From contig JBDRLP010000027.1 in assembly GCA_043812975.1 (NCBI GenBank), positions 64,001-128,000 of the forward strand: a stretch of 64,000 bases of DNA, in the 5' to 3' direction. Of this stretch, positions 1 through 64,000 are shown in pieces. The position numbers and the translations under genes were made by a program. This DNA comes from Candidatus Iainarchaeum sp. (GTDB lineage: Archaea > Iainarchaeota > Iainarchaeia > Iainarchaeales > Iainarchaeaceae). Every line of letters begins with the position of its first letter. Position 1 is the first letter of the stretch. The notes beneath the pieces were generated by a model. That model made no database searches and was not told the DNA's origin. It worked only from the letters and a program-made list of their open reading frames with translations.

Positions 1-194
1 TTCCCTTGTTCCATTTGTTTCTTTTTGAATAAAGTTCCTAAATCAGTTTGTCTCCAGTGTCTGTTTCCTCTTTTATTGTAAATTCTTTTTCCTGCTTTCT
101 GCAGTATCCATACAGGCGCATTGGTTAAACCTGAACCGATTTCTTTTCTTGCCGAAATCAAAAATTCTTTTTCTTCTTCAGTTTTTCTTCCCAT
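1..194 (-). CDS. rpl39e: 50S ribosomal protein L39e (3' end runs off the window)
   Basis: Manual translation MGRKTEEEKEFLISARKEIGSGLTNAPVWILQKAGKRIYNKRGNRHWRQTDLG has the L39e-type P.W...RHWR signature; conserved position after rps19e and PDCD5. Confidence 0.8.
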   Translation of the reverse strand, partial: MGRKTEEEKEFLISARKEIGSGLTNAPVWILQKAGKRIYNKRGNRHWRQTDLGTLFKKKQMEQG

Positions 195-199
195 AAAAA

Positions 200-514
200 T
201 CACTTTCTTGTAATGTTAATGTCCCTTCGAGTGTTCAATTGTCTTAAAATTTCCTTCAATTGTTCTTCGTTTAATTTTCCCTGCACCATTCCTTTTTGCA
301 TCAAACCCATGATTGCTTGAAATGCTCTGGTGTAAAGTTCCTTGTTAACAAGCCTTACATTGCTCAGCCTTTGTTTTGCCTCCTCTGTTAAGAGGCTTTT
401 CAAGACGCTTTGCATTTTGGCTTCCATTTCCAAGGATTGTTTTTCTTCCTCCTGTTGTTCTAAATATTTTTGTTTTAATTCTTCAAGCTTTTTTTCCTTC
501 AGGTCTTGGCTCAT
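200..514 (-). CDS. PDCD5-like dsDNA-binding protein
   Basis: LLTEEAKQRLSNVRLV motif and C-terminal INITRK; start moved to MSQDLK at 514; typical position downstream of rps19e. Confidence 0.88.
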   Translation of the reverse strand: MSQDLKEKKLEELKQKYLEQQEEEKQSLEMEAKMQSVLKSLLTEEAKQRLSNVRLVNKELYTRAFQAIMGLMQKGMVQGKLNEEQLKEILRQLNTRRDINITRK

Positions 515-1112
515 GCTTTTCCCCTTTAGGTTGTTCTTTTTTTTCTTTTGGAGCTTCTTTAGCTTCCTGTTTTTTTTCTTTCTGCAATTCTGCATTTTCT
601 TTCTGCACTTGAGCTTTCTTTTCATCTAATCTTTTTTTCATATTTGCTTCTATCCGATTCATTCTTTCCTGTTTTGCCATTAATTTTTTCTTATTGATTT
701 CATCAACCACTTTCTGAACATCTTTTGATTTTGCGTAAAGCAGTTTTTCTCCTAGGCCTGTTACTATTCTTCCTTTCTTATCTTTCTTAAGCAAACCTTG
801 TTTTTCAAGCTGCTGTAAACATACTCTGATAACTTTTCCTGATGCTTTTCTTTTTGCTTCAGGTTTAACTCCTCTGTTTTTTCTTCCGCCGTAATAGGTT
901 CTAAGGCTTCCTGTTCCTGTTGAACCGTGTTTATAAATCTGGTAGAGAATGCTTGCGTTTCTCACATAAAACCAATCAGGATTGTTTGGAGTTCTTTCTT
1001 TATGCGCCCCTGTTTTTATATAAGAGAATAGCTCTGGCTGTTGAATTTTGCCTTTTAGTTCTTTGGCAACTTCTTCTATAAGCATTCCTGCCGGCACGTC
1101 AAATATACCCAT
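483..1112 (-). CDS. rps19e: 30S ribosomal protein S19e with long charged C-terminal tail
   Basis: KTGAHKER..PDWFYVRNAS, YGGRKNRG and ASGKVIRVCLQQLE motifs. Confidence 0.96.
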   Translation of the reverse strand: MGIFDVPAGMLIEEVAKELKGKIQQPELFSYIKTGAHKERTPNNPDWFYVRNASILYQIYKHGSTGTGSLRTYYGGRKNRGVKPEAKRKASGKVIRVCLQQLEKQGLLKKDKKGRIVTGLGEKLLYAKSKDVQKVVDEINKKKLMAKQERMNRIEANMKKRLDEKKAQVQKENAELQKEKKQEAKEAPKEKKEQPKGEKHEPRPEGKKA

Positions 1113-1174
1113 CAGCGGACACCTCCGCTGGAGAGGTGTGCTGCCTTCGGCACCACGTACTCACTTACGTTCGT
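1113..1174. repeat. GC-rich pseudoknot-hairpin element, copy A
   Basis: cagcgg-acacct-ccgctg-gag-aggt, then a hairpin and ctcacttacgttcg; same layout as copies at 11901, 20030 and 33703. Confidence 0.65.
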
Positions 1175-1299
1175 TTTTGTCATAATCTTCACCTTTTTCC
1201 CTTTTCAGGGTTGTTTTGTTTCAATCCGCTTTTGCGGATAAACTTCTAAAATCAGAAGTAACAATAATTCGCCTTGAAAACCTTTAAAAAGCTTGGTTT

Positions 1300-1926
1300 T
1301 TATTCCACTACTGTCATTTTTACATTATCGAATATTGTCGAATCGGGCCCCCCATAGAATGTTGGAAATAACCAAACTCTTATGCAATTTGCTCCTGCCG
1401 GAACAAGGTAAGTGAACTCTTTATTTTGCCACGTATTATTGGTTGTGACTTCTCCAGCAGTCCCGGAGTTTCCTGCTCCGCAGCTTCTAACCATAACTAA
1501 TGCTTCTGTTGGCCCTCCTACAGTTCCTTGTTTATATGAAAAGTTTACTTTTACTGTTTTTCCATATAGTTCATTCAAATCATAATCAGTCAAAATAATC
1601 GCCCCGCCTGACGATATAGGAATAATTTCAACTGCATAGTTTCCGTATGGAGTATTAGTGCTCTGTACTGCCGTTACACCAGAGAGTAGGTCCCAGTAAT
1701 CCGGGTAAGTTGTAAGCGTCCAAGTTTCGAAGCTTGAGTTTTTAAGAAAATTTGTTGAAACTCCTGCGGCTTCTCGTATTTTGTCGAATGCTGTTGTTGC
1801 TGATGTTGTGACTTGTGTTTCTCCTGTTCCTGCTATGCTTAGTATTAGTGTGATTACGATTACGGCTACGAGTACTGCTCCGCCTATGAGTAGTAGGTAT
1901 TCTAGTGCTCCTTGTGCTTTTTGCAT
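1300..1926 (-). CDS. Class III signal peptide (type IV pilin-like) protein with CBM4/9-like C-terminal domain
   Basis: KAQ/GALEY followed by a hydrophobic helix; NFLKNSSFE...FDNVK beta-sandwich signature. Confidence 0.85.
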   Translation of the reverse strand: MQKAQGALEYLLLIGGAVLVAVIVITLILSIAGTGETQVTTSATTAFDKIREAAGVSTNFLKNSSFETWTLTTYPDYWDLLSGVTAVQSTNTPYGNYAVEIIPISSGGAIILTDYDLNELYGKTVKVNFSYKQGTVGGPTEALVMVRSCGAGNSGTAGEVTTNNTWQNKEFTYLVPAGANCIRVWLFPTFYGGPDSTIFDNVKMTVVE

Positions 1927-1966
1927 TTGATTTAGAATTGGTTTTTGAATTATTTATTGGTTTGGG
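1763..1966 (-). repeat. Shared pilin 5' module (leader + 55 codons), copy 1
   Basis: Near-identical to 2432-2633 and 3186-3380. Confidence 0.95.
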
Positions 1967-1971
1967 TTTTG

Positions 1972-2595
1972 TTATGTTTTAACTAATTTTATATCATCAA
2001 AATAAACAGTTCCGTTTGGAATTGTTGAACCTAAATTGTCCCACTTGATTTCCACAGTAATGGTTGCTCCTGCTGCTGTGCAGGTTACAGGCCCAGAACC
2101 ATCAGTCCATACATTTGGAAAGCTGCTGGTCATCCAGTCCAGAGATCTGTAACCCTCAGTACAGGAATTACTAAAAGCAATGCGTGCACTTCCGCCTATA
2201 ATATTTGGTTTGGTCCATCCTGATAAAGCATATGTATCTCCGGCTGTGACATTAAGTGTTTGGGATGCATAACCATAAGAAGAACCCGAACCATCATGAG
2301 TCATTTTCAAAGAACTGTTTCCAGTTCTGCGGTCATCTGTTGAAGAGGAAACACTTATTCCTCCTCCTGTAAGCCAACTACTCAATCCGCTTTCAAAGCT
2401 TCCGTTAGCCAAGAGATTATTGCTACCGCCGCCTGCGGCTTCTCGTATTTTGTCGAATGCTGTTGTTGCTGTTGTTGTTACTTGTGTTTCTCCTGTTCCT
2501 GCTATGCTTAGTATTAGTGTGATTACGATTACGGCTACGAGTACTGCTCCGCCGATTAAGAGTAGGTATTCTAGTGCTCCTTGTGCTTTTTGCAT
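1972..2595 (-). CDS. Class III signal peptide pilin-like protein with CBM4/9-like domain
   Basis: Same N-terminal 55 aa as its neighbours (one substitution); NLLANGSFESG...YFDDIKL. Confidence 0.85.
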   Translation of the reverse strand: MQKAQGALEYLLLIGGAVLVAVIVITLILSIAGTGETQVTTTATTAFDKIREAAGGGSNNLLANGSFESGLSSWLTGGGISVSSSTDDRRTGNSSLKMTHDGSGSSYGYASQTLNVTAGDTYALSGWTKPNIIGGSARIAFSNSCTEGYRSLDWMTSSFPNVWTDGSGPVTCTAAGATITVEIKWDNLGSTIPNGTVYFDDIKLVKT

Positions 2596-2633
2596 TTACT
2601 TAGAATTGGTTTTTGGATTATTTATTGGTTTGG
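2432..2633 (-). repeat. Shared pilin 5' module, copy 2
   Basis: Near-identical to 1763-1966. Confidence 0.95.
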
Positions 2634-2635
2634 AT

Positions 2636-3349
2636 TTAGGTCTCTGTTACTTTCACATTATCATAATCAATTGTTTGAGCACCGTAACTTAATAGTCCGA
2701 TTCCGCCTGTAGCATGTCCTGTAAAATTATCTTCTCCTGCATAAACCCCGTTTACATATAATTTTACGTTTTGTCCTATTACTACCAGTTTTATGCGGTA
2801 AGTTGTTCCGTTAACCCAAGCCGCTCCGGTTATTGGGTCAGTAAGATCCACAATTTGACCAGTACTCCAATCGTAGAGCCTCCAATAATTCCAGGCATAA
2901 TACCTGTACAACAACATCGAGTTTGTGCTTCCTGAAGTATTAGAATTTCTGTAAACTGCGCCCATATAACTTGTTCCTGAAACTGGGGTAAAATCAAATT
3001 CAAAAGTATGATCGCCATACGATCCTGTGAGATCCTGTGCAAATTTCCAACCGTCTGCTGTTGCAGCATGCCTGAACTTTCCTCCTGTAACACTCCAGAT
3101 TATATTTGACCCAGTAGTGGTCCAAACAGGATTAGATGTGTAATCCCCATCACTGAAATTATCAAAAAAACTTGCCGTTCCTCCCCCTGCGGCTTCTCGT
3201 ATTTTGTCGAATGCTGTTGTTGCTGATGTTGTGACTTGTGTTTCTCCTGTTCCTGCTATGCTTAGGATTAGTGTGATTACGATTACTGCTACGAGTACTG
3301 CTCCGCCTATGAGTAGTAGGTATTCTAGTGCTCCTTGTGCTTTTTGCAT
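2636..3349 (-). CDS. Class III signal peptide pilin-like protein with ConA/LamG-like beta-sandwich domain
   Basis: Same N-terminal 55 aa; FFDNFSDG...YRIKLVVIGQNVKLYVNG...GGIGL...YDNVKV pattern. Confidence 0.82.
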   Translation of the reverse strand: MQKAQGALEYLLLIGGAVLVAVIVITLILSIAGTGETQVTTSATTAFDKIREAAGGGTASFFDNFSDGDYTSNPVWTTTGSNIIWSVTGGKFRHAATADGWKFAQDLTGSYGDHTFEFDFTPVSGTSYMGAVYRNSNTSGSTNSMLLYRYYAWNYWRLYDWSTGQIVDLTDPITGAAWVNGTTYRIKLVVIGQNVKLYVNGVYAGEDNFTGHATGGIGLLSYGAQTIDYDNVKVTET

Positions 3350-3380
3350 TTACTTAGAATTGGTTTTTGGATTATTTATT
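3186..3380 (-). repeat. Shared pilin 5' module, copy 3
   Basis: Near-identical to 1763-1966. Confidence 0.95.
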
Positions 3381-3390
3381 CTTTTGGGTT

Positions 3391-3681
3391 TTATAAGTTT
3401 TTAATTTTCCTTTCAAATCCGCATTCTTTGCATTTTATTATTTTCATTGTTCCTGTTTTTTTTGTTTCAGAATTAGTTTTATTCAAAAAAGAATTGCATT
3501 TTTTGCAGTATTTTGTTTTTAGTTCGTTTGGAAATCTTACTCGGGTTTTTTTCCCAATTTCGATTGCAAGGCAAATATATCTTTTGCTTCGTTTCGGGTG
3601 CTTTTTCAGTTCTTTTTCAGCTAGTTCAAACAACCTGTAAATTCGTTCCAATCCGATTTGCTGCATTTTTGTGTGTTTCAT
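3391..3681 (-). CDS. rnp4: RNase P protein component 4 (Rpp21)
   Basis: ERIYRLFELA, RSKRYI, CKKC and CKECG zinc ligands. Confidence 0.92.
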   Translation of the reverse strand: MKHTKMQQIGLERIYRLFELAEKELKKHPKRSKRYICLAIEIGKKTRVRFPNELKTKYCKKCNSFLNKTNSETKKTGTMKIIKCKECGFERKIKNL

Positions 3682-3730
3682 ATTATTCAGCTTTATTTGA
3701 GAAATAGAATACTTTGGGTTTCAACAGTTA

Positions 3731-4429
3731 TTATTTTTTTTGGTTTTTGTACAATTCTTCAGAATCTTTGATAAGTTTCTTGAATAAAGTGTAGGTTTTT
3801 TCTGCATCTTTTTCATTGACAAGAAAATGCATATCAGGAGGGCTTGTTAATACTTCTATGCTTATTCCTTTTTTTGCAAGCCTGTTTGACATTTCAGCCA
3901 AAATCCCGTAAACAGAAAAAGATTCAAAAGGCATTCTAAAACTCACGAGTGCATTATCTTCTATTGAATAAGTTACATGTTCTTTTAATTCTGCCAAAAT
4001 TTCCTGTATTCTTTTTTTCTTTGTTATAACCATTATCTGGTCTGCTCCCTGAATTAACACTCTCATTTCACCCATTTTCCAGTCTTCGCTTGAAAATAGT
4101 TTTTCTATTCTGTTAATTACTTCAGGGTGCTTTTTGAACTGCACATAACACATATTGTCCTGCAGCATTACTTCAGAATTTGCAAAAGTTTCAAGGTAAG
4201 TAGCATCGGCTTCAACAGGTTTCATTTCATCAGCATATCTTTTGATTGCAACTATTACTGATTCTTCATGAAGCTCTTTTTCTAATTTGGTTTCAAGCTC
4301 GGGAATAATTTTTCTTGCTAAAGCAGAATAATTAATCACTCCTTCGCCTAACGAGTTTTTTATGTGAGGTTGCGATTCAATTTCTCTCCGTACAGCTTCA
4401 GATAAAGAATGGCTGTTATGATTAGGCAT
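3731..4429 (-). CDS. ACT-domain protein with N-terminal HTH-like region
   Basis: GVINYSALAR..IVAIKRY N-terminus and ACT-like GILAEMSNRLAKKGISI. Confidence 0.75.
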   Translation of the reverse strand: MPNHNSHSLSEAVRREIESQPHIKNSLGEGVINYSALARKIIPELETKLEKELHEESVIVAIKRYADEMKPVEADATYLETFANSEVMLQDNMCYVQFKKHPEVINRIEKLFSSEDWKMGEMRVLIQGADQIMVITKKKRIQEILAELKEHVTYSIEDNALVSFRMPFESFSVYGILAEMSNRLAKKGISIEVLTSPPDMHFLVNEKDAEKTYTLFKKLIKDSEELYKNQKK

Positions 4430-4675
4430 AAATAAATATTTTAGAACAAAACATATAAAAATATTACATTATTTTTAAATTTTGTTAAATTCTGGCCATT
4501 TTTGGCCAAAAGTGTTAAATTTCATGGTTTTATGTTTTATTTTTGATTATTTTTAATTTTTGTTCCTGTTTTTTGGAAAAAACGCCTTAAAATGCCTTAA
4601 ATCTGGTAATACTGCCATTTTCTGGTCGCCAGCTTTATTAATAAAGAAGGGGGCAATGTGATTGGTGTTTTGTTT

Positions 4676-4795
4676 ATGATTGGAAAAATAATAAGACAAA
4701 ATAGAAGAAGTTTCAATCGCGAAGAGGGAGAATTAAGAATCCAAATTGATGGCGAACCTTTTCCTGCTAGGGTAAGATTTCCTAAACGGAGGTGA
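4676..4795 (+). CDS. Possible 39-aa small protein
   Basis: MIGKIIRQNRRSFNREEGELRIQIDGEPFPARVRFPKRR; preceded by tttattaa and ggtg, followed by a hairpin. Confidence 0.35.
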   Translation: MIGKIIRQNRRSFNREEGELRIQIDGEPFPARVRFPKRR

Positions 4796-4872
4796 CTGAG
4801 GATAGGGGGGATGGGATTAATTTAGTTTAAAACAAAAAAATTCTAAAAAAGGGGGGTGTTTATGATGAAAAC

Positions 4873-4889
4873 CGGGGCTTCGGCCCCGC
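4873..4889 (+). terminator. GC hairpin with cUUCGg loop
   Basis: cggggc-ttcg-gccccg between the small ORF and the 3' end of tRNA-Gly. Confidence 0.35.
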
Positions 4890-4968
4890 TCATAAACCAA
4901 AAATCTGATTCTTATCTGATTCTTAATTCAAGTTTAAAAATTCAGGTTTTAAAGGTCAAGGTTAAGTA

Positions 4969-5041
4969 TGCAGCCACGGGGATTCGAACCCCGGCCAAGA
5001 GCTTGGAAGGCTCTGATGCTAAACCACTACACCATGGCTGC
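4969..5041 (-). tRNA. tRNA-Gly(TCC)
   Basis: Cloverleaf gcagcca/tggctgc, anticodon loop cttccaa, GGTTCGAATCC T-arm. Confidence 0.96.
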
Positions 5042-5218
5042 TTTGATAAATTCTTTGTGAGTTGGCACTTTTCCAGTTTTTTTAAAAATCTGGTATTTTA
5101 AGGTGTGCTTAATATTGCTTGGTTTAATTATCTTAAAAAAGGTATCCAATTGTCCTTGATCGTAAATATAAACGGTGTGAACCGTTATCGATTAAAATAA
5201 ACTGCTTCTTTATTTATC

Positions 5219-5851
5219 ATGGAAAAAGGTTTTTGGATTGTGTGGGACGGCATTGACGGTTCAGGAAAAGGCACGGTAATTCTTGAAATTAAAAAATTCC
5301 TTATAAAAAAAGGAATTCCAGAAAACCAAATTTTGGTTACAGCTGAACCCACTAAGGGTTTTTATGGTAAAAAAGTAAGAGAGCTCCTTAATACTCATGT
5401 TAATCCTGATGTTAATGCTCAGCAATTTTTGGATCTTTATGTTGCTGACAGAGAAGAACATCTTGGAAAAGAAATAATGCCTGCTCTGAAAGAAGGAAAA
5501 ATAATTCTCTGTGACCGTTACAAGTACAGTACTTTTGTTTATCAATTACTCCAAGGCATAGAGTTAGAAAAAATAATCGAATTTCACAAGGAAATGCTGG
5601 TTCCTGATTTAATTTTAATTTTAGACCTTCCGGTTGATGTTGCTTTACAAAGAATCGACTCTGATTCAAAAAGATCAGAAAAAGAAGTTTTTGAAAAAAA
5701 AGAATTTCTTGAAAAAGTCCGTCAGGGGTTCCTTTCATTAAAAGAAATTTTTCCTGAAGAAAACATTCGTATAGTTGATTCATCCAAAAACATCGGGGAA
5801 GTAACAAAGGAAACAGCTGATATTTTATGGAACAAGATAAAGGATTTATAG
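5219..5851 (+). CDS. tmk: Thymidylate kinase
   Basis: DGIDGSGKGT P-loop, CDRY motif, ADR..H. Confidence 0.95.
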   Translation: MEKGFWIVWDGIDGSGKGTVILEIKKFLIKKGIPENQILVTAEPTKGFYGKKVRELLNTHVNPDVNAQQFLDLYVADREEHLGKEIMPALKEGKIILCDRYKYSTFVYQLLQGIELEKIIEFHKEMLVPDLILILDLPVDVALQRIDSDSKRSEKEVFEKKEFLEKVRQGFLSLKEIFPEENIRIVDSSKNIGEVTKETADILWNKIKDL

Positions 5852-6381
5852 AAAGACACAAGATTGCTATTTTCGGAAGCGGAGCATTACTCGTAATAGG
5901 ATTAATTTTTCTGATAATTGTAATTATTGCAGCACTTGTTTTTTTGATTGGATTTTCAGAGCCCCAGTCTGTGCCTCCCATTATAGGAACTTCAAATCCA
6001 AGTGTAGGAATTCCAAATTCAAATACGGGGACTCCAGATTCTTTACCTATTGCAAACACGCCTAATGATTCCAATGTTCCAAATTCTGTTATTCCAAGCA
6101 ATGATTCTTTATGGGCCGCGATAGAACTTTCGTTTGTTGAAAAAAGCTGTTTAGTTCAAGCAAAAATCCAGGCCGATGATCTTGACTGGGCAGTTAATAG
6201 TTGTTCATGTTCAGAAACAAAAACAGATTCTGAAAAGAATTATTCTTGTGCTGTTTCAGCTCTTGACAGAAAGCACGATTTGCAAGTGAACTGTATTAAA
6301 AAGAATAACAACTGCACGATTATTTCCGAGCAGGGAAATTCCGTTTTCACTTTTGAACAATTGTATTCTTTAGTGCAATAG
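5827..6381 (+). CDS. Membrane-anchored protein with Pro/Ser linker and Cys-rich domain
   Basis: N-terminal TM helix, low-complexity linker, six Cys. Confidence 0.7.
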   Translation: MEQDKGFIERHKIAIFGSGALLVIGLIFLIIVIIAALVFLIGFSEPQSVPPIIGTSNPSVGIPNSNTGTPDSLPIANTPNDSNVPNSVIPSNDSLWAAIELSFVEKSCLVQAKIQADDLDWAVNSCSCSETKTDSEKNYSCAVSALDRKHDLQVNCIKKNNNCTIISEQGNSVFTFEQLYSLVQ

Positions 6382-6391
6382 AAAAAGTAAA

Positions 6392-6497
6392 TGCGGGCGC
6401 CGAGAATCGAACTCGGGCCACAACCTTATTGCAAATAATCTTACTTAGTTTCGATTCTTTTTGGCAAGGTTGCGTACTACCGCTATACTACGCCCGC
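6392..6497 (-). tRNA. tRNA-Gly(GCC) with 35-nt intron at 37/38 (6427-6461)
   Basis: gcgggcg/cgcccgc acceptor stem, caacc-ttgcca^a-ggttg anticodon arm, BHB central helix ttgc/gcaa. Confidence 0.92.
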
Positions 6498-6537
6498 TTT
6501 ATCTAATAAACTTTCATTGGAAAAGGCTTTTAAATTC

Positions 6538-8268
6538 TCATTTTCTGAGCAGCAGTATTGCCAGTATAAGAATAAATATTATTGTTCCACCTGCTACAAT
6601 AGGAGTTCCCGGATTATCAAAGTCAAGGTCAAAAGCATCTATTATAGGTTCTACAAGGTTATTTTGTGGTTTTATTTCTTTAACTATTATAGGGTCTTCC
6701 TTTTCAGGAATTTGTATTTCAAATATCTTTTCATCAGGGGTATTTATTTTCACTATAACCTTTCCCGGCCTGATGTTTCTAACAATGTAAGCAAGGTTTC
6801 TTTCTTCAAATTCCTGTAAAATAATTTCGTTTTCTTCAACTTGGTTTCCTTCGAATAAAATTTCAACAAAAACCGTGCCTTTTTCATTCCCGAGGTTCTC
6901 TAAACTAATTTTCATTTCCAAATTGTTTTCATTAATAAAAGGACTCACATCTTTTACCCGAATATTTGGACCTTTATTAGTATACTCTTTTGAGGGGATT
7001 ACCTTTATTGCATCGCTTATGTTTCCATCAGGCAGCAATAAAATCAAACCATAAGTATAGAAGCCTTCTTCAAAATTTTCATTTGGTGCCCTTGCTTCCC
7101 AAGTTATTGTTTTGGTTTCTTCTTTTTCAAAGAAAATCAGTTTTTTATTATTATCAATACTGAATTTTTCATGAAGCACAAGTTCAATCGGCATTATTAC
7201 TCTTTCCCCTGAAACATTTTTTATTTCCGCAGTAATTTCAAAAAGTTCTCCCGGAGGAACCTGCTCAGGTTTGTTCAGATTAACTTCAACTAGATTTTCA
7301 AAAAACTCAACTGAATTTATTTCAACTCCAGGAAGCTCAAGATTTGTTGTTATGATTATTGGTTCTCTGCTTCTTGTAATAGCAATAAAATCAATTGCTT
7401 TGTTTGCGTCTGTTGTTTTGGCAATTGTAAAATGAGCGGCATCTAAATAACCAGCTTCCCCATAAGTAGAATCAACCCCTATCCACCCTGTTTTTGGAAG
7501 GTAAACTTCCAGCCACCCATGCAGTCCAAATCTTTGACCATCAAAACTTATTCCTGTAATATACTTTGTCGGTATTCCTTTTATTCTTGTAAAAGCCGCG
7601 GTTAAATTAGCAAATTCATCACATACTCCTGCTCTTGAATTATAAGTGTCTTTTGCAGAATAAACAGCATCATAATAATTTTCAAAATCATACTCGATAT
7701 TGTTGTTTACCCATTCTGTTATCTGTCTCACGGTTTCTATCTGAGAATTTGACGTAAATTCCAAAGAAGCTTTGCTTTTCAATTCCTGGTCATCAACCTC
7801 TATGAAACCTGTTGCTTCTTTAAATTCTGCAAATTCTTTAATTTCGTTTTCCAAGTTATAATCTTCTCCAAGACCTAATACAGCTTCTCTTTTTACTCTT
7901 GCTTTCCTAAGAATTTTGAAAGTGTTTGTTTCCGCATAACTGTAAAGGTCACTGATTTTGTATTGCGCATATTTCAATCCTTCCCTTTCAACATACTTGG
8001 GTTCTATTCTTTTTCCCCCAAATTCCAAATATTCTTCTAAACTAATAAGTTCCTGTTTTGTTTCTTCCTGTATTGAAATAAAAAGTAGCTCAAGTTCATC
8101 TCCTCTTGTTATTGTTCCTGAAAAACTCCCGATTGCTTCAGAGGTTATTGTTACATCCATTGTTTTTACAGTTGAAGGCCTGAACTCTAATGCAAAAACT
8201 GATGAAGCAAACAGCACAAAAAATGCGATTAAAATAATTTTTTTCATTACAAGAATTAATGTTTTCAA
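6538..8268 (-). CDS. Secreted, membrane-anchored transglutaminase-like protein (start probably MKKII at about 8247)
   Basis: Signal peptide, GVCDEFA / HGWLEVY / VDST triad, Ig-like domains, C-terminal TM helix. Confidence 0.88.
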   Translation of the reverse strand: MKTLILVMKKIILIAFFVLFASSVFALEFRPSTVKTMDVTITSEAIGSFSGTITRGDELELLFISIQEETKQELISLEEYLEFGGKRIEPKYVEREGLKYAQYKISDLYSYAETNTFKILRKARVKREAVLGLGEDYNLENEIKEFAEFKEATGFIEVDDQELKSKASLEFTSNSQIETVRQITEWVNNNIEYDFENYYDAVYSAKDTYNSRAGVCDEFANLTAAFTRIKGIPTKYITGISFDGQRFGLHGWLEVYLPKTGWIGVDSTYGEAGYLDAAHFTIAKTTDANKAIDFIAITRSREPIIITTNLELPGVEINSVEFFENLVEVNLNKPEQVPPGELFEITAEIKNVSGERVIMPIELVLHEKFSIDNNKKLIFFEKEETKTITWEARAPNENFEEGFYTYGLILLLPDGNISDAIKVIPSKEYTNKGPNIRVKDVSPFINENNLEMKISLENLGNEKGTVFVEILFEGNQVEENEIILQEFEERNLAYIVRNIRPGKVIVKINTPDEKIFEIQIPEKEDPIIVKEIKPQNNLVEPIIDAFDLDFDNPGTPIVAGGTIIFILILAILLLRK

Positions 8269-8308
8269 TGTATAAATGCTTTTTTAGATAAGAAGGATAA
8301 TGCCTAAT

Positions 8309-9196
8309 TCACATTGCTTCTAATCTTTTTATTCTTTCAGCAGCTGGAGGGTGAGTAGAGAACATTCCGTCCATTAATCCGTTTCTGTTTTTCAAAGGAT
8401 TATCAATGTACAAGTGAGCTGTTGCCTTATTCGCTGCTTCAAGAATTTCTTTATCCCCTGAAATTTTTTTCAATGCATTAGCAAGACCATCCGGATTTCT
8501 GGTTAGTTGAGCTGCACTCGCATCAGCCAAATATTCTCTTTGCCTTGAAATCGCAAACTTGATCAGCATAGCAACAATCGGAGTTAATATTGCCAGAATA
8601 ACTCCTCCAACTAAAAGCAGAATCTGCATCTGTCCTCCGCCTTTGTTATCGTGTCTTCCCCAGAGAACACTTCTCAAAAGAATATCGCTAAGCAGTGCAC
8701 TTAATCCCACAAAAACAACTATCAACATCATAAGCCGAATATCATAATTTTTTATGTGACTCATTTCATGGGCTATTACTCCTTCAAGTTCTTCCCTATT
8801 TAACTTTTGTAAAATTCCAGTAGTAACCACAATAACTCCGTGTTCAGGGTCTCTTCCTGTTGCAAATGCATTCAAAGCAGTATCTTGTATTACATATGCT
8901 TTTGGTTTTGGAATTCCTGCAGCCAGAGCAAGTCCTTCAATTAAGTGAAATAAGTAAGGTTGTTCGTTTTTCTGTAATTCGCGTGCGCCCGAAATACTTA
9001 GTACAACTTTATCTCCGTAAAAATAATTAAACCCCACAAAAATTACTAGAAAAATTACTCCGAGAATTATTCCTATTAATCCGCCTCCGGAGAACCAAAC
9101 TTCTCCAAGCACCCAGGATAAAAGAGTTATAAAAATAGAAAATCCAAGAACAAGCAGGATTGTGTTTCTCTTGTTCTCAGATATTTGTTCGTACAT
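8309..9196 (-). CDS. htpX: M48 zinc metalloprotease HtpX
   Basis: NAFATG, AHEMSH, REYLAD, STHP motifs. Confidence 0.95.
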   Translation of the reverse strand: MYEQISENKRNTILLVLGFSIFITLLSWVLGEVWFSGGGLIGIILGVIFLVIFVGFNYFYGDKVVLSISGARELQKNEQPYLFHLIEGLALAAGIPKPKAYVIQDTALNAFATGRDPEHGVIVVTTGILQKLNREELEGVIAHEMSHIKNYDIRLMMLIVVFVGLSALLSDILLRSVLWGRHDNKGGGQMQILLLVGGVILAILTPIVAMLIKFAISRQREYLADASAAQLTRNPDGLANALKKISGDKEILEAANKATAHLYIDNPLKNRNGLMDGMFSTHPPAAERIKRLEAM

Positions 9197-9213
9197 TTAA
9201 TATCAGCTCTGAA

Positions 9214-9777
9214 CTAATCAAACTTTACTTTAACATTTTCTTTTGCAGCTTCTTCAATTTCGAAGTAATCTCGTTTTCCAAAACCGAAAAGTGAAGCTAT
9301 AATGTTGCTTGGTAGTGTTTCTGTTTTAGTGTTGTACTTCAGAACTTCGTCATTGTAAAATTGTCTTGTGTAGGCAATTTTTGATTCGATTCCTGCTAGT
9401 TCTTCCTGAAGCATTAGGAAATTTTTATTTGCTTTCAAATCAGGGTAAGCTTCTGAAACAGCAAACAAAGACTTCAAAGTACTGGACAAAAAGTTTTCTG
9501 CTTCTGCCTGTGCCTTTACTCCTTTTGCTTTTGTTATTGCTGCTCTCGCTTCTGTAACCTGTTTGAATGTCCCTTTTTCGTGCTTAGCATATCCTTTTAC
9601 TGTTTCAACAAGGTTAGGCACTAAGTCAAACCTTTTTTTTAGCTGTACATCTATCTGGCTCCAAGCATTATCAATTCTGTTCTTCAGCTGAACAAAACCA
9701 TTGTATGCAAAAACAAACCAGATTGCTGCAATTATGCCTACTATTACGATTGCTCCTCCAATTAATTCTAATGTCAT
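9214..9777 (-). CDS. lemA: LemA family protein
   Basis: [29 protein letters not shown]; typical lemA-htpX pair. Confidence 0.96.
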
Positions 9778-9858
9778 AAGTGAAAACCTCCAACAAAATT
9801 GGTTCGAAAGATTATAAATAGCTTAGGGTATGAGTTTTTAGAAGTAGCTTTGGAGGGG

Positions 9859-10704
9859 TTATAATTCGCTTCCGCCAGTTGTTCTCAAGTATCTTTGATA
9901 CGCTTCCCAGATTTTTATTGCTTCTTCAACAGAGTATTTTTTCGCATTTTTTGATTTTTGGCTTTTAACTGCGGCTTCAATAGCTTCTTCTATTGATTTT
10001 CCTGGCTCATTTCTTTTAATTATTCTGCCAATTATATCCGCTTCATTAAACGTAAGCCCTGTCCCTTGTTTAACTTCTTCTCTAATAAAGTTTAATGCAA
10101 TAAAATTTATGTTTGTAATTAACCAACCACGTAGTTGTGCTTTTTTTTCAGGATCAAACCTTGCAAATATTGATGCTAATCTTGCATTAACATAACTACT
10201 GAAATCCCTTGTCCTTTCTCCAAAAAAATTGTGCCTCTTACTTGCTTCAAATATTGCTTTTTTAATTATTCCTGTACTTTGTTGCATCAATTGTTCTTGA
10301 GCTTTAGTCAAACGTATTTCTCTATTAATTTTTGGAAGTGTTCCTTCCTTTCTCATTCGATGTTTGTAAGTGCCAACATTAGCGGTGCTGGTTTCAACTC
10401 CATTCTCTCTTAAAATATTTACTATTTCTTCAGGTGTTTTGTTTTGATTGTAAAAAATTGTTCTTCTTATTATTGCATTTCTCGAATTTAATTCATCAGC
10501 TTTAATTATTTTTGGAAGTATTCCGTCTTTTCTCATTTTTGATTTTCTAGTGCCAACAGTTTTGGGAGAAATTCTAATTCCTTGTTTTGCCAGAATAGCT
10601 ACAATTTGTTGACGTGTTTTTACTTGATTTCTAGAAATTGTTCTTTTGATTTTGGCTTGTTTTGAATCCAATCTTACTACAGGTTTGGGTTTTGTTTTTG
10701 CCAT
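9859..10704 (-). CDS. Basic protein with two repeated HTH-like units and a sigma70-region-2-like segment
   Basis: Duplicated IV.IL...G...S...VGT.K..MRK.G.LPKI; RFDPEKKAQLRGWL..NI. Confidence 0.6.
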   Translation of the reverse strand: MAKTKPKPVVRLDSKQAKIKRTISRNQVKTRQQIVAILAKQGIRISPKTVGTRKSKMRKDGILPKIIKADELNSRNAIIRRTIFYNQNKTPEEIVNILRENGVETSTANVGTYKHRMRKEGTLPKINREIRLTKAQEQLMQQSTGIIKKAIFEASKRHNFFGERTRDFSSYVNARLASIFARFDPEKKAQLRGWLITNINFIALNFIREEVKQGTGLTFNEADIIGRIIKRNEPGKSIEEAIEAAVKSQKSKNAKKYSVEEAIKIWEAYQRYLRTTGGSEL

Positions 10705-10762
10705 TAAAAGATTAGTTATTTGAATCAATAAATAAGTTACTTTTTAGTATAAAAATTAGAAG

Positions 10763-10782
10763 TGGGCCAGGGAGGACTCGAA
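10763..10782 (-). repeat. 20-bp direct duplication of the tRNA-Val 3' end (att-like)
   Basis: tgggccagggaggactcgaa occurs at 10763-10782 and 10848-10867. Confidence 0.9.
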
Positions 10783-10847
10783 GAAACTTTTGCCAAAAGT
10801 TTCATCAAAACGTACGAAGCCTGCATTACCCATCCTTCGGATGGGTA

Positions 10848-10920
10848 TGGGCCAGGGAGGACTCGAACCTCCGATCCTCTCCGTGTAAAGGAGATGTCAT
10901 AGCCACTAGACCACAAGCCC
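10848..10920 (-). tRNA. tRNA-Val(TAC)
   Basis: tctcc-tttacac-ggaga anticodon arm, GGTTCGAGTCC; one U-U mismatch in the acceptor stem. Confidence 0.92.
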
Positions 10921-10923
10921 GAC

Positions 10924-10967
10924 CTTTTCTTTTTCGAGAAAAAGAAAAGCTCGACCAAAAGAAAAAG
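10924..10967. repeat. Hairpin + mirror purine tail (triplex-geometry) element T1
   Basis: cttttctttttc-ga-gaaaaagaaaag-ctcgacc-aaaagaaaaag. Confidence 0.75.
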
Positions 10968-11043
10968 CTCTTTCCTACTGTAAAGAAAGAATCCTTTTGG
11001 TTACTATGGAAATTCGTTTGAAAACTATTAAAAAGCTTCCAAT

Positions 11044-11301
11044 TCATTTTGTTAGGAATTTTTCTATGTAATCTGATTTGCTTAGCACAGATATTACTCT
11101 TTTTGCCCTTACAAATACGAATGCTGCGGCAATTAGGGCCAACATTGCACTTACATACCGTAAAAATGCCTCAAAACTGTTTCCCTGGATTATTTGGATT
11201 GTAAATCCTTCTATAAATGCTGTAATGAATAATCCTATTGCCACTATTGTAACTACTGAAAAGAAAAATAGTTCAAAAATGTTCCTTGTTAGTATTTTCA
11301 T
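11044..11301 (-). CDS. Small two-TM membrane protein
   Basis: Two hydrophobic segments. Confidence 0.65.
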   Translation of the reverse strand: MKILTRNIFELFFFSVVTIVAIGLFITAFIEGFTIQIIQGNSFEAFLRYVSAMLALIAAAFVFVRAKRVISVLSKSDYIEKFLTK

Positions 11302-11337
11302 AATACTCCCTATTGCTTTTCAAATATAATAAGTTAA

Positions 11338-11856
11338 TTGTTCTGTTTTTTGCTTGACGGAACGTTTATATATAAATTAATTGTATTAATTTCAGGTGTA
11401 ATTGTGAGAAGACTTATTTATCTTAAAATTGCGGGCAAAGATGTGCATTTACCTAAACTTATAGGTTCTTTCATTATTTTTGCAGCATTTTTGTTATTTG
11501 TTCAGGCTTCAGCTTCTATGTTTGATTCTTGGGATTCAGCTAAGGAAGTTGACAGGTGTTTACAATTAGCTGCTGCTAATGAAGCTAGAGTAGAACCTGA
11601 TGAAAGCATTTATCCTGAATGCAGGGAAATGGCAAGAGATTTTTTAGGAATTTCAGTAAGATCTGATCAGGATGGTTTAAGTCTGAGACAATTCTGGGGC
11701 TCCTTGTTAGGGCCGATAGCTTCAGTGTTAATCTGGTTAGCTTTGTTATTTGTTGGTTTAATTCTTTACAGAAGCGGAGAACTTGTTCTTCCTATTGATG
11801 AAACAATCAGGGAAGTTCCTGATGTAACAAGAAGTTTCAAAAAAAGAAAGAAATAA
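11338..11856 (+). CDS. Two-TM membrane protein (true start probably GTG near 11404)
   Basis: Two TM helices flanking a Cys-pair loop; basic tail. Confidence 0.7.
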   Translation: MFCFLLDGTFIYKLIVLISGVIVRRLIYLKIAGKDVHLPKLIGSFIIFAAFLLFVQASASMFDSWDSAKEVDRCLQLAAANEARVEPDESIYPECREMARDFLGISVRSDQDGLSLRQFWGSLLGPIASVLIWLALLFVGLILYRSGELVLPIDETIREVPDVTRSFKKRKK

Positions 11857-11900
11857 TTTCTATTTTTAAAAAAAAGAAAATTTAGACAACAACTACAATG

Positions 11901-11961
11901 CGCCGTCTGCTCACGGCGGTAGAGCGTCCTGTTTTCAACAGGACTGGCTCACTTCGTTCGC
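11901..11961. repeat. GC-rich pseudoknot-hairpin element, copy B
   Basis: cgccgt-ctgctc-acggcg-gta-gagc-gtcctgtt-ttc-aacaggac, then gctcacttcgttcgc. Confidence 0.75.
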
Positions 11962-11963
11962 AA

Positions 11964-13373
11964 TTATAACGCTGTTGCCCTTACTTTATCATTAATTTCT
12001 ATCTTTCCTTTTTTTGCACCAATAACAAATTTGGTTTCTGCTTTTTCTGCAGCAGCCATAAGTCTTTTTGTTATTACTCCGTCAAATACTATTGCGTTTA
12101 CTTTCTTTTTGGTTTTTCCAAGTTCTGTTACAAGATCCTTAACCTTGACTTCTTTTACTACTGTATTTTTCTCGTCAAGCATTTTTGCTTTCATTGAACC
12201 TTTTAGTTCATCCAGAATTGGTTTGAATGTTTCTGTTTCTTCTTTAGTTAAAACAGAAATAAACCTAGGTCTCATTGGTCTTGGAGTAGGGGTTCTTGAA
12301 GTTCTTCGATCATCAGTTCTATCGTTTCTTTCATTCCTGTCCCAGTTATTTCTTGGAGGTCCTCTTCCCATAGGTGGTCTTTCGTTTCGCATAGGAGGTC
12401 CTCTTGAAGGTCTGTCCCTATAACTGTTTTCCCTTTGAGGTGCATTTTCTCTTGAGTAGTTATTTTCTCGCGGATAACTTTGTTCTCTTGGATAGTTATT
12501 TTCTCTTGGAGAGGTTTCTCGCGAATAATTATTTCTTTGAGGTTTTCTTTCTCCAAATTCTTCACTCGTTTCTAATTTTCTTTTTAGTGATTGGAGTATT
12601 TCTTTTCTTGTTAGTTCCTCAACTTCTTTTCCATCAGGGGCTTTTGCAATGTAAGCTACTTTTGCAATCTGAATAAGTTTTCTTGCGTTTAAGATTCCGC
12701 CTCTGTCCCCATCAATAAATAATGTTATTTCTTTGGTTTTGCTTAGTTCAGTTATTGTCGGAGAGATATTAGATCCATTCATTCCTATTACATTCTTTAT
12801 CTGATTTTTAAGCATATTAATAACATCAGCTCTTCCTTCGACAACTATTATTTCTTTACTTATTTCAATATCAGGTCCTGCTGGTAACTTATCCGGGCCA
12901 TAGCTTGATATGTCGGATGCTCTTACTTTTTCTCTTAATTCATCGCCAAGCATTTGTGTATCAGGTTTTGACTGGTTCATCATTTTTTTCAAAAGTTCCT
13001 GAGCTCTGGTTTTGATTTCATCTCTTTTGTTTGTTCTGGTATCTTCCATACTAATTATTTCAAATTTTGCTTCACTTGGACCTACTTTATCCACGCTTTC
13101 AATTCCTGCTGCCAATAAACTTGTTTCTGCCATGTCCATTGAAGAGGGAACTAGTACTTCTCCTTTGGTTCTTCCCATTGCAGTTTTGTGTTCAATTTCT
13201 ATTCTTCCGAGCTTTCCATTTTTCTGAAGCTCTTTAAGATCCATTTCGTCTCCAAGTAAACCTTCACTTTGTCCAAAAATTGCGCCAATTATATCTGGTT
13301 TGTCAACTATACCATCAATCTCAAATTTTAGTTTGATAACGTATTTTACTGTATTTACGTATGTTTTTGCCAT
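11964..13373 (-). CDS. dnaG: Archaeal DnaG (TOPRIM; exosome-associated)
   Basis: GAIFGQSEGLLG, IIVVEGRADV, DGDRGG, DGKEVEEL. Confidence 0.96.
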   Translation of the reverse strand: MAKTYVNTVKYVIKLKFEIDGIVDKPDIIGAIFGQSEGLLGDEMDLKELQKNGKLGRIEIEHKTAMGRTKGEVLVPSSMDMAETSLLAAGIESVDKVGPSEAKFEIISMEDTRTNKRDEIKTRAQELLKKMMNQSKPDTQMLGDELREKVRASDISSYGPDKLPAGPDIEISKEIIVVEGRADVINMLKNQIKNVIGMNGSNISPTITELSKTKEITLFIDGDRGGILNARKLIQIAKVAYIAKAPDGKEVEELTRKEILQSLKRKLETSEEFGERKPQRNNYSRETSPRENNYPREQSYPRENNYSRENAPQRENSYRDRPSRGPPMRNERPPMGRGPPRNNWDRNERNDRTDDRRTSRTPTPRPMRPRFISVLTKEETETFKPILDELKGSMKAKMLDEKNTVVKEVKVKDLVTELGKTKKKVNAIVFDGVITKRLMAAAEKAETKFVIGAKKGKIEINDKVRATAL

Positions 13374-13402
13374 TTAATCATCTCCTTTGTTTCACTTGAG
13401 AA

Positions 13403-13672
13403 TCAGAGTTTGAATGTGTTTTGGAGTTGTTCTTGAGTTATTTCTTTCAGGAGAATTTTTTTCTTTTTGCTTTTTTCTCCGCTTTTGATTTCTACTTTGG
13501 TTTGAAACAATTTTTCAAGCTCTTGGATCAGCTCTTTGTTGGCTTTTCCTTTCAATGCTTTTCCTTTTACCTTGACTCGCAAGGCGTTTGTCCATTGGTT
13601 CAGGCTAATGCTGAACTCCTTCGAATTCGGAATAACTTCCAAATTCATTTCAATATTTTTCAATTGTTTCAA
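13403..13672 (-). CDS. DUF167/YggU family protein
   Basis: VIPNSK, GKANKELI, IKSGEKSKKK. Confidence 0.85.
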   Translation of the reverse strand: MKQLKNIEMNLEVIPNSKEFSISLNQWTNALRVKVKGKALKGKANKELIQELEKLFQTKVEIKSGEKSKKKKILLKEITQEQLQNTFKL

Positions 13673-13833
13673 GTTGATTAATCACTAATAACTCAATAAT
13701 TTTTTCAACTGTAAAAACACAAACCCTAATTCTTGGTTAAGTGTAATTAGTTCCCTTAGGAACTCTATACATAAACCGCCAAGGAAATCTATATTAATGT
13801 TGCCTTTTTCGTATAAAATACCCTAAAAAGGGT

Positions 13834-14025
13834 TTATTTTGGCAATTTAACAATATTTCCACTGATTACTTGATAGGTGGCTCCTCTAATTGTTGTTTTA
13901 GCTGTTTCCCGCAACTGTCCACTATTCGGATCTCTTAAACGCATTAGTAATGTTCTGTAAAATGGGTCTTTTGGACCCATATTTTTATTACGCGAGATTT
14001 TACCTGCATTTCTTTTTTTTATCAT
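13834..14025 (-). CDS. Small basic hypothetical protein
   Basis: ORF fills the intergenic gap; K/R-rich N-terminus. Confidence 0.5.
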   Translation of the reverse strand: MIKKRNAGKISRNKNMGPKDPFYRTLLMRLRDPNSGQLRETAKTTIRGATYQVISGNIVKLPK

Positions 14026-14071
14026 TAAATTACCAAGTAAATTAAATACTCGCTAATATATATTCCTTCTT

Positions 14072-14476
14072 ATGCCCCGTTACAATAAAGGTGCAAATGC
14101 AGAACGTGAATTAATCAGAATGTTCTGGAAAGAAGGTTTTGCTGTTGCACGTACTGCTGGTTCCGGTAAGAATGCTTTGCCAATGCCTGATTTAATAGTG
14201 CTTAGTAAAAATCGTAAGATTGTAATTGAGGCTAAAGCCTGGCGTTCTAATTATTTAAATATTAATTTTGAACAAATGGAAGAACTTTTGAAGTGGAAAG
14301 AACTTGCTAATGCAGAGGTTTTTATTGCTTGGAAATACCCTAACAAGGGCTGGTTTTTCATTGACCCTAAGCACTTCAAAAAGAACAAGCATTATTCTCT
14401 TTCATTTCCAAAGGCCCAAAGAGCAGGCCTTCTTTTTGAGGTTTTGGTTGGAAAACAAAGCCAGCTTAAGCCTTAG
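14072..14476 (+). CDS. hjc: Holliday junction resolvase Hjc
   Basis: KGANAERELI, GFAVAR.AGSG, PDLI, IEAK. Confidence 0.93.
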   Translation: MPRYNKGANAERELIRMFWKEGFAVARTAGSGKNALPMPDLIVLSKNRKIVIEAKAWRSNYLNINFEQMEELLKWKELANAEVFIAWKYPNKGWFFIDPKHFKKNKHYSLSFPKAQRAGLLFEVLVGKQSQLKP

Positions 14477-14515
14477 CCGAGGTTTTAAAAATACTCCCAA
14501 ACCTATTTCTATTAT

Positions 14516-14647
14516 ATGTTAGAACTCGAATTAGTAATCAATCAGCTCGAAAAACAATATGAAAAAGAAAGGAGCATCAGAAAGAAAATAACTCTCGAAA
14601 ACGCAATCAGTGCTTTGAAAGAATATGAGCGCTTAAATCAGGAATAG
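14516..14647 (+). CDS. 43-aa helical small protein
   Basis: Manual ORF MLELELVINQLEKQYEKERSIRKKITLENAISALKEYERLNQE, TATA-like ttttaaaa upstream. Confidence 0.55.
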   Translation: MLELELVINQLEKQYEKERSIRKKITLENAISALKEYERLNQE

Positions 14648-14662
14648 TTTTTTTTGCTAATT

Positions 14663-15316
14663 TTAAATCACAGTCGCAACAAAAAGCATTGTTACTGCTA
14701 TTAGTGCCATAATAGTCATTATGATTACAGTGTCAATTGCTAATGGGTTCCCAAAGTTAATGAAGAATAAAAATGCGTCTCCTATTCCAAATAATATTCC
14801 TAATGCAAGTAATGAATTTCCAATCAGTTTGTTCCTCCCCCCTATTCCTTTTATTCTTACTTCATCCATGTCTACCTGAACCTGCCTTACTGCTTCTCCT
14901 AATTCGTTTAGTTTAGTTTTAACACGATCATTAAGGTCATTTACTTTCTGGATGTTATCTCCTATCTGATCTTGGAATGTTTTACTTTGCCCAGTAATAT
15001 CTTTTTCATATTCTTTCAGGTCACCTATTACTGCTTTTGTTAATTGTTGTCTTGAATCATTAGCAGTATTCATTGCTTCTTCCTGAATAAATTTTTTCAG
15101 GGTTGGTTTTTCCTGTTCAAGTTCCTTTTGCACAATTTTTTTTATTTCTGTTTTCAATAACGCAAAAGTATCTGCCTGCCCTAAAAGTAAAAGTCGTTTT
15201 GCTTTTTCAGGTTCAACGCCTAGGTCTTTTAGCGTGCTGATTATTTTTTCTTCGCTTTCACCTTCTCTTACCATCTTTTCGATGATTTCTATAATGCTTG
15301 TTTCTTGTTGTGCCAT
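14663..15316 (-). CDS. Coiled-coil protein with two C-terminal TM helices
   Basis: Heptad-rich body and hydrophobic C-terminus. Confidence 0.75.
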   Translation of the reverse strand: MAQQETSIIEIIEKMVREGESEEKIISTLKDLGVEPEKAKRLLLLGQADTFALLKTEIKKIVQKELEQEKPTLKKFIQEEAMNTANDSRQQLTKAVIGDLKEYEKDITGQSKTFQDQIGDNIQKVNDLNDRVKTKLNELGEAVRQVQVDMDEVRIKGIGGRNKLIGNSLLALGILFGIGDAFLFFINFGNPLAIDTVIIMTIMALIAVTMLFVATVI

Positions 15317-15975
15317 TATTCCACCAGTATTGGTTGTAATAAACGTTCGTTAGTATTTGAGGAACTCACATTAAAATAGATTGTGGTTTCGCCTTTTTGA
15401 GTTGGTAATAAGGAGTATTGTATTTTTTTGCATTCATCAGGCCCTATAGTAATAACATCTTTTTTAGACTGCTCTGAAAAGAAACCATTTTCATGCTCTT
15501 CTTCTATTTTAAACTGCTCATTCTTTTTTGATTTGTTACAAATATCAAGTGAAAAGCTGAATGTTTTTCCGAATAGTATTTCGCTTGGAAAGTTTGCTTT
15601 TATTGTGGTTGCCCCTTTTGCTCTTATCGCAATTAATTTTTCAAGAGTCATATGGTATGGAGCGCTAACAACCAGGGTAACCTGATTCTGATTAAGTCTA
15701 TTTAAATTAAGCAGTATCTTTTGTTTCGGTGCTAAAAACCTGAATTTGTTAAAATCAATTTCCAGGCCTCCTTCTTTATATTTTACTGAAATATTATGGA
15801 TTACTCGGTCAGTAGTATTAACCAGGTAAACTTCTTTTTCTCCTTCAGCCTCATTGAATTCTTCCTGAATTTCCAGTCCTCCGACAAACAGAAACAGGTA
15901 AACTATTAGTATTGCAAATGCAATATAAACAACTAGAAATACCATAAGTGTTTTTTTTCTTTGTTCTGGAAGCAT
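15316..15975 (-). CDS. Membrane-anchored beta-sandwich protein
   Basis: N-terminal TM helix, Ig-like alternation; stop overlaps the next start. Confidence 0.7.
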   Translation of the reverse strand: MLPEQRKKTLMVFLVVYIAFAILIVYLFLFVGGLEIQEEFNEAEGEKEVYLVNTTDRVIHNISVKYKEGGLEIDFNKFRFLAPKQKILLNLNRLNQNQVTLVVSAPYHMTLEKLIAIRAKGATTIKANFPSEILFGKTFSFSLDICNKSKKNEQFKIEEEHENGFFSEQSKKDVITIGPDECKKIQYSLLPTQKGETTIYFNVSSSNTNERLLQPILVE

Positions 15976-15997
15976 ACTTTAAGTAGGCTGTTTTTTA

Positions 15998-16747
15998 TTA
16001 TAAAACTATTTTTCCCCTTTGAAAATCAGTTATAAGTATACTTGCTGCTTCATTCAGGTTAGGAGAACCGCCTTTTGCTAGTTTTTTACGTTTAATTGCC
16101 AATTTTTCTAAAAACTCCTCTCCGTCTTTGGCTTTTATTCCGTAAAAATTTTCCATTTTTTCAGGGTTACTTTTCAATAATTCCTCAGCTACTTCTATTC
16201 CTGTTCCTTCTAAATCTTCAAGGCTTTGAATGTTTTTTGCTGAAAGTAAAACCATAAGAATTTCATCTTTTTCTTCAAGCGGAATAACTCCAGGACTGTC
16301 AATAAGCATTACTTTTGAACTTATTCTGACATACTGCATTCCTTTTGTAAAACCTGCAATTGCTCCGACTCCTGAACTTTTTTTTCCTTTAAGCATATTT
16401 ATTACACTGCTTTTTCCAGTATTAGGATAACCAACAATCCCTACTTTTACTTCTTTTTTTCCAGAAAGCTTTCCGATTGCTTCTCTTAATTTTATTGTCC
16501 CCTGTTTATTTTTTGCAGAAACAAAAACACTTCTTACTCCGATTAATTCTTTTTGTTTTTTCACTTTTTCTTCAGAAACAAGATCAGATTTATTCATAAC
16601 CAATAATAATTTTTTCCCGCTTAATTCAACAATCCTTTCAAGTTCAGAATTTCTGCTTTTAGTCGGAAACCTAGCGTCTATTATTTCAAGCACGATATCT
16701 GCTTCATCAACAACCTTTTTCACTATCTGCAAAAAACCTTTTTTCAT
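15998..16747 (-). CDS. Circularly permuted GTPase (YlqF/RbgA family)
   Basis: DAR, NKSD before GYPNTGKSS, DSPG. Confidence 0.93.
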   Translation of the reverse strand: MKKGFLQIVKKVVDEADIVLEIIDARFPTKSRNSELERIVELSGKKLLLVMNKSDLVSEEKVKKQKELIGVRSVFVSAKNKQGTIKLREAIGKLSGKKEVKVGIVGYPNTGKSSVINMLKGKKSSGVGAIAGFTKGMQYVRISSKVMLIDSPGVIPLEEKDEILMVLLSAKNIQSLEDLEGTGIEVAEELLKSNPEKMENFYGIKAKDGEEFLEKLAIKRKKLAKGGSPNLNEAASILITDFQRGKIVL

Positions 16748-16768
16748 TTTTAATCACTTATACTTCTT

Positions 16769-16990
16769 TCACATCGCTCCTTTAATCACATGGCCAGCTG
16801 TATTAAACAAATAAATTCCGCCAAATACTATTATTGCAAAAATCGCAAAAATTCCCATGGGGCTAGATTCGGAAAAAACATCATTTATTGTAAAAATCTG
16901 TTGCAAGTTCGTGAAGAAAGATAATAATACAAAGCTTCCGAAAACAACAAGTAATCCAATTGCTAAAAATATTGTTTGTTTGGGTTTCAT
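16769..16990 (-). CDS. Small two-TM membrane protein
   Basis: Two hydrophobic helices. Confidence 0.6.
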   Translation of the reverse strand: MKPKQTIFLAIGLLVVFGSFVLLSFFTNLQQIFTINDVFSESSPMGIFAIFAIIVFGGIYLFNTAGHVIKGAM

Positions 16991-17076
16991 CAGAGTAACT
17001 TTAGCCTTTTTTCCTATTTATTACAACCTATGCGTTGGAGTTAGAATAATATTGTTGTTCAAACATACTTTTATGT

Positions 17077-17685
17077 ATGGGTACTTCCATTCATGTTAAA
17101 CCAAGAAGAAAACCCAGAATAACTGTTGCTGAAAAATCAACTGTTCATCATTTCCGGCAAAAATTACCAACCACAATCCGTGGTTACCAGCCCATTTATT
17201 CAATGTTTCTAAAACATGCAATGCATGAAGGAAGGGTTTGCGGCAAATTGTTTGAAGTAGGGCCCCTTCACGGCAGGTTCATGAATTTTTTATGCAGAGA
17301 GCCATGTTTTGCACGCAACCCGGATTTTAGCGTGAGTGGCATTGAGTCTATTAAACTTGCGATTGACGCGATGCCAGAACCAGCCAAAAGCAGGACTGTC
17401 CACGCAAAAGTTGAATCCTTTGCTGAACAGCCAGGTGTGAAAGGGAGCGCTGATTTTGTTGTTGCAAGAGACCTGTTCAGTTCTCCCAGTGTATTCAAGC
17501 ATACCAAGCCAAAGATATTTCATGCGATTTCTCGTCTTGTAAGGAAAGGGGGCAAAGTTTTTTTGGAGGTTGGCGAGCCAGGCACCCTCCCAAACAAAAA
17601 GGAAATCTCAGTAGAGGGTTTCCAAGTGATTGATTCTATTTCGCAACCGGCTCTGTACCTTCTGGTTCTTGAAAAAGTTCGTTAA
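17077..17685 (+). CDS. Divergent class I SAM methyltransferase-like protein with basic N-terminal leader
   Basis: LFEVGPLHG motif I, ADFVVARDLF, LVRKGGKVFL; leader VKPRRKPR. Confidence 0.6.
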   Translation: MGTSIHVKPRRKPRITVAEKSTVHHFRQKLPTTIRGYQPIYSMFLKHAMHEGRVCGKLFEVGPLHGRFMNFLCREPCFARNPDFSVSGIESIKLAIDAMPEPAKSRTVHAKVESFAEQPGVKGSADFVVARDLFSSPSVFKHTKPKIFHAISRLVRKGGKVFLEVGEPGTLPNKKEISVEGFQVIDSISQPALYLLVLEKVR

Positions 17686-17720
17686 ACCACCTCAGAACAG
17701 AATTTATGTTATGTTTGTCT

Positions 17721-18071
17721 TTATAGAAGTTTCAGCTCTTTTGTAAACTTATTAATTTCGCTTTCAGGAACAGGACCAATTCCGACTGCTGTTGGTTCTC
17801 CGCTTGGAATTTGTGTTCTTCCAGCATCTTTAATGAGTGCGGTTGGGAATAAGTTTTTGAGTTTTTCAAACCATTCAAGCAGTTCTTGTTTCGAACCAAC
17901 TTTAAGCACAATTTTTGCCTGTCCCTGGTCCTTCCATTCATCAATCGCTTTTGGGTCTTTTATAAGTGTTTTTTCATAAGCCGACAAAGAAGCATGACTA
18001 GATTGACTGGCAATTTTCCCTTTCCCCATTCCTAAATCACTTCTAATGATTATCACTTGTTTGTATTCCAT
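17721..18071 (-). CDS. pth2: Peptidyl-tRNA hydrolase Pth2
   Basis: KGKIASQSSHA, DAGRTQI, GIGP. Confidence 0.96.
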   Translation of the reverse strand: MEYKQVIIIRSDLGMGKGKIASQSSHASLSAYEKTLIKDPKAIDEWKDQGQAKIVLKVGSKQELLEWFEKLKNLFPTALIKDAGRTQIPSGEPTAVGIGPVPESEINKFTKELKLL

Positions 18072-18165
18072 GCAAAAAACAACGCGAACAAAGAATATAT
18101 TTGTTGCTCTTGAAGGGAGATGGAAATAGAATGGCGTTGAAGGTCTTGGAATCTTTTATGACTTT

Positions 18166-18426
18166 TTATTTGAAGCTTTTGAACCATTTTTCGTATTCTT
18201 TGTGATTTTTAAAACACCTAATAATGTAAAGTGTCTCTTCTTCAAAATTATAAATGAGTCTTGCTTGTTTTGTTACTTCTTCAACAAAGTAGGGCATACC
18301 GTGCTTTAAGTGTCTTTTGAAGGGGCTTTTGAATATTTTTTCAGCGTGTTTTATGAACTGTTGTCTCAGGGAATTATCTATTTTTTCTAAGTCACTGAGC
18401 GCATTCTTAGTGTAATAAATTTTCAT
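18166..18426 (-). CDS. RelE/ParE-like toxin
   Basis: YTKNALSDLEKI..., RLIY, size, and position after a small ORF. Confidence 0.7.
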   Translation of the reverse strand: MKIYYTKNALSDLEKIDNSLRQQFIKHAEKIFKSPFKRHLKHGMPYFVEEVTKQARLIYNFEEETLYIIRCFKNHKEYEKWFKSFK

Positions 18427-18430
18427 TTAA

Positions 18431-18628
18431 TCACAGGCCAAACTTTTTTTTCACTTCCTCGTGCGTAAAAGTTTTTGTTTTGCCTGAGTGGATTCCTGCC
18501 ATTTCAGCATCAATTCCCTTGTTTACAAGAATCACTTCTTCCCTTTCTTTTTCATAAGCCTTTGCTTTTCTTTTCAAATCCAAATACTCCTTTTCAGGAA
18601 TAGTAACGATATTACTCATACTAACCAT
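18431..18628 (-). CDS. Putative antitoxin
   Basis: VTIPEKEY N-terminus and GKTKTFTHEEVKKKFGL tail typical of RelB-like partners. Confidence 0.7.
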   Translation of the reverse strand: MVSMSNIVTIPEKEYLDLKRKAKAYEKEREEVILVNKGIDAEMAGIHSGKTKTFTHEEVKKKFGL

Positions 18629-18686
18629 TTGTGCATCACTACCAATATAAGAATTACTTTTTCGGTTTAAAAACAAATTCAGGCAT

Positions 18687-18702
18687 CATTGCCGGTGCGG
18701 AG
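18687..18702 (-). promoter_or_regulatory. TYCGCACYGGCA motif upstream of the TA pair
   Basis: Reverse complement ctccgcaccggcaatg, about 13 nt upstream of tttttaaa. Confidence 0.55.
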
Positions 18703-18758
18703 CCATTTTCCCAAAAAACAGCCCTCTTGGAAACAGCCAATATAAGTCAGTGTTGAAG

Positions 18759-19472
18759 TTATTCCAGCTTCCAATAAATCCGTCTGTTTTCAGCACCCTT
18801 GTTCTTAAAATTCGTAATTCTCATTTTCCCTATTTCAGAAGTGTTTTTCACGTGGGTTCCGCCATCTGCCTGTACATCAAAATTTCCAATAGTAACAATT
18901 CTCAGTTCGGGAATGTTTTTTGGCAATACTCCTTTCAACCGGAATAGTTCAGGTCTTTGCAGTGCTTTTTCTGTTTCCTCATAACTAATAGTTATTTCCA
19001 GATTTTTTCCAATTATTTCATTGCTTTTTTCTTCAAAAGTTTTCAATAGTTCCCTGTCAAATTCCGGTACATTAAAATCCATTCTTGATTCTTCCAACCC
19101 AAGCTGGTTTCCGGTAATAAGTGCGCCAATTTCTTTGTTAATGATTCCTGCAAGAATATGTGCAGAAGTGTGCATTCTCATAAATTTTTCTCTTGGCTCC
19201 CAATCCAGAATACATTTTACTTTTTCTCCTTCTGCAAGAAAATTTTTAGTTTCTATCTGGTGTGAAATTTCATCGCCAAATTGCTTTGCAAAAACAACAT
19301 TTACTTTTGCCCCGTTTTCCTTTACAAGTTTTCCTGTATCTGTGGGCTGTCCTCCGCCTTGCGGATAAAAAATAGTTTTGTCCAGAACAACAAATTTTCC
19401 ATCGTTAACTTTTGTAACAATTGCGTCAGTTTCTTTAAGATATGAATTATTAAGAAAAAGTTTTTCTGTCAT
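18759..19472 (-). CDS. alaX: Alanyl-tRNA editing protein AlaX-M
   Basis: FYPQGGGQPTDTG, MHTSAH, DGGTH. Confidence 0.93.
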   Translation of the reverse strand: MTEKLFLNNSYLKETDAIVTKVNDGKFVVLDKTIFYPQGGGQPTDTGKLVKENGAKVNVVFAKQFGDEISHQIETKNFLAEGEKVKCILDWEPREKFMRMHTSAHILAGIINKEIGALITGNQLGLEESRMDFNVPEFDRELLKTFEEKSNEIIGKNLEITISYEETEKALQRPELFRLKGVLPKNIPELRIVTIGNFDVQADGGTHVKNTSEIGKMRITNFKNKGAENRRIYWKLE

Positions 19473-19501
19473 AAAAAACCAGAGTTAAAAAAGTATTTTA
19501 A

Positions 19502-19990
19502 TTATGATTGATCAAAAAGATTTGACATTGGGGTTTCTGCTTCTACAGTTTCATTTTCTGTTCTTGTTTCGGTTTCAGTAGGCGTTTCCTGTACTGGAGG
19601 TTCTTCTTCTGCTTCAGCCTGTTCTGTTTGTTCAGAAATCCTGTTGCTCATTTCTGTAGGAGCTATTCCTTTGTAAATAACTTTTTTGGTCATTCCTTTT
19701 TCGCCCCATAAGTATGCTACTGTTTCTTCCTGGCCTTTAGTTGCCCAAACTGTTTTGTCATTTGCATGGTTTTCACCAGGATTTTTTAACATGAATAATG
19801 GGCTATAACCCAGTTTTACTCTGTCTCCCTGAACCTGAAGAACCTTAAAAACAGTCTCATCATTACCATTTCCTCTTATTCTGTCAAATCCTTCGTTTTC
19901 TGAAGCAGTATATTCTTCAGTAGTAATGTCTTTTTTGAACGGCGGAGCCCAGTCTGCCCTAATGGTTTTAACCTCAAAAATTGCCTTCAT
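19502..19990 (-). CDS. Hypothetical protein with acidic tail
   Basis: Start moved to MKAIFEV; the upstream extension overlaps repeat elements. Confidence 0.7.
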   Translation of the reverse strand: MKAIFEVKTIRADWAPPFKKDITTEEYTASENEGFDRIRGNGNDETVFKVLQVQGDRVKLGYSPLFMLKNPGENHANDKTVWATKGQEETVAYLWGEKGMTKKVIYKGIAPTEMSNRISEQTEQAEAEEEPPVQETPTETETRTENETVEAETPMSNLFDQS

Positions 19991-20029
19991 TGAAGAAATA
20001 AGTCTGCCGTGGTTTATATAGTTTGCTGT

Positions 20030-20091
20030 CGCCGCAGACCCGCGGCGGTAGGGCGTATTATCTTCGTCCCTTAAGGGGGACTCGATAATAC
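20030..20091. repeat. GC-rich pseudoknot-hairpin element, copy C
   Basis: cgccgc-agaccc-gcggcg-gta-gggc-gtattatc-ttc...tc-gataatac. Confidence 0.75.
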
Positions 20092-20097
20092 TTGCGT

Positions 20098-20159
20098 TGT
20101 GTAGGAAGTCTGATCTGTGTATAAAGTCTGATTCTTGTGTAAAAAGCAAAACAAGAACA
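20098..20159 (+). repeat. GTGTA-NN-AAGTC repeat cluster 1
   Basis: Three units at 18-20 bp period ending tgtgtaaaaagcaaaacaagaaca. Confidence 0.8.
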
Positions 20160-20241
20160 GCACAAATCAACGAATGCTTACTGAAAATATTGTGTTATAA
20201 CATTACTGTTGTGAATCATGAAATGAACGAATTGTCTATCA

Positions 20242-20799
20242 CTATTTCTTTTTGAATGTTAACCACAAAATTACTGGAGGATATGCAATTGCTGAAAGTC
20301 CAAAAAGGAGATATAAAATAGGTATTAAAGCGCTTGATAGGGAAGGAGAAAAAGAAGTAAATAGAAAAATTACCGGAATAAATCCAATTACAATTAAGGC
20401 GATAAATTTCAGGAATTTTAAGAAAACTGGCCAAAATTTTTCTTTTTGGCTAAATTTGAGCCAACCAAAAGTTAGGATAGGCAATATTATTGAACCTAAT
20501 AAAAAAAAGACGTACAAAAAGGGGGCTATGTCAAGTAATTGGGTTAATGGTCCAAATGAAATCATAAGGGCAATACTAAAGAATAGTATAGTTACAAGAA
20601 TAGGGCTTATTACTTTTACTAAGAGTTGATGTTCAGTTTTTAGTCCGTCTAAAATCTTATTATATAAAAAATAACCAAAAAGAAACATGGAATATACAAA
20701 AAGAGGGATTATAAAAATAATCCAAATAACGATTACTACAAGTGAATTAAAGGCGCCCCCAAAAGCAACTTGACCTCTTTGTTCATCTAAAATGTTCAT
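20242..20799 (-). CDS. Orphan multi-pass membrane protein
   Basis: About 5 TM helices; N-terminus QRGQ resembles a class III cleavage site. Confidence 0.7.
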   Translation of the reverse strand: MNILDEQRGQVAFGGAFNSLVVIVIWIIFIIPLFVYSMFLFGYFLYNKILDGLKTEHQLLVKVISPILVTILFFSIALMISFGPLTQLLDIAPFLYVFFLLGSIILPILTFGWLKFSQKEKFWPVFLKFLKFIALIVIGFIPVIFLFTSFSPSLSSALIPILYLLFGLSAIAYPPVILWLTFKKK

Positions 20800-20844
20800 T
20801 TAAATCTATTAATATAAGTTTAACTTATTTATAATTAATTCGCC

Positions 20845-20887
20845 GTGTAGAAAGTCTTGATTCTGTGTAAAAAGCAAAACAAGAACA
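20845..20887 (+). repeat. GTGTA-NN-AAGTC repeat cluster 2
   Basis: gtgtagaaagtcttgattctgtgtaaaaagcaaaacaagaaca. Confidence 0.8.
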
Positions 20888-20927
20888 ATAAAACAAGAGT
20901 TATAAACTAGAACAGATTTATATTATT

Positions 20928-21356
20928 ATGAAGCCTTTAGTAAAAAAGTTTTTTCAGGGTTTAATGGGTGATTTCTTAATTGCTATTGGTTTAGTGATTG
21001 GATACGCTATTGCGTTTTTCCTTCTCATTTTTGCAATAATGCTTATGCATCAATATATCGGGCCAGATTTCGTATTTATTTTTTGGCCTGTGCTGTTGCT
21101 TTTGCCTATCCTTGCGGTATTTTTGATTTTTAAATTCATAACTAACTCATGGTTTAGAGGGCTTGCCTTAATCGCTATTTCTTTGGAACTATTTTTGACT
21201 AAAATAATGTTTGGAGTGACTTCAGAAGGACTTGGGGCGACAATTAGCGATGCGGTTTCCTATGTGATGGTAGGAATTTTCTTTTTAGCAGGTCTATTAT
21301 ACTTGTTATCGGCAATTTTCAAATTTTTAAAATTCTCAGTTGGCAGCAATAAATAA
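20928..21356 (+). CDS. Orphan four-TM membrane protein
   Basis: Four hydrophobic helices. Confidence 0.7.
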   Translation: MKPLVKKFFQGLMGDFLIAIGLVIGYAIAFFLLIFAIMLMHQYIGPDFVFIFWPVLLLLPILAVFLIFKFITNSWFRGLALIAISLELFLTKIMFGVTSEGLGATISDAVSYVMVGIFFLAGLLYLLSAIFKFLKFSVGSNK

Positions 21357-21392
21357 AGTCTAAGTTGTGTAAAAAGTCCTCGTTCTGTGTAA
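21355..21392 (+). repeat. GTGTA-NN-AAGTC repeat cluster 3
   Basis: aaagtctaagttgtgtaaaaagtcctcgttctgtgtaa. Confidence 0.7.
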
Positions 21393-21400
21393 TTAATAAT

Positions 21401-21715
21401 TCACTTCAATTTCACAGCAGTTCCGTATACCATTATTTCTGCTGCCGAAGCCATTATCTGGGAGGTAGTGAATCTCACGTTTATGATTGCGTCTGCTTTG
21501 AGAGCTTCTGCTTCTTCAACCATTCTTTGGGTTGATTCTTGTCTTGCTTCTGTTAGCATTTCAGTATACTCTTTGAGTTCGCCTCCAACAATTTGTCTCA
21601 AACCAGCCATAATATCTTTACCAAACCATTTTGCTCGAATCGTGTTTCCTTTTACAATTCCAATAGTTTTAGTTATTTTTTTTCCTTCTACAAAATCTGT
21701 GTTTACTAATATCAT
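21401..21715 (-). CDS. YbjQ/UPF0145 family protein
   Basis: GLRQIVGGELKEYTEML, ADAIINVRF, YGTAVK. Confidence 0.95.
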   Translation of the reverse strand: MILVNTDFVEGKKITKTIGIVKGNTIRAKWFGKDIMAGLRQIVGGELKEYTEMLTEARQESTQRMVEEAEALKADAIINVRFTTSQIMASAAEIMVYGTAVKLK

Positions 21716-21724
21716 TTTTTCACC

Positions 21725-21940
21725 TCAATATTTGTCAAATTTTTCTTTTTTAATATCATTCATTCTTTCCTGAATCAATGATGCAATTATAATTCCTGCG
21801 CCGATTATTGATATTGTCCAGCCTCCAAAAAAGGATATTGTGAAAAAGATTTCTCCAAAAACTCCGAATATTGGAAAAACAGTAAGCAAAATTAATCCAA
21901 TTATTACAATTATTATTCCAATTGATTGTGTTGTGTTCAT
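21725..21940 (-). CDS. Small two-TM membrane protein
   Basis: Two hydrophobic helices, directly upstream of the YbjQ gene. Confidence 0.65.
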   Translation of the reverse strand: MNTTQSIGIIIVIIGLILLTVFPIFGVFGEIFFTISFFGGWTISIIGAGIIIASLIQERMNDIKKEKFDKY

Positions 21941-21988
21941 TGAATAAATTAACTGCAAAGGGATTAAATTAGTATTTGAATTCAGAGT

Positions 21989-22183
21989 CTAGGATTTTGA
22001 TTTCCTAAATCCTTTTCCTTCAAGATTCTCTTGTGCTTTTGTAGCAGCTGTTACTTGAGGATGTTTTTCTACGTTCATTTGATGTCTAAACTCCTCTGCA
22101 TAAGCTTCCCTGTGAGTTAAACCTCGTGTTCTATACAGCCCAATTCGCAAACTTGTTGGAGTTTTAGTAGGTCTTTTTGGCAT
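21989..22183 (-). CDS. Small basic hypothetical protein
   Basis: MPKRPTKTP start, fills the gap. Confidence 0.5.
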   Translation of the reverse strand: MPKRPTKTPTSLRIGLYRTRGLTHREAYAEEFRHQMNVEKHPQVTAATKAQENLEGKGFRKSKS

Positions 22184-22221
22184 ATTTCCCAAAATAATTA
22201 TGTTTTGATTCTATATTAATA

Positions 22222-22256
22222 TTCGCACCGGCAAGAATTTGAGTTCGCACCGGCAA
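22222..22256 (+). promoter_or_regulatory. Tandem TTCGCACCGGCAA motifs upstream of nurA
   Basis: Exact 13-mers at 22222 and 22244, about 15 nt before tttaaaaa. Confidence 0.65.
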
Positions 22257-22300
22257 CCAACCCTAAGTTAATTTAAAAACCTCGAACCTTTGCTTTTACT

Positions 22301-23386
22301 ATGAATATGTCTAAAGTGATTGATTCTGCGGTTGAAACAATCCATTCAGGAGAACAAAGAAAAAAACTGGTTACTGAAAAGCTCACTCCGTTAAAATATA
22401 AGAAATTTTCTTCTCAGGAGCTCCCGGAAAAAGTATTGGTTCTTCCTGTTGAAAAGTGGATTCCCGATTGTATAATTGGAGGGGTGGATTCTGGTTTTGT
22501 TGCAAAGCGCCTTGCGTCAGTTGACCTTGTTCTGATTAGAGCTATGGGTGTCTGCTTTGATTACAAAAAGGGCATTGTGGATAAAGCCAATTATTATCCT
22601 GGTTATTTTCAGTTTCCGGAACCACATTTAAGCAATAATGCATTGGAAGAAGATGAGGCTGAGCAAAGCAAATCATTAATGCGTTTAAAAGAAGAAGTTA
22701 AAGCGTCAAAAAAATTAATTGAAGAGCATTCTCCGAAATATTTGTTTATTGATGGTTCTATTGTTCCGCAGTACCAAGACAAACCAAGAAAGGAATCTAA
22801 GTTAACTGATAATTATATTAATATTATTCAGGAGTTTGAATCTTTTTATGAATTGGCTGAAAAAAATAATTGCACATTAATTTCTACGGTGGAAGATTCT
22901 AGAGGTTCTAGGTTCAGACAGATTATTCAGGATGAAATTCTTGAGAAGGAAAAAATTCTTGAAAAAGAAAAATTAGATGGTTTGTTTGATTCTTCTTTTT
23001 TGGATTATTTTTTGAACGTAGGAGAACGCTCAAGTTGTTTTACTTACACGAAAAATATTAAACAGCATCCTGTTCTTTCTGATTTCAATGAAAAGTGGAG
23101 CAACCATATTTTTGGTTTGTACATTAAACCTTCTAATTATGACAAACCCTTGAGGGTTGAATTCATCACTAAAGGGGGCATAAAAGAAAAAGCAGATGAA
23201 GTCGCAAAAGTCGCGTTTGCTTTAAGTTCATTACATCGCGAGTATGCTTATCCTTCAATTTTAATAGAGGCGGATATGCATGCTAAATTAAAGCAGGATG
23301 AGATTGAAATTGTTTATAATAAAATAATGGATAAATTGGGTAATTCAATTAAACTAAAAATGAGGCGTGATAATAGGCCTTTTTAG
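22301..23386 (+). CDS. nurA: NurA nuclease
   Basis: GGVDSG, LFIDGS, LRVEF, YAYPSILIEAD..A; same operon as herA. Confidence 0.9.
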   Translation: MNMSKVIDSAVETIHSGEQRKKLVTEKLTPLKYKKFSSQELPEKVLVLPVEKWIPDCIIGGVDSGFVAKRLASVDLVLIRAMGVCFDYKKGIVDKANYYPGYFQFPEPHLSNNALEEDEAEQSKSLMRLKEEVKASKKLIEEHSPKYLFIDGSIVPQYQDKPRKESKLTDNYINIIQEFESFYELAEKNNCTLISTVEDSRGSRFRQIIQDEILEKEKILEKEKLDGLFDSSFLDYFLNVGERSSCFTYTKNIKQHPVLSDFNEKWSNHIFGLYIKPSNYDKPLRVEFITKGGIKEKADEVAKVAFALSSLHREYAYPSILIEADMHAKLKQDEIEIVYNKIMDKLGNSIKLKMRRDNRPF

Positions 23387-23911
23387 GTGATTTTCATGGT
23401 ATTTGAACGTTTCTCAGAAGTTGATTCAACTGTTTTCAGAAGTTCGATTCCGCGAACAAATGAAGACGTGGATTTTTTGGTTTCTAAAGGGATTTCAGAA
23501 GTGATTTCTTTTGAACTTGTTAATAAATCATTGAGCGCCTATGCGGAATCAAAAGGAGTTAAGTTTCATGATTTTTCAACTATTGATCAGGATTATTTGC
23601 CTGATAAGAGAGAGGCAACTGCGTTTTTCAAAGTAATAAAAAACGCTGAAGTTTCAGGAAAGAAAGTTTTGCTTCATTGCAGTGCGGGTTTGCAGAGGTC
23701 TGGTGTGATGGTTGCTGTTTATTTGGTTGGAAAAGGAATGCATCCACTTCAAGCATACCAATTCGCAGGCACTGCCGAAGTTACAATTAAAGAACCATTG
23801 ATGCGTGAGGCGAATGCGTTAAAAGATCTTTACACTAATATTAGAAAAGAGAGGCCTGGTTCAAGAAAATTGAGACATGTTGTAAAAAAACCAAGGAGAA
23901 AATTGAAATGA
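23387..23911 (+). CDS. Dual-specificity/tyrosine phosphatase family protein
   Basis: VLLHCSAGLQRSG (HCX5R); basic C-terminal tail. Confidence 0.9.
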   Translation: MIFMVFERFSEVDSTVFRSSIPRTNEDVDFLVSKGISEVISFELVNKSLSAYAESKGVKFHDFSTIDQDYLPDKREATAFFKVIKNAEVSGKKVLLHCSAGLQRSGVMVAVYLVGKGMHPLQAYQFAGTAEVTIKEPLMREANALKDLYTNIRKERPGSRKLRHVVKKPRRKLK

Positions 23912-24024
23912 TTTGTCCAAAATGCGGAAATGATTCTTTTGAAGAGCTTCCTTTAGAAAAAGGAAAACAAAAAAGATGCAGAAAGTGCGGTTTTGTGGGA
24001 AATCCGATGAGTGATTTCACGTGA
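23908..24024 (+). CDS. 38-aa zinc-ribbon protein
   Basis: Manual ORF MICPKCGNDSFEELPLEKGKQKRCRKCGFVGNPMSDFT, 4-nt overlaps at both ends. Confidence 0.7.
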   Translation: MICPKCGNDSFEELPLEKGKQKRCRKCGFVGNPMSDFT

Positions 24025-24203
24025 CTCAAAAAGAAAAAAATAAAGTAACTTTTTGTTCAAGCTGCGGTTCTACAAATGTAAAACCAAGTTATGCAATGGG
24101 AACTATTGATAATCGTGTTGAGTGCTTGGATTGTAAAACTTTAGAGTTTCCTGTTGAGGCTGAGGAAAAGTTCAGGAAAAAGTTTATGGAGAGGAAAAAA
24201 TGA
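24021..24203 (+). CDS. Small zinc-ribbon protein
   Basis: CSSCGS...CLDC; translational coupling. Confidence 0.7.
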   Translation: MTQKEKNKVTFCSSCGSTNVKPSYAMGTIDNRVECLDCKTLEFPVEAEEKFRKKFMERKK

Positions 24204-24592
24204 GCAGATCGCCTTTTTATTATGAGCACTCCCCAAAACTATTTTCAGGAAGGATTTCTTTAATAAAATCCGATTTAGATTATTTGAATAGTAAAGGAAT
24301 CAAAAAATTAGTCTTATTACAGGATGTGAATGATAATATATTGAATGCTCTTAGAACTGCCGGTTTTGCCGTTAAAGTTTTTCATTTAGGTACAAATCCC
24401 CCTTATGATTCAGAAAAATTAAGAGTGGTTTCTCGCGCTATGGCTTCTGCTAGAGTTTCTTTGCAAAAAAATGAAGGAGTGGCTGTTTTATGCAATCAAG
24501 GATTTCGTTCATTTGACATTTGTAAAGAAATTCATAATCCTATTGACAGGAAAAGATTAACCAAAACTCGAATTAGGCGGTTGAGAAAATGA
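24200..24592 (+). CDS. Degenerate phosphatase-fold protein
   Basis: Resembles the 23387 protein (DLDYL.SKGI..LV.L; VAVLCNQGFRS with a shortened P-loop). Confidence 0.55.
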   Translation: MSRSPFYYEHSPKLFSGRISLIKSDLDYLNSKGIKKLVLLQDVNDNILNALRTAGFAVKVFHLGTNPPYDSEKLRVVSRAMASARVSLQKNEGVAVLCNQGFRSFDICKEIHNPIDRKRLTKTRIRRLRK

Positions 24593-27500
24593 CCAAAAAC
24601 GAAGAAATAGGAACAGTAATAAGCACTCCAGATGGTCCTTCTCCGAGTGCTTTGGATTTTGTTGTTTATTCAGGAACACTTCACAGAGGAATGTTTGTTG
24701 AATTAGATTATGCTGAAGGCACTCTTGTTGCTTTGGTTACTGATGTTGTTAAAACAAATCGTTATTTTGAAAGAGTTGAATCAGTAAAGGAATTCGAATC
24801 CTCAGGAACAAAATTATTTGAACAATTCCCTACTCATGAATGGGAATTCCTTTTAGCAAAAACAAGACCGCTTGGAGTTTACAATAAAGGGATGATTAAG
24901 CGTTCTAGTTTTCCTCCTTCTCCTGGGGCTAAAGTAAGGGTTGCTTCCAAAGAAACTCTTGAAAACTTTTTAGGTTTAGATTTGGAAAAAGGTTTAATGC
25001 TTGGAGAAATTGAACATCACGATGTTTCAGTAAAATTGAACATGTCAAGATTATTCCAGAAACATTTAGCTATTTTGGCTATGAGTGGAGCAGGTAAGTG
25101 TACAAGTTTTGATGCTGAAATATTGCTTGAAAATAAGGTGCAGGTAAAAATTGGCGAATTAGTTGATTCAATATTAGAGAAAAATAAAAGAGTTGAAGAT
25201 GGTGTTGAATTTTGGGAAGGGGATTTGGATCTAAAAACTTATTCTTTTAATGGAGAAAAAATTGTTCCTGCGGAGGTCAAAGGAGTTTACCGAAGGAAGT
25301 CTCCGCATGAATTGATTAAGGTCACAACTCGGAGTGGTAGGATTTTGAAGGTTACTCCTGAACACTTAATCCCTATGTTTAGTGGTTCTATTGAGTGGTT
25401 GCATGCAAAGGATTTGGTTAAAAAAAACTACTTGATTTTTCCGAGGATAAATTGGAGTGGTTCTGAGCAAGTAATGGATTTTTCTTCAGTTGTTGGCGAG
25501 AAAACCATAGTTCGCGGTGGTTTTGCGGAGTCAAAGAAGTCCGGTAAAAAGGTTAGGTTATTGCAGAGTGTTGACAAGGATTTTGTCAGATTGTTTGCTT
25601 ATCTTTTGGCGGAAGGACATAATACTTGCGGTTCTCAAATTTGGTTTAGTAACGAAGATGAGTTTGTACGAAAGGATTTTTCGAAGCTGGTTTTTGATAA
25701 GTTTGGTTCTCGTGTCAGTGTAGCTAAACATGGGGGCGATTTGATTTTTTATAATAAGTTGTTGGCTCAGGCTCTTTCAAAGAAAGGGTTTACTAATTCT
25801 AGTTGGACTAAATTTGTTCCTCCTGAGATTTTGCGGAGCAGACGTGAAGTTTTGCTTTCTTTTCTTTCTGTTTTTATTGATTGTGACGGGCATATAAACA
25901 AAAGCAAGTCTGAGTTGGAGATAACTTTAGCGAGTAAAAAACTTATTTTTGGTATTGAAGAAATCCTCACAAAGCTGGGTATTGTTTCTTTTAGAGGGAT
26001 CAAAAAGACTGATGGCAAGGTATATCAAAGATTGTTTGTTAGAGGGGCGGAATTGAAAAAGCTGAAGGATCTCGATCTTTTGATTGGTTATAAAAAGAAG
26101 GCTCTTGAGAAATGGATTGCCTCTAAAAACAACCCTAATGTTGATGTTGTTCCCAATTTACATTCTCATTTGTTTGAGTTGTTGTCTTTGTTGAGAATGC
26201 CTCAGCCACAGGCTGAGTCGTCAGGCATTAACAATTATCTTTACCGCCGAGATAACCCTTCTAGGGAAAATTTGAGTGTTTTAATTTCTATTTTTGAGCG
26301 AAGATGTGTTGAGGTAGAAAAGGCAACTGAGGACGCTTATACTCTTTATAAAAGCATTCCTAAAGTTAGCGAAGAAGATGCTTTAGTGGTTGTTCAGGAA
26401 GCTTATTCCAGTGGTTTGGATTTTAATAAAATCTCTTCAGGAAGTGGTGTTTCAAAAACTACTGCAAGAAGGGTTGTTAGAGGTATCACTTCTCCAAAAA
26501 GTAGTGTTTTTTCTTTGGCAAAAAACATTTCTCAGTCTAGGTATGCTGAATTTGGATTCGTTGAAAACTTCGACGGGAATTCAGCTTTAACTTCTATTAA
26601 GGAAATTTGTGAGAGGCTTGGTCATGAGACACAGACTTTTTGTGTTTCAAATGGGGTTTACAAGAATTTTCTATATTCTCATTCAAAAGATAGGGGTGTT
26701 GCTGACCATTCTATTGTACTCAAGTTGTCAGAGTCTCTTTGTGAAATTGCGAGAAAATCTGAGAAAAATTTGGGCTTAGCTAAGGGAATTATTTTTGATT
26801 TGAAGAAAGCGATTGATTTGAATGCTTTTTTTGACGAGATTGTGAAAGTTGAAAAAGTTCCTTCTGAAAACGAGTTTGTTTATGATCTTTCTGTTGATAA
26901 TTCTAGTTTTGTTGCTAATAATTTGTTGATTCATAATAGCTACTTAACTTCCGTTCTCTTTGAAGAACTTTTAGAAAGAAAAAAAGAAGACGGAAGACTG
27001 GCTTTGATTGTAATGGATACTCATGGAGAATATAGGAATTTTGCTGAACCAGTAAAAGATTCAAAGAGTAAAGATTTTTCATCCAAAACAAGATTTGTTA
27101 AAGCAAGCGAAATTAGCATCGGTGTTCCTAAGCTTTCTATCGGAATGCTTTCCATTATGATTCCTGGATTATCAGGGCCGCAGAAGAGAGACCTTGCGAG
27201 AGTTCTTGAAAAATTAAGAAGAGAAATGAAAGACGGTTTAGGCCCCTATGATTTTGGTGCTGTAAAATCTGAAATATTTAAGGATGAGGAAATGAAAGAG
27301 TCAACAAAATTGGCTTTGACTGGATGGATAATTTCATTAGAACAGTTGAAACTTTTCGGAAAAACTGATAATCCAAGTATTAATGATCTTGTAAAACCAG
27401 GACAACTTACAATTGTTGATTTGAGTGATGTCATTGAAATGAAAAAGAAACAGATTATTGTTTCTTATTTTGCTTCGAAACTTTTCTTTGAAAGGCGCCA

Positions 27501-27969
27501 AAAAAGAATTGCTCCTTTTTCTCTTGTTTTGGAAGAAGCACATCAGTATTGCCCTGAAGGCACTTCAAAAGAAGGGGCTATTTCCAGAGGTATTATTGAA
27601 ACAATTGCAAGGGAAGGAAGAAAGTTCGGTGCTTCAATTTGTTTAATTTCTCAGAGGCCGATTAATCTTTCAACAACTGCATTAAGTCAATGCGGCACTC
27701 ATATAATTCTCAGAGTAACAAATCCTTATGATCTTGATCACATTGGTAAAAGCAGTGAAGGTCTTGACAGGCGTTCGCTGGACATGATTACTTCTCTAAG
27801 AACGGGAGAAGCTCTTCTTGTTGGTGAAGCCGTAAATTACCCTACTTTTTTCAAGGTTCGAAAAAGGACTTCTCAGGATTCTATTCATGAAAAGTCTCTG
27901 GAGGAGGCTTCTGTTGAGTTTGAGGAAATAAAGGAAGCATCACAGAAGGATATTGAAGATTTGATGTAA
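24589..27969 (+). CDS. herA: HerA helicase containing an intein
   Basis: HAS-barrel N-terminus, AMSGAGK|S Walker A split by the intein, DTHGEY, LEEAH, REGRKFG, SQRP. Confidence 0.93.
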   Translation: MTKNEEIGTVISTPDGPSPSALDFVVYSGTLHRGMFVELDYAEGTLVALVTDVVKTNRYFERVESVKEFESSGTKLFEQFPTHEWEFLLAKTRPLGVYNKGMIKRSSFPPSPGAKVRVASKETLENFLGLDLEKGLMLGEIEHHDVSVKLNMSRLFQKHLAILAMSGAGKCTSFDAEILLENKVQVKIGELVDSILEKNKRVEDGVEFWEGDLDLKTYSFNGEKIVPAEVKGVYRRKSPHELIKVTTRSGRILKVTPEHLIPMFSGSIEWLHAKDLVKKNYLIFPRINWSGSEQVMDFSSVVGEKTIVRGGFAESKKSGKKVRLLQSVDKDFVRLFAYLLAEGHNTCGSQIWFSNEDEFVRKDFSKLVFDKFGSRVSVAKHGGDLIFYNKLLAQALSKKGFTNSSWTKFVPPEILRSRREVLLSFLSVFIDCDGHINKSKSELEITLASKKLIFGIEEILTKLGIVSFRGIKKTDGKVYQRLFVRGAELKKLKDLDLLIGYKKKALEKWIASKNNPNVDVVPNLHSHLFELLSLLRMPQPQAESSGINNYLYRRDNPSRENLSVLISIFERRCVEVEKATEDAYTLYKSIPKVSEEDALVVVQEAYSSGLDFNKISSGSGVSKTTARRVVRGITSPKSSVFSLAKNISQSRYAEFGFVENFDGNSALTSIKEICERLGHETQTFCVSNGVYKNFLYSHSKDRGVADHSIVLKLSESLCEIARKSEKNLGLAKGIIFDLKKAIDLNAFFDEIVKVEKVPSENEFVYDLSVDNSSFVANNLLIHNSYLTSVLFEELLERKKEDGRLALIVMDTHGEYRNFAEPVKDSKSKDFSSKTRFVKASEISIGVPKLSIGMLSIMIPGLSGPQKRDLARVLEKLRREMKDGLGPYDFGAVKSEIFKDEEMKESTKLALTGWIISLEQLKLFGKTDNPSINDLVKPGQLTIVDLSDVIEMKKKQIIVSYFASKLFFERRQKRIAPFSLVLEEAHQYCPEGTSKEGAISRGIIETIAREGRKFGASICLISQRPINLSTTALSQCGTHIILRVTNPYDLDHIGKSSEGLDRRSLDMITSLRTGEALLVGEAVNYPTFFKVRKRTSQDSIHEKSLEEASVEFEEIKEASQKDIEDLM
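25099..26937 (+). mobile_element. Intein (613 aa) with LAGLIDADG endonuclease
   Basis: N-terminal C (CTSFD), block B VTPEH, YLLAEG/FIDCDG, VYDLSV...IHN|S. Confidence 0.93.
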
Positions 27970-28006
27970 AAGCAATTATTATTAACTAATTCTTCGTTTT
28001 TTTTGC

Positions 28007-29146
28007 ATGGCTATTGAGTCTTTAGTTTTATTTGCTGTAGGAACTATTCTGCTGATTAAAGCTGCGGATTTTTTTGTAGATGCTGCTGCTAAAATTGCAA
28101 AACTTTTAGGAGTTAGTGATCTTGTAATAGGATTAACAATTGTTTCTATTGGAACTTCTCTTCCGGAAATTGCTTCGGCTATTTTTGCCGCTTTCTCCGG
28201 AGAACCAAGTCTTGCTATTGGAACGGTTGTCGGAAGTAACATTTCTAACATTGCGCTTATTCTTGGTTTGACTGTTTTTGTTGTAGGTACAATTAAAGTT
28301 GATAAAAAAGCTCTTGAAAAAGATCTTTTCATAATGCTAATGGTTACTGTTTTATTTTTTTACTTTTCAGTAGATGGTTTAATTTCTTTTTTGGAAGGCA
28401 TAGTTTTAGTTGTTATTTTTGTCCTTTACATGTTTTTCCTGTTTGGTTTTATGAAACGTTTTGAGGAAATATTTTCATATGATCTTTTCCTGAAACAGTT
28501 TTTCGGAACTGAAAAGTTTTCTGTTTTTAATGTTAAAACGTATTTCAAAATAATGCAGGCCGGAGTGGATCCTGTTACTTATCACAGGCTTCTTGGTTTT
28601 GATGGGAAGAAGTTCAGAGAAAAAATCGGAACCAGAATTGATAAAGGGGAAGTAACCGAAGCAAAAAAACTTTTCAGCAAAGAATTCTTTTCATCAATTA
28701 TCAACCAGTCAGTTATTTTAGTAATAAGTTCATTGGGTGTTTTGTATGGTGCTAAGATTCTGATTGATGGAGCAATAGGTCTGGCTACCTTTTTTGCAAT
28801 TCCAAGTTCAATAGTAGGTTTGTTTTTGGTTGCTATAGGAACTTCGCTCCCTGAATTAGGAGTTTCAATTTCCTCAGCAAGAAAAGGTTACTTTGATATT
28901 TTAATTGGAAACATTATCGGTTCTAATATTGCAAATATACTCTTGGTTATTGGTGCTACTTCTGTTATTTCTGCTTTGAGTTTTTCTTTTGCAGAAATTC
29001 TTGCTCCTATGTTTTTCATGCTTACAATTTCCTTAGTCCTTGGATTTTCAATTCATAGAAATTACGACATCAATAAGGGTGAGGCTCTTTTATTACTGGT
29101 TCTATACGCAGCTTTTGCATATGTAGCTTATATTACCTTGATTTGA
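28007..29146 (+). CDS. Ca2+/Na+ antiporter (YrbG family)
   Basis: Two GTSLPE and GSNI alpha-repeats. Confidence 0.94.
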   Translation: MAIESLVLFAVGTILLIKAADFFVDAAAKIAKLLGVSDLVIGLTIVSIGTSLPEIASAIFAAFSGEPSLAIGTVVGSNISNIALILGLTVFVVGTIKVDKKALEKDLFIMLMVTVLFFYFSVDGLISFLEGIVLVVIFVLYMFFLFGFMKRFEEIFSYDLFLKQFFGTEKFSVFNVKTYFKIMQAGVDPVTYHRLLGFDGKKFREKIGTRIDKGEVTEAKKLFSKEFFSSIINQSVILVISSLGVLYGAKILIDGAIGLATFFAIPSSIVGLFLVAIGTSLPELGVSISSARKGYFDILIGNIIGSNIANILLVIGATSVISALSFSFAEILAPMFFMLTISLVLGFSIHRNYDINKGEALLLLVLYAAFAYVAYITLI

Positions 29147-29149
29147 AAT

Positions 29150-29187
29150 TCCGCACCGGCACGAACTTGGAGTTCGCACCGGCAATG
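29150..29187 (+). promoter_or_regulatory. Tandem TYCGCACCGGCA motifs upstream of the PolB-like gene
   Basis: tccgcaccggcac-gaacttggag-ttcgcaccggcaatg, about 17 nt before ttttaaat. Confidence 0.65.
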
Positions 29188-29231
29188 TACCCCTTAAAAA
29201 CGCTTTTTAAATCAGAATCGAAAGTTGTAGT

Positions 29232-30728
29232 ATGCTCCATAATACGCGATTATTCCTGAGCAAGGTTAACTATAACTCTGAGAAAAGACAGATTACTGTA
29301 GAGTTTTCAAAGAAAAATCAGAAATCTTCAAAGAAGTACTCATTTTTTCCAAAAATGTATCTTTCTCTGAAAAAAATTTCTGAAAAACATTTACTTGATG
29401 CTTTAGCTGATTATGATGTAAGAAAATTAAAAATAGATTTTAAAGAAAATACAGCAACTATTTTTGCAGCAACATTTTCTGATTTGAAGAAAGTAAATAA
29501 TCTTCTGAATAATTTTTTTAATTTACATTCAAATTTAATAGAACCTGAAAGGCAATTTCTGCTGGAAAAGAACTGGAGTTATTTTGATTTTTTTGATTTT
29601 TCTTATTCAGAACCCCAACAAATCCACACAACTGAATTTCCTGATGTTTCAATGGACTTCCTTTCAGATTCTTTCAAAGAAACTATTGCTTCTTTATTGT
29701 TGAACAACAGGTCTCTTGCTAAAGAAACAATTGAAAAAATCGTTTTTTCCAAGCTGTTAAGAATTCCTTTAATAGGCCGAGAAGAAGATAAGTCTCTTGA
29801 GGAAATTTTTATTGAAAATATTTTTTTCCTTAGCGAAAAACCAATTTCTATAGGGGGGTATAGAAACAAATCTTATTTTAGGCAAATCCATAAAAAATCA
29901 GTTATAGATTTTTCAAAAATGGTTTCAGTAATGGCTTCAAAGCCGTTCAATAATCTTGGTTTTGAAACCATTAATTGCAGCTGTTGCAAACCATGGGATA
30001 AAGAAGCAAAAAACATTTTGCCTTCTTCTTTAGTCAAGGTTAATTTTTTGAGGGAAGCTTTTTACTTTGACTCTGTTTCAAGTAACTGGGCTGATGCTTA
30101 TCATTTTTCTAATAAGGAAATGCAACAGCGTGAAAAAAGAAAAAGGGAATATTTTTTGGATTTTTATCCTTCAGGCCCGTTTTCAAGAAACTCGTCTGAA
30201 AATATACTTTTAGCTGATGCATTAAATCTTGAACAAAAAGGATTGGTTAAAATAGTTTCTCATGAAAATCCTTCCTGGTTTTGCCTGAAAAAGGAAAGTG
30301 CTTTTTCTTCAGAAGTCAATCGTTTGTATGAATCTCTCATTACTCTTAATTCAGTTGTTGAGAAGGAAAGTAATTCGGTTGTTGCTTCTGCTGGTTTGTT
30401 TTTCTCTCAGTCCCTTGAATCTAGTCCTGGGCATCATTATAGAAAAATTTTAGATAAAACAACTTCTAGGCTTTTAGCTTCTTTTCCAGGGTTGCTTACA
30501 AATTCTTCCGGAAGGTTTTTTGATAAGAATTTTGCAATTGCTTTGGAAGCTATTAATAGCCTTATTTTGAAGGATTTTGAAGAAATTGCCAAAAACTCCA
30601 AAACAAGGGTTACTTTCAAGGATTCTATTGCTTTGGTTGATTCTTCTTCTTTCATGTCTGCCTCTAAAGAGTTCAGAGACCTCTATAAGGTTGACAAACG
30701 CTTGTTGAGCGTCTCCAAAAGCTTTTGA
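29232..30728 (+). CDS. Highly degenerate family B DNA polymerase-like protein
   Basis: VIDFSKM...NNLGFETINCSCC resembles PolB motif A plus the PolB2-type NisPETxxCxCC; no DTD motif C seen. Confidence 0.55.
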   Translation: MLHNTRLFLSKVNYNSEKRQITVEFSKKNQKSSKKYSFFPKMYLSLKKISEKHLLDALADYDVRKLKIDFKENTATIFAATFSDLKKVNNLLNNFFNLHSNLIEPERQFLLEKNWSYFDFFDFSYSEPQQIHTTEFPDVSMDFLSDSFKETIASLLLNNRSLAKETIEKIVFSKLLRIPLIGREEDKSLEEIFIENIFFLSEKPISIGGYRNKSYFRQIHKKSVIDFSKMVSVMASKPFNNLGFETINCSCCKPWDKEAKNILPSSLVKVNFLREAFYFDSVSSNWADAYHFSNKEMQQREKRKREYFLDFYPSGPFSRNSSENILLADALNLEQKGLVKIVSHENPSWFCLKKESAFSSEVNRLYESLITLNSVVEKESNSVVASAGLFFSQSLESSPGHHYRKILDKTTSRLLASFPGLLTNSSGRFFDKNFAIALEAINSLILKDFEEIAKNSKTRVTFKDSIALVDSSSFMSASKEFRDLYKVDKRLLSVSKSF

Positions 30729-30792
30729 ATCAGGTTTTTAATCATTTGCACGGAGAAAATAGTAATAAATCCTGATTTTTAAGTGATTTTAT

Positions 30793-30999
30793 ATGACTAT
30801 TTTAACAAGATTTGAAATAACTCGTCTTATAAGCGCTAGGGCATTACAGCTTTCGCTTGGCGCTCCAGGAATGATTAAGGCTTCAAAAGAATCTAGCATG
30901 ATTGATATTGCTAGAGAAGAGTTTGATAAGAAAGTTATTCCTATTTCAGTTTTAAGGGAATTTCCTGACGGAAGAATTGAAAAAATTGAGGTGGATTAG
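30793..30999 (+). CDS. rpo6: RNA polymerase subunit K (Rpo6)
   Basis: LTRFEITRLISARALQLSLGAP. Confidence 0.96.
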   Translation: MTILTRFEITRLISARALQLSLGAPGMIKASKESSMIDIAREEFDKKVIPISVLREFPDGRIEKIEVD

Positions 31000-31000
31000 A

Positions 31001-31192
31001 TTGGGTAAAGCAGTCCCTCAGAATATTAAAAGTAAGGCAAATATACTTTTGCAAACTTATCCTAATGATGTGCCAAATGATTTTGATTCTATTAAGAAAT
31101 TTATTGATACTTTTAAAATGCCGATGAGTAAATCACAGAGAAATCTTGTTGCTGGTTTTTTGGCTAGAAAAAAGTCTCAGTTAAAAGCCTAG
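31001..31192 (+). CDS. rps17e: 30S ribosomal protein S17e
   Basis: TTG start MGKAVP..IK, NDFD..KK, SK..RN.VAGF. Confidence 0.85.
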   Translation: MGKAVPQNIKSKANILLQTYPNDVPNDFDSIKKFIDTFKMPMSKSQRNLVAGFLARKKSQLKA

Positions 31193-33199
31193 TACTTTTG
31201 TAGGTGCATCTTTTTCTTTTTCTCTTTCTAATGAATATAATTTTCCTGATGCTGCATTTTCCATTTCTTTATCGTGGGTGATAATAAAAATTTGTTCAAT
31301 CAATTCAGGTAAATGATTTCTCATTGTTTCGCTTAATTCCTTAACCGCGTTCACGTCTAAATTGTGGGTTGGTTCATCCAGAATAATCCAGCCTAAGTTT
31401 TGGGTTAATACGAGGGAGATTGCAATTCTCAGGGTTATTGCTGCTGCACTTCTTTCTCCGCCTGAAAGTATTCCTTCTACTCTTGCCCATTGTTCGTTTC
31501 TTTGTTTAACCATTACTTCGTAGCTTCCTTCTTCCACGATTATTTTTACACTCAAAAAATCTTTGTAAGGGTAAATCCTTGGCCAGATTTCTCCCATTGC
31601 CTGATTAACTGTTTCCACCATCATGTTTCTTAGTTCTCCTTGCGTGGATTTTAATGCCGAAGTAAAGATTGCTAGTTTTTCTGTTGTTTTTTCGTTTTCC
31701 TTAACTTGGGTTTCAAGTTCTTTAATCTGATGTTCTATTTCTTTTATTCTTTTTACACTTTCATTGAGTTCTTTTAATAGTTCTTTTCCGCTTGAAATTT
31801 CAGTTCTGAGTTCAGCACTCTTTTCTTTTAAACCTAAAAACTCTTTTTCGTGCTTTTCGTGTTCTTTTTCATCAAACCCTGTTTTTTTCATCATTTCTCT
31901 TACTTTTTCTATTTCTTTCTCAAGGTCATTTTTTTGTTTTTCTTTTTCACTTAATTCTGCAGCAATTTCCTTCAGTCTTTTAAGTTCGTTAAGTTGCTTT
32001 TCAATAGTTTCGCCTTTCTTTTCAATTTTTCCCAGTTCTTCTTTCTTTTCCTTCAATTCTTTGATTTCCTTTTCCAAGTCTGAATTAAGTTCTTTTGTTT
32101 TTTTCAGTATTTTTTCTTCTTCATCTTTAAGCTCCTGCTCAAGCTTTTCTTTATCGTGCTCATTTAATGGTCTTTTACATATCGGGCAGTCTGATTCCAG
32201 TTTTTGTGCATTAGAAACGTTTTTTGAATTAGAATTAAGCAGATTGTTCTGTACAGCTATTTCTTCTTTAATTTTAGAAACCTTTCTCTCAAGTTTTTCA
32301 TTTTCTTTTTCAAGTTTTTCATTTTCCTTTATTTTTCCTTCAATTTTTTCGTGTTTTGTGTCTTTTAGTTTTTCCCTGCCTGTTTTCAGTTGTTCTGTTA
32401 GGGATTCTATTTTTGCTTTGCTTTGAATTTCAAGTTCTTTAAGGAATTTATTTTCTTTTTCTTTTTCTTCAAGCTGTTTTAGTGTTTTTTCCTTTTCTTT
32501 TATTTGTTTTTCCAGTTCAGAATTTTCTTTTTCCTTATCATTCAATTCTTTTTCCTTTTTTGAGATCTTTTTTTCATATTCTTCAAGTTCTTTAGGATTG
32601 TTTTTCCTTTTTTGTTCCTGTAAAAACTTTTTCCTGTCCTCAATAATGCGTTTGAGTCTGTTTGCAAGTGTTACAGAATTTGTCCTTACTTTTTCGTATT
32701 TATCCAGTCCTAATAATTCATCAAATTTTTCTTTTCTTTGTGCAGGAGTCAGCTTTAGAAAAAAGTCGATTTGGTTCTGCTCTGAATAAATAGCTCTGCT
32801 GAATAGTTCGTAGGAAACTTCCAGTATTTCCTCAATTTTTTTTGTTGTTTCAGTTGTTTTTGGCCCTGCCAGTATCTTTCCGAATTCCCTTAATGTTCCT
32901 TCATTTATTCCTTTTCTTTTTACAATTCTCTCAACCGAATATTCTTTTCCATTATAATCAAATTCAAGTGTTATTTTTGCGGTTTCCTGTTTGCTTGGTT
33001 TTGCCATTATGGTTTCTTCAAGAGTAACTTTTCTTGCTGCAAGTGTCGGGAATGTTCCGTATAATGCAAAAGAAATTGCATCCATTATGCTCGACTTCCC
33101 ACTTCCCATTTTTCCTACTATTACATTGGTTCCTTTGGAAAAATCAAGTTCTGTATTATAATGGGTTTTCCAGTTCTCGAGTTTAATGGTTTTTATCAT
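31181..33199 (-). CDS. rad50: Rad50 ATPase
   Basis: GKMGSGKSS, Q-loop, CPIC zinc hook in the coiled coil, LSGGE, LDEPT. Confidence 0.88.
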   Translation of the reverse strand: MIKTIKLENWKTHYNTELDFSKGTNVIVGKMGSGKSSIMDAISFALYGTFPTLAARKVTLEETIMAKPSKQETAKITLEFDYNGKEYSVERIVKRKGINEGTLREFGKILAGPKTTETTKKIEEILEVSYELFSRAIYSEQNQIDFFLKLTPAQRKEKFDELLGLDKYEKVRTNSVTLANRLKRIIEDRKKFLQEQKRKNNPKELEEYEKKISKKEKELNDKEKENSELEKQIKEKEKTLKQLEEKEKENKFLKELEIQSKAKIESLTEQLKTGREKLKDTKHEKIEGKIKENEKLEKENEKLERKVSKIKEEIAVQNNLLNSNSKNVSNAQKLESDCPICKRPLNEHDKEKLEQELKDEEEKILKKTKELNSDLEKEIKELKEKKEELGKIEKKGETIEKQLNELKRLKEIAAELSEKEKQKNDLEKEIEKVREMMKKTGFDEKEHEKHEKEFLGLKEKSAELRTEISSGKELLKELNESVKRIKEIEHQIKELETQVKENEKTTEKLAIFTSALKSTQGELRNMMVETVNQAMGEIWPRIYPYKDFLSVKIIVEEGSYEVMVKQRNEQWARVEGILSGGERSAAAITLRIAISLVLTQNLGWIILDEPTHNLDVNAVKELSETMRNHLPELIEQIFIITHDKEMENAASGKLYSLEREKEKDAPTKVLGF

Positions 33200-33235
33200 T
33201 AGAATAATTAGAGGCTGAAAACCGTTTTAAGCCTA

Positions 33236-33499
33236 TTATAGAAGAGTCATACTTTCTTGTTCTACTTCTTCAATTGTAGCCATTTCTGAGAGTTCTTTTG
33301 TGGCTTTTTCCATTTGCCCCTCTTCTTTTTCGTTTACAAGAACACCTACTTTAAGAATAACAATTCCAAACCCTATCGGATCATCTTTAATGTCTTTGAC
33401 TTCTCCTGCTTTAAGAGTCTGGATTTCTTTTTTAGTTTCTTCTAGTTTTTCCATGTCCTTAGGAGTAACCTTGTATATGATGAATGATTTATCGGGCAT
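33236..33499 (-). CDS. ef1b: Translation elongation factor 1-beta
   Basis: YKVTP, DPIGFGI motif; preceded by the usual zinc-finger gene. Confidence 0.85.
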   Translation of the reverse strand: MPDKSFIIYKVTPKDMEKLEETKKEIQTLKAGEVKDIKDDPIGFGIVILKVGVLVNEKEEGQMEKATKELSEMATIEEVEQESMTLL

Positions 33500-33509
33500 C
33501 AGTATCACT

Positions 33510-33662
33510 TTATGGTCCTGTGAATTCGCATCCAGGACATTTGTAATCAAGGCTTCTTGCACGGGCTTCCATGCTTCTGATTATTCTTTCTCCGCATTTT
33601 GGGCACTTAAATTCTACAAAATCGTCAGTAACGAGCTTGTTTGTTGTTACGCATGTTTTCAT
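33510..33662 (-). CDS. DUF1610-type zinc-finger protein
   Basis: Manual ORF MKTCVTTNKLVTDDFVEFKCPKCGERIIRSMEARARSLDYKCPGCEFTGP. Confidence 0.88.
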   Translation of the reverse strand: MKTCVTTNKLVTDDFVEFKCPKCGERIIRSMEARARSLDYKCPGCEFTGP

Positions 33663-33702
33663 CTATGATTCATTCCCCAGTTAGCTTTAAAAAGGTTGAT
33701 TT

Positions 33703-33756
33703 CCCCGCCTGCTTGCGGGGGTAAAGCGTTCTATCTTCGTTTGGACTCGATAGAAC
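33703..33756. repeat. GC-rich pseudoknot-hairpin element, copy D
   Basis: ccccgc-ctgctt-gcgggg-gta-aagc-gttctatc-ttc...tc-gatagaac. Confidence 0.75.
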
Positions 33757-33759
33757 TTG

Positions 33760-33774
33760 TTCGCACTGGCAATG
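33760..33774 (+). promoter_or_regulatory. TTCGCACTGGCAATG motif upstream of the DUF5678 operon
   Basis: One mismatch to the motif at 29173; about 13 nt before tatttaaa. Confidence 0.55.
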
Positions 33775-33834
33775 AGGTCTCGAAACTATTTAAAGCAAAT
33801 ATATTTATACATTCATAGAGGTATAATTGTGAGT

Positions 33835-34044
33835 ATGGTTGCTAGTGATTCTTTTAAGACTTATGAATTCTATGCAAATGCTGATTTATCTAAGTATGCC
33901 GGTCAGTGGGTTGCAATAGTTAATAATAAAGTTATAGCCCATGGCAAAGATGTAAAGAAATTATTGAAAGAAGCAGAAAAAGAAGCTCCAAAAATCACTC
34001 CGTTTATAGCAAAAGTGCCTCTTAGAGATATTCTTCTCTGGTAA
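33835..34044 (+). CDS. DUF5678-like small protein
   Basis: KYAGQWVAIVNNKVIAHGKD motif. Confidence 0.82.
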   Translation: MVASDSFKTYEFYANADLSKYAGQWVAIVNNKVIAHGKDVKKLLKEAEKEAPKITPFIAKVPLRDILLW

Positions 34045-34050
34045 TTGCAC

Positions 34051-34461
34051 ATGTCTTTCACTTTTAAATACAGAAAAGAGAAAATCGAAGGAAAAATTAG
34101 ATATTTCCCAAAAGTTGTTATCAGTCTTTACAATAAAGGTATCAAATTTGATTATCCTGCATTAATTGATTCCGGAGCAACTGATATTTTTGTCCCAAAA
34201 CAGATTGCTGAAGCACTCGAGCTTGATTTTAAAGAAGAAGATATTGCCAGCAGTTGGAATGGTGATTTTAAGGTTTGGGGTTCTAATATAGGAGTTATTT
34301 TGGGCAAAGGAAGCCAGACCTTCAGAAGAGTTTTGCCATGCCTTATTCCTGATAGTGAAAATCCCAATCAAGAAGTAATTTTAGGCAGAGTATTATTCAA
34401 GTTCTTTGAGGTTACATTTAACGAACAAAAAAGAATTACAAAACTCAAAAAAATACAATAA
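34051..34461 (+). CDS. Retropepsin-like aspartyl protease
   Basis: ALIDSGAT and ILGR motifs; usual partner of DUF5678. Confidence 0.85.
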   Translation: MSFTFKYRKEKIEGKIRYFPKVVISLYNKGIKFDYPALIDSGATDIFVPKQIAEALELDFKEEDIASSWNGDFKVWGSNIGVILGKGSQTFRRVLPCLIPDSENPNQEVILGRVLFKFFEVTFNEQKRITKLKKIQ

Positions 34462-34545
34462 TCAGATTTTTTCCTTAACTAATTTTATTTTTGAGCAGAA
34501 ACAAATATTAAATAACGAACTAGACCCCAATATATTCTATTCAAT

Positions 34546-34620
34546 GGGCCTGTAGCTTAGCCTGGATTGAGCGTTCGCCTTCGGAGCGAAAGATCGGGGG
34601 TTCGAATCCCTCCAGGCCCT
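34546..34620 (+). tRNA. tRNA-Arg(TCG)
   Basis: gggcctg/caggccc, ttcgc-cttcgga-gcgaa, GGTTCGAATCC. Confidence 0.95.
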
Positions 34621-34624
34621 TAAC

Positions 34625-34678
34625 CTTTTTCTTTCTCTTGAGAAGAGAAACAAAAAGCTTAACCAAAAAGAAAGAGAA
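34625..34678. repeat. Triplex-geometry element T2
   Basis: ctttttctttctctt-gag-aagagaaacaaaaag-cttaacc-aaaaagaaagagaa. Confidence 0.75.
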
Positions 34679-34704
34679 CCTAATACTCTTCAAATTTACG
34701 TGGT

Positions 34705-34890
34705 TTAACCTTTCTTTAGTTTTCTTTTTTCCCTTTCTATATCTTTCCAAGTATAATGGCCTTCATGATATTTTGCACCATGTTCTTTCACGGGTTCTTC
34801 TATTAATAATTTAATTCCATGGGAAGTTTTACCAAGAACTTTGTCGCCTGTTTTTGTTCTTGTTCCATCTAATCTTCTAACATCAATCAT
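34705..34890 (-). CDS. Small basic hypothetical protein
   Basis: ORF fills the gap downstream of cca. Confidence 0.45.
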   Translation of the reverse strand: MIDVRRLDGTRTKTGDKVLGKTSHGIKLLIEEPVKEHGAKYHEGHYTWKDIEREKRKLKKG

Positions 34891-34963
34891 TTCTCTAATT
34901 TTGCCTATTTTTTCCTGATTCCAAATCCGTGTTCAAGAAATTTCATTCTTGGTGGTTTCATTT

Positions 34964-36358
34964 TTAGTACTCCTCAAATTCTTCTATTCCTTTCAAATAA
35001 GTTGAGAACCATGCTTTGAATTCTTTATTTTTCCTGTATTTTTCAAGCACTTCCTTATCACTCAAAACTTTTGCTTTTTTGTTTAATGCTTTTCTGATTC
35101 CTGATTTTTCAGTTTTCTTCAGTTTTTTAAGGAGCTCTTTGAGATACTCCGTTGCTCGATCGTGTTCTCTTTCAATTTCAACAACCCATCTTCCTTTTTC
35201 AATCCGCGGACCGCTAAGTGCTTTCTTATGTGCTTTCAAAAACTGTTCAGAATGTTCTTCATTAGTAACATGAGGTCCTATTCTTTTCTGGGCTTTTTCC
35301 AATCTATTAGCTTCCAAATCAAAAACCAGGATAATTTCTTTTTCCTCATCACTCCAAGAAGCATTTCTTAAAATCCTGAAATCCTTTTGTTCTAATGCAG
35401 AAATAATTTTCTTTCCTAATCTCCGTATCTGCCCCCACAAAATATCTGGAAGTTCCTTTGCAGGATAACCAATCTGAATAATAATGAGCCCTTCTTTTTC
35501 AACTAGTTTTTTTGCTTTTCCTGAATCAAGAGTTTTTGTTTTTGCTCCGAAGAAAAATTTAAGAGAAGGTTTTTTCAGAAAAGCTCTTGAGGCAGCAACG
35601 ATTCGAGCATATTGATTTACACTCAATGCAGCTGCAACATTCCTGTTTGAATCAACTGGATCAATTATAATAAGCGAAGAATCAAATTTCTTCAAAGCTT
35701 CTTTTTTACTCAGTTGTTTTTCAATATCTAGTATTTCATGTTCCTGCCACTTTGCCATTGCAGATATTGTTTTCTTAAAAGAACCATAATTCACAATTAA
35801 TAATTCTGTCACATATCCCGGAACCGAACTAACTTTCAGATCAGCACCATAAGCTTTAATCCCTTTCAAAAATTGTTTCAGTAATCTTACTTCATTACAC
35901 AATTTTGGAGTTAATTTTTTTTGTAAGTATTTGTTGTGAAAACTTGTTCTGTCAACAGCACTTCTTAATTTTTGGGTATCATTTATTGAATAAGCAGGAA
36001 CTATTTCCACATCAAAACCTTTAATGACTCCGCGAATGTAAGGGTGTTCGGAATAAGCTTTTTCCCATTTGTGGCCGCGGAAAACGTTTTTTCCGATTCT
36101 CAGGCCTTCTTTTTCAAACTCTTCGCGTGAAATTTTTTCAGGAAAAAACACAAAAATATCAAGGTCATTATCACCGCGTAAATGCGTATTTCTTGCATTA
36201 CTCCCTACTAATTCTACTCCAAGGTGGTTTCCTTTGATTTTTGTTATTTTTGTTATTATTTCGGTTGCTAATGCTTCCTGTTTAATTCTTTCGGGTTTTG
36301 AAGGGGTTATTTTTTTGGTTACTTTGTTTAATATATTGTTCATCTTAACCACGGTCAC
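34964..36358 (-). CDS. cca: Archaeal CCA-adding enzyme
   Basis: VGSNARNTHL..DLDIF, YSEHPY, AVDRT.FH, DPVD..RNVAAA. Confidence 0.96.
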   Translation of the reverse strand: MTVVKMNNILNKVTKKITPSKPERIKQEALATEIITKITKIKGNHLGVELVGSNARNTHLRGDNDLDIFVFFPEKISREEFEKEGLRIGKNVFRGHKWEKAYSEHPYIRGVIKGFDVEIVPAYSINDTQKLRSAVDRTSFHNKYLQKKLTPKLCNEVRLLKQFLKGIKAYGADLKVSSVPGYVTELLIVNYGSFKKTISAMAKWQEHEILDIEKQLSKKEALKKFDSSLIIIDPVDSNRNVAAALSVNQYARIVAASRAFLKKPSLKFFFGAKTKTLDSGKAKKLVEKEGLIIIQIGYPAKELPDILWGQIRRLGKKIISALEQKDFRILRNASWSDEEKEIILVFDLEANRLEKAQKRIGPHVTNEEHSEQFLKAHKKALSGPRIEKGRWVVEIEREHDRATEYLKELLKKLKKTEKSGIRKALNKKAKVLSDKEVLEKYRKNKEFKAWFSTYLKGIEEFEEY

Positions 36359-36400
36359 GTTTTATATAGTATAAATCTGTACTATAAATAGCTATTCTAA

Positions 36401-37978
36401 GTGGTTTTAATGGCATTTCAGTTTGCGGAAAAAAAAGGAAACAAGATTGATTCTTATGGTCAAACGGTTATCCATGAAGGATTCCCGTTTTTCTTTTATG
36501 ATGTAAAAGAACCAAAGTTTAATGAAGAAGAAAATATCATGAAGGAATCTTTGATTAATCTTATTATGGGCCGCTGGAGTTTTGATGAGGTTCAGGGGCA
36601 GCTGGAAAAACTTTTTTCAAAACAGTTTATGGAGCAGTTCAGGGAAAAAATAATCAAGCCGATAACTTATAGCGGTGCGATGGAATATTTGTTGCCAACT
36701 GATGATTATAATACTTTAAAATTAACTCTCATAACTTTGTTTAAGGAATTTTTACCGGTTGTAAAAAATCATTCTTTATTAGCAGACAAAATCCTTGGGG
36801 ACTCTATCGGTTACGGGAAAATAAATCCTTTTGTTATGGATGAAAGTTTAGAAGAAGTCATGGTTAATTCTTATGACAAGAACGTTTTTGTTTTTCACAA
36901 AAAGTACGGCCATTGTAAAACTAATATAGATTTTTCAAACAAAAAAGCCCTTGATAATTTGCTGCAAAAAATTGCTCACACTATAGGAAAAAAGTTTGAT
37001 GCTGACAATCCTTTATTGGACGCACGTCTTCCTGACGGTAACAGAGCTAATGCAACTTTTGCTTATGTAACTCCATTTGGCCCAAGCCTTACAATCAGGA
37101 AATTTTCCAGTGTTCCTCTTAGTATTGTTGATTTAATTTCCAATAATACGATTTCAAGTGAATTGGCAGCATTTCTTTGGGTTATGGTTGAGGGTATGGG
37201 TGTTGAGCCAATGAATCTTATTGTTACCGGCGGTTCTGGTTCAGGAAAAACAACTACTTTGAATGCTTTGACTGCTTTTGTAAGATACCCTGAAAGAATT
37301 ATTTCCATTGAAGATACGCTTGAACTGCGTTTGTTGGGGCGGCAAAATTGGGTTCAGATGGAATCCAGGCCAGCAATGAAAGGACAGGAAGGTGTTACCA
37401 TGGATGACTTGTTAAAAAATGCTATGAGAATGAGGCCTGATCGCATTATTGTTGGGGAAGTAAGAGGAAAAGAAGCAGAAACTCTCTTTGTTGCAATGGA
37501 CACCGGCCATAAAGGATCAATGGGAACATTGCATAGTAATTCTGCCAAAGAAATGCTTCTAAGATTAAAATCAGAACCTATGGGTGTTCCTGATTCTTTA
37601 ATTCCTTTACTTAATCTTATTATTGTTCAGTACAGGCTTTATGTTAAAGGGAAAGGCATCGAGAGAAGAGTAATATCTGTTACTGAGGTAAGTTCTATGG
37701 ATAATCATGCTTTGCTCAGTAATGTGTATGAGTGGGACCGCGGAACTGATTTTGTGAAAAGAACCGATGTTCCGATGAAACTTATGGAGACCTTATCTGA
37801 AAAAACATTAAAAACTAAAAAAGAGGTTGAAATGGAGATTAATGTTAGAAAAAGGATTCTTGAATGGATGATGAAGAACGATATCCATTTCCAGCCTGAA
37901 GTAGAAGTGGTTGTTCAGCAGTATTATTATAATCCTGAAGCTCTTTTAGAAAAAGTTCTTGCTGAAGATTCTCAATAA
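36401..37978 (+). CDS. CpaF/TadA-family secretion/pilus ATPase (orphan paralog)
   Basis: LDARLPDG.R, GGSGSGKTT, IEDTLEL, RMRPDRIIVGEVRG, TGH..TLH. Confidence 0.93.
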   Translation: MVLMAFQFAEKKGNKIDSYGQTVIHEGFPFFFYDVKEPKFNEEENIMKESLINLIMGRWSFDEVQGQLEKLFSKQFMEQFREKIIKPITYSGAMEYLLPTDDYNTLKLTLITLFKEFLPVVKNHSLLADKILGDSIGYGKINPFVMDESLEEVMVNSYDKNVFVFHKKYGHCKTNIDFSNKKALDNLLQKIAHTIGKKFDADNPLLDARLPDGNRANATFAYVTPFGPSLTIRKFSSVPLSIVDLISNNTISSELAAFLWVMVEGMGVEPMNLIVTGGSGSGKTTTLNALTAFVRYPERIISIEDTLELRLLGRQNWVQMESRPAMKGQEGVTMDDLLKNAMRMRPDRIIVGEVRGKEAETLFVAMDTGHKGSMGTLHSNSAKEMLLRLKSEPMGVPDSLIPLLNLIIVQYRLYVKGKGIERRVISVTEVSSMDNHALLSNVYEWDRGTDFVKRTDVPMKLMETLSEKTLKTKKEVEMEINVRKRILEWMMKNDIHFQPEVEVVVQQYYYNPEALLEKVLAEDSQ

Positions 37979-38569
37979 TTATTTCAAATATTTTTTGAAT
38001 GTTTTTTCAAGTTTTTCAAGTCTCGTATAATTTTTTCTAACTAATTCATTTGCTTCTTTCAACACATTCAGTAATTGTTTTTCGCTTATAAGTTTTTCTT
38101 CTCCGTTTTTTACCGGAAATTCCATTTTTTCAGTGCCCTGTAATTCTATTATGAATTTTCCTTTTTCAGCAAGCATTATCCCGCCTCTTTTGACTCCTGC
38201 TTCTTTCATTGCTTTCAAAATCACATTTGATTTTTCTAAATCTGCACATCCAATATGCAGAATAAATGGATCTACTTTAAACCAGAGTTTTCCTTTTACT
38301 TTTTCATTAAAACCTTCTTTCAGTTCTTTTTTTGTGATTTCTCTATGCCATTTTCTGTGAAAAAAATTGTCAATTTTTTTGTTGCTTCTTTTTTCAAGCA
38401 GGATTATTCTTCCGCTACAGCAACTGGAAGTGTAGTAGTTTTTTGTTGAAACCACGTCATCACAAAGCCCCTGCATCTGTTCATCTACCTTTCCTTGGAT
38501 TAAAGCCGTTTTGTAAGTGTTAGTATGTCTTTGTTTTATCATATCAAATCTGGTTGGCTTATCTTTCAT
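37979..38569 (-). CDS. tyw3: tRNA wybutosine methyltransferase Tyw3/Taw3
   Basis: YTSSCCSGRI, KWH, PFILHI. Confidence 0.9.
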   Translation of the reverse strand: MKDKPTRFDMIKQRHTNTYKTALIQGKVDEQMQGLCDDVVSTKNYYTSSCCSGRIILLEKRSNKKIDNFFHRKWHREITKKELKEGFNEKVKGKLWFKVDPFILHIGCADLEKSNVILKAMKEAGVKRGGIMLAEKGKFIIELQGTEKMEFPVKNGEEKLISEKQLLNVLKEANELVRKNYTRLEKLEKTFKKYLK

Positions 38570-38612
38570 ATAAAGTCCCTCTTTTTGGTCTCTTATAGGC
38601 TTTTTTGACCAA

Positions 38613-39464
38613 TTGTTTTATTTATTCTTCTGCTGCAATTTTATTTTGGGGGAATTAATTTTGTTTAAACCTATTATTGTATTAAGCATGCTTTTATTGC
38701 TAGCCTCATTGGCTTTTGCCGAGGTTAATGTTCTTTATCCTGTGGAAGCAACCCTTCAAAATGGTAATACTATTCAGGCTGGCTCAGTAGGCCCCAATCA
38801 GGTTTTTGAATTGATTTTTTCAGATAATTCAGGTCATGGTTTTGAGTGGGACACTGTTACAGTTAATGAAGCTTCACTTCCGGCAGGTTGGACAATTGTT
38901 TCCCAAAATAATACTGACACTTCTTTAATAGTAAATATCGGCGTTCCTAAAAACGCTCAGCCAAACTTTTATGTTATTGAGCTTTCATTATCAAATAGTA
39001 ATAATCCTGCTGTGAAAGATTCAGTTAGTGTTAGTGTTGTTGTAAAACAAAATCTGTTAGATGTTTCTTTTATAAGGCCTTCAATAGAAAATGTTTCTGT
39101 TGTCGGTGAATCTGTTTTTTACAAAGGGGTTGTTTCTAATTCCTCAATAGCTCCGCAAAAAATTGTTTTTTCTTCCGATGTTCCTTCTAATTGGTTTGAA
39201 AGTATTGTTTTTGAAGCAGATCCGAACAGCATGGAAGAAATCGAACTTGAACTAAATCCTAAGTCTTATGGAAAACATTATTTTTCTTTTCAAGTATTGG
39301 ATGAGGAAAGCACAATAATTAAGAGTTATTCTTCAGAATTAAACGTACACCCTACATTGAAGGGAAAGTTCAGTTCTGCATTCTCTGGTTTTCCTTTCTT
39401 TACTTTCAGTTTGGTGCCATTCCAATTATTAGCTTCTTTTATTTCCTTAATTTTGCCTAATTAA
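38613..39464 (+). CDS. Secreted, membrane-anchored Ig-like protein (start probably about 38661)
   Basis: Signal peptide LAFA/EV, beta-rich body, hydrophobic C-terminus. Confidence 0.7.
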   Translation: MFYLFFCCNFILGELILFKPIIVLSMLLLLASLAFAEVNVLYPVEATLQNGNTIQAGSVGPNQVFELIFSDNSGHGFEWDTVTVNEASLPAGWTIVSQNNTDTSLIVNIGVPKNAQPNFYVIELSLSNSNNPAVKDSVSVSVVVKQNLLDVSFIRPSIENVSVVGESVFYKGVVSNSSIAPQKIVFSSDVPSNWFESIVFEADPNSMEEIELELNPKSYGKHYFSFQVLDEESTIIKSYSSELNVHPTLKGKFSSAFSGFPFFTFSLVPFQLLASFISLILPN

Positions 39465-41166
39465 GAATTTTTCCCATATAAATTCCATCTCTTTTGTAAC
39501 CTAATTTTTTCAAATAGTATTCTCTGGCCCCAACACCACTTATAACAAGTAATTTATCTGCATTAAATTGTTCTTTTGCAATTTTTTCAGCTCGTTCCAT
39601 CAATTTTTTACCAAAACCTTTGTGTTGGGTGCTTTCAGAATCTGTTTTTCCTATTCCTACTTCTAATCCAAGAACATGTAATTCTCTAACTACGCAAGTT
39701 TTTTCAGTGAACTCTTTTCTGAATGGTTTCCAAGGCTTTCTTAATCTGCAAAATCCAACTATTAAGTTATTCTTTGTGTCCTCAAATGAAATAAAAACTT
39801 CTTTCCCTTTACTTGCTTCATATTCTGTTTCAACCAACTCAACTTTCGAATATTCTGTTTCTATCCCTTTTCTCTGGTTTATACCTGATTCTCGGCATCT
39901 TATACATTTGCACTTAATTCCTTTCTCCCTTGCTTTTTTCTCAATTATCTGCCTTAAATTATTTTTATCAACTCCTCCTTTGGAGTACTTTGTTGGAATA
40001 TCTCTTTGTACACGATGTACTCTTGTGTAAGAAGGAAAATATTTTTTTGCTTCAGAAATAATATCCGCGGCTTTTTCAGTATCTAAAGGAGTAAACTTCC
40101 CGTTTTCGTAAAGTTTTTCTAATGCAGTTCCTGGCATAACCATGCAAGGATAAATCTTCAATCCATCTGGTTTAAAATCAGGATTCTCAAACAAGTCCTT
40201 AAACATTTCAATATCTTTTTCTTCAGAACTAAGCGGTTGACCAGGCATCATGTGATAAGTAACTTTCAATCCGGAATCTTTCAAAAGCCTTGTTGCTTCT
40301 ATCGTATCTTCTATTGTGTGCCCTCTGTTAGTATATTTCAGAATGTTGTTGCTTGTGCTCTGAACTCCAAGTTCAACTCTTGTAGTTCCCAGTTTTAACA
40401 TCTGGTCAATTTCTTTTTCTTTACACCAATCAGGTTTTGTTTCAATACACAGGGTAACTATTCTTACATTAGCTTTCTCATTTCGTAAATGTTCTTTTTC
40501 AACATTAGCTTCATGTTTTTGTTTAAGCAATTTTTCTTTTAGGTTTTTGTTTAATTCCTTGTTTTGTTTTGAAAAAATTTTATTGAACTTTTCTGAATTA
40601 AATTTTCCTTTTGAAAACAGGTTTTTTGAAAAATCGTTCGTAGCTTGGAATGCTCCTGAAATAAATTCCTTCTGATATTCAAAAGTAAAACTTGGGAAAG
40701 TTCCGCCCATAATTATTAGCTCCAATTTTTGTGGGTTGTGGGCTGTAGAATAATATTGTGACAATCGGTTCATTGTCTGGAGGTAAGAATCATAAGAATT
40801 GTTTATTGCCCGCATTGTTGCAGGTTCATTTCCAGTGTAGCTTTGCGGGACATCCCCGAAAAAACTATTGGGGCCTCCGGGACAGTAAATGCATGTTCCG
40901 TGTGGACAGTTTATTGGTTTTGTCATTATTGCTATTGGTGCAACCCCTGAAAGTGTTCTTAATGGTTTTATTAAAAGTATTTTGCTTAATTTTTTTGACG
41001 GGTTTTTTGAATGGCTTAAAATATCAGGGTTGGACGGAACTTCGTTTAAACCAATTTCTTTTCCAACCTGTAGCTTTAATTTATTCAGTTCTTCTTTAGT
41101 GTTAATTTTGTTTTTTTCAACCGCATTTATTATTTGGGTGCAGAATTGCTGTAATTTTGTTGCCAT
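39457..41166 (-). CDS. elp3: Elp3 tRNA U34 acetyltransferase (radical SAM + GNAT)
   Basis: RTLSGVAP, CPHGTCIYCPGG, ELGVQS, RVQRDIP, QHKGFG. Confidence 0.96.
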   Translation of the reverse strand: MATKLQQFCTQIINAVEKNKINTKEELNKLKLQVGKEIGLNEVPSNPDILSHSKNPSKKLSKILLIKPLRTLSGVAPIAIMTKPINCPHGTCIYCPGGPNSFFGDVPQSYTGNEPATMRAINNSYDSYLQTMNRLSQYYSTAHNPQKLELIIMGGTFPSFTFEYQKEFISGAFQATNDFSKNLFSKGKFNSEKFNKIFSKQNKELNKNLKEKLLKQKHEANVEKEHLRNEKANVRIVTLCIETKPDWCKEKEIDQMLKLGTTRVELGVQSTSNNILKYTNRGHTIEDTIEATRLLKDSGLKVTYHMMPGQPLSSEEKDIEMFKDLFENPDFKPDGLKIYPCMVMPGTALEKLYENGKFTPLDTEKAADIISEAKKYFPSYTRVHRVQRDIPTKYSKGGVDKNNLRQIIEKKAREKGIKCKCIRCRESGINQRKGIETEYSKVELVETEYEASKGKEVFISFEDTKNNLIVGFCRLRKPWKPFRKEFTEKTCVVRELHVLGLEVGIGKTDSESTQHKGFGKKLMERAEKIAKEQFNADKLLVISGVGAREYYLKKLGYKRDGIYMGKILN

Positions 41167-41222
41167 GATTCAATTTTTTGCTTCGAAAAGGTTTTTATTG
41201 GGTGTTAGCGTTCTTTTTTTGA

Positions 41223-41528
41223 ATGACTAAAGCAGCAGAACAAGAATTTGTGAGTTATGTGCAAAACTATCCTGAATGCTATGCTATTGCACAATCTGAG
41301 ATGTTCATGAAATTTTTAAATTTCATTTCAGAGGCTCCTAGGTCGGTTTCTGAGCTTTTAACGAATATTCCAAATATTGAGGATTTTGATTTAAGGCTTA
41401 TTGTTCTTGCTTTAGAATCAGCAAAACTCATTAAAAGAAGCAGAAATATTCAATCCGAGGTTTATTATCTCACTAATAAGGGAAAAACTCTTATAACTAA
41501 ATATAAAAAGGCAAAAAAAGGTCTTTAA
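41223..41528 (+). CDS. Winged-helix protein
   Basis: LESAKLI...YYLTNKGK wing motif. Confidence 0.7.
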   Translation: MTKAAEQEFVSYVQNYPECYAIAQSEMFMKFLNFISEAPRSVSELLTNIPNIEDFDLRLIVLALESAKLIKRSRNIQSEVYYLTNKGKTLITKYKKAKKGL

Positions 41529-41618
41529 GGGGGCATTTAAACACGCTTTGAGCCGTTCTCTTTTATAAATATATTATATACTACACTATATATTAACAGT
41601 TAAAGTTGGGGGATTTTT

Positions 41619-41966
41619 TTGGGGAAAATACTTTTAGCAGTTCTTGGAATAGGAAAAGGTACTTGGGGTCACGTAGCTAGGCTTATTTCAGAAGAAGAAT
41701 GGGATAAAATTCTTCTGATTTCTAATGAGTGGGGTAAAGAAAATTTTGCTCCTGCAAAAGAATGCGAATGGATTATTGTTAATAACAGAGCAGGCTTTGA
41801 AATAATCAAAGACGAAATAAAAAACAATCTTCCTGATAGCGAGTTAGCAGTTTCACTTATCAGCGGTTCAGGAAAAGAACACATGGCTATTCTTGTTGCT
41901 TTGAAAGCAAAAAAATCAAAGTACGAAATAGTAATCCTTACTGGCGAAGGAACAAAATATTATTAA
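41619..41966 (+). CDS. Stand-alone Rossmann/CARF-like protein
   Basis: LLAVLGIGKGTW, DKILLI, AVSLISGSGKEHMA. Confidence 0.55.
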   Translation: MGKILLAVLGIGKGTWGHVARLISEEEWDKILLISNEWGKENFAPAKECEWIIVNNRAGFEIIKDEIKNNLPDSELAVSLISGSGKEHMAILVALKAKKSKYEIVILTGEGTKYY

Positions 41967-41973
41967 TCGCACT

Positions 41974-42026
41974 TTTTCTTTTCTCTTTCCAAGAGAAAAT
42001 AAAACCTGCACTAAAAGAAAAGAGAA
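41974..42026. repeat. Triplex-geometry element T3
   Basis: ttttcttttctctt-tcc-aagagaaaataaaa-cctgcact-aaaagaaaagagaa. Confidence 0.75.
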
Positions 42027-42069
42027 TAGCTTCGCATACTAATTTATTCTTCTCTTTCCTATTCTTTTA

Positions 42070-42438
42070 ATGCTTGATTTAATTTTTTTACTGGTTTTAG
42101 TTGTTGCAATTATTTTATTTCTTCTAGTTCTGTTTTTACTTTCCAGATTAAGTTCTTTAGGACAACAATTGAGTGAATTAAAGTTTTCCAAATCATCCCA
42201 GTCAGTTAAATATGGTAAAATGACAGAACAGTTTATTCCTTTTACAAAAGATTTTCCATTTAACCCAGAGGACTTCAGGTTCCTTGGCAATCCTATTGAC
42301 GGTGTTGTTTTTGAGGAAGATAAAGTTGTTTTTGCAGAATTCAAAACAGCTTCTTCTCAGCTTTCACAAAAACAAAGAAACATTCGTGATTTAATTAAGT
42401 CAAAAAAAGTTGAATGGTTTGAATATAAATTAAAGTGA
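42070..42438 (+). CDS. Membrane-anchored Holliday-junction-resolvase-like PD-(D/E)xK protein
   Basis: GKMTEQFIPF, DFRFLGNPIDGVVF, EFKT. Confidence 0.85.
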   Translation: MLDLIFLLVLVVAIILFLLVLFLLSRLSSLGQQLSELKFSKSSQSVKYGKMTEQFIPFTKDFPFNPEDFRFLGNPIDGVVFEEDKVVFAEFKTASSQLSQKQRNIRDLIKSKKVEWFEYKLK

Positions 42439-42439
42439 A

Positions 42440-42823
42440 TTATTTTCTCTTAAACTTTTTGAGTCCTTTGTAAAACTTTTCTTCATCAACCACCTGTTTC
42501 AGAGTTTTACTTTCAATTGTTTGTTTTACAATAGAATTAACAAATCCAAGAATAAGAATTAATCCCGCGAACACATAAACTATTGTAAAAATCTTTCCAA
42601 TATCAGTTTTTGGTGCCAAATCACCATAACCAACAGTAGTCAGAGTTATTACTGTAAAGTACAAAGAATCCAATAAGTTCCAATGTTCTATATAACTGTA
42701 AAAAATAGTGCCAATTCCAAGTGTTACTCCTAATAGAAGGATAAGTGCTTCTGTTTCAGCATCCCTAAAACCGCGCCAGATGGCTCTAATAAAAAACAGT
42801 GCTTTTTGGATATATGCTTTCAT
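42440..42823 (-). CDS. Two-TM potassium channel
   Basis: TTVGYGD selectivity filter. Confidence 0.94.
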   Translation of the reverse strand: MKAYIQKALFFIRAIWRGFRDAETEALILLLGVTLGIGTIFYSYIEHWNLLDSLYFTVITLTTVGYGDLAPKTDIGKIFTIVYVFAGLILILGFVNSIVKQTIESKTLKQVVDEEKFYKGLKKFKRK

Positions 42824-42870
42824 TTTGAACGTTTAGAGTAAGCATTTTGTCAGATTTAAAGGTTACTCTA

Positions 42871-43911
42871 TTATTTCCACCCTGATTTATACCTGAGAAC
42901 TGCGGCGATTCCGCCAAAACCAAGTATTTTTTCTCCGGATTCATTTTTACCTGAAATAAAAATTATTTTTCCCTGCAATTGTTCTGCTTTATCCAGTATT
43001 TGTTCTGTTTCTTCTCTTTTTTCAGAAAGCATTTTTTCATGAACCACTAGTTCATCAACTGCACCGGAATCCATTGCTTTTTTTACTTCATCAAAACCAA
43101 TTGCACTTAACCCGTCAGAAAGTCCTGCAAGAATTTTTTCCATTGCTTTTGTTTCTTCTGCAGCATGGAATCCTTCAATGAGTTTGTCAATTTTTCCGCT
43201 TTTTATGAGTTCATTTAACCCTGTTAGCCCTACTGAATTTGTTGATTCGAAGATTGGTTTTAACTTAGAATTTTTTTCATTTAAGAATTTTTCAAAATTC
43301 TGTTTCTCAAAACCAGGGCCTGCTATAACAATTTTTTTAGGTTCAAGTTCAGTTAGTTTTTTTAAGAGTTCCTCGAAGTAAGGGTTTCCTTTTTCAGTAT
43401 TCTCAAATCTTTTGCCGCTTTTTTTTCCAAGAATTTTTGCTTTCTTATCTAATCCGGAATCTTTCAGAAAAGCAAGTTCGGCTTCCTCATCATCCATAAC
43501 CACTAATAACAAATTTTCTCTTCCAGATGCTTTTTTAGCCCGTTCAAGTCTATCAAGGTGGTATTTTTTCAATGCTTTTTTTGTAACCCTTACCTTTTCT
43601 CCAACCTCAGCTTCAATTGTATGGTGGCTTTTCAATTCTACTAGTTCCTCTGGTTTTGCTGAAACAACAATTCCCTGAATCCTGAGCTGGTTTGTTGCTT
43701 CATGGAATTCTGCTTTTTCAACTTCCAGTTCTACAAAAATTTTCTGTTTGAAAGCCTTTTCTCCTTCATTTTTTGGCTTGATTTTTCTTTCAGACTCGCC
43801 GCTAACCAAATCACCTTTCTCTATGAGTTTTTCTATATGCCAGAGATCATCAAATGAATCCGGAATGGCTTCAAAATAATTGTTTTTCCGGTCAACTTTG
43901 AGTATTTTCAT
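42871..43911 (-). CDS. pelA: Pelota (aDom34)
   Basis: DDLWHI, HHTI, IAGPGF.K, FGGIAAVLRY. Confidence 0.95.
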   Translation of the reverse strand: MKILKVDRKNNYFEAIPDSFDDLWHIEKLIEKGDLVSGESERKIKPKNEGEKAFKQKIFVELEVEKAEFHEATNQLRIQGIVVSAKPEELVELKSHHTIEAEVGEKVRVTKKALKKYHLDRLERAKKASGRENLLLVVMDDEEAELAFLKDSGLDKKAKILGKKSGKRFENTEKGNPYFEELLKKLTELEPKKIVIAGPGFEKQNFEKFLNEKNSKLKPIFESTNSVGLTGLNELIKSGKIDKLIEGFHAAEETKAMEKILAGLSDGLSAIGFDEVKKAMDSGAVDELVVHEKMLSEKREETEQILDKAEQLQGKIIFISGKNESGEKILGFGGIAAVLRYKSGWK

Positions 43912-43988
43912 GATAAATCATGTGGCTGTAAACAGTTAAAAAACCTTAGAACTGAAATCTTAGAATGACCCGAGTAGCAGTATTGGAA

Positions 43989-44056
43989 CCACAGTTGCGG
44001 CTGTGGACGCCCTTCGGGCGGCGTACTATCTTTGCCTTTAGAAGGCTCGATAGTAC
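43989..44056. repeat. GC-rich structured element, variant copy E
   Basis: ccacag-ttgcgg-ctgtgg, an extra cgccc-ttc-gggcg hairpin, then gc-gtactatc...tc-gatagtac. Confidence 0.65.
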
Positions 44057-44073
44057 TTACGAGAGATGAGTGT

Positions 44074-45852
44074 ATGACTAGAGTAGCTGTGCTGGAAAAG
44101 GACCGTTGTATCAACAAAGAAGGCTGTAATTTCATTTGCGGAAAGGTTTGTCCAGTGAATAGAGCAGGCAAGGAATGCATTTCTTTGGAGAAGGAAACAA
44201 ATAAACCAGTAATAAATGAAAACCTCTGCATAGGCTGCAATATTTGCGTTCAGAAATGTCCTGTTGATTGCATTTACATTGAAAACCTTGTACAGGAACT
44301 GAATGAAGAACCGGTTCAGAGGTTTGGTGAAAACGAGTTTAGGGTTTACAGGTTGCCTCTGATTAGAGAAGGGGAAATAGTAGGTTTGATTGGAAGAAAC
44401 GGAATCGGAAAAACCACTATTCTGAAAATTCTTTCAGGCCAGTTAATACCGAATTTAGGGGATTATGAAAATGAATCAAATTATGATAAAGTAATTGCTT
44501 TTTTTAGAGGAAGAGAATTGCAGGATTATTTTTCGTCATTAAAAGAAAAATTAATAAAAGTTTCTTTCAAACCCCAGAACATTAATGATATTCCAAAAAA
44601 TTTTAAGGGAAATGTAAATGAGTTGCTGAAAAAAGTTGATGAAAGAAAAAAACTTGGAGAAATCACAAAAATACTCAATTTAGAAAAAATTTTGGATAGA
44701 GACTTAAAAAGTTTAAGCGGAGGAGAACTACAAAGAGTTGCTATTGCAGCAGCTGCTTTGAAAGATGCTGATTTTTATGCGTTTGATGAACCCACCTCTT
44801 ATTTGGATGTTAAAGAAAGACTAAACATGGCTTCCTTGTTAAGGTCTCTGGCAAGTGAAAAGAAAACAGTTATTGTAATTGAACACGACTTAGCGGTTTT
44901 GGATTACTTGAGTGATTATGTGCATTTGCTTTATGGAAAAAAATCTGTTTATGGAATTGTTTCAAATTCCAAAAGCGTGAAAAACGGTATTAATGAATTT
45001 TTGGATGGTTTTGTAAAGGATGAAAATGTCAGGTTCAGAAAAGAAGAATTAAAATTTGAAGTTAAACCATCAACTGATTTTAAAATGAAAAATATTGCTG
45101 CTAAATACCCATCTATGAAAAAATCTTTCAAGGATTTTTCTTTAGAAATCGAGGGCAGTGAATTCAGAGAAGCAGAAGTTCTTGGTATTATGGGTCCTAA
45201 TGGAATCGGTAAAACAACTTTTGTAAAAATGCTTGCAGGAGTTGAAAAACCAGATGAAGGTTCTATTGATCTTTCTCTAAAAGTTTCTTACAAGCCTCAA
45301 TACCTTGCTGCTGAACATGGAGTTACTGTTGCTGATTTTATTGCTTCTCAAAATATTGACAGGGCTATTTTCAAGCAGGAAGTTGACAGGCGTCTTTTCA
45401 TCAGTGAGTTGGAAAACCATAAGTTAGAGGAACTTTCAGGAGGAGAACTTCAGAAGGTTGCTGTTGGAATGGCTTTATGCAGAAATGATGCTGAATTAGT
45501 GCTTTTAGATGAACCAACGGCGTTTGTTGATATTGAAGACCGTCTCAATATGGCTGATACTATAAGATCTGTTACTGATTCAAAAAAGAAAGTTTGTTTG
45601 GTTGTTGACCACGATATTTTGTTTCAGGATTATGTCAGCGACCGCTTAATGATTTTTGAAGGAGAATCCTCAGTAAGAGGTTTAGCAAGAAAGCCTTTCA
45701 CAATGCATGATGGGATGAATCATTTCCTCAAAGAAATGGGTCTCAGCCTAAGAAGGGAAATTTCGAATGGTAGGCCTAGAATAAACAAACCAGGTTCTCA
45801 ATTGGATCAGGAACAGAGAGCTAAAGGAGAATATTATTACGCAAAAGGATAG
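44074..45852 (+). CDS. rli: Ribosome recycling ATPase ABCE1 (RLI)
   Basis: N-terminal Fe-S Cys cluster and two ABC domains (GIGKTT, LSGGELQ). Confidence 0.97.
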   Translation: MTRVAVLEKDRCINKEGCNFICGKVCPVNRAGKECISLEKETNKPVINENLCIGCNICVQKCPVDCIYIENLVQELNEEPVQRFGENEFRVYRLPLIREGEIVGLIGRNGIGKTTILKILSGQLIPNLGDYENESNYDKVIAFFRGRELQDYFSSLKEKLIKVSFKPQNINDIPKNFKGNVNELLKKVDERKKLGEITKILNLEKILDRDLKSLSGGELQRVAIAAAALKDADFYAFDEPTSYLDVKERLNMASLLRSLASEKKTVIVIEHDLAVLDYLSDYVHLLYGKKSVYGIVSNSKSVKNGINEFLDGFVKDENVRFRKEELKFEVKPSTDFKMKNIAAKYPSMKKSFKDFSLEIEGSEFREAEVLGIMGPNGIGKTTFVKMLAGVEKPDEGSIDLSLKVSYKPQYLAAEHGVTVADFIASQNIDRAIFKQEVDRRLFISELENHKLEELSGGELQKVAVGMALCRNDAELVLLDEPTAFVDIEDRLNMADTIRSVTDSKKKVCLVVDHDILFQDYVSDRLMIFEGESSVRGLARKPFTMHDGMNHFLKEMGLSLRREISNGRPRINKPGSQLDQEQRAKGEYYYAKG

Positions 45853-45861
45853 ATTTTACAA

Positions 45862-47361
45862 TTAGTAAAAATACCTGTACTCAACAGTGTATGTAACCTC
45901 TGCTTCTCCTTTTGCAGGAACATTCACATTGAATTCTATTTCGCTTGAACTCTTTTTATCATAAGGAAGCGAACTCTTTGTAACATTCCAGCTTGAACCA
46001 AGATACTCTTTAACCTTAACAGTTACTGCTTCATCTTTCTGGTTTTCCAGTTTAATTTTGTACTCATATCTGTAATATCCTTTGGTAATGTTTTCTGAAT
46101 TGGTTTGTGTTCTTTCTCCTGTAACATCAAATGCATTTCCTAAAAATAATTCTATTTCATCTTCTGTTTTTGTATGGTCTATTTCATCTTCTCCAACAAA
46201 TTGTAATTGTCCGTCAGAATCTTTTTTGTAAACCCTTACAATTCCTTTTGGTAAAGGCATTCCAAGTCCTTGTGATTCTGAATTTTTAAATCTAAGTTTT
46301 ACCTGAACTTTATTTCCGTTGCTTTGACCATCATAAACAAATTCTTTTTGTGACGGAACATTGTTTGAGGATAATAGTGAAATTTGTTTGGTTTCATTAT
46401 TGTTAATTGTGGTTTTTCTATCCAGAGTGTATAAATGGTATTCGAATAATGATTCTTCTCCGAATTGCTGAGGAACCGCAGCTCCAGATTCCATAGCATA
46501 ATCAAACACTTCTCTGTATTTAGGGCTTTCCTGTACTCTATGAACATCTCCTGCAACAAGTTTTAGTTTAGTATCAGGATAACCTGTTCCTGATTTATTT
46601 GTTATTGTTGTCCAACCAGTAAAGTCTAATGCAGTATCATTATCATTAACTGTTGCAATATAATCAGCCCTCCAATCTAATCCTGTTGTCAAGTAAACCG
46701 TTTGCGTTTCCCTGTTTCCGGCTTGTTCTGCATAAATTTTCCACACAAGAGTAGGTTTTGTAAGCAAACCACCTGGAAGTTCTGTAAATTCTATTTTGTT
46801 GTTGTTTGAAAGTGCAATTATTTTTCCTCCAGAATCCAGTACAACTCCGTCATTAAAACTCAGAAGTATTCCAGTGTATTCCCTAACTTCATTTCCTTCA
46901 ATAACCTGAACAGTAATTTCTTTATCTAAGTATTTTTCCAGAATTTTATTTTTGCTCACAAGATCATATTCATAATTTTGTTCAACAACAAACGAACTTG
47001 GAAAACTCAAATCCTGAAAGAAAACACTTGTAGCATCTATGCCTGATGCAATATCCTTAAACTGAACTAAATTAATTCCCTGCTCCAAAAACATTTCCCT
47101 GACATCTTTTACTAAAGCAAAATTCTGGTTGTAAACAGTTATTTCGCTGGAACCTTTTTCCCCAATATCTCTGGCGGGTCCTTCAAATAATGCTGTTTCT
47201 GGTTTTCCAACAGCAACTTTGTATGAAACTTCATTAATATTAAAATTTGGTTTTGCTTTTACAGTTATTTGCTCATTTCCGATTATGCTGTTTAATCCAA
47301 TCAAACCAATGATCAATATTACTGTTATTCCTAATACCATTTTTTTATCCATTTTTTTCAC
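45862..47361 (-). CDS. DUF4139 domain protein
   Basis: ITVYNQNFALVKDVR, LDWRADY, LFEYHLY, GMPLPKG.VRVY. Confidence 0.88.
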   Translation of the reverse strand: MKKMDKKMVLGITVILIIGLIGLNSIIGNEQITVKAKPNFNINEVSYKVAVGKPETALFEGPARDIGEKGSSEITVYNQNFALVKDVREMFLEQGINLVQFKDIASGIDATSVFFQDLSFPSSFVVEQNYEYDLVSKNKILEKYLDKEITVQVIEGNEVREYTGILLSFNDGVVLDSGGKIIALSNNNKIEFTELPGGLLTKPTLVWKIYAEQAGNRETQTVYLTTGLDWRADYIATVNDNDTALDFTGWTTITNKSGTGYPDTKLKLVAGDVHRVQESPKYREVFDYAMESGAAVPQQFGEESLFEYHLYTLDRKTTINNNETKQISLLSSNNVPSQKEFVYDGQSNGNKVQVKLRFKNSESQGLGMPLPKGIVRVYKKDSDGQLQFVGEDEIDHTKTEDEIELFLGNAFDVTGERTQTNSENITKGYYRYEYKIKLENQKDEAVTVKVKEYLGSSWNVTKSSLPYDKKSSSEIEFNVNVPAKGEAEVTYTVEYRYFY

Positions 47362-47417
47362 CTGATTAACTTACTCATTCCAGATTTAAACCTTTTTCTT
47401 TTTACTTAGTAATTTCC

Positions 47418-47648
47418 CTAATTTTCCTCAGCAAGCTGTGAAAGCCATAAAGTAACAAGCACAGCCACTATTGTAACAATAATCGCGTATACTGCCATTG
47501 GAAGTAAAGTATTTGGTTTCCCAAAAAATTCTATAAAAAGAGCCTGAATTGCGTCATTCCATGCTAATGCTGCTACAAACCCAAAAGCAGCAGTAACCAG
47601 GGTCACAAGCCTTTGAAATATTCTTTTTTTCTTTGGAACTATTCGCAT
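47418..47648 (-). CDS. DUF5654-like small membrane protein
   Basis: TAAFGFVAALAWNDAI motif. Confidence 0.85.
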   Translation of the reverse strand: MRIVPKKKRIFQRLVTLVTAAFGFVAALAWNDAIQALFIEFFGKPNTLLPMAVYAIIVTIVAVLVTLWLSQLAEEN

Positions 47649-47727
47649 TATTTCATTAGGAATTGGTGTATTTATTGTTTTTGGTTTTGCTGTTTCATTC
47701 TTAAACTTTTCAATGTGCTGCTTTATT

Positions 47728-49146
47728 ATGTGTTCAATTATCGGAATGTATTCAAAGCAGAAAAAAGACGTTTCTGGTTATTTGCATACTTTAATGGATT
47801 CATTAAAGCACAGGGGGCCTGAAGCATTCGGAATTAAAACTCCAAAAGAAGAATCAAAATCCAAATCATTTAAACAATTAAAACTTCCAAAAAGTTCTGT
47901 GGGCCTTGGACATTGTTTGCTTTCCACTACTGGTTATGGTATACAACCGCTTTCAAAAGGAAATGTTTCAGTTTCTCATAATGGTCAGATTTACAATTAC
48001 AAAAAACTTGTAAAGGAAAAAAAATTAGTTTCTGATTCTGAATCTATTGTTCATTTTTTTGCAAACGAACTAAAAAAAAGTTCTTTTGAAAATGCGTTAA
48101 AAAAATTCATGAAAAAAGCAGAAGGAGAATATTCTGTTGGTTTGCTTCACAGAAATTCATTGTATGCTTTCCGAGACCCAATAGGGCTGAAACCATTGTG
48201 GTTTGGTTCTAATGATTTTGTTTTTGCTTTTGCTTCAGAGCCAAGTGCTTTAATGAAAATCGATATTCAGTTTCCACAGCCAGTACTTCCGGGTTATATG
48301 TTAAAAATAACAAAAAATGGGTTTGAAACAAAACCAATTTTTACTATTGAAAACTTCAAAAAAATGATTCCAAAAAAACATTCAACAAAAAACCTAAAAT
48401 TTGCTTTTGATGAAACAATTGAATTACAAACACAAGGGTTGCAGAAAGCAGCGGTCCTTTTTAGCGGAGGCGTTGATTCTTCCTTAATTGCAAAGGCTGT
48501 TGCTGAAAAAGTTCCTGATACAAAGCTTTTTGTTTGCGGAACTAAAAACAGCCAGGATATGGTTGCTGCTAAAGAAGTTGCTAAAGAATTAAGATTGGAA
48601 TTAGAATCAATTGAACTTTCCGAGGAGAAAATAAAAAAACTCATGTTTCGTTCAATGAAAATTATTTCTTTTTTTGATGAAATGCAATTAGGGATTGCTG
48701 TTCCCGAACTTGCTTGTGCAAAAGAAATATCAAAACAGGGTTATAAAGTTGTTTTTTCAGGCCAAGGAAGTGATGAGATTTTTTGCGGTTATTCCAATTA
48801 TGCCAGAATCCTCAAGGAAAAAGGGTATATTGCGGTTGAGAAAGAAATCTGGTTTTCTCTTTCAAGAATGTGGTCAAGGAATTTTTACAGAGATGATGTA
48901 ATAATTGCTAGTGAATCCCTTGAATTAAGGGTTCCGTTAGTTTCAATGCAGTTTTTGAAAGAAGCAATGGCTGTTCCTGCAAAAGAAAAAATCCATTCTG
49001 TAAATGACAAACTCAGAAAATGGCCTGTTAGGGAAATCGCAAAACTTTATGGTATTTCTGATTTTGTTGCTTTAAAACCCAAGAAAGCTTTACAGTACGG
49101 TTCTGGTTCTCAAAAAATTGTTTCAAAAATATTAAAAGGGAATTAA
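47728..49146 (+). CDS. asnB: Asparagine synthetase (glutamine-hydrolysing)-like protein
   Basis: N-terminal MCSI, HRGP, HNGQIYN, RDPIG.KPL, LFSGGVDSS, SGQGSDE. Confidence 0.88.
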   Translation: MCSIIGMYSKQKKDVSGYLHTLMDSLKHRGPEAFGIKTPKEESKSKSFKQLKLPKSSVGLGHCLLSTTGYGIQPLSKGNVSVSHNGQIYNYKKLVKEKKLVSDSESIVHFFANELKKSSFENALKKFMKKAEGEYSVGLLHRNSLYAFRDPIGLKPLWFGSNDFVFAFASEPSALMKIDIQFPQPVLPGYMLKITKNGFETKPIFTIENFKKMIPKKHSTKNLKFAFDETIELQTQGLQKAAVLFSGGVDSSLIAKAVAEKVPDTKLFVCGTKNSQDMVAAKEVAKELRLELESIELSEEKIKKLMFRSMKIISFFDEMQLGIAVPELACAKEISKQGYKVVFSGQGSDEIFCGYSNYARILKEKGYIAVEKEIWFSLSRMWSRNFYRDDVIIASESLELRVPLVSMQFLKEAMAVPAKEKIHSVNDKLRKWPVREIAKLYGISDFVALKPKKALQYGSGSQKIVSKILKGN

Positions 49147-49647
49147 TCAGGATTCTTCAATTATTAATGAAACCCTATCTACTACTTTGCAAGTATCAGG
49201 CAGCCCAGGTACTACTTCCCCTTGCTTATAAAATGCCACTGTTCTTGTTTCTATAATATCGGTTCCATCCAAAGAAACAGAACATTCAAGAACTCCTGTA
49301 ACAAGAACTTGCCTGATAGCAGGCACAGTAATTACCGGGCCTGTCGTAAATATACAGTCAACAGAGGATTTTGAATTAAAATTAGTTATTATTGCTTGTA
49401 AATAATTTCTTATGTTATCTGCATTAAACTGATCACAACTCGGTGCACTTAAATAATCAAAATAATTTTTGGATGTTGCTTTATCAAGAATCCAGATTAA
49501 GTTATTTGCTTTTACATTAACCTCCCTTGCAGCTTCCATTTTTATGAAAGCGTCATTGTTACTTGTAATGTTTAATGATGCGTTTGCAACAAAAATTAGT
49601 AATGCGATTGCTCCAACCGCAACCCATGCTGAAATAAATCCTTTCAT
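49147..49647 (-). CDS. Minor pilin-like protein
   Basis: MKG/F plus hydrophobic helix; in the pilus locus. Confidence 0.7.
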   Translation of the reverse strand: MKGFISAWVAVGAIALLIFVANASLNITSNNDAFIKMEAAREVNVKANNLIWILDKATSKNYFDYLSAPSCDQFNADNIRNYLQAIITNFNSKSSVDCIFTTGPVITVPAIRQVLVTGVLECSVSLDGTDIIETRTVAFYKQGEVVPGLPDTCKVVDRVSLIIEES

Positions 49648-49931
49648 GTTGCTCTGCATTCTTTCACCTTGCTTTTAACAGTTGGAGTAGTTCCACTAAA
49701 CTCAAATAATTCTTTGCAGTTTACTGTTGGTCCTGCATTTTCATTATTAGATGTGCTGAGAGTTTCATTAGTATAAAAAACAATTAATGCATTATCTGTT
49801 GCTTTTGCACTCAACAGAACTTGTGGCGCTTCTCCGTTTGAAGCAAGATTAGAAATCGCCAATCCTGAAAAAAGAGCTATGATTACAACCATTGCCAGAA
49901 TTGCATCTGTACTGAATATTACTCCTTTCAT
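49644..49931 (-). CDS. Minor pilin-like protein
   Basis: MKG/VIFSTDA plus hydrophobic helix. Confidence 0.75.
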   Translation of the reverse strand: MKGVIFSTDAILAMVVIIALFSGLAISNLASNGEAPQVLLSAKATDNALIVFYTNETLSTSNNENAGPTVNCKELFEFSGTTPTVKSKVKECRAT

Positions 49932-50500
49932 GTCAACCACACCTTTATTGTTAATTCATTTACTGTTGGACTGTAAGGGCAACTACCCATTCCACTAATA
50001 CAATTATCAAATCCTGCTTTTTCAATATTATCTCCGCTTAAAAATTTTCTTTTAATAACCAGAACATTTTCAGTATTTTCCAGAGCGTCAGTTTGGCATG
50101 CACTTGTCATTTTTCGCGGCAATGTAGAAGGATTACTTTCATCAACAAGAGTTACGTAACAACCAATGTTGTCTGGTATCATTAATTCTGCCTTTGTAGT
50201 ATCTTCAAAAAGATTTAATGGGTCATTTGGATTAACACAACCCAATAATTCATAACCCTGATCACTAAACTTTACAGTTCCAGCATTACTTGGATCACAA
50301 CTATTTTCTCCAATGTAATTGTTTCCTGCATTAATTGCTATTGCAGTTAATTCATTTCTCAATCTTGCTTCTTTGATTTCATAAGAGCTTAATTCATAAA
50401 CATTCAGAAGCATTCCTATTGCTAATACTGCTAATGTCATTGCTATTAGGAAATCAAGCGAAAATATTTGTCCTTTTGTTTTTTGTTTTTCCATTATCAT
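49928..50500 (-). CDS. Minor pilin-like protein
   Basis: KGQ/IFSLDF class III signal. Confidence 0.8.
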   Translation of the reverse strand: MIMEKQKTKGQIFSLDFLIAMTLAVLAIGMLLNVYELSSYEIKEARLRNELTAIAINAGNNYIGENSCDPSNAGTVKFSDQGYELLGCVNPNDPLNLFEDTTKAELMIPDNIGCYVTLVDESNPSTLPRKMTSACQTDALENTENVLVIKRKFLSGDNIEKAGFDNCISGMGSCPYSPTVNELTIKVWLT

Positions 50501-50880
50501 ACCTTCGTAATCGTTATTATATCTCCACATTTGATTCCTGGATTTGGAGTAAATGTAACCCCAATTAAATCAAGTCCGGTATAACTGCTTTCTATTCCTG
50601 AATCAGGATTCCGAATAGTAATGCTTCCATTTGCTGAAGTATCAATTACCACTTCACAATCAATCGGACTTGGAATAGTATACTGCACCTTAACACCATA
50701 AGCCTTTACTGCGCCTATTGTGCTGTAAACATCCAGTCGTATCGAATCTAGTGCATTTTGAGTTTCTGATTCCTGGATTGTTGCATTGAATCCTTCCATG
50801 TAATTCTGCATTAAAATCAGGAACAAAACCATCGCAAATATGGCTAGCAGAAGATCTATACTTAATTGTCCTTTTTTCAT
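50497..50880 (-). CDS. Pilin-like protein
   Basis: KKGQ/LSIDLL class III signal. Confidence 0.8.
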   Translation of the reverse strand: MKKGQLSIDLLLAIFAMVLFLILMQNYMEGFNATIQESETQNALDSIRLDVYSTIGAVKAYGVKVQYTIPSPIDCEVVIDTSANGSITIRNPDSGIESSYTGLDLIGVTFTPNPGIKCGDIITITKV

Positions 50881-50927
50881 TGTTATTGAATATACATTCT
50901 TTTTATATAAAATTAGCGTCAGACTGT

Positions 50928-51626
50928 TTATTCTAAGTAATAATGATTTACTGCGTTTAGATTTTCATCCAGCTCATAAACAAGAGGTTTACCAGTGGGT
51001 ATTTCAAGAGACGGTATTTCAGCATCACTAACATTATCTAAATGCTTCACAAGTGCCCTTAAACTATTCCCATGAGCTGAAATAAGAATTTTCTTTTTTT
51101 GTCTTAGTTGAGGAACAATTTCACTTTCCCAATAAGGAAGAACCCTTTCAATGGTGTCCTTGAGGCTTTCGCCTAAGGGTCTTTGATCATCACTTAATTC
51201 AGAATAAATTTCATCATAACTTGGGTTGTTTTTATCATTTTTTTCAAAAAGAGGAGGTTTTGTGTCAAAGCTTCTTCTCCAGATCTGTACTTGTTTTTCA
51301 CCATGTTTTTTTCTCATCTCGTCTTTATTCAATCCAATCAATGCACCGTAGTGTCTTTCATTAAGTCTCCAGCTTTTTTTAATCGGAACATCCAAACCCA
51401 TTTCTTTCAAACATAAATCTGTTGTTTTTGTTGCTCTTTTTAAGTAAGAAGTGTAAACAAGGTCAAAAGAATATCCTTTTTCTTTCAATATTTTTCCTGC
51501 ATTAATACATTCTTGTATTCCTTTTTCAGAAAGATCAACATCTTTCCACCCGGTAAATCTGTTTTCCAGATTCCACTGGCTCTGTCCGTGTCTTAGTAAA
51601 ACAAGTTTTATTGTTTTTGTCATCAA
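50928..51626 (-). CDS. gpmA: 2,3-bisphosphoglycerate-dependent phosphoglycerate mutase
   Basis: RHGQSQWN.ENRFTGW, LNERHYG, AHGNSLR. Confidence 0.96.
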   Translation of the reverse strand: MMTKTIKLVLLRHGQSQWNLENRFTGWKDVDLSEKGIQECINAGKILKEKGYSFDLVYTSYLKRATKTTDLCLKEMGLDVPIKKSWRLNERHYGALIGLNKDEMRKKHGEKQVQIWRRSFDTKPPLFEKNDKNNPSYDEIYSELSDDQRPLGESLKDTIERVLPYWESEIVPQLRQKKKILISAHGNSLRALVKHLDNVSDAEIPSLEIPTGKPLVYELDENLNAVNHYYLE

Positions 51627-51982
51627 ATCACATTCAATTGTTCCTGGTTTCCTTTATTATCAAAAGCCTTGATTGTATTTAAATCGTAAGGGTAACTTAT
51701 GATGATGTGAATTTTTCCGAATTTTCTGAATGCATCAACATCTGCTTTTGAAGGCTGATTATAAACTGAAGGATGGCTATGAATAGTTCCGATGATTTTA
51801 TTATCAAAAGGAATTAAATCAGCTCTGAAGCTTGAAAAGTTTTTTCCATAAGTAGCCGGAATAATAACCAGTTCTTCAATAAGCAGGTTTGTTCCGCCAA
51901 GCATTGAAAAGAATTCATCAGGATAAACATTCTTTGCCGCGATTATTATTGATTCAATAACTTCTTTTTTTATTTTGAACAT
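51623..51982 (-). CDS. JAB/MPN metalloprotease
   Basis: YPDEF, HSHPS...PS.AD. Confidence 0.92.
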   Translation of the reverse strand: MFKIKKEVIESIIIAAKNVYPDEFFSMLGGTNLLIEELVIIPATYGKNFSSFRADLIPFDNKIIGTIHSHPSVYNQPSKADVDAFRKFGKIHIIISYPYDLNTIKAFDNKGNQEQLNVI

Positions 51983-52004
51983 AAGTAGATTTCTTTTTTG
52001 TTAT

Positions 52005-53174
52005 TTAAAAACTAATTCCAAGATAAAAAAGCATTGTCGGAACCATGAGAAAAGACATTGCCAAGCCTCTTTTTACTTTGCTTGCCAAACCAAACAAAGA
52101 CACTCCTGCAGCACTCAAAGTCGCAATTAAACCAATTACTCCTGAAAAATAAATTACAATAAAAACCAGAAATACTAATATTCCCTTGCTTATGTTTTGA
52201 TAGTTAATTTTTGTAATTTTTATTGCTTCTCCTGCAACAAATTCACTAGTAATCGCAGCCAAACCAACACTAAAAGCAGCCCCTGCAAGTAATATTGGGA
52301 AAATTTTTAAATCCGTAGAAATAATGCTGTTTAATGCTACTGTCATCCCAGTTCTTGTTTTTCCAATAACAAAAAACATTAGTAAACTAAACAATAAATT
52401 GGCCGTGTTTATTCCTCCGATTATTGTCAAGTAACCTCGTTTTCCGATGTTTTTGAAAATTTTTTTTGAAACAAAAGCCGCCTGGCTAGGGCCTACTCCT
52501 GGAAATATTGAAATTAATCCTGCGACAAAACCAGCTAGTAATGCAGTTTTTGAACTTCCTTGTCCAAAACTCTTTTTTTGTTCTGGAATTTTAGTATCTG
52601 AAAAAATTGATTGTAATAAACTCGGTATTGCAAAAAAACCTATTACTAATACCAAAATAGGATTTTTTATTCCTGAATTAAGAGCAATAATTCCTAATGT
52701 GGCTGAAATGAATATTACAATAAGCGCATTAGGTTTCTTTTTTTCGCTGAGGAATAATAAAAGTAATGTCCCGAATAAGATTGCAGGAATTATTAAAGGT
52801 AAAATTTCATTATAATTATTTGTAAAAGAAAAAAAGAATGGCATTAAAATTAATGATATTATTGAAGCAAATAATCCTCCAAAAATAGTTAGTTGTATTG
52901 CTTCAAATCCTTTTCCCTGTAAAAGCATTCTGTGCCCTGGAAGAATGCTCAGAAAACTTTCTTCTGATGGTGCGCCCAATAAAATTGTCGGGATTGCATC
53001 AACAAAAGAATGAGTAATGCTCATGGAAATTACAAACAAAGCAAACCCGAGATTTTTTTCCAAGGGTGAATAAATTGTTATTAATGCAATTGTGTTTGCA
53101 TGCAGTCCAGGAATTAAACCTGTTATTGTTCCTGCAATAATTCCGATTAATAAAAAACTTATTTCTTCTATCAA
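52005..53174 (-). CDS. TctA-like (DUF112) membrane protein
   Basis: TGLIPGLHAN, IPTILLGAP, LPGHRML..GKG. Confidence 0.88.
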   Translation of the reverse strand: MIEEISFLLIGIIAGTITGLIPGLHANTIALITIYSPLEKNLGFALFVISMSITHSFVDAIPTILLGAPSEESFLSILPGHRMLLQGKGFEAIQLTIFGGLFASIISLILMPFFFSFTNNYNEILPLIIPAILFGTLLLLFLSEKKKPNALIVIFISATLGIIALNSGIKNPILVLVIGFFAIPSLLQSIFSDTKIPEQKKSFGQGSSKTALLAGFVAGLISIFPGVGPSQAAFVSKKIFKNIGKRGYLTIIGGINTANLLFSLLMFFVIGKTRTGMTVALNSIISTDLKIFPILLAGAAFSVGLAAITSEFVAGEAIKITKINYQNISKGILVFLVFIVIYFSGVIGLIATLSAAGVSLFGLASKVKRGLAMSFLMVPTMLFYLGISF

Positions 53175-53524
53175 ATTCTCTCAACCTTTTCCACTATTAA
53201 CTCTAATTCATTTTTGTAAAGGCTGATTTTTGCTGTGGCTTTCACTGTTTCATTTTCTTTCAGAAGAAGCATTTGCTCAGTTTTTGGTTGAAAATAAACA
53301 GATTTTATTCTTCCTTCATTTTCTAAGTAAAAGAATACATTTCCGTTTCGGATTTTTAGTTCTTTAATAATTCCAATAATTTTTACATTTTCCCCGATAT
53401 GCTCTTGTTTTATTTCAGTTACTCTTAAATTTTTCTCTTCAGGCAAAACCATTGCCAGAACTAGTATTCCTAGTAATGCCAGTCCAAGGCCTATTATTTT
53501 AGTTTTATGAAGGTCAAACAGCAT
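53171..53524 (-). CDS. Membrane-anchored OB-fold protein
   Basis: TM helix then VKIIG.I...F.L...YKNELELIV. Confidence 0.8.
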   Translation of the reverse strand: MLFDLHKTKIIGLGLALLGILVLAMVLPEEKNLRVTEIKQEHIGENVKIIGIIKELKIRNGNVFFYLENEGRIKSVYFQPKTEQMLLLKENETVKATAKISLYKNELELIVEKVERI

Positions 53525-53572
53525 ATTATTAGTCTAATAGAAAAAGAATAAAAATTCGTTGATTGACGAATA

Positions 53573-53935
53573 TCAGCAGATTAGTGGTAATTCTGAATAA
53601 TCAAAATTTATAGTAATAATAGGATCAAATGCCGCTCTTACTTTAGATTCAATTGCATCTCCGGTTTCACTCAGGGGGCCTGTTGGAGGAGGATATAAAC
53701 TAGGGATTGTAACTATTGAAACAGTTAATGTGTCGACATCTTCACAGGTCTGTATTCTTTGAAGGGCATAGCTTTTGTTTGTTTTTTCTATTTCACTTAT
53801 CACAATCTGCCTTACTGTTGCATCGTTAAAAATATTATCTTGGTACATCATGAACTTTCCAAGTATTAATGTCGATATTGCAATTATCACTCCGGCAATT
53901 ATCACTACTTCAATACTCAGCTGACCTTTTTCCAA
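53573..53935 (-). CDS. Pilin-like protein
   Basis: KGQ/LSIE class III signal. Confidence 0.8.
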   Translation of the reverse strand: MEKGQLSIEVVIIAGVIIAISTLILGKFMMYQDNIFNDATVRQIVISEIEKTNKSYALQRIQTCEDVDTLTVSIVTIPSLYPPPTGPLSETGDAIESKVRAAFDPIITINFDYSELPLIC

Positions 53936-53950
53936 TCATATCGCCTGTTT

Positions 53951-54418
53951 TTATATAAATCTTACATTAATTCCAGAAGGACTAATTCCTGATTCTTTGT
54001 CCACAGTAACTATTATCAATCTAGAATTGGGTTCTGCATCATCGGGAATTGGTTCAAAACAATCAAATTCCGCCCCTACATCTATTGTGTTTGTACAACT
54101 TCCTGAAACACAATAGGGTATATTAATTTGATTATGAGAAAGTGCAGAGTATGTTGTTTCTAACAAATTTCCTGAACAGTTTATTGTTGCTTCTGCAGGA
54201 ACAACAATGTTAATTGTTTGTTTTGTTCCTTCTCCGGATAATGCTACAAATTGTATTGTGTCTGCTAATTTTTCTGCAGAAACTTTAAGCTTGCTCAGAT
54301 TGGCAACATCTTTTGTTGAATTTGATGCCAATTCAGCACTTGGTTGTACAAGAGCTACAATAAACATTATAGCAATGAGTATTGTAAAAAGAAATTCAAC
54401 CGATGCTTGTCCTTTCAT
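53951..54418 (-). CDS. Pilin-like protein
   Basis: MKGQ/ASVEF class III signal. Confidence 0.82.
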   Translation of the reverse strand: MKGQASVEFLFTILIAIMFIVALVQPSAELASNSTKDVANLSKLKVSAEKLADTIQFVALSGEGTKQTINIVVPAEATINCSGNLLETTYSALSHNQINIPYCVSGSCTNTIDVGAEFDCFEPIPDDAEPNSRLIIVTVDKESGISPSGINVRFI

Positions 54419-55548
54419 CCCAGTATTAGATTCCATAAAAAATCTCCTGTTAATTGAAGTGCGATATATGCGATGAAGATTGCTGGAACAAACGCCATTG
54501 TTTTTCTTACTTTAATTTCTTTTGGCGCTAATCCTTTTTTTGCTTTTTCTTTAAGCATTGCAACATCTTCTTCGGTAAAGCCTCCTGCTTGTGATGGACC
54601 CCCAATTATTTTTCCTTTAATTTGGAAGTCTTCCAATGAGCTTTCTATTTTATTATTCATTAAGTTCTTTATAACTCTTTTTATTGACGGTCCTTCCACT
54701 AATTCAATTTTTTCCTTCTTCTGAACCATATAAACATCAGATATCATCCCTTCTTCTAAATCACTAATTTTTATTGTTTCTTTGAAAGCATATTCTCTTG
54801 TTTCATTATACAATTTCCAGAACCAGTAACCAATTAACAAGGGGAAGAAAACAAAAGCAGCATCCATTATGAATATCTCATAATTCAGAACCAAACCAAC
54901 AATACCAACACTTATAACAAATAAATATCTTATTTTTCTTGGCAAAGCAGAGATTATTATTAATGCAGGGAATATCAAAAACTCAGTAACTGCCAATTGT
55001 TCAATACTTAATTTCAAACCTGCGATAAGAATCCCCAAACCTAAAAGGTTCTTTGATTTATCCTTCATTATTTCAAAAGTTTTTCCTATTATTTCAGGGT
55101 GTTTTCTCAAAGCAGTAAAGCTCATTAAAATTCCTAATGGGAAAACAGCAAGAGCAGAGTAAAGTATTAAGCTGAAAGAAAAAATCGGGAGTTCTATTGT
55201 AGTAAAAGGCCAGTTAGTTAATTGAATAGCATTTGCAAGTACTGCATAATTTACTGGATTAACAATTGCTAAAGCGGTTACTAGTTTTACATCTCCTCCG
55301 GCCCATACTCCTAATTTCCATAATAAGTAGGATACTCCGAATGCTATTGCTCCTGCGCCTATTGCAAACAATAATGGTTCTATTGATTCAGCTTTTATAC
55401 TTTCAATTATTTTAAGCCCCAACCCTGCTCCTATTAGTGTGTAGGTTAGTTTGTTGTAAACCATCCGTTCCTTAAGGTCTGTATAAGTAGCAATTAGTAG
55501 AGCTATGATTGATAAGAAAAAGTAAAGCAGGATGATCACAAGAATCAT
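54415..55548 (-). CDS. Prepilin peptidase (A24, EppA/FlaK-like)
   Basis: YTDLKER, WAGGDVKL, LEEGMI, MAFVPAI. Confidence 0.92.
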   Translation of the reverse strand: MILVIILLYFFLSIIALLIATYTDLKERMVYNKLTYTLIGAGLGLKIIESIKAESIEPLLFAIGAGAIAFGVSYLLWKLGVWAGGDVKLVTALAIVNPVNYAVLANAIQLTNWPFTTIELPIFSFSLILYSALAVFPLGILMSFTALRKHPEIIGKTFEIMKDKSKNLLGLGILIAGLKLSIEQLAVTEFLIFPALIIISALPRKIRYLFVISVGIVGLVLNYEIFIMDAAFVFFPLLIGYWFWKLYNETREYAFKETIKISDLEEGMISDVYMVQKKEKIELVEGPSIKRVIKNLMNNKIESSLEDFQIKGKIIGGPSQAGGFTEEDVAMLKEKAKKGLAPKEIKVRKTMAFVPAIFIAYIALQLTGDFLWNLILG

Positions 55549-55715
55549 CCTGTTAGAGTTTGGATAATATCATTTCTGTTTTGAATTACTTGCATCTGTG
55601 CCTTGTCAGCCATTCGATCCATACCAAAAGCAATTATGGTTACGGCGATTACCAACATCAGTGCAAAGAGCACTGTAAATAAGTATTCCACCGAAACCTG
55701 AGCTTTTTCATTCAT
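55545..55715 (-). CDS. Small pilin (56 aa)
   Basis: Manual ORF MNEKAQVSVEYLFTVLFALMLVIAV... Confidence 0.85.
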   Translation of the reverse strand: MNEKAQVSVEYLFTVLFALMLVIAVTIIAFGMDRMADKAQMQVIQNRNDIIQTLTG

Positions 55716-55730
55716 TAAAAATCACTAGTT

Positions 55731-55997
55731 TTACGACGCTGTTGCAGTACAGTTTGGGTATGTTCCGCCGCATGTATAGGTAATCTGGTCAACTAGTACG
55801 GTACCGCCGCAAGCTCTTGGATTAGCCAAAGCTGCTTGTTGTGTACACAATGATGTAGCTGCTGATAACCCTGTTTGTGTTCCTCCGGTATCTGCAATAC
55901 TTAACAGCAGTGTGATAACTATGACTGCGACCAGTACTGCTCCTCCAATTAAGAGAAGATATTCTAGTGCTCCTTGTCCTTTTTTATCCAAAATCAT
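55731..55997 (-). CDS. Probable major pilin
   Basis: KKGQ/GALEYLLLIGGAVLVAVIVITL; strong SD ggaggt. Confidence 0.88.
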   Translation of the reverse strand: MILDKKGQGALEYLLLIGGAVLVAVIVITLLLSIADTGGTQTGLSAATSLCTQQAALANPRACGGTVLVDQITYTCGGTYPNCTATAS

Positions 55998-56026
55998 TAC
56001 CTCCTTTGCGTTTTATTGAATAAATA

Positions 56027-56191
56027 TTATGTGCTTGTGGACTCAATGGCCTCATTAATCCGAGTCCCGCCTTCTTCTACTACATTTTGTTTTATTCCGA
56101 GCATTATAAATGTTACAACTAATATTACTGCTCCAAGTAAAACTAATATTTCTACTGAAGTTTGTCCTTTTTCTTCTTGTAACAATTTCAT
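56027..56191 (-). CDS. Small pilin (54 aa)
   Basis: Manual ORF MKLLQEEKGQTSVEILVLLGAVILVV... Confidence 0.85.
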   Translation of the reverse strand: MKLLQEEKGQTSVEILVLLGAVILVVTFIMLGIKQNVVEEGGTRINEAIESTST

Positions 56192-57141
56192 AATGTTCCC
56201 ACCAATCCCGCGGCAAATAGCTCTGCTGCGACATAGGCTGAATAAGCTATAAACAGAAGCACTGGGAAGTATATAATACTTTTCCCCATGTTACCATCTC
56301 TCATGATTGCCATCATTAAAGCGGTCGCTAAAGTTTCTATGAAAATGTAAGCCTGTATTGAAAGATTGATTATGTTAAGCGCTGACTCTGCAGATGCCTG
56401 TTCTGCCTGAGATGCTACTGAGGAAGCAGCGCTAATTAATAGTGTTGAAATTGTTGACACAAACCCGAAAATCATTGGCGCTACGAACCCTCCGGCCACA
56501 AACATAAAGATAACCTGCATGACTGTTCTTGCTTTTCTGTCTTTGTTAATCCTATGAGATTCTCTTACATCTTCGGCTATTTCTTCTAATACACTTGCAA
56601 GTCCTGCCCCTGCATAAACAGAATCAATGATAATTGTAACTGTTCTCTGAACAAGTCGTGAATCAACATTCTCTGAAAGACTTTTCAATGAGTTTTCAAA
56701 GTTTTCTCCTTCCTCAAGTTTTCTTAAAACCTCATTCATTTCTTTTTTCAAAGGACCATATTCTGCATTTGCGATTTCCCTTAAAGCATATTCATAAGTC
56801 CCTCCTGCCCTTAAAGTATCAGCCATTTGTCTTAATGCATCAGGAAGAGCTTCTTCTATCTGATCAATTCTTCCTTTTGCTTTTAAGTAAGGGTAACCAA
56901 TAAGAATGTCAACCAGAACCATGAAAACAAGAATTCCGAACTGAACGCTTTGTTTTAATCCAAGTATTAGTTCAACAAAAAAGAAAGTTGCTATTCCTGC
57001 AACTATTGAAATTATTCCTGCAAGTATTATCCATAAGAATGGATCTACTTTGAATTCTGCACTTCGCAAATAACGCGAGTATTTTTGCAGTAAAGGAGAA
57101 TTCTTTAACAATGGTGTTTTTTCTATGATTCTTAATGCCAT
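56188..57141 (-). CDS. Pilus platform protein (T2SS-F/TadC-like)
   Basis: IEEALPDALRQMA..LRAG, YGPLKKE. Confidence 0.92.
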   Translation of the reverse strand: MALRIIEKTPLLKNSPLLQKYSRYLRSAEFKVDPFLWIILAGIISIVAGIATFFFVELILGLKQSVQFGILVFMVLVDILIGYPYLKAKGRIDQIEEALPDALRQMADTLRAGGTYEYALREIANAEYGPLKKEMNEVLRKLEEGENFENSLKSLSENVDSRLVQRTVTIIIDSVYAGAGLASVLEEIAEDVRESHRINKDRKARTVMQVIFMFVAGGFVAPMIFGFVSTISTLLISAASSVASQAEQASAESALNIINLSIQAYIFIETLATALMMAIMRDGNMGKSIIYFPVLLFIAYSAYVAAELFAAGLVGTL

Positions 57142-57145
57142 TTTT

Positions 57146-58279
57146 TCACACTCTCGGTTGGGATATTTTTAGGTAAAATATTAGGAAGCCTAGAACAAGA
57201 GGCATTCCAACTAAATACATTAATGCTATTGCTATTGGTGAAATAGCTACGCTTCCAACTGAAATTGGAGCGTTTGTTACTGATCCTATAATTGCCACAA
57301 ATACTGGGGCTACTATTGCAATGAAAATATATATTACTCCGAAGAAGTTCATTCTTTCTGCAAAGTCTCTTATTTTTACTCTCATATCAAAACTTACATC
57401 TTCTGCTATAGTGTTCATTATTTTTGATAAGTTTCCTCCGGTTTTTAGTGCTCTTATAATGTGAAATAATGCGCTTCGGAGCGCTTTTGATTGTGTTCTT
57501 AATGCAAAGTGCCTTAAAGCATCTTTTGTGTCAGTTCCTTCTTCAATTTCACTAATAGTTCTTGAAAATTCTTCACTTAAAATTCCATAATCAGAAGTTG
57601 CAATTGTTTGTATTGTTTTGTACAAACCAATTCCTGCTTTTAGTTCTGTTGACATGTGCCTTAAAGCAAAAGGAAGTTCTATACTTACCGCGTCTCCTCT
57701 TTGTTGTGCTTTGCTTTTTGGTATCATCAGCATTATCAGCATAAAAAAAAGACCAACTACTCCTCCGAATATAACTGAAAAAGTATAAGGGAGTTCGAAA
57801 AACCAGCTAGTTGCTGCTATTATTGCAAAAGTAAACAAACCTACAAGTGCTGCTGAGGCAATTGAAACCGCCAGCCATTGATTTAAGGAATATTTCATGT
57901 TTGCTGAGTAAAGATAATATCTAATATCGCTTGCTAAAGGTAGCCTTTTTATTAAATTAGAAATCGGCTGGAAGGGCAACCTGAATAATAAGTAAAATGA
58001 CCCTAACTGTTTTATTGCAGGGGATTGGAATTCTTGTAAATCTTCAACTTTTTGAATATTAATTTTTGCCTGTTCTCCTTCAGCAATAATACCTCTTAGT
58101 TCTCCAAGCTTTCCGCCAACTTGTTCAAATTCAACACCCTGTTCCCTGTATTTCTTTTTCATCCGGCCGACAATTTTTTCAACCTGGTTATAATCAACAG
58201 TTTCTGGTTTTTTATCAGAATCTTTTTTTTTCTTGTTTTTTTCTTCAATTGTTTTTTTCAGATTATCAAGGCTTGGCAT
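57146..58279 (-). CDS. Pilus platform protein (T2SS-F/TadB/C-like)
   Basis: ELPFALRHMSTELKAG, YGILSEEF, TGGNL. Confidence 0.92.
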   Translation of the reverse strand: MPSLDNLKKTIEEKNKKKKDSDKKPETVDYNQVEKIVGRMKKKYREQGVEFEQVGGKLGELRGIIAEGEQAKINIQKVEDLQEFQSPAIKQLGSFYLLFRLPFQPISNLIKRLPLASDIRYYLYSANMKYSLNQWLAVSIASAALVGLFTFAIIAATSWFFELPYTFSVIFGGVVGLFFMLIMLMIPKSKAQQRGDAVSIELPFALRHMSTELKAGIGLYKTIQTIATSDYGILSEEFSRTISEIEEGTDTKDALRHFALRTQSKALRSALFHIIRALKTGGNLSKIMNTIAEDVSFDMRVKIRDFAERMNFFGVIYIFIAIVAPVFVAIIGSVTNAPISVGSVAISPIAIALMYLVGMPLVLGFLIFYLKISQPRV

Positions 58280-58281
58280 TT

Positions 58282-61200
58282 TTATCGACCTTTAAACAAA
58301 TATTTTTTCAATTCCGGTGCAACTTCACTCATCTTTCGTATTTTTTGTTTTGCCAATTTTAAAAGGAACTCTGTTCTTTTTTCAATTTCTTTTTCAATTT
58401 CTTTTTCAGAAATTCCTGTCATAGTTGCCAATAATTGAAGGTATTTAACTTGTGTTTTTGTCTTTTTAAGGGAATCGGTTTTGGCATCTCTGCTGTAAAT
58501 TAACTCGGTTTTGGCCTTTCCTTTAAGAACATCAACGACCTCAGAAATTTCAGTTATTCTTCTTATTGTTCCTGTTTTTTTATCATGTAATCTGTGTTGG
58601 ACTACAATAAAGTTTAATCCTGAAAGCATTACTTCCGGAACATTCATTGGAGGGCTTGTAACTCTTACTATTGTTTCTTGAGGGCTGTTTGCGTGCACTG
58701 TTCCGAGCGAGTTTCCCACTATCATGCCTTCTGCCACAAAGTTGTGCGGTTTTCTCCCACTCATCTTTTTTTCATTAATTGTTAGGTCGTACACAAAACC
58801 ATTGTAATGATATGAGTGTATTGCGACTATTTTATCCCAGAATATGTCGCTTTTGCCAAGCATTCTGAGTTTTGGCGTGTCAATTCCAGTTTCTTCGAAT
58901 GCCTCAGCCAGTTTTAGTGTAACTTCTCTGCTTGGCGTTCTTTCTTTTCTCTTGTAAAAGCTAATCAAACCCTGTGTTACTCCTGCCCTTCTTGCTATCT
59001 CTGAATTGCTGTAACCTTTTTGTTTTGCCTTTTCAAGAAGATTTATTATAATGTCATTGCAATTTATGAGATCAACATTTGTGTTTGCCTTTTTGTTTTG
59101 CCTTAGTAATTCCTCTGTTTTTGCGATTTTTTGTTCGTACTTTATAGGGTATGTTTCATAGAATTTTTTTACCTGACTGATTCCGTAAATGTATAATCTG
59201 AACCACCTGCTGTTGTGTGATTTTGACTCGTATTTCCTTGAAATAATTCCTTCAGTTAATAATGCGTATTTGAAAAAATCAATGTAGTATTCGTTTCCGC
59301 ATGTGAACACTATAGCATTATTTTCCGCATCTATATGCCCTTCTGCGTCGAAAAATCCTGCTACAAAAGATTTTAGGTCTGAAGTATAGTGTGAATTTGA
59401 CATTTTTGTTTTTGCCCTATCTCCTGCGGGGATATCCAAGAGTTTTTGGATGGTTCTGGATTTTTCAATCCCGCTCACATGAGCCTCGTAACAATCCTTT
59501 TCTGGGCGGGGATAAACAATTCCAACATGTGTGTCATTGAGTTTTTCTTTCATGAAACGTGTGAATTTTGGTATTATTTGTTCTTCTTCCGCGAAAAGGC
59601 TTATCCTTCCTTCATTACAGAGATATTCCTTTCCATTTTTTTTCCTTATTCTTTGATAATCAAGAATATTTCCGTCTCCGTGAAGAAGTCCTGACCAGTA
59701 CTCGATTTCTTTTTCCGATACATTTTCATCTCTAATTAGTGTTCGTGGTGTTGCTATGCTAATCCCTTCCACAAGTTTTTCAGCATTAACCTGGATTATG
59801 TCATTGTCCAAAGTGTAGAATGGATGGTTTCCAGTGGCTGTTATTTCTGCCCCCGAAGCGAGTTTTATGTGGTAAACTTTTCCCTGGTATGGTTTTCTTC
59901 TTGCTTCAACGATTTCTGATTTGAAAATTTTTCCATCGGAATCCATTGAATTGATGTACTCGTTTTTGACTTCGCACACTTCCCAATCTTTTTCTCTTCG
60001 GATTTTGTTTTTGCTTAATTGTTCTTCAACAAACTCATCCATAGACCTCAAACCAGAAGTCAAAGCAATTTTTGTGTTTCCTGTTAAACACCCATCATGT
60101 CCTGTATTGAATGCAGTGAATAATGAAAATGCTTCATCGTGTCTGATTTCTCCTACAATAATCCTGTCAGGACGCATTCTCAAAGAGTTTTTGGTTAAAA
60201 TATCAAGTGTTAATTCTCCTGTGCCTTCCAGTCCCGGAGGTCGTGCTTCCATTCTGATCCAGTGTTTTAAAGGAATGTTCAATTCAGCTGTATCTTCTAT
60301 CGAAATTATTCTTTCGGTTTCCGGAATAAAGCTTGCCAAAACGTTTAGTGTTGTTGTTTTTCCAGAACCAGTGCCACCAGCTATCAAAATATTTGCAGGT
60401 CTTGTATTAAGTCCCTCAACACATACCCACAAAAATGCTGCAGCTTCTGCATTTAGTGTTCCGTAAATAATCAAATCTATTATCGAGTAAGGATCATCTC
60501 TGAATTTTCTGATTGTTAATGTTGAGCCCTGAACTGATGAAGGAGGTATTGTTGCATTAACACGACTTCCGTCAGGAAGTCTTGCATCCAATAACGGGCT
60601 GCTTATGTCAACTCTTCTGCCTATTTGTCTTGCAATTCTGTTAATTAAATCCTGAATCTCGTTATCAGAATAAAATTCAATGTTTGTAAGCATCATTTCA
60701 TGCTCTCTGTGAAAAACATAAACCGGAAGTTTTGGCCCTATAACCATTATTTCCTCCAGTTTATCATCCTTGATAAGGTCATCTATCAACCCATAACCAA
60801 CCATTTCTCTGACAACAGCATCAGCATAAAATTCATACCTTGTTTTTGGGATATTTAATTCAGGAGAATCCCTTAGTATTTCCAAAATTTTTTCATAGTA
60901 AACATTTCTTCTTTGTTCCTGGTTTCTAATCCTGTAAGGAGTTATGCTGACTATTCTTGTGGCTGCTTCTTTAATTGTTTTAATAATTGTTTTTTCGCTT
61001 CCAACAGGTCTTGGCACAGGCGTCCAGTAATACAGAAGCGGTTCTCCTGGTATTTCATAAATTTTTGTGTTACCGTATTCTTCCAGTAATTTTTTGTTTG
61101 ATTTTTGCAGTTGTTTTTCTGTTTGTGATTTTTGTTCTTCCGGAACAGCATCCACGCTGTCAGGAAGAACTTTTTCCTGCGGAGGAAGTGCTTTTTTTAT

Positions 61201-61608
61201 TTCCTCAATTTTTTTCTTTGCCTCTTCTGCTTTTTTTGCAGCTTCATCATTTTCTTTTGCAAGTATCTGGGCTTGGGTGTGTTCAGCAGGGATTTCTATA
61301 TTGTTAATACTAAACGGTTTTGATACTGGTTCCTTTTTTTCTGCGACAGCATCAAGTTTTAAGTTTAGTTCATGTTCGGGTTTTTCTTCTGAAATAGGTT
61401 CTTCTATTGTCTCTTCTGCTTTTTTCACTTCATCCATCAGTTTTTTGGTTGTATCAGAAACAGGTTTTGCAGCTGGAGAAGGTTGTTGAACTGGTTTTGG
61501 TTCAGGTATTGGTTGTTCCACTGGTTTTTTCTGCGGTTCAGCATCTTCTCCTTTTTTGCCTTTTTTTGATTTTATTTTGTGAAATAAATCATCCATATAG
61601 TCTGCCAT
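58282..61608 (-). CDS. Type IV pilus assembly ATPase (CpaF/TadA family) with intein
   Basis: GGTGSGKTT, IEDTAEL, RMRPDRIIVGE, NTGHDG|SLGTVH; start set at MADYMDD. Confidence 0.93.
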   Translation of the reverse strand: MADYMDDLFHKIKSKKGKKGEDAEPQKKPVEQPIPEPKPVQQPSPAAKPVSDTTKKLMDEVKKAEETIEEPISEEKPEHELNLKLDAVAEKKEPVSKPFSINNIEIPAEHTQAQILAKENDEAAKKAEEAKKKIEEIKKALPPQEKVLPDSVDAVPEEQKSQTEKQLQKSNKKLLEEYGNTKIYEIPGEPLLYYWTPVPRPVGSEKTIIKTIKEAATRIVSITPYRIRNQEQRRNVYYEKILEILRDSPELNIPKTRYEFYADAVVREMVGYGLIDDLIKDDKLEEIMVIGPKLPVYVFHREHEMMLTNIEFYSDNEIQDLINRIARQIGRRVDISSPLLDARLPDGSRVNATIPPSSVQGSTLTIRKFRDDPYSIIDLIIYGTLNAEAAAFLWVCVEGLNTRPANILIAGGTGSGKTTTLNVLASFIPETERIISIEDTAELNIPLKHWIRMEARPPGLEGTGELTLDILTKNSLRMRPDRIIVGEIRHDEAFSLFTAFNTGHDGCLTGNTKIALTSGLRSMDEFVEEQLSKNKIRREKDWEVCEVKNEYINSMDSDGKIFKSEIVEARRKPYQGKVYHIKLASGAEITATGNHPFYTLDNDIIQVNAEKLVEGISIATPRTLIRDENVSEKEIEYWSGLLHGDGNILDYQRIRKKNGKEYLCNEGRISLFAEEEQIIPKFTRFMKEKLNDTHVGIVYPRPEKDCYEAHVSGIEKSRTIQKLLDIPAGDRAKTKMSNSHYTSDLKSFVAGFFDAEGHIDAENNAIVFTCGNEYYIDFFKYALLTEGIISRKYESKSHNSRWFRLYIYGISQVKKFYETYPIKYEQKIAKTEELLRQNKKANTNVDLINCNDIIINLLEKAKQKGYSNSEIARRAGVTQGLISFYKRKERTPSREVTLKLAEAFEETGIDTPKLRMLGKSDIFWDKIVAIHSYHYNGFVYDLTINEKKMSGRKPHNFVAEGMIVGNSLGTVHANSPQETIVRVTSPPMNVPEVMLSGLNFIVVQHRLHDKKTGTIRRITEISEVVDVLKGKAKTELIYSRDAKTDSLKKTKTQVKYLQLLATMTGISEKEIEKEIEKRTEFLLKLAKQKIRKMSEVAPELKKYLFKGR
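58711..60090 (-). mobile_element. Intein (460 aa) with LAGLIDADG endonuclease and HTH
   Basis: CLTG start, ATGNHPF, GLLHGDG/GFFDAEG, VYDLTI...VGN|S. Confidence 0.93.
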
Positions 61609-61647
61609 AGAAGTCGGAATAATTGAGGGTTTTGTATAATATAAACC

Positions 61648-61750
61648 TTTTTCTTTCTTTTCAAAGAAAGAAACCGGACAGAAAAAAATTTTTGTACGAC
61701 CTAGCAAAACTGGAAGTTTTGCACGGAAGCTTCACCAAAAAGAAAGAAAA
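61648..61750. repeat. Triplex-geometry element T4 with internal structured insertion
   Basis: tttttctttctttt-c-aaagaaagaaa-[53 nt]-aag-cttcacc-aaaaagaaagaaaa. Confidence 0.65.
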
Positions 61751-61762
61751 TAAGACAAAAAA

Positions 61763-63493
61763 TTATTTTTTGTCGGAAATTTCCATTTCCATTTTTTCTA
61801 TAAATTTATCTAATTTAACTCCAAACTCAACTTTTCCCTGTCTATTTCTAACAGCTATTGTTTTCGCTTTCTCTTCTTTTCCCCCTACATTGATTATGTA
61901 AGGAACTTTCTCAAGCTGAGCTTCTCTTATTCTATAGGACACTGTTTCGGTTCTTGCATCTAACTCACTTCTTATTCCTTTTTCCATAAAAGTAGCGTGT
62001 ACTTTTTCAGCATAATCATTAAACTTCTCACTCACAGAAACAATTTTCACTTGTAACGGAGCCAGCCATAAAGGAAATACTCCGGCATAATGCTCTATGA
62101 GAATTCCAATGAATCTTTCCATTGAACCGAATACAACTCTGTGCAACATTACTGGCATTTTTTCCTTATCATTTTTGTCAATGTAACTTATCCCGAATTT
62201 TTCAGGCATCTGGAAGTCCAATTGTATTGTCCCTAATTGCCAGCTTCTCCCTAAAGAATCTTTAATATGAAAATCTATTTTTGGCCCGTAAAAAGCTCCG
62301 TCTCCTTCATTGATTTTGAATTTCTTTTTTGTTGATTCAAGAACTTTTTTTAGGGAAGCCTCTGCTTTGTCCCACATTTCCTTTGACCCCATTGCTTTTT
62401 CTGGTCTGGTGCTCAGCTCAATATCATATTCAAATCCAAAGATTTTTTTATAATAATATTCAAAGAGTTCTATTACTCCTTTTACTTCGCTTTCAATTTG
62501 TTCAGGTGCACAAAAAATATGCGCATCATCCTGCGTGAATTTTCTTACTCTTAAAAGCCCATTCAGTACTCCTGAAAGTTCATGCCTGTGCACAATACCA
62601 AATTCCGCCATTCTTATCGGCAGATCTCTGTATGAATGTCTTTTGTTTGCGTAAATTAAAATATGCCCTGGGCAGTTCATTGGCTTAACTGCATATTCTT
62701 CGTCATCAATTTTTGTGAAGTACATGTTGTCCTTGTAATGATCCCAGTGACCCGATTTAATCCAGAGTTCCTTTTTCATAATAAGTGGAGCTATTACTTC
62801 CTCGTAACCTCTTTTCCTGTGTTCTTTCCTGGAAAAGTCAATAAGTTCATTCCATATTATTGCTCCTTTGTTGTGGAAAAAAACATTTCCGGGTGCTTCT
62901 CTTTGCATTGAAAATAAATCTAATTCTTTTCCGAGTTTTAAGTGGTTTCTTTTTTCAGCTTCCTCTTTTTGTTTCAAGTACTCTTCCAATAATTCTTTTT
63001 TCGGAAAAGCAATTCCATAAATTCTTTGTAAAGTTTCTTTTTTTGAATCTCCTCTCCAGTAAGAAGCTGATGTTTTCAATAGTTTCACTGCTTTTACTCT
63101 TGAAGAGTAATCCACATGCGGGCCTTTGCACAAATCAACAAAGTTTCCGTTCCTGTAAATAGAAATCTTTTCTCCTTTTGGCAATTCATTAATTAATTCT
63201 GTTTTGTATTTGTTGTCTTTGAACATTTTCAGAGCTTTCTCACGCGTAAGTTCTTCCTTTTCAAACTTATCATTTTTCTTCACGAGCTCTTTCATTTTCT
63301 TTTCAATTTTTTCAAAGTCTTCCGGAGTAAAAGGTTTTTTCACGTCAAAATCATAGTAGAATCCTTCGTCAATCGCTGGTCCAATGGTTAGCTTTGCTTT
63401 CGGGTAAATCTCCAGAACAGCTCCCGCCATCAAATGTGAAGCAGAATGCCACAGTTTTTCCCTATCCTCTTTATTGTTCCAGTCTATTGCCAT
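61763..63493 (-). CDS. thrS: Threonyl-tRNA synthetase, bacterial type, lacking the N-terminal TGS domain
   Basis: HSASHL, GFYYDF, DLCKGPH, KPMNCPGH, GAFYGPKIDF, GSMERF. Confidence 0.96.
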   Translation of the reverse strand: MAIDWNNKEDREKLWHSASHLMAGAVLEIYPKAKLTIGPAIDEGFYYDFDVKKPFTPEDFEKIEKKMKELVKKNDKFEKEELTREKALKMFKDNKYKTELINELPKGEKISIYRNGNFVDLCKGPHVDYSSRVKAVKLLKTSASYWRGDSKKETLQRIYGIAFPKKELLEEYLKQKEEAEKRNHLKLGKELDLFSMQREAPGNVFFHNKGAIIWNELIDFSRKEHRKRGYEEVIAPLIMKKELWIKSGHWDHYKDNMYFTKIDDEEYAVKPMNCPGHILIYANKRHSYRDLPIRMAEFGIVHRHELSGVLNGLLRVRKFTQDDAHIFCAPEQIESEVKGVIELFEYYYKKIFGFEYDIELSTRPEKAMGSKEMWDKAEASLKKVLESTKKKFKINEGDGAFYGPKIDFHIKDSLGRSWQLGTIQLDFQMPEKFGISYIDKNDKEKMPVMLHRVVFGSMERFIGILIEHYAGVFPLWLAPLQVKIVSVSEKFNDYAEKVHATFMEKGIRSELDARTETVSYRIREAQLEKVPYIINVGGKEEKAKTIAVRNRQGKVEFGVKLDKFIEKMEMEISDKK

Positions 63494-63542
63494 ATTATCA
63501 CTAGAATTAGAATTGGGAAATTAATAAGAATGTTGTTTAATG

Positions 63543-63887
63543 CTATGTGTTGAGCCCTGTAGTATCATATCCTTTGCTTTGGAGTGATCTTTTAATATCG
63601 TGTTTTTGCCAGGTAGCCAGTCGATGAAAAGCAGAATAACTGTATCCTGTTACTTCTTTAATTTCTTGTGCTAATCTTGCATCTGTTACTTCTTTTAATT
63701 TTGGTTTTTTTGCCTTTTTTCCTTTGGAAACTTTCCTAGCAGTAAAATCCATCGCCTTAATTCTTTTTATCGTGCTCGGCCTAGACCTTGAACTTCCCAT
63801 TGTTGAAAGCCCCGAAGCCCTCATTGTTCTTTTTTCAGCGGGCTTTGTTGATTTTTGTCTTCTTCCTGTCCTGCTGTGTGCCGGCAT
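63543..63887 (-). CDS. Very basic hypothetical protein
   Basis: MPAHSRTGRRQKS leader; K/R-rich throughout. Confidence 0.6.
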   Translation of the reverse strand: MPAHSRTGRRQKSTKPAEKRTMRASGLSTMGSSRSRPSTIKRIKAMDFTARKVSKGKKAKKPKLKEVTDARLAQEIKEVTGYSYSAFHRLATWQKHDIKRSLQSKGYDTTGLNT

Positions 63888-64000
63888 ATAAAAACAACCC
63901 CTCTCCTGATATATAAATTATTTGGTGCTTCTGGCACTTCTTTTTTAATTACTTGTATTTGCTTTTCTCCATGCGAGTGAAATCGATTCAAAAATCTTGG

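Follow-up and report, generated by a model that had tools for sequence, protein, structure and literature searches.

The window analysed here is a stretch of 64,000 nucleotides from an uncultured DPANN archaeon of the Iainarchaeota, organisms to whose lifestyle surface adhesins are probably central. Towards its beginning lie three tandem genes on the minus strand, c1 to c3, which are paralogous Epd-like pilin-adhesin genes. The gene c1 (1300..1926) encodes a class III signal-peptide pilin of 208 aa, with a C-terminal domain that matches no Pfam family; c2 (1972..2595; 207 aa) encodes a pilin with a CBM_4_9 carbohydrate-binding domain (PF02018, E=1.4e-8); and c3 (2636..3349; 237 aa) encodes a pilin with a 3-keto-disaccharide-hydrolase/ConA-like domain (PF06439, 26.4 bits, just below the cut-off of 26.8), a domain for which a search of 195 other genomes of the order returned no close relative. 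All three carry the class III signal peptide, with PF04021 scores of 25.9-26.0 bits (26 bits in c1) over a cut-off of 23.7, and their translations start with four residues followed by QGALE and a hydrophobic stretch, i.e., a pilin-type leader and helix with a predicted cleavage site, whose motif we take to be of the Q+1/E+5 kind. The 5' unit of each gene consists of a 42-nt leader and about 55 codons (the module), which would encode a signal peptide of 4 residues, the hydrophobic helix of the mature pilin (Q+1/E+5) and a linker rich in Thr, Gln and Ala. Other pilus components are found elsewhere in the window: a prepilin peptidase of the A24 family with an archaeal C-terminal domain (54415..55548, minus strand; PF01478, E=3.8e-13; PF06819, Arc_PepC), which would be the processor of the array pilins, a T2SSF pilus platform protein (56188-57141), and between them the pilin of the pilus operon (55731..55997, minus strand; PF04021, 34.9 bits), which shares their helix peptide, uses ordinary codons and is preceded by a GGAGG Shine-Dalgarno motif.

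The modules occupy 1762..1926 (codons 1-55 of c1), 2428..2595 and 3188..3349, all on the minus strand, and their codons beyond the ATG end exclusively in A or C: 54/54 in codons 2-55 of c1 (42 A, 12 C), 55/55 in codons 2-56 of c2 and 53/53 in codons 2-54 of c3, with 41-42 A, 12-14 C and no G at the third positions. The initial annotation had counted 54 of 54 in copy 1, and the recount on the minus strand agrees; the block that it placed at 1763..1926 is right within one base, the last A/C-ending codon being GGA at 1762-1764. The remainder of each gene is at baseline, with third-position A+C of 83/153 (c1), 74/151 (c2) and 86/183 (c3), or 47-54%, and the genome as a whole has third positions of.38 A,.35 T,.14 G and.13 C. 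If the peptide and the genomic codon usage are kept fixed, 28.5 of the 54 codons of copy 1 are expected to end in A or C, and the log10 probability that all of them do is -15.85, about 1e-16 per copy. In a six-frame scan of all 68 contigs (1.24 Mb) the longest A/C-ending runs are 55, 54 and 53 codons, after which the next has 29, and the first 54 codons of 1130 ORFs (crude calls) hold on average 27.1 A/C-ending codons (sd 6.0), with a maximum of 48 outside the array. Such runs are therefore not common at the gene starts of this genome, the circumstance that would have told against the proposed constraint. Among the other two-letter third-base classes, the longest run in a called reading frame is one of 41 A/T-ending codons; a C/T run of 75 codons and G/T runs of 44-55 codons all lie in antisense or non-called frames, those of 53-55 being the complement of the three pilin modules themselves. 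The operon pilin has only 37/54 A/C-ending codons, in line with the free use of G/T endings previously ascribed to the major pilin gene. The A/C-only rule of the pilin modules is thus confirmed as real and unlike anything else in the genome. Since it recurs in independent genomes and metagenome contigs, an assembly artefact is ruled out as its source, and a limited literature search, which included DPANN pilin codon usage, found no published description of it.

The bias extends into the leaders, as had been noticed from the start. Copy 1 of the leader (1927..1968, minus strand, as for the other two) is a conserved 42-nt block of repeat family D1 with no G and no Shine-Dalgarno motif, and its A+C of 0.81 is the highest of 1118; copy 2 (2596..2637) abuts the c3 stop codon, with no T run between the genes; and copy 3 (3350..3391) directly follows the gene of the RNase P Rpr2 subunit. 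Across the copies, the 42 nt upstream of the ATG have an A+C of 0.79-0.81 and 0-2 G, and when the upstream regions of 1118 genes are ranked by A+C (mean 0.495, sd 0.10), the three leaders take three of the top four places. The leader polymorphisms among copies include keto bases. Putative promoters can be read from the sequence as TATA-like boxes on the minus strand at 1949..1958 (AATAAATAAT, -32 to -23 of the ATG), 2617..2626 (-31 to -22) and 3371..3380, and relatives have a similar box at an equal distance from the ATG. No SD-like motif is found upstream of the array genes, unlike most related pilins, and their promoters probably give leaderless transcripts, unless the genes are read through from the upstream copy. 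Lack of an SD site together with a TATA-like box does not in itself bring the bias, as genes of that kind in this genome show no A/C3 excess after codon 10, on crude classes in which genes were taken as the longest ATG ORFs from 90 aa upwards and promoters as matches to simple motifs.

Comparison of the copies and of related genomes shows how the rule is kept. Over codons 2-54, the three copies differ at six third positions (codons 12, 13, 14, 21, 28 and 39), and all six are A<->C swaps, as stated in the initial annotation; besides these there are a synonymous C/T difference at a first position (CTC/TTA) and, at codon 42, a Ser/Thr replacement. At the same Rpr2-S19e locus, two related lineages have two-gene arrays that keep the rule, with 50/54 A/C-ending codons in each gene of genome G005 and 51/54 and 52/54 in those of metagenome contig L037, so that the absence of bias in relatives, which would have spoken against a constraint, is not what is seen. 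Codons 29-55 of these modules encode a peptide different from that of the array, and the A/C rule still holds in them. Single-gene orthologues are relaxed (36/54 in G003, 42/54 in L036), in a sample of three multi-copy and two single-copy lineages, and a single-copy paralogue with the same promoter motif on another contig of the genome (C48) has 19/54. Among the seven rule-keeping modules, 8/9 variable synonymous third-position columns contain A and C only and 1/9 contains A, C and T, whereas in neighbouring genes A<->C makes up 6/95 and 5/57 of the synonymous differences (binomial P = 5e-9 for the A<->C-only pattern). G005 and L037 have orthologous C-termini, 53% identical in aa, in which 51-54% of the codons are A/C-ending, against 93-94% in their modules. 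Paralogous modules within G005 are 98.8% identical, compared with about 90% between orthologues, and the C-terminal cassettes are nearly all different between related genomes (two homologous pairs among 10 genes), which marks the Rpr2-S19e locus of this genus as a site of fast adhesin cassette turnover. A weaker A/C bias over helix codons 2-30 recurs in duplicated pilins across Iainarchaeota: in 254 helix segments of other genomes the A/C tail is heavy (18 segments at >=26/29) and the opposite tail thin, which fits a functional direction. The helix-only form is also present in SD-led pilins of other genera, so that absence of an SD site is not required for it, and over 149 pairs the identity of modules within a locus does not correlate with their A/C3 (Spearman 0.06).

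The codons of the module are not those that the host prefers. The 32 ribosomal-protein/EF genes do have a higher A+C3 than the genome (0.61 vs 0.51; Mann-Whitney P=1e-11) and favour C over T in two-fold boxes, but they prefer TTA/CTT, AGA, GTT and ATT, whereas the module uses CTA/CTC, CGA, GCC and GTC, and neither GTT nor ATT. The frequencies of module codons in those 32 genes are as low as 0.07 for CTA, 0.05 for CTC, 0.02 for CGA, 0.04 for GCC and 0.08 for GTC, so that the module does not follow the translationally optimal set as judged from them, nor does the bias cover the whole coding sequence. Leucine is the clearest case, being written CTA/CTC, with TTA absent in two of the three copies though it also ends in A; in the 60 genes with the highest A/C3, TTA makes up 56% of the A/C-ending Leu codons. 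The use of non-preferred codons, the avoidance of TTA, the unbiased C-terminal halves and the A+C-rich leader support the central proposal of the initial annotation, that of a constraint on the nucleic acid and not of ordinary codon preference; the DNA or RNA itself, beyond the encoded protein, appears to be constrained in the module.

What such a constraint might act on is partly suggested by predicted folding. The module RNA (69 A, 40 C, 33 G and 23 T of 165, with no CA repeat as such) has an MFE of -15.2 kcal/mol, versus -37.8 +/- 4.7 for the same peptide recoded with the codon usage of the genome; A/C is the least-folding two-letter third-base class for it, and the region from +1 to +165 is among the 1-4% least structured of 936 genes (-17.6 kcal/mol and z=+1.4 for the 207 nt of leader plus module). 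To this extent the claim of a structure-free A/C strand stands, but not beyond. The windows from -30 to +50 fold at -5.8 to -8.1 kcal/mol, the 14th-35th percentile of the 936 genes, and predicted start-site accessibility is ordinary for an AT-rich genome; even less structure would be predicted with TTA in place of the Leu codons CTA/CTC, with AGA in place of Arg CGA, or with an all-A wobble; and in the fold of the full-length mRNA the unpaired probability of the module is only slightly above that of the remainder (0.53-0.58 vs 0.42-0.48). Folded as ssDNA, the two strands of the module reach -5.4 and -8.0 kcal/mol, whereas those of the 165 nt that follow reach -13.8 and -12.3.

The reading that we tentatively prefer, while granting it somewhat less than an even chance, is purifying selection on the transcript, for a G/U-poor, weakly folding 5' region devoid of internal start codons in mRNAs that lack a Shine-Dalgarno site. 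The silent positions would be held by selection on the sense-strand nucleic acid, with A+C maximised and U and G minimised. An A/C-only wobble has three consequences: a hydrophobic helix, whose coding is otherwise rich in G/U, is written in weakly folding RNA; no AUG, GUG or UUG is left in any frame; and all codons used form a Watson-Crick pair at the wobble position. Such properties would favour the output of these genes, which have no Shine-Dalgarno site and whose transcripts are probably either leaderless or continued from the copy upstream; we infer that the target is RNA rather than DNA and that the benefit lies in translation. The uniqueness of the rule, its conservation in the G005 and L037 arrays, the A<->C-only differences and the stable contrast with the C-termini are consistent with this, as are the departure from host codon preference, the low MFE of the module, the lack of an SD-like motif behind a TATA-like box at -32 to -22, and the direction of the bias across the 254 helix segments, of which only the A/C tail is heavy. 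Several observations, however, sit badly with it. The start windows reach only the 14th-35th percentile, and recoding with TTA, AGA or all A would fold less; non-SD genes with a TATA box have no A/C3 excess, and the C48 paralogue with the same promoter motif stays at 19/54; the relaxation of the single genes of G003 and L036 fits a copy-number-dependent process at least as well; and the helix-only bias is present also in SD-led pilins. Leaderless transcripts, moreover, would exclude the A+C-rich leader from the RNA, and 54 sites at 100% demand strong selection per site, while ribosomal genes show only weak codon selection.

Other explanations place the cause in ordinary translation or in the handling of the DNA. 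Translational selection in its usual sense would treat the pilins as belonging to the highest-expressed genes, with NNA/NNC codons read by Watson-Crick pairing with U34/G34 tRNAs and with a selection for accuracy strongest at conserved residues. The same-direction shift of the ribosomal-protein/EF genes (0.61 vs 0.51) agrees with it, as do the probable major pilins of other genera, 80-84% A/C-ending over the whole gene on local baselines of 0.48-0.55, and the correlation between module and rest-of-gene A/C across 130 pilin genes (r=0.41). Yet in the same mRNAs the 150-180 codons of the C-terminal part do not exceed the baseline, stably between orthologues, and the arrays are extreme outliers in the difference between module and rest (+0.40 to +0.51, where the mean is +0.06 and the sd 0.13). 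The Leu, Arg, Val and Ile codons of the module are, besides, not those of the ribosomal genes, TTA is avoided although A-ending and common, and the rule holds too in the non-conserved linker and in the leader. We regard this explanation as quite improbable; a tRNA-Leu(UAG) was not detected by ARAGORN either, in a census (22 genes, 20 with introns allowed; incomplete at about 33 anticodons) that is too incomplete to judge the readers of CTA/CTC. A bolder but unlikely alternative dispenses with selection at each site and invokes a strand-specific biased gene conversion among the repeated modules through the mismatch endonuclease NucS/EndoMS. Heteroduplexes with G-T, G-G or T-T mismatches would be rejected and those with A-C would not, and if the heteroduplex were always formed by donor sense and recipient antisense strands (a polarity assumed to be fixed, e.g., by the replication fork), keto-to-amino conversions would pass and the reverse be blocked, so that free sites in repeats would drift to A/C on one strand. 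The mismatch specificity of the enzyme and its barrier to homeologous recombination, as far as described in PMC8228993, agree with such a scheme. NucS is encoded in this genome (NucS_C, 94.7 bits), in 32/41 relatives searched (this genome included) and in 5/5 further genomes with A/C-high duplicated pilins. The bias stops here within 0-2 codons of the end of the homology block, A/C richness reaches into the non-coding leader, and extreme bias occurs only in multi-copy loci, each of two independent single-copy orthologues showing a relaxed form; A<->C differences are retained and transitions are not seen, Leu TTA turned into CTA is accounted for, and paralogous modules are homogenised (98.8% in G005 vs about 90% for orthologues). 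Tandem pilin pairs with 88-99% identical helices nonetheless lack the A/C bias, also in the NucS-bearing genomes G037, G217 and G015, whereas G034 is biased and NucS was not found in it (the genome is 74% complete), and across lineages NucS presence shows a mixed, non-significant association with the bias. In some pilins 70-84% of the codons end in A/C far past any paralogous homology, the runs of G005 and L037 continue 3-11 codons past the identical block, and among nine high pairs the end of homology is only weakly linked to the end of the A/C run (rho 0.38, P=0.12). An A+C skew is absent from other repeats of this genome, which are 86-90% identical and reach 4.5 kb, and the leader has keto polymorphisms. 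As for the fixed strand polarity, it is an assumption, and a random one would yield both tails where only the A/C tail is heavy. Worded as the footprint of a previously undescribed process, in which NucS vetoes keto heteroduplexes and tandem repeats ratchet to amino bases, the idea seems to us unlikely, and the literature searched contained no description of a NucS-based strand-specific conversion.

Recombination enters in another manner in the proposal of the initial annotation that the G/T-rich complement is selected as a preferred RadA substrate. On this view the module would act as a hotspot, or as a homology arm, through which copies are homogenised and adhesin cassettes at the C-terminus exchanged. 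RecA, Rad51 and RadA do prefer GT-rich sequence, and part of what a hotspot would bring about is observed: the modules evolve in concert, the cassettes are turned over (two homologous pairs among 10 genes, and a c3 domain without close relative in 195 genomes), neither module strand has much ssDNA self-structure, and both CTA over TTA and single-copy relaxation would be predicted. A contig of DNA run X1, furthermore, joins 2431 to 3186, i.e., an array without c3 that carries c2-type A/C variants, but this copy-number variant is seen in one contig of low depth, an end of which has adapter-like letters, from a set of four runs whose contigs over the locus are short pieces that leave many bins uncovered, and the joint is weak. 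The complement of the module has, on the other side, 109/165 = 66% G+T, the maximum that the peptide allows, and recombinase-selected preferred sequences have about 80%; unskewed homogenised arrays are common, other pilin arrays keeping modules 93-99% identical with no A/C bias; and the benefit to evolvability is probably too indirect for 54 separate silent sites against an AT- and T3-biased mutation pressure. Our search of the literature found nothing relevant on RadA with GT-rich DNA, and we regard this proposal as very unlikely. Still less credence is given to a strand-biased mutation with neither selection nor conversion, by keto-to-amino transitions (G to A, T to C) on the strand exposed in transcription or recombination. 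Such a process would likewise enrich the sense strand in A/C, turn TTA into CTA and skew the non-coding part, but the usual transcription-associated asymmetry enriches the coding strand in G+T, the opposite direction; it explains neither why the bias ends sharply within a single transcription unit nor why the C-terminal halves are unbiased, and no comparable block exists elsewhere in the genome. Hardly any credence is left for an overlapping antisense gene or RNA that constrains the third positions. Open antisense frames of 49-90 codons do overlap each module, and the antisense RNA would fold well (-41.6 kcal/mol), but an A/C-only wobble automatically clears TAA and TGA from the antisense frame, and A<->C swaps would be non-synonymous in antisense two-fold boxes. 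An antisense ORF was rejected, as the differences that are silent in the pilin frame alter its peptide (D/V, MS/IK, S/R), which is not conserved between copies.

Silent sites are usually under a weak and diffuse constraint, and here some 54 consecutive ones obey an absolute two-base rule, which survives divergence of the peptide and decays once the gene is single-copy. This makes the module a natural test case in which to separate selection on mRNA, selection on DNA recombination and a repair-driven conversion bias. If selection on the transcript is at work, the module would be a strong SD-independent expression element in archaea; if NucS is, it would reveal a new evolutionary mechanism, by which the specificity of a repair enzyme writes a strand-asymmetric “dialect” into the repeated genes of archaea and actinobacteria.

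How does this compare with known systems? With GC-biased gene conversion, the array has in common a near-identical module shared by neighbours and an abnormal silent composition confined to the shared block, but A and C are favoured on one strand, and a process that is symmetric with respect to base pairs cannot yield a strand-asymmetric set with 41-42 A, 12-14 C and no G at the third positions; it is rejected. The GT-rich pairing sequences of RecA, Rad51 and RadA and Chi-type hotspots resemble the module in that one strand is enriched in G+T and that it is the unit of concerted evolution; here, however, enrichment stops at 66%, other pilin arrays are homogenised with no skew, and a stimulation of recombination would be putative. 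Weak folding and codon bias at the 5' ends of genes are, for their part, a general phenomenon. The adhesion pilins PilA1-PilA6 of Haloferax volcanii, which have an almost identical H-domain in common (PMC4371748; Esquivel et al. 2013, cited there), are likewise paralogous type IV pilins with a conserved N-terminal hydrophobic domain and different C-termini, encoded apart from the pilus biosynthesis genes. In the parts of that source available to us their conservation is described at the protein level, with no silent-site rule reported, and the array genes differ from them in being tandem, in carrying lectin/CBM-like domains and in having also the promoter and leader common to the copies. The closest parallel for selection on the transcript is provided by the CA repeats that, placed downstream of the start codon, raise both leaderless and leadered translation in E. 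coli (Martin-Farmer and Janssen 1999, cited in PMC9031893): in both cases an A/C-rich, weakly pairing sequence comes right after the start codon, and the array mRNAs lack an SD site and are possibly leaderless. The known cases cover approximately the first 10-20 codons, are bacterial, and are either statistical tendencies or engineered repeats. The array module, with an unexceptional predicted start accessibility, obeys instead an absolute rule over 53-55 codons plus the leader, within one gene family and conserved between species.

The genome that holds the window (G000; 1.24 Mb, 35% G+C, 68 contigs) is that of a DPANN archaeon and carries, between the genes for ribosomal protein S19e (483-1112) and the RNase P Rpr2 subunit (3391-3681), three tandem minus-strand genes with a class III signal-peptide match. 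The one next to S19e, c1 (1300-1926), has a further domain without a Pfam match, c2 (1972-2595) a CBM_4_9 domain, and c3 (2636-3349), on the Rpr2 side, a ConA-like 3-keto-disaccharide-hydrolase domain slightly below cut-off. Common to all of them is a 212-nt repeat (86-100% identity), formed by the 42 nt before the ATG (the leader) and about 170 nt of coding sequence (the module). A prepilin peptidase, a pilus platform gene and a fourth pilin with the same helix peptide are encoded 52 kb away, inside the window. The spacer between S19e and c1 contains a G+C-rich stretch with inverted repeats (1113-1165) and is otherwise A+T-rich, with a T-rich, terminator-like stretch past the c1 stop (~1275-1290).

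The initial annotation had claimed that the module uses only codons ending in A or C, and this proved correct for 54/54 codons after the ATG in c1, 55/55 in c2 and 53/53 in c3, the A/C-ending share of the codons beyond the module in the same genes being 54%, 49% and 47%. With a third-position composition of A.38, T.35, G.14 and C.13 genome-wide, the module lies far outside expectation, i.e., the peptide itself would call for 28.5 such endings, with P(all 54) = 10^-15.9. A six-frame scan of the genome for other A/C blocks gave 29 codons as the next longest run, and the first 54 codons of 1130 ORFs (crude calls) have 27.1 +/- 6.0 A/C endings, the top non-array gene reaching 48. When all two-letter classes were scanned, the G/T runs of 53-55 codons were the complement of the three modules, an in-frame A/T run of 41 codons was as expected from A+T richness, and the remaining longer runs were all in frames other than the called ones. 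The annotation was also right in that third-position differences among copies are A<->C swaps (6/6, codons 2-54), that the leader is A/C-rich (A+C 0.79-0.81, ranking first, second and joint second of 1118 upstream regions) and that the operon pilin is ordinary (37/54 A/C-ending). The large duplicates of the genome (1.6-4.5 kb, 86-90% identical: contig C5, 152-4616 and 7880-12359; C54/C55; C23/C5) have ordinary strand composition.

This rule is not the codon preference of the genome. In 32 ribosomal-protein and EF-1alpha genes of contig C1, identified by Pfam, the shift towards A/C endings is mild (0.61 vs 0.51) and the favoured codons are TTA/CTT, AGA, GTT and ATT; the module encodes Leu by CTA/CTC (7/7 in c1, 7/7 in c3, 6/7 in c2) and uses CGA, GTA/GTC and ATA/ATC. 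Genome-wide, TTA accounts for 70% of the Leu codons that end in A or C, and for 56% of them in the 60 genes richest in A/C, so its avoidance in the module, despite its A ending, means that T is shunned also at free first codon positions, and a sense strand with A+C maximised is the descriptor that fits best. As for the decoding side, tRNA predictions by ARAGORN, an incomplete census, comprise only about 33 distinct anticodons, several with introns, and include a TAT-anticodon tRNA-Ile and an unusual tRNA-Asp whose anticodon is ATC. Contig C1 also encodes (29364-33083, equal to 9364-13083 of L032) an EF-2/EF-G homologue with an intein and a LAGLIDADG domain (Pfam Intein_splicing and LAGLIDADG_3).

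Across ~200 related pilin N-termini, collected from 60 related genomes by protein search and from metagenome and genome contigs by scanning, A/C endings average about 31-32/54, and the highest values all belong to one family that shares the same first residues, a TATA-like box ~22-32 nt before the ATG and no SD-like motif. At the Rpr2-S19e locus, the three genes of G000 reach 53-54/54 (98-100%), the two of G005 (same genus, S19e 73% identical) 50/54 each, with contig L035 having the same form, and the two of metagenome contig L037 51 and 52 of 54. Codons 29-55 of G005 and L037 encode a peptide unlike that of G000 and still obey the rule. Single genes are found in G003, nearest to G000 by its S19e (87% identity), with 36/54, and in contig L036 (Rpr2, one pilin, S19e), with 42/54, the comparison thus covering three multi-copy and two single-copy lineages, few and related. 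Homologues at other loci (L033 and L034), with no second pilin within +/-1.5 kb and neither S19e nor Rpr2 adjoining, have 42 and 24 of 54, and a single-copy pilin-like adhesin gene of 1179 codons in G000 (contig C48, ~2250-5830, outside the window) has 19/54 and the array's promoter-like motif, a TAAATAAT-type box then AAAAACCAATTC. Changes between G003 and G000 are mostly transitions (A/G 7, C/T 3, A/T 2, A/C 5) and at several codons outgroups side with G000 against G003; by parsimony on these few sequences, the rule therefore looks ancestral in this genus, with its strictness lost in G003.

The silent-site rule is real, highly non-random and evolutionarily maintained. Among seven rule-keeping modules, nine codon columns that agree in residue and in their first two bases vary at the third, eight of them A/C, one A/C/T and none A/G or C/T. 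In neighbouring genes (S19e and Rpr2, with an ACT-domain protein added for G003), A<->C accounts for 6/95 synonymous third-position differences between G000 and G003 and 5/57 between G000 and G005, a rate against which 8/9 has P=5e-9. The first genes of G005 and L037 have orthologous C-terminal domains (53% amino acid identity over 190 residues) that are 51% and 54% A/C-ending, their modules being 93-94%, which implies that the within-gene contrast is old and maintained; the A/C-ending share of the module exceeds that of the rest by 0.06 on average (sd 0.13) in 130 pilin genes and by 0.40 to 0.51 in G000-type arrays. The modules evolve in concert, the two of G005 sharing 98.8% DNA identity and orthologous G005-L037 modules 89-92%. 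The C-terminal domains turn over: only two homologous pairs occur among 10 genes compared, and for the c3 domain a search of 195 other genomes of the order gave no hit with more than 32% identity. A 377-nt metagenome contig from sequencing run X1 joins 2431 to 3186, skipping 754 nt, with the c2 variable part running straight to the leader beside the Rpr2 gene and four base differences in its module that are c2-type variants, all rule-keeping; with low depth and adapter-like letters at one end, it is weak evidence of a strain whose array lacks c3, i.e., of copy-number variation.

A weaker form of the rule extends across the phylum, where, in a DNA search, 105/215 genomes had a match to the helix-coding part at the nucleotide level. 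Outside G000, at least 26 of the 29 codons 2-30 are A/C-ending in 18/254 distinct helix segments, and all 29 in 7, with CTA 68, CTC 22 and TTA 6 as the Leu codons of the 18. Most A/C-high helix genes have a normal GGAGG-type SD and they are usually duplicated pilins of the pilus locus, where divergent single pilins have 12-21/29; in several pairs, the A/C run of one copy ends within a few codons of the end of likeness to its paralogue and that of the partner continues. Some short pilins are 80-84% A/C-ending over their full length, with local baselines of 0.48-0.55. In tandem arrays of other lineages, modules are 93-99% identical with merely 23-35/54 A/C endings. Nine loci of other archaeal lineages (L048, L050, L053, L054, L062, L064, L068, L109 and L130) have arrays of 3-4 SD-led pilin genes with modules of ~43-60 codons, 89-99% identical over 165 nt, differing C-terminal parts and T-rich wobble positions. 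Hence, pilin arrays with a 'constant head, variable tail' layout are widespread and do not require the A/C rule, and neither tandem repetition nor SD absence is sufficient for it; arrays of the G000 type form the far end of a wider 'pilin dialect'.

What, then, is being constrained? The data point to the repeat unit as a nucleic acid, for which the initial annotation had proposed a structure-free strand. Low structure in the module was borne out, with a predicted minimum free energy of -15.2 kcal/mol for its 165-nt RNA vs -37.8 +/- 4.7 for 60 genome-usage recodings of the peptide, whereas the start window is ordinary (-30 to +50, 14th-35th percentile of 936 genes) and predicted structure drops further with TTA in place of CTA/CTC or AGA in place of CGA. 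Limiting the wobble base gives -17.7 for A/C, -21.9 for A/G, -34.1 for A/T, -34.4 for C/T, -41.5 for G/T, -71.0 for C/G and -12.2 with A wherever possible. Leader plus module folds at -17.6 kcal/mol (z=+1.4 vs shuffles) and the complementary DNA strand at -8.0 (z=+0.25); the region from +1 to +165 is among the least-structured 1-4% of the 936 genes, and mean unpaired probability in the whole mRNA is 0.53-0.58 for the module and 0.42-0.48 for the rest. In these predictions, low structure is a real outcome of the rule and not obviously the quantity optimised. Beyond the module end by ~15 nt, c3 codons 60-62 contain seven sense-strand T (3164-3170, minus), the equivalent position reading TTTTCTT in c1 and having nothing similar in c2; archaeal transcription can terminate at oligo-T, and transcript attenuation downstream of the module is conceivable.

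Among the mechanisms weighed, selection on the transcript ranks highest, as a tentative choice that falls short of probable. Its prior is good because the 5' coding sequence is well known to affect expression and there is a CA-repeat precedent, the bias has the same direction in many lineages, and only this reading easily fits SD-led pilins biased gene-wide. The precedent, reported in PMC9031893, is that CA repeats raise leaderless translation in E. coli. Against it stand the ordinary start accessibility, the TTA substitution result, the lack of bias in single-copy relatives whose promoter is of this type, and how strong selection would have to be for 100% compliance. Full compliance is naturally covered, together with the homology-edge boundary, the inclusion of the leader, the relaxation in single-copy relatives and the tolerated A<->C differences, by a conversion-linked process that writes the rule into repeats, which comes next and is unlikely. 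Its concrete version would combine an assumed fixed heteroduplex polarity with the specificity of NucS/EndoMS, which according to PMC8228993 cleaves G-T, G-G and T-T but not A-C, and suppresses homeologous recombination. A homologue is encoded in G000 (contig C3, 31628-31960, 94.7 bits) and in 32/41 related genomes, G000 counted; nonetheless, NucS-positive genomes have homogenised yet unbiased arrays, and other G000 repeats have no skew.

Ordinary translational selection, rather less probable again, does not account for the C-terminal halves, which are unbiased, or for which codons are used. The recombination hotspot of the initial annotation is compatible with the pattern, RecA, Rad51 and RadA having a GT preference, but it would be a weak evolutionary force across 54 separate sites and homogenisation elsewhere proceeds without A/C skew, making it quite improbable. 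Transcription-associated strand asymmetry exists; pure mutation bias and antisense coding are both unlikely and rank last. Selection on the transcript remains a tentative first choice, and two sharply different readings of the mechanism are bench-testable. No published account of an A/C-only silent-site rule was found in the literature searched, and the rule is best seen as region-specific synonymous constraint in a new, extreme form, here in pilin genes of archaea.

Follow-up and report, generated by a model that had tools for sequence, protein, structure and literature searches.

A variable chromosomal slot of modular type IV pilin-like genes with a common stem and differing, predicted lectin-like heads in Candidatus Iainarchaeum

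Bacterial modular pilins carry extra domains that are often carbohydrate-binding, and they are proposed to be tip adhesins (partial text of PMC8179133). In the archaeon Haloferax, the H-domain is needed for pilus assembly (part of the text of PMC4371748), and TM7x, an episymbiotic bacterium, depends for host binding on minor pilins of lectin-like type and on glycans of the host (available text of PMC11623550). The head domains described below may bear on the way in which DPANN archaea recognise and attach to their hosts.

A 64,000-nt stretch of Candidatus Iainarchaeum sp. DNA (the window) was found to contain three intact minus-strand class III signal-peptide genes in a row between rpr2 and rps19e, with no further genes between the three pilin ORFs. 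The features of this slot are:

2636..3349, minus strand: P3, modular pilin of 237 aa (ORF; PF04021 and PF06439 matches)
1972..2595, minus strand: P2, modular pilin of 207 aa (ORF; PF02018 match, E 1.4e-8, above cut-off)
1300..1926, minus strand: P1, modular pilin of 208 aa (ORF; head model and profile search)
3180..3391, minus strand: constant block copy 1, consisting of the leader, which begins at the stop codon of rpr2, and P3 codons 1-55 (direct-repeat family)
2426..2637, minus strand: constant block copy 2, leader plus P2 codons 1-55 (direct-repeat family)
1757..1968, minus strand: constant block copy 3, leader plus P1 codons 1-55 (direct-repeat family)
3391..3681, minus strand: rpr2, encoding an RNase P subunit and flanking the slot upstream, conserved (PF04032)
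483..1112, minus strand: rps19e, conserved downstream flank of the slot (PF01090)

An earlier note on this DNA had described three adjacent genes sharing a near-identical block of ~200 bp, and this description holds: the block is a 212-nt direct repeat, made up of the leader and 55 codons, with 86-100% identity. Identity to the reference was 86% for 1757-1968, 100% for 2426-2637 and 94% for 3180-3391, and the block copies were 95, 100 and 94% identical by gapped blastn (E<=6e-90). In pairwise comparisons of codons 1-55, the block copies have 3, 6 and 8 codons that are not the same, and only one amino acid is altered in total. Past codon 55, nucleotide identity among the P1-P3 heads is 0.52-0.57, compared with 0.49-0.54 for shuffles. 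The abrupt switch to unrelated domains that had been claimed was thus confirmed as to its abruptness, with identity at shuffle level past codon 55, but not in full as to the domains, as the P1 and P2 heads share 24% protein identity (E 0.035), which makes them remote relatives within one fold. The search of the genome for more copies that the note had called for was run, and no fourth block was present in its 68 contigs (94.5% complete), nor was a partial copy of the block, or a second or partial copy of any head, found there. The spacers between cassettes are A-rich and 40-45 nt long, and of the 96 inverted repeats the 25 longest include none in these spacers.

All three proteins (3/3) matched the class III signal peptide family PF04021 at 25.9-26 bits (cut-off 23.7). 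Their N-termini begin with a leader that carries charged residues, the predicted cleavage site lies behind G/A, with Gln in position +1 and Glu in position +5, and a hydrophobic helix follows, and the K-A/Q motif is that of EppA substrates (a table in PMC4371748, a source available in part). On these sequence features, P1-P3 are predicted to be archaeal type IV pilin-like proteins of the EppA type.

Lectin-like folds had been proposed for the heads, and structure prediction, which the note had recommended, agreed with this, giving CBM4/CBM22-like and CBM66/ConA-like models for P1 and P3, respectively, with P2 assigned via Pfam. Pfam CBM_4_9 (PF02018) matched the P2 head above cut-off (E 1.4e-8) and the P1 head below cut-off (E 0.01), and the P3 head matched 3keto-disac_hyd (PF06439) just below cut-off (E 8.6e-6). 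The P1 head model (12-row alignment, pLDDT 86) matches CBM4-2 2y6j (TM 0.76) and CBM22 4xup, with TM values in the range 0.67-0.76, and a profile of the P1-head alignment matched 23 sequences of known structure, among which a phage fibre ranked first and most were enzymes that carry a CBM. The P3 model, predicted from the single sequence at low confidence (pLDDT 54), shows one helix at residues 2-53 and then a beta-sandwich head (residues 56-237), which at this pLDDT is closest to CBM66 4b1m/4azz and to galectins. Identities of the heads to solved structures are 14-19%, and when the PDB was searched with the P2 head as a single sequence, the matches were no better than E 0.3-0.6. The heads are predicted to be CBM4/22-like (P1, P2) and CBM66/ConA-like (P3) beta-sandwiches, and from the fold alone they may be expected to bind sugars.

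A putative promoter was found before each gene:

3373..3380, minus strand: P3 TATA-like box, starting 31 nt before the ATG (predicted leaderless promoter)
2619..2626, minus strand: P2 TATA-like box, 31 nt before the ATG (from sequence)
1951..1958, minus strand: P1 TATA-like box, 32 nt before the ATG (from sequence)

The same TATA-like 8-mer is present in each case, with no Shine-Dalgarno-like word, and TATA-like boxes genome-wide peak at 29-31 nt before start codons (61 matches there, 976 crude ORFs). As the boxes lie at the distance usual in this genome and the genes are intact, P1, P2 and P3 are probably all expressed as leaderless mRNAs. The earlier note had considered antigenic variation; the silent-cassette kind of it is not supported here, as none of the three genes is truncated and a TATA-like box precedes every one of them at the usual distance. 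A scan for sigma-70 promoters, a bacterial model that does not cover archaeal promoters, gave 5 matches where 6.0 would be expected by chance.

The genome also encodes a pilus assembly locus, ~52 kb from the array, which includes:

55731..55997, minus strand: probable major pilin of 88 aa with a Shine-Dalgarno-like leader (in the pilus assembly locus)
54415..55548, minus strand: prepilin peptidase with A24 and archaeal PepC domains (PF01478, E 3.8e-13; PF06819, E 7.5e-5)

The 88-aa pilin is regarded as 'major' because of its size and position. Beside it, at 56188-61707, are genes recognised from sequence that we take to be an ATPase and two platform-like genes. Genes for a prepilin peptidase and assembly machinery are thus predicted in this genome, and the peptidase is likely to be the processing enzyme for P1-P3.

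Identity of the stems to this pilin over ~24 mature residues had been reported. This stands at the protein level, where the first 23 mature residues are identical and 27/28 of the first 28 agree, but the DNA of the stem block is only 76-81% identical to that of the major pilin gene, and 14-16/26 codons for the same residue differ. The major pilin is therefore not a current recombination partner in this genome, gene conversion from it was rejected because of the synonymous divergence, and recent DNA exchange with it is not supported. The stem is closest to the major pilin of its own genome in 7/11 genomes and fails to be so in 4/11, the genomes including kin that are not independent. Identity between stem and own major pilin is 37/40 residues in a same-genus relative of the window (G005, described below) and 33/40 in the window. 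P0081, an allele of P1 with 81% identity in the head, matches the major pilin of the window, and not the block, at stem residues 30-37.

The context of the slot was examined in relatives by locating rpr2, which was possible in 21 of the 22 same-family genomes fetched, and reading downstream. One or more pilin genes were found in 10 of the 21 and none between the flanks in 8, and 3 were undeterminable. In four of the eight pilin-free slots the gap between rpr2 and rps19e is only 123-247 nt. The earlier note had predicted that cassette number and content would vary, with breakpoints in the constant block, and this was observed among relatives, the breakpoints falling at the end of the block. Rather than the same three genes in the same order, a pattern that the earlier note had named as refuting its reading, the slots of five same-genus genomes hold 0, 0, 0, 1 and 2 genes, as against 3 in the window, and none has the heads of the window. 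The single gene in one of these (G003) encodes a cysteine-rich stalk with another head.

In other genera of the family, a single LamG-type gene occupies the slot in 7 of the 10 pilin-bearing genomes, and the five that were scanned all matched PF13385. In genome G143, the three stems are only 55-68% alike. At order level, rpr2 was matched in 106 genomes outside the family; 60 of these, mostly the best-scoring, were fetched, and 16 without rps19e in the stretch were dropped, leaving 44 with both flanks. In nine of the 44 the slot is occupied by pilin genes, numbering from one to three, whose heads are beta-helix, Ig-like or unclassified, and in 35 there are none. One out-of-family genome has two slot genes with 88% stem identity and unrelated heads. 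Given the LamG singletons, the divergence of the G143 stems and the 35/44 pilin-free slots, multi-copy uniform arrays are a minority state. As several heads in relatives had no Pfam match, not all heads are lectin-like.

More closely related arrangements could be compared using G005. It has two slot genes in which leader plus stem are identical over 191/191 nt and the heads are different, and its block is about 67% identical to that of the window as protein. The metagenome contig L044 repeats the G005 arrangement at 99.9%. A second contig, L046, is 95.7% identical to G005 in rps19e (580/606) and 92.8% identical in rpr2 (257/277). Its first head is a diverged orthologue of the first head of G005 (359/579 nt, 62%; 51% as protein), and its second head is unrelated to the second head of G005 (271/495 nt, 54.7%; shuffle 0.53). 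A third contig, L045, has one cassette fewer, with only a relative of the second G005 gene, directly behind rpr2.

The stems of L046 are more alike within the genome than between orthologous cassettes, being identical to each other at 177/191 positions, compared with 170/191 between the first L046 stem and its G005 orthologue. This supports homogenisation of the block within a genome. At 10 sites, three of them in the non-coding leader, both L046 copies have a base that is absent from both G005 copies, and 14 further variable sites are private or mixed. The count of zero sites shared between orthologues is uninformative, as it is forced by the identity of the two G005 copies. The pattern in the L046 and G005 stems is one of concerted evolution, read from sequence comparison. 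The G003 stem differs from the window stem at 16-17/28 synonymous positions, compared with 30/177 in rps19e.

Four modular pilins were also found in G027, a genome of another family, at another locus. Their heads match P3 (29%), the first head of G005 (47%), the second head of L046 (32%) and LamG heads, and their stems share only 14-20/45 residues with the stems of these head partners. In a stem tree (35 stems, 132 DNA columns), the five G027 stems, including that of its own major pilin, form one clade (support 96/81); most other branches of this tree are unresolved, and the stems of P1, P2 and P3 are not grouped together with support.

The codon usage of the block is a separate observation. 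Codons ending in A or C occupy 54/54, 54/54 and 53/54 positions in the three copies, which are the only 3 of 10,407 windows of the genome with an A/C-ending fraction >=0.9 (mean 0.52), and the heads are average. The chance of such a bias under the codon usage of the window is ~1e-16. Folding of the block (-16 kcal/mol) is far weaker than that of synonymous resamples (-37 +/- 4.6; 0/200). The A/C-ending fraction is 0.91-0.96 in the two-copy arrays of G005 and L046 and 0.38-0.80 in single-copy slot genes, and the bias is absent from the arrays of G145, G143 and G027. A bias of this strength may lower synonymous divergence between block copies.

Six sequencing runs (X1-X6), which gave low-depth contigs and in the best case held 0.16 of the words, were checked for variants of the array. 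Runs X2-X5 held scattered short pieces only and X6 held nothing, and the uncovered stretches are uninformative. In X1, one 377-nt contig (depth 4.8) leads from rpr2 through the block to the P2 head, skipping 754 nt. This contig differs from P3 at four places, codons 21, 28, 39 and 42, where it has the bases of P2, is of P3/P1 type at codons 12-14, and ends in adapter sequence. The joint has the pattern expected from a block crossover and could be the product of one, or of an assembly path through the P1 block, which gives the same result. A 151-nt piece in X4 has the P3 block-to-head junction unchanged. A diverged P3-like head was found in X1 and X3, and in X3 it continues past the end of P3 into other sequence.

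Homologues of the heads were sought more widely. When 215 genomes of the phylum were searched with each of the three window heads, the matches were distant (25-33%). They came from 3, 4 and 3 other genomes and lay for the most part within large proteins, and none of the three heads was found at the slot in the 214 other phylum genomes. A full HMMER scan of 1.84 billion representatives with the P3 head returned 73 proteins, and the best matches (43-47%) were internal domains of 600-2622-aa proteins, which the sources label Gammaproteobacteria/Pseudomonadota, with two named as PKD-domain proteins. In word-index protein searches, the P3 head retrieved nothing but itself (1/186 candidates; longer proteins 0/2226), and viral contigs held no relative of the P3 head (0/6 pattern matches) or of the stem (0/79). 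Matches were found at >=63 metagenome loci, the best at 79% among those listed, with no same-species genome or long contig among them.

Known devices for gene variation were also considered. Four PF00589 tyrosine recombinases are encoded in the genome, the nearest on the contig lying ~47 kb from the array rather than adjacent to it, which speaks against an integron cassette array. No integrase or transposase was recognised among the ORFs beside the slot. A diversity-generating retroelement is likewise not supported, as the genome (94.5% complete) had no match to the reverse transcriptase family PF00078 and the heads are without a second copy. RadA is encoded in the genome.

Taken together, it is reasonably probable that P1-P3 are modular type IV pilin-like proteins encoded in a varying slot, with the block likely to serve as a recombination arm and the heads likely to be pilus-borne adhesins. 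A recombining kit of attachment proteins is likely because the genes have a common front end and unlike heads, and relatives have zero to three of them. Each gene would be transcribed from its own TATA box and its product cut by the prepilin peptidase after K-A. P1-P3 would then co-polymerise with the major pilin, and if so the stem helix must match the resident major pilin, and selection would keep the helix compatible with the resident pilus. RadA-type exchange between blocks (gene conversion) would keep stems and leaders uniform, a block-to-block crossover would pop out or duplicate one head-plus-block unit, and a crossover in the block plus one in the conserved downstream flank would swap the last head for one from incoming DNA. 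New heads may enter rarely, by non-homologous joining, out of a common stock of surface-protein domains that other Iainarchaeota and bacteria also draw on; the constant block alone does not account for how a new head first becomes attached to a stem. Head turnover, which has good comparative support from sequence, may be driven by selection on adhesion (host or surface glycans) or by escape from pilus-binding viruses, and would proceed at the pace at which strains and species diverge rather than as a programmed switch.

Other readings of the genetics were weighed against this one. That the three genes are old paralogues with static heads, the stems alone being gene-converted and the genomes differing through loss from a larger ancestral array, would agree with the concerted evolution directly seen in stems, with the common empty slots and with the three head families shared with G027 of another family, as an old repertoire predicts. 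However, this reading requires an ancestral array of >=7 head types in one genus, and no window head is at the slot in the 214 other phylum genomes (best 25-33%, elsewhere or inside large proteins). The P3 head is also nearer to bacterial domains (43-47%) than to that of G027 (29%), and the synonymous differences of the G003 stem (16-17/28, against 30/177 in rps19e) point to replacement, and it is held to be quite improbable. The same grade is given to insertion of whole self-promoted pilin genes, singly and non-homologously, at gene ends, with the stems becoming uniform only later and the block a product and not a tool of variation. No integrase or transposase is recognised beside the slot, the four tyrosine recombinases being elsewhere, the junctions are without long target duplication, and the replacement of the last head in L046 conserves copy number, which suits block crossover. 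These points are set against the facts that every unit begins at the stop codon of the preceding gene with its own TATA-like box, that similar single genes with a similar leader are found at other sites (L042 before ftsZ, L043 and G003:C24), and that there is short A/C-rich microhomology at each junction and empty site. An assembly artefact, in the form of collapsed or mis-joined repeats, is extremely unlikely. Although the G005 blocks are 100% identical and ~200-nt repeats are hard for short-read assembly, the window copies can be told apart at 3-8 codons, exact pieces of the P3 block-head and P2-end/P1-leader junctions occur in independent runs, the G005 arrangement is found again in L044 at 99.9%, and the two copies of L046 are distinct.

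The same genetics could serve another function, with the proteins catching sugars in a membrane-anchored or bindosome-like form, marking self, or acting as decoys for viruses, rather than being host adhesins on the main pilus. Class III signal peptides are also found on archaeal substrate-binding proteins (partial text of PMC13705601), membrane-bound pilins confer some adhesion without a pilus (PMC4371748, in the part available), and CBM-type folds occur in phage fibres too. Such a function is rather unlikely, as the helix equals that of the major pilin in 27/28 residues and tracks the major pilin in several lineages, no ABC-transporter genes are recognised beside the slot, and rapid head turnover fits recognition better than nutrient uptake. 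A bolder proposal would be active adhesin shuffling in Iainarchaeota, in which the promoter-plus-stem repeats would allow circular pop-out of head units, their re-entry and their transfer between cells of a population, with capture of heads from giant surface proteins of neighbouring bacteria and their adaptation to the resident pilus helix, a head set that determines which host cell is attached to, and the A/C coding as part of the device. This is unlikely; were it true, the heads would be direct probes for the hosts of Iainarchaeota. Under the favoured reading of a varying slot of pilin-like adhesins, the three small head domains could be expressed as probes, and the slot with its conserved flanks could be typed across strains.

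The closest design is that of Streptococcus sanguinis PilB (vWA) and PilC (ConA-like lectin), in which a class III signal peptide and pilin N-terminus are followed by a short linker and a non-pilus domain (PMC8179133, partial text). Unlike the bacterial modular pilins, P1-P3 are archaeal and their stem is predicted, in a low-confidence model, to be one 52-residue helix with no globular pilin domain. With no globular domain of its own ahead of the linker, the pilin module is not a complete one, and it fits a short Epd/Flp-type pilin. A further difference from the modular pilins in the available text of PMC8179133 is that promoter and stem are present here as uniform copies and that heads change between close relatives. 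The pilus in this design would be of the kind of archaeal T4F system 1, or the Epd pilus, of Methanococcus maripaludis, for which the available text of PMC13705601 and PMC4858521 does not describe a variable slot, stem homogenisation or head exchange; Iainarchaeota are not named in the main text of PMC13705601, itself available in part. No description of stem-homogenised, head-swapping archaeal pilin arrays was found in the literature, of which part was available and in which the supplements of pilus surveys may list such genes. The modular pilin design is known from bacteria, and a block-uniform, head-replacing archaeal version is apparently undescribed in that literature.

Haloferax volcanii PilA1-PilA6 resemble P1-P3 in being several archaeal pilins with a nearly identical H-domain and different adhesive properties (PMC4371748, in part). 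However, they are paralogues each able to form a pilus, whereas P1-P3 share promoter and synonymous sites and have C-termini of different folds. As in polymorphic toxins (available part of PMC3482391), a constant 5' delivery body is combined with a variable 3' module replaced by recombination, but the heads have binding folds, there are no immunity genes, and each cassette is a complete promoter-bearing gene. Neisseria pilE/pilS (PMC4877100, partial text) is similar in that pilin genes undergo homologous recombination through conserved pilin sequence. Unlike in Neisseria, there are no silent donors and no single expression locus, and whole unrelated domains change, not loops. Between genomes with 91-96% identical flanks, whole predicted binding domains turn over on a uniform stem.

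The stems of the three modular pilin genes, the 55-codon stretch that P1, P2 and P3 share, occupy the following positions in the window:

1762-1926, minus strand, stem codons of P1
2431-2595, minus strand, stem codons of P2
3185-3349, minus strand, stem codons of P3

A or C was found at the codon end in 161 of 162 stem codons of these genes, and no similar stretch was present elsewhere in the genome. Predicted mRNA folding of the stem coding stretches was very weak. The two-copy arrays found in the same-genus genome G005 and the closely related locus L046 likewise have a high share of codons ending in A or C, and most single-copy genes do not.

P3-like heads, compared over window coordinates 2647-2864, were found in each of two sequencing runs from separate studies (X1 and X3, represented by low-depth contigs). 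In both, the two ends were near-identical to P3, and the 96 nt in the middle had diverged. The X3 head extends beyond the P3 stop into different sequence, in which hand translation gave an open frame; it is a possible donor or a possible longer allele.

The slot between rpr2 and rps19e holds the three genes. A GC-rich, hairpin-like stretch lies immediately 5' of the rps19e start codon (window about 1113-1190), and a similar form was found in G004; it was not present at this site in the other genomes compared (G001, G002, G003, G005 and G014). In genome G021 (locus L031), a second LamG-headed pilin is located upstream of rpr2, so the slot can extend in both directions. A lone pilin with a CBM4/9-like head and a stem 79% identical to that in the window precedes an ftsZ-like gene in another locus (L042; coordinates 5001-5771), indicating that such cassettes exist outside the rpr2 slot too.

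The window's own genome also encodes a pilin-like protein of 1183 aa (G000:C48; coordinates 2247-5833), and the leader of this gene shares 83% identity over 30 nt with the cassette leader, the non-coding start of each constant block. Similar giant pilin-like proteins were found in relatives, one of which (G005:C31) includes a P2-like domain.

Judged from its sequence, the pilus ATPase (1141 aa; window 58282-61707) appears to be broken up by a large intein-like insert, and the RadA match is likewise split inside an 831-aa frame (G000:C27:49435-51687). A 43-nt direct repeat (window 20117-20159 and 20845-20887; 86% identity, spacing 728 nt) flanks a membrane-protein gene.

A pilus locus with two to three tandem pilins was seen in other Iainarchaeota-like contigs (L056, L060, L063, L065, L069, L075, L076 and L125). 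The 5' DNA of these pilins is 89-99% identical and their globular domains are homologous but diverged, the same concerted evolution as in the cassettes but with no exchange of folds.

Follow-up and report, generated by a model that had tools for sequence, protein, structure and literature searches.

A dispersed repeat of Iainarchaeum-like archaea with a selected three-way sequence register and a predicted intramolecular triple helix

Four intergenic sites in a Candidatus Iainarchaeum-like (DPANN) genome carry an arrangement of pyrimidine and purine tracts that raises the question of whether they are selected triple-helical elements or simple low-complexity sequence, and what such an element would do at the gene borders where it is found. 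An earlier note on the window, by which we mean the whole stretch of 64,000 nucleotides analysed here, described at these sites a pyrimidine (Y) arm, a short loop, a complementary purine (R) arm, a linker and a purine tail, and this layout is seen at all four (Table 1). The tail is, as described, the exact parallel complement of the Y arm (11/11, 14/14, 14/14 and 14/14 at sites 1–4), the sole mismatch at sites 2 and 3 lying in the R arm with the tail intact; given the composition and register of each tail, the joint chance probability of the four is 1.5e-9. The four sites do not stand alone: they are the in-window members of a family with 27 copies (23 short and 4 long) of a repeat of about 55 bases in this 1.24-Mb genome, and with hundreds in its relatives.

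Table 1. Positions in the window of the four elements, their parts and the adjoining genes.
Feature	Positions	Strand	P1a	First junction	Y arm	Loop	R arm	Second junction	P1b	Link	Tail	Remarks
tRNA-Val(tac)	10848..10920	-										5' end flush with P1 of element 1
Element 1, short form	10920..10967	+	10920-10922 (CGA)	10923-10924 (CC)	10925-10935	10936-10937	10938-10948	10949-10950 (GC)	10951-10953 (TCG)	10954-10956 (ACC)	10957-10967	11/11 triplet columns consistent
tRNA-Arg(tcg)	34546..34620	+										3' end flush with P1a of element 2
Element 2, short form	34621..34678	+	34621-34623 (TAA)	34624-34625 (CC)	34626-34639	34640-34642	34643-34656 (one C for G)	34657-34658 (GC)	34659-34661 (TTA)	34662-34664 (ACC)	34665-34678	Y-tail 14/14, Y-R 13/14
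ORF	41619-41966											Element 3 starts 2 nt past its stop codon
Element 3, short form	41969..42026	+	41969-41971 (GCA)	41972-41973 (CT)	41974-41987	41988-41990	41991-42004 (one T for G)	42005-42006 (CC)	42007-42009 (TGC)	42010-42012 (ACT)	42013-42026	Y-tail 14/14
Element 4, long form	61643..61750	+	61643-61645	61646-61647 (CC)	61648-61661		Part 1 61663-61673; end 61727-61729 (AAG)	61730 (C)	61731-61733	61734-61736 (ACC)	61737-61750	Y-tail 14/14; 53-nt two-hairpin insert in R arm, 61674-61726, within A5 run

Analysis of 96 parsed copies, representing 42 distinct arm sequences, reveals that the triple rule is obeyed in 1177 of 1201 columns formed by the two arms and the tail; among the inconsistent columns the odd one out is the R arm in 16, the Y arm in 4 and the tail in 4. 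Perfect own-copy matches over 11 nt join Y arm and tail in 84 of 88 copies (95%), and both Y arm and R arm, and R arm and tail, in 73 of 88, against 18–21% in the between-copy control and 21% when a tail is compared with the arms of other copies. The Y–tail relation is the best kept of the three and persists where the R arm is broken or gives way to other sequence (in the long forms, in C39 and C14, and in the CC/GG type). Its parallel columns covary, for example with CG 46, UA 32 and other 1, to a degree equalled by none of 500 shuffles, and the covariation collapses once the partner columns are slid. A switch between alternative hairpins, with the tail antiparallel to the Y arm, was rejected: in 94 of 96 copies the parallel register gives more matches than any antiparallel one (99.3% vs. 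78.6% matched for the best of these). Cytosines are kept apart, with 5 CC dinucleotides vs. 15.5 expected, a value that none of 2000 shuffles reached, and the register is equally strict (97–99%) in all contexts. When the genome was searched for an exact 9-mer arm with its reverse complement and its parallel complement, the comparison with shuffled sequence that the earlier note had called for, 20 loci were found vs. 1–2 in each of five dinucleotide shuffles. These results show that the three-way register is maintained by selection, and the claim of a selected triple-helix register, as opposed to low complexity, is upheld by covariation across all 42 arms. The geometry of the Y.R-Y layout proposed for the minus strand is correct, and no other model brings Y arm and tail, the best-kept pair, into direct contact. 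Canonical H-DNA is a poorer fit, since it would use the R arm as half of its mirror repeat and this tract is less conserved than either of the others.

On the plus strand of the window the element consists of a closing helix of 3 bp (P1), a conserved pyrimidine–pyrimidine mismatch, a stem of 9–15 bp, a loop of 2–8 nt, a link of 3 nt and the tail; one stem arm is all pyrimidine, the other all purine, and the purine tail mirrors the purine arm base for base. The linker of 7–8 nt recorded before is present, but it is not a plain linker, as 5–6 nt of it are base-paired with sequence 5' of the Y arm. P1 covaries, one of its pairs being CG in 40 copies, AU in 21, GC in 10, UA in 8 and GU in 1, and 98.7% of its cells are paired vs. 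81% in shuffles. Wobbles single out no strand in P1 (G.T 7 vs. A.C 6), and the stems hold 7 T.G, of which 5 are bulged-G artefacts, vs. 3 C.A. In copies with 11-nt arms and loops of 7–8 nt, 3–5 bases after the tail pair with the loop. Such pairing, of at least 3 bp, occurs in 18 of 22 long-loop copies vs. 56% of pairs taken from different copies, and by reading of the 22 pairs the two partners covary, an ACA loop being accompanied by TGT in 11 of 12 cases and a GCA loop by TGC in 4 of 5; short-loop copies (2–3 nt) are without this second helix. R arm and tail together form a homopurine mirror repeat about an 8-nt spacer, perfect over 11 nt in the 73 copies counted above. The first T-run of the Y arm is 5–6 long in 73 of 96 copies. 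A GC-rich two-hairpin element at window positions 20032–20100 was considered as a relative of the insert in element 4, but the insert profile matched four places in the genome and none in the window, and no relation was found.

Matches to the element model occur in 21 of 22 genomes of the host's family, 19 of which hold 9–67 each, and in 54 of 141 genomes sampled across the phylum; within the one family the number of copies runs from 0–2 to 67 per genome. The same tRNA sites are filled in three to four genera with arms that differ yet remain self-consistent. At one orthologous site the element is found in 7 of 11 genomes and is missing from a genome of the same genus, and both arms and P1 differ in every occupied genome. 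Partial link-plus-tail units lie in tandem beside full copies. The family may turn over between sites in the manner of bacterial REP elements. No flanking direct repeats were found at the one orthologous site examined, and the elements have no terminal inverted repeats: P1a and the Y arm at the left are the parallel, not the reverse, complement of the tail at the right. The 94.5%-complete genome yielded 0 matches to the Y1 (HUH) transposase PF01797 and no reverse transcriptase, and its one TnpB-like gene lies on a contig (C9) on which no element is catalogued.

Most elements abut tRNA or other stable-RNA genes. The contacts with tRNA genes noted before, of site 1 with the 5' end of tRNA-Val and of site 2 with the 3' end of tRNA-Arg, are confirmed, the first base of tRNA-Val(tac) even being the last base of the P1 helix of element 1, and among the 96 copies the neighbour on the P1 side is a tRNA 5' end in 16 and a tRNA 3' end in 15, and 18 copies lie inside a tRNA intron (together 49/96). 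Elements on contig C12 follow the 16S, 23S and RNase P RNA genes, and in the five cases in this genome where a coding sequence (CDS) end faces P1 the distance from stop codon to P1 is -3 to 2 nt. The Y arm begins 5 nt past the ends of tRNAs, RNase P RNA and stop codons, where its T5–6 runs resemble those that follow the genome's remaining tRNAs. The single orientation reported for the four sites holds within the window only, as both orientations occur genome-wide: the minus version is sense in 16 tRNA leaders, the plus version in 15 trailers, in 10 of 10 single-element introns and in four rRNA-operon spacers. Typing of 51 intergenic contexts with a crude gene caller and a codon-usage caller gave 10 convergent, 30 tandem and 11 divergent regions. 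A strict terminator placement was rejected, as divergent regions are not depleted and the neighbouring CDSs show just a strand bias (54 sense to the minus version, 28 not). In five tRNAs of the genome the element lies between the likely promoter and the gene; by eye, TATA-like boxes are upstream of the elements that precede tRNAs and not inside them. Also by eye, a promoter within the element for the downstream tRNA was judged unlikely, the TATA position being a T/C tract unlike the tRNA promoters of this genome, and an independent small-RNA gene was discarded since the sequence ahead of the minus-strand start has no TATA-like box at a constant spacing. The elements create open reading frame artefacts, disturb tRNA-intron calls and could be taken for low-complexity sequence in annotation.

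We tentatively favour, with a confidence that stays somewhat short of even, an element that is specific to the lineage of Iainarchaeum-like DPANN archaea, dispersed in their genomes, selected as a single-strand intramolecular triple helix and placed, REP-like, at transcript boundaries. The most coherent form would be that of the minus strand, in the order pyrimidine tract, link, pyrimidine tract, loop, purine tract, which is predicted to be an extended H-type pseudoknot with the 5' pyrimidine tract in the major groove of the hairpin and with U.A-U and C+.G-C triples (T.A-T in DNA). This purine-centred triplex is favoured because the Y–tail relation is the best kept, persists past breaks in the R arm and has isolated cytosines. 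In transcripts the fold may provide a compact, nuclease-resistant block at RNA boundaries, among them sites 0–2 nt past stop codons, and where it is flush with a tRNA 5' end, cleavage by RNase P would produce a 3' end that is blunt and triple-helical, as it does on MALAT1; the T-tracts could supply oligo-T termination signals in both directions. Several points count against this explanation. The T5–6 runs could stop transcription too early for the whole fold to form, the divergent contexts (11/51) need neither a terminator nor a 3' cap, and the use of both orientations as sense with equal strictness is not predicted by a function of the minus-strand RNA alone. A further reading, possible but doubtful, has both transcribed versions in use within a genome-wide selected family of helices of 11–15 triples, where tRNA processing would excise the minus-version pseudoknot (U.A-U/C+.G-C) flush at its closing helix. 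Leaders would be cut by RNase P, trailers by RNase Z and introns by the splicing endonuclease, and the products would be either free small RNAs or RNA ends that are blunt and withstand exonucleases; if true, archaea would have a multi-copy equivalent of the MALAT1-mascRNA arrangement, and the family would be the first prokaryotic nucleic-acid element defined by three-way covariation.

The equal strictness of the register whichever strand is sense, together with the equal rarity of G.T and A.C, also fits an element that acts as DNA, an alternative that we regard as somewhat unlikely. Both strands of an opened duplex would fold, the minus strand as a pyrimidine-motif and the plus strand as a purine-motif triplex hairpin, into a triplex cruciform or an H-DNA-like structure that stalls or insulates polymerases, or absorbs supercoils, at the edges of strongly transcribed genes for stable RNAs. 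DNA supports both triplex motifs, which RNA is not known to do. The mirror repeat of R arm and tail speaks for the same view, as does the block to RNA polymerase in vitro that portions of three papers ascribe to H-DNA and homopurine tracts (PMC4538819, PMC3561996, PMC11667243). Such a block would however be harmful in the tRNA introns (18/96 copies) and in the spacers of the 16S-tRNA(Ala)-23S cluster (four copies, co-transcription being assumed), and five tRNAs have an element between likely promoter and gene. Moreover, GyrA was not found in the 94.5%-complete genome, leaving steady negative supercoiling unsupported, the R arm, which makes up one half of the H-palindrome, is less conserved than the two other tracts, and P1 and the pseudoknot are superfluous for H-DNA.

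The fast replacement of copies at orthologous sites is equally compatible with a selfish element. A REP/MITE-like mobile element without host function, whose fold is recognised by the mobilising machinery and for which tRNA-gene ends, introns and the first bases past stop codons are targets or the only harmless landing sites, would account for the range of copy number, for the site filled in 7 of 11 genomes with different arms and P1 each time, for the tandem partial units and for the absence of a bias against divergent regions; the single orientation of all ten single-element introns is expected if the other were harmful. We nevertheless hold it to be distinctly unlikely, as neither a reverse transcriptase nor a Y1 (RAYT/IS200) transposase was found, the lone TnpB-like gene is on a contig with no catalogued element, terminal inverted repeats and target duplications were not seen, and the same tRNA sites are filled across three to four genera. 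We know of no copying process that passes a change to a mirror-image tract, and selection on the fold is therefore required even for a selfish element, which bears on who benefits from the fold and not on its existence. Very improbable, finally, is an explanation by a plain oligo-T terminator that carries a hairpin and works in both directions, or by a switch between two hairpins, with the mirror register as a by-product of low-complexity A/G and T/C sequence. The T5–6 runs 5 nt past gene ends are in its favour, and a folding program pairs Y arm with tail for quasi-symmetric arms, e.g. at site 4; it is contradicted by the dominance of the parallel register, by the shuffle and between-copy controls and the joint probability of the four tails, and by elements in introns that must be read through.

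Few natural long triple helices are known. No description of this family was found in the openly accessible literature on archaeal and tRNA triplexes, intramolecular triplexes in transcription, Iainarchaeota and DPANN tRNA introns, and the abstract and searched passages of a 2026 review mention no triple-helix family from archaea (PMC13541005). The hundreds of natural variants that keep a three-strand register constitute a covariation data set for the rules of triplex formation, for example those on lone C+, on the mismatches that are tolerated and on breaks in a strand. Their flush placement at tRNA ends and introns, and past rRNA and RNase P RNA, links the predicted triple helix to the transcription or processing of stable RNAs in a poorly known archaeal group.

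Among 4227 Rfam models none matched the elements at the gathering threshold, only tRNAs being matched in the window; the best sub-threshold match, Sacc_telomerase on the minus strand (28.5 bits vs. a gathering value of 80), covers a U-rich strand and hairpin of the Saccharomyces model and, far below threshold, implies no homology. The sequence of an archaeal oligo-T terminator, at least five T on the sense strand shortly past a gene end, is present, and the same runs occur inside tRNA introns. Like REP/BIME elements and MITEs, the elements are short, structured, multi-copy and intergenic, often lie right after genes, and vary in copy number with turnover of sites. In contrast to REP/BIME elements they have three tracts in place of a plain palindrome, and no cognate RAYT/Y1 transposase was found in the 94.5%-complete genome; the terminal inverted repeats of MITEs are lacking, no target duplication was seen at the one orthologous site examined, and the strong tie to tRNA introns and to the ends of tRNA, rRNA and RNase P RNA genes sets them apart from both. 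With H-DNA, as treated in portions of PMC11667243 and PMC4538819, they share the homopurine mirror symmetry of R arm and tail about a short (8-nt) spacer, but they have in addition the Y arm, a third tract by which the triplex would be completed in a single strand, as well as a closing helix that covaries and a pseudoknot, and their tracts are short (11–15) and A-rich. In telomerase RNA and in the SAM-II and preQ1-II riboswitches, as in the predicted fold of the minus strand, a pyrimidine loop 1 runs along the deep groove of stem 2, and the hairpin loop takes part in a short second helix. Both features of such an H-type pseudoknot, the second helix and the in-register pyrimidine loop, are found here (18 of 22 long-loop copies, with a position covarying from A/G to T/C); 3–5 triples in those single functional RNAs compare with 11–15 consecutive predicted ones in a multi-copy repeat. 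In tract composition there is a likeness to the MALAT1, MEN-beta and ENE triple-helix elements, which reportedly act in RNA stability (work of Wilusz, Brown, Tycowski and Steitz). These have two U-rich tracts and one A-rich tract in one RNA, which build some ten or more U.A-U triples in the major groove, interspersed with C+.G-C, and ENE-type elements are also found in multi-copy transposable-element RNAs. The ENE clamps a 3' tail in a U-rich internal loop, whereas the iainarchaeal element, which has no such clamp, places its Hoogsteen tract 5' of a simple hairpin in a pseudoknot topology; it is moreover archaeal, has a covarying P1 and occurs in both orientations. The two have in common the same set of tracts on one predicted strand, U.A-U with interspersed C+.G-C. 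In MALAT1 and MEN-beta the 3' end is made by RNase P at a tRNA-like structure downstream; a tRNA directly follows the iainarchaeal element in 16 of 96 copies, where RNase P, whose RNA is present in the genome, would cut at the base of the predicted triple helix and so create its 3' end.

Inspection of the sequence at the four sites bears out the layout described in the earlier note: a pyrimidine tract (Y arm), a short loop, the complementary purine tract (R arm), seven to eight further bases and a distal purine tail are present at each of them. The tail is the parallel, base-by-base complement of the Y arm (11/11, 14/14, 14/14 and 14/14 at sites 1 to 4) and is thus the mirror image of the R arm, in which, as claimed, the sole mismatch of sites 2 and 3 is located. 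The DNA studied has a G+C content of 34%, which, with an intron-containing tRNA at 6392–6497, pointed to an archaeon. With the composition and register of every tail taken into account, the joint probability of the four exact tails is 1.5e-9. The 1.24-Mb genome was scanned for exact 9-mer arms with the reverse complement within 10 nt and the parallel complement within 110 nt, which yielded 20 loci versus one or two in each of five dinucleotide shuffles. Of the decoy geometries in the same scan, a direct one yielded 2 loci and a mirror of the first arm yielded 6; a third, in which the R arm is copied directly, yielded 17, which are partly identical to the real loci in a looser 8-mer listing and are found via their internal repetitiveness.

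From 109 near-full profile hits in this genome and in fetched loci, 103 distinct copies were parsed, and the 96 with arms of at least 9 nt were retained, the remaining seven being fragments or mis-parses. These 96 copies carry 42 distinct arm sequences, and Y arm, R arm and tail agree column by column (the triple rule) in 1177 of 1201 columns. Within positions 1 to 11, tail and own Y arm are perfectly complementary in parallel in 84 of 88 copies, versus 21% when the Y arms of other copies are taken, and the agreements between Y arm and R arm and between R arm and tail are each perfect in 73/88. Parallel Y/tail columns of the model-based alignment vary together (CG 46, UA 32, other 1; UA 54, CG 20; in further columns CG 62, UA 11; UA 69, CG 9); covariation this strong arises in none of 500 shuffles and breaks down once the partner columns are slid. 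The selected three-strand register that had been proposed, as opposed to low complexity, is therefore supported both by the own-arm matches and by the covariation. Since polymerase-based copying, we infer, cannot transmit changes into a mirror-image tract, each self-consistent variant would need selection on the register, whatever its later spread.

On the Y-first strand, which is the plus strand of the window at all four sites, the element consists of P1a (3 nt), a junction (CC, sometimes CT), the Y arm (9–15 nt), the loop, the R arm, a second junction (GC, CC or CG), P1b (3 nt), a link of 3 nt (ACC 32, GCG 12, GCC 11, ACT 7, ACG 6, GGG 5, others 23) and the tail. P1a and P1b form a closing helix with Watson–Crick covariation, one pair being CG 40, AU 21, GC 10, UA 8 and GU 1; 98.7% of the P1 cells are paired, compared with 81% after shuffling, and the covariation is matched by none of 500 shuffles. 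The 7–8 nt "linker" noted earlier is indeed located between R arm and tail but, as P1a and P1b covary, most of it is helix. P1 and stem are separated by a conserved mismatch, which reads C.C on the Y-first strand and G.G on its complement. In the sub-class with 11-nt arms and loops of 7–8 nt, three to five bases following the tail pair with the loop, forming a pseudoknot by which the distal end of the tail is fixed to the hairpin top. Such pairing reaches at least 3 bp in 18 of 22 long-loop copies, versus 56% for pairs drawn from different copies; among these 22 pairs, read by eye, ACA loops go with TGT after the tail in 11/12 cases and GCA loops with TGC in 4/5. Long forms contain a two-hairpin segment of about 50 nt inserted within the A5 run of the R arm, with the agreement of Y arm and tail kept over 12–14 nt; the inserts on contigs C3 and C17 are alike, and that of site 4 differs in sequence. 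A 1141-aa ORF (58282–61707, TTG start) extends into the long form at site 4 (61608–61707); an ATG near 61608 is probably the true start, and the purine/pyrimidine tracts would thus inflate ORF calls there.

Where one tract departs from the other two, it is the R arm in 16 cases (about five of them a bulged G), the Y arm in 4 and the tail in 4. Complementarity between Y arm and tail continues past the interruption of the R arm in long forms, and persists where a GC hairpin replaces the R arm (contigs C39 and C14) and, in the GGG-link type, despite a basal R-arm mismatch (CC against GG). Direct contact between Y arm and tail would occur in two models only, a minus-strand fold or a Y-arm RNA on the tail duplex. 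In the minus-strand fold, the complement of the Y arm would be the central purine strand, its Watson–Crick face read by the R-arm complement and its Hoogsteen face by the tail complement; P1 and the pseudoknot would also be accommodated, and the whole would correspond to an H-type pseudoknot with loop 1 following stem 2 along its deep groove. Within the arms, cytosines are isolated (5 CC dinucleotides in 42 arms, where 15.5 would be expected, with none of 2000 shuffles as low), which we take to fit the rules for C+.G-C triples. A plus-strand fold would require a purine-motif triplex, which is well known for DNA and, to our knowledge, not established for RNA. P1 wobble pairs (G.T 7 versus A.C 6) single out neither strand. 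Standard folding, a method that does not model triplexes and gives modest Z-scores here (-0.9 to -3.3), recovers the P1-plus-stem hairpin for either strand at sites 1 and 2, and at site 3 for the plus strand; the site 3 minus strand, like either strand of site 4, is instead folded with its tail region against its Y-arm region. Whereas the register is observed, we infer the intramolecular triple helix itself, which is best satisfied by the minus strand, the one on which the earlier note placed a Y.R-Y layout.

The P1 side of the 96 copies faces tRNA 5' ends (16), tRNA 3' ends (15), CDS starts (23) or CDS stops (11), and 18 copies lie within tRNA introns according to ARAGORN. Junctions with tRNAs are flush (-2 to +4 nt), as at the two window sites correctly described as abutting tRNA genes, one at a 5' end and one at a 3' end, and where a CDS end faces P1, as in five cases in this genome, P1 and stop codon are -3 to 2 nt apart; on the tail side, CDS stops (31) and starts (17) are found at looser distances. 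Neighbouring CDSs lie opposite the Y-first strand in 54 cases and on the same strand in 28, intergenic locations comprise 10 convergent, 30 tandem and 11 divergent cases, and the triple rule is equally strict across contexts (97–99%). Introns with a single element carry it in tRNA sense orientation (10/10), and four introns contain an inverted pair. Among the tRNA calls, an intron-containing tRNA at window 6392–6497 was matched by Rfam and missed by the default ARAGORN run, an ARAGORN tRNA-Glu(ctc) with a 1233-nt intron (C53:4440–5767) is probably false, and at C58:9342–9400 a tRNA-Asn and a T-run are followed by an apparent T-arm and 3' acceptor half of another tRNA. In the rRNA locus L077 (C12:1–6160), 16S is followed by a long and then a short element, tRNA-Ala, an element, 23S and a further element, and RNase P RNA lies about 1.1 kb beyond the 23S gene. 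The 16S, tRNA-Ala, 23S and RNase P RNA with their elements are all on the rRNA sense strand, an element following each gene end; these genes are either separate transcription units or their T-runs are read through. By eye, tRNAs without an element have TATA-like boxes 30–38 nt upstream, and in five tRNAs of this genome with an upstream element such boxes lie beyond it, so the minus version is probably transcribed there as a leader. A conserved GC-rich segment of about 55 nt, whose terminal hairpin (type CCACAGT-CGCA-ACTGTGG) is flush with tRNA position 1, occurs upstream of several tRNAs and represents another leader family, which has no relation to the triplex elements.

Positions of the elements and associated features (C, contigs of this genome; other coordinates refer to the window)
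Feature	Position	Strand	Remark
Site 1	10920-10967		short form
Site 2	34621-34678		short form
Site 3	41969-42026		short form
Site 4	61643-61750		long form
tRNA-Val	10848-10920	minus	5' end touches site 1
tRNA-Arg	34546-34620	plus	3' end touches site 2
Long-form insert	61674-61726		same R-arm A5 point
Long-form insert	C3:191-239		same R-arm A5 point
Long-form insert	C17:7957-8005		same R-arm A5 point
Long-form insert	C12:1053-1105		same R-arm A5 point
RNase P RNA	C12:5796-6107	rRNA sense	about 1 kb past post-23S element
Element after RNase P RNA	C12:6108 (start)	rRNA sense
Truncated units	C25:40839-40934; C12:4741-4772; locus L106
GC-rich leader segments	C20:34829; C12:19286; C25:51223; C42:1272; C52:151		upstream flanks
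GC-rich leader segment	C23:17994		downstream flank
Shared site	tRNA-Val(tac) 5' flank		3 genera
Shared site	tRNA-Tyr intron		4 genera
Shared site	tRNA-Ala(tgc) 3' flank		3 genera
Shared site	tRNA-Ser(tga) 5' flank		3 genera

The family is widely distributed. This genome contains 23 full short copies and four long ones (C3:160, C12:1027, C17:7930 and site 4), in both orientations, so that the single orientation reported for the four sites holds within the window but not genome-wide. A covariance model trained on 22 of these copies gave 24 matches in the genome itself. Of 22 further genomes in its family, 19 had 9–67 matches each, one had two and two had none; elsewhere in the order, 1–9 matches occurred in 8 of the 18 genomes sampled from its other families, and these scans together gave roughly 570 matches. 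In a phylum-wide sample, 54 of 141 genomes were matched (E 1e-4 or better). These searches covered this phylum; the one wider search, an exact 28-letter pattern against one genome per species (185,579 species), yielded 20 stretches, all in archaeal records, entitled Iainarchaeum (9), Diapherotrites (1), "Altiarchaeales archaeon" (1) and, for the rest, "archaeon" or "uncultured archaeon". The copies also turn over. The same tRNA sites are occupied across genera by elements that differ in arms and P1, each being self-consistent. Downstream of the gene at 41619–41966, an element is present at 7 of 11 orthologous loci, all seven different, one of which shows drift in its R arm and none in its tail; the four loci without it include that of a same-genus genome with a plain T-run at the spot. 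Truncated units, which retain only the final A's of the R arm together with P1b, link and tail, occur in stacks next to full copies, and form on the other strand arrays of T-rich tracts spaced by GGTACAGC. Neither a reverse transcriptase nor a Y1 transposase nor GyrA was found in this genome (94.5% complete), and its one TnpB-like gene lies on a contig without a catalogued element.

Our working model, plausible though held tentatively, is that the element folds in transcripts into a compact block that would resist exonucleases at RNA boundaries; if RNase P cut at a tRNA downstream, the 3' end left behind would be blunt and triple-helical, the T-tracts would provide termination signals, and the element would have spread in a REP-like manner. 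Its main difficulty is strand symmetry, both versions being present in sense RNA and equally conserved. This symmetry keeps alive a DNA-level fold of both strands, but the copies in introns and rRNA spacers must be read through, and we give such a fold a limited chance. Turnover would be accounted for by a purely selfish element, which would nevertheless still require the fold and is, in our view, rather unlikely. We regard a plain terminator or a two-hairpin switch as highly improbable. The parallel register exceeds the best antiparallel one, shifts being allowed, in 94 of the 96 copies and equals it in the other two, whose arms are mirror-symmetric, with mean agreements of 99.3% versus 78.6%; the tail thus does not serve as a second partner in a hairpin, and its role as antiparallel partner of the Y arm in such a switch is ruled out.

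No published description of the family was found in the literature searched, which included a portion of PMC13541005, PMC4538819, PMC3561996 and PMC11667243, and Rfam has no family for the element. The best sub-threshold Rfam hit, on the minus strand, is the Saccharomyces telomerase model (28.5 bits against a gathering threshold of 80), a resemblance only, which covers the U-rich strand and hairpin of that model. The blunt triple-helical 3' end proposed in our working model would resemble that of MALAT1.
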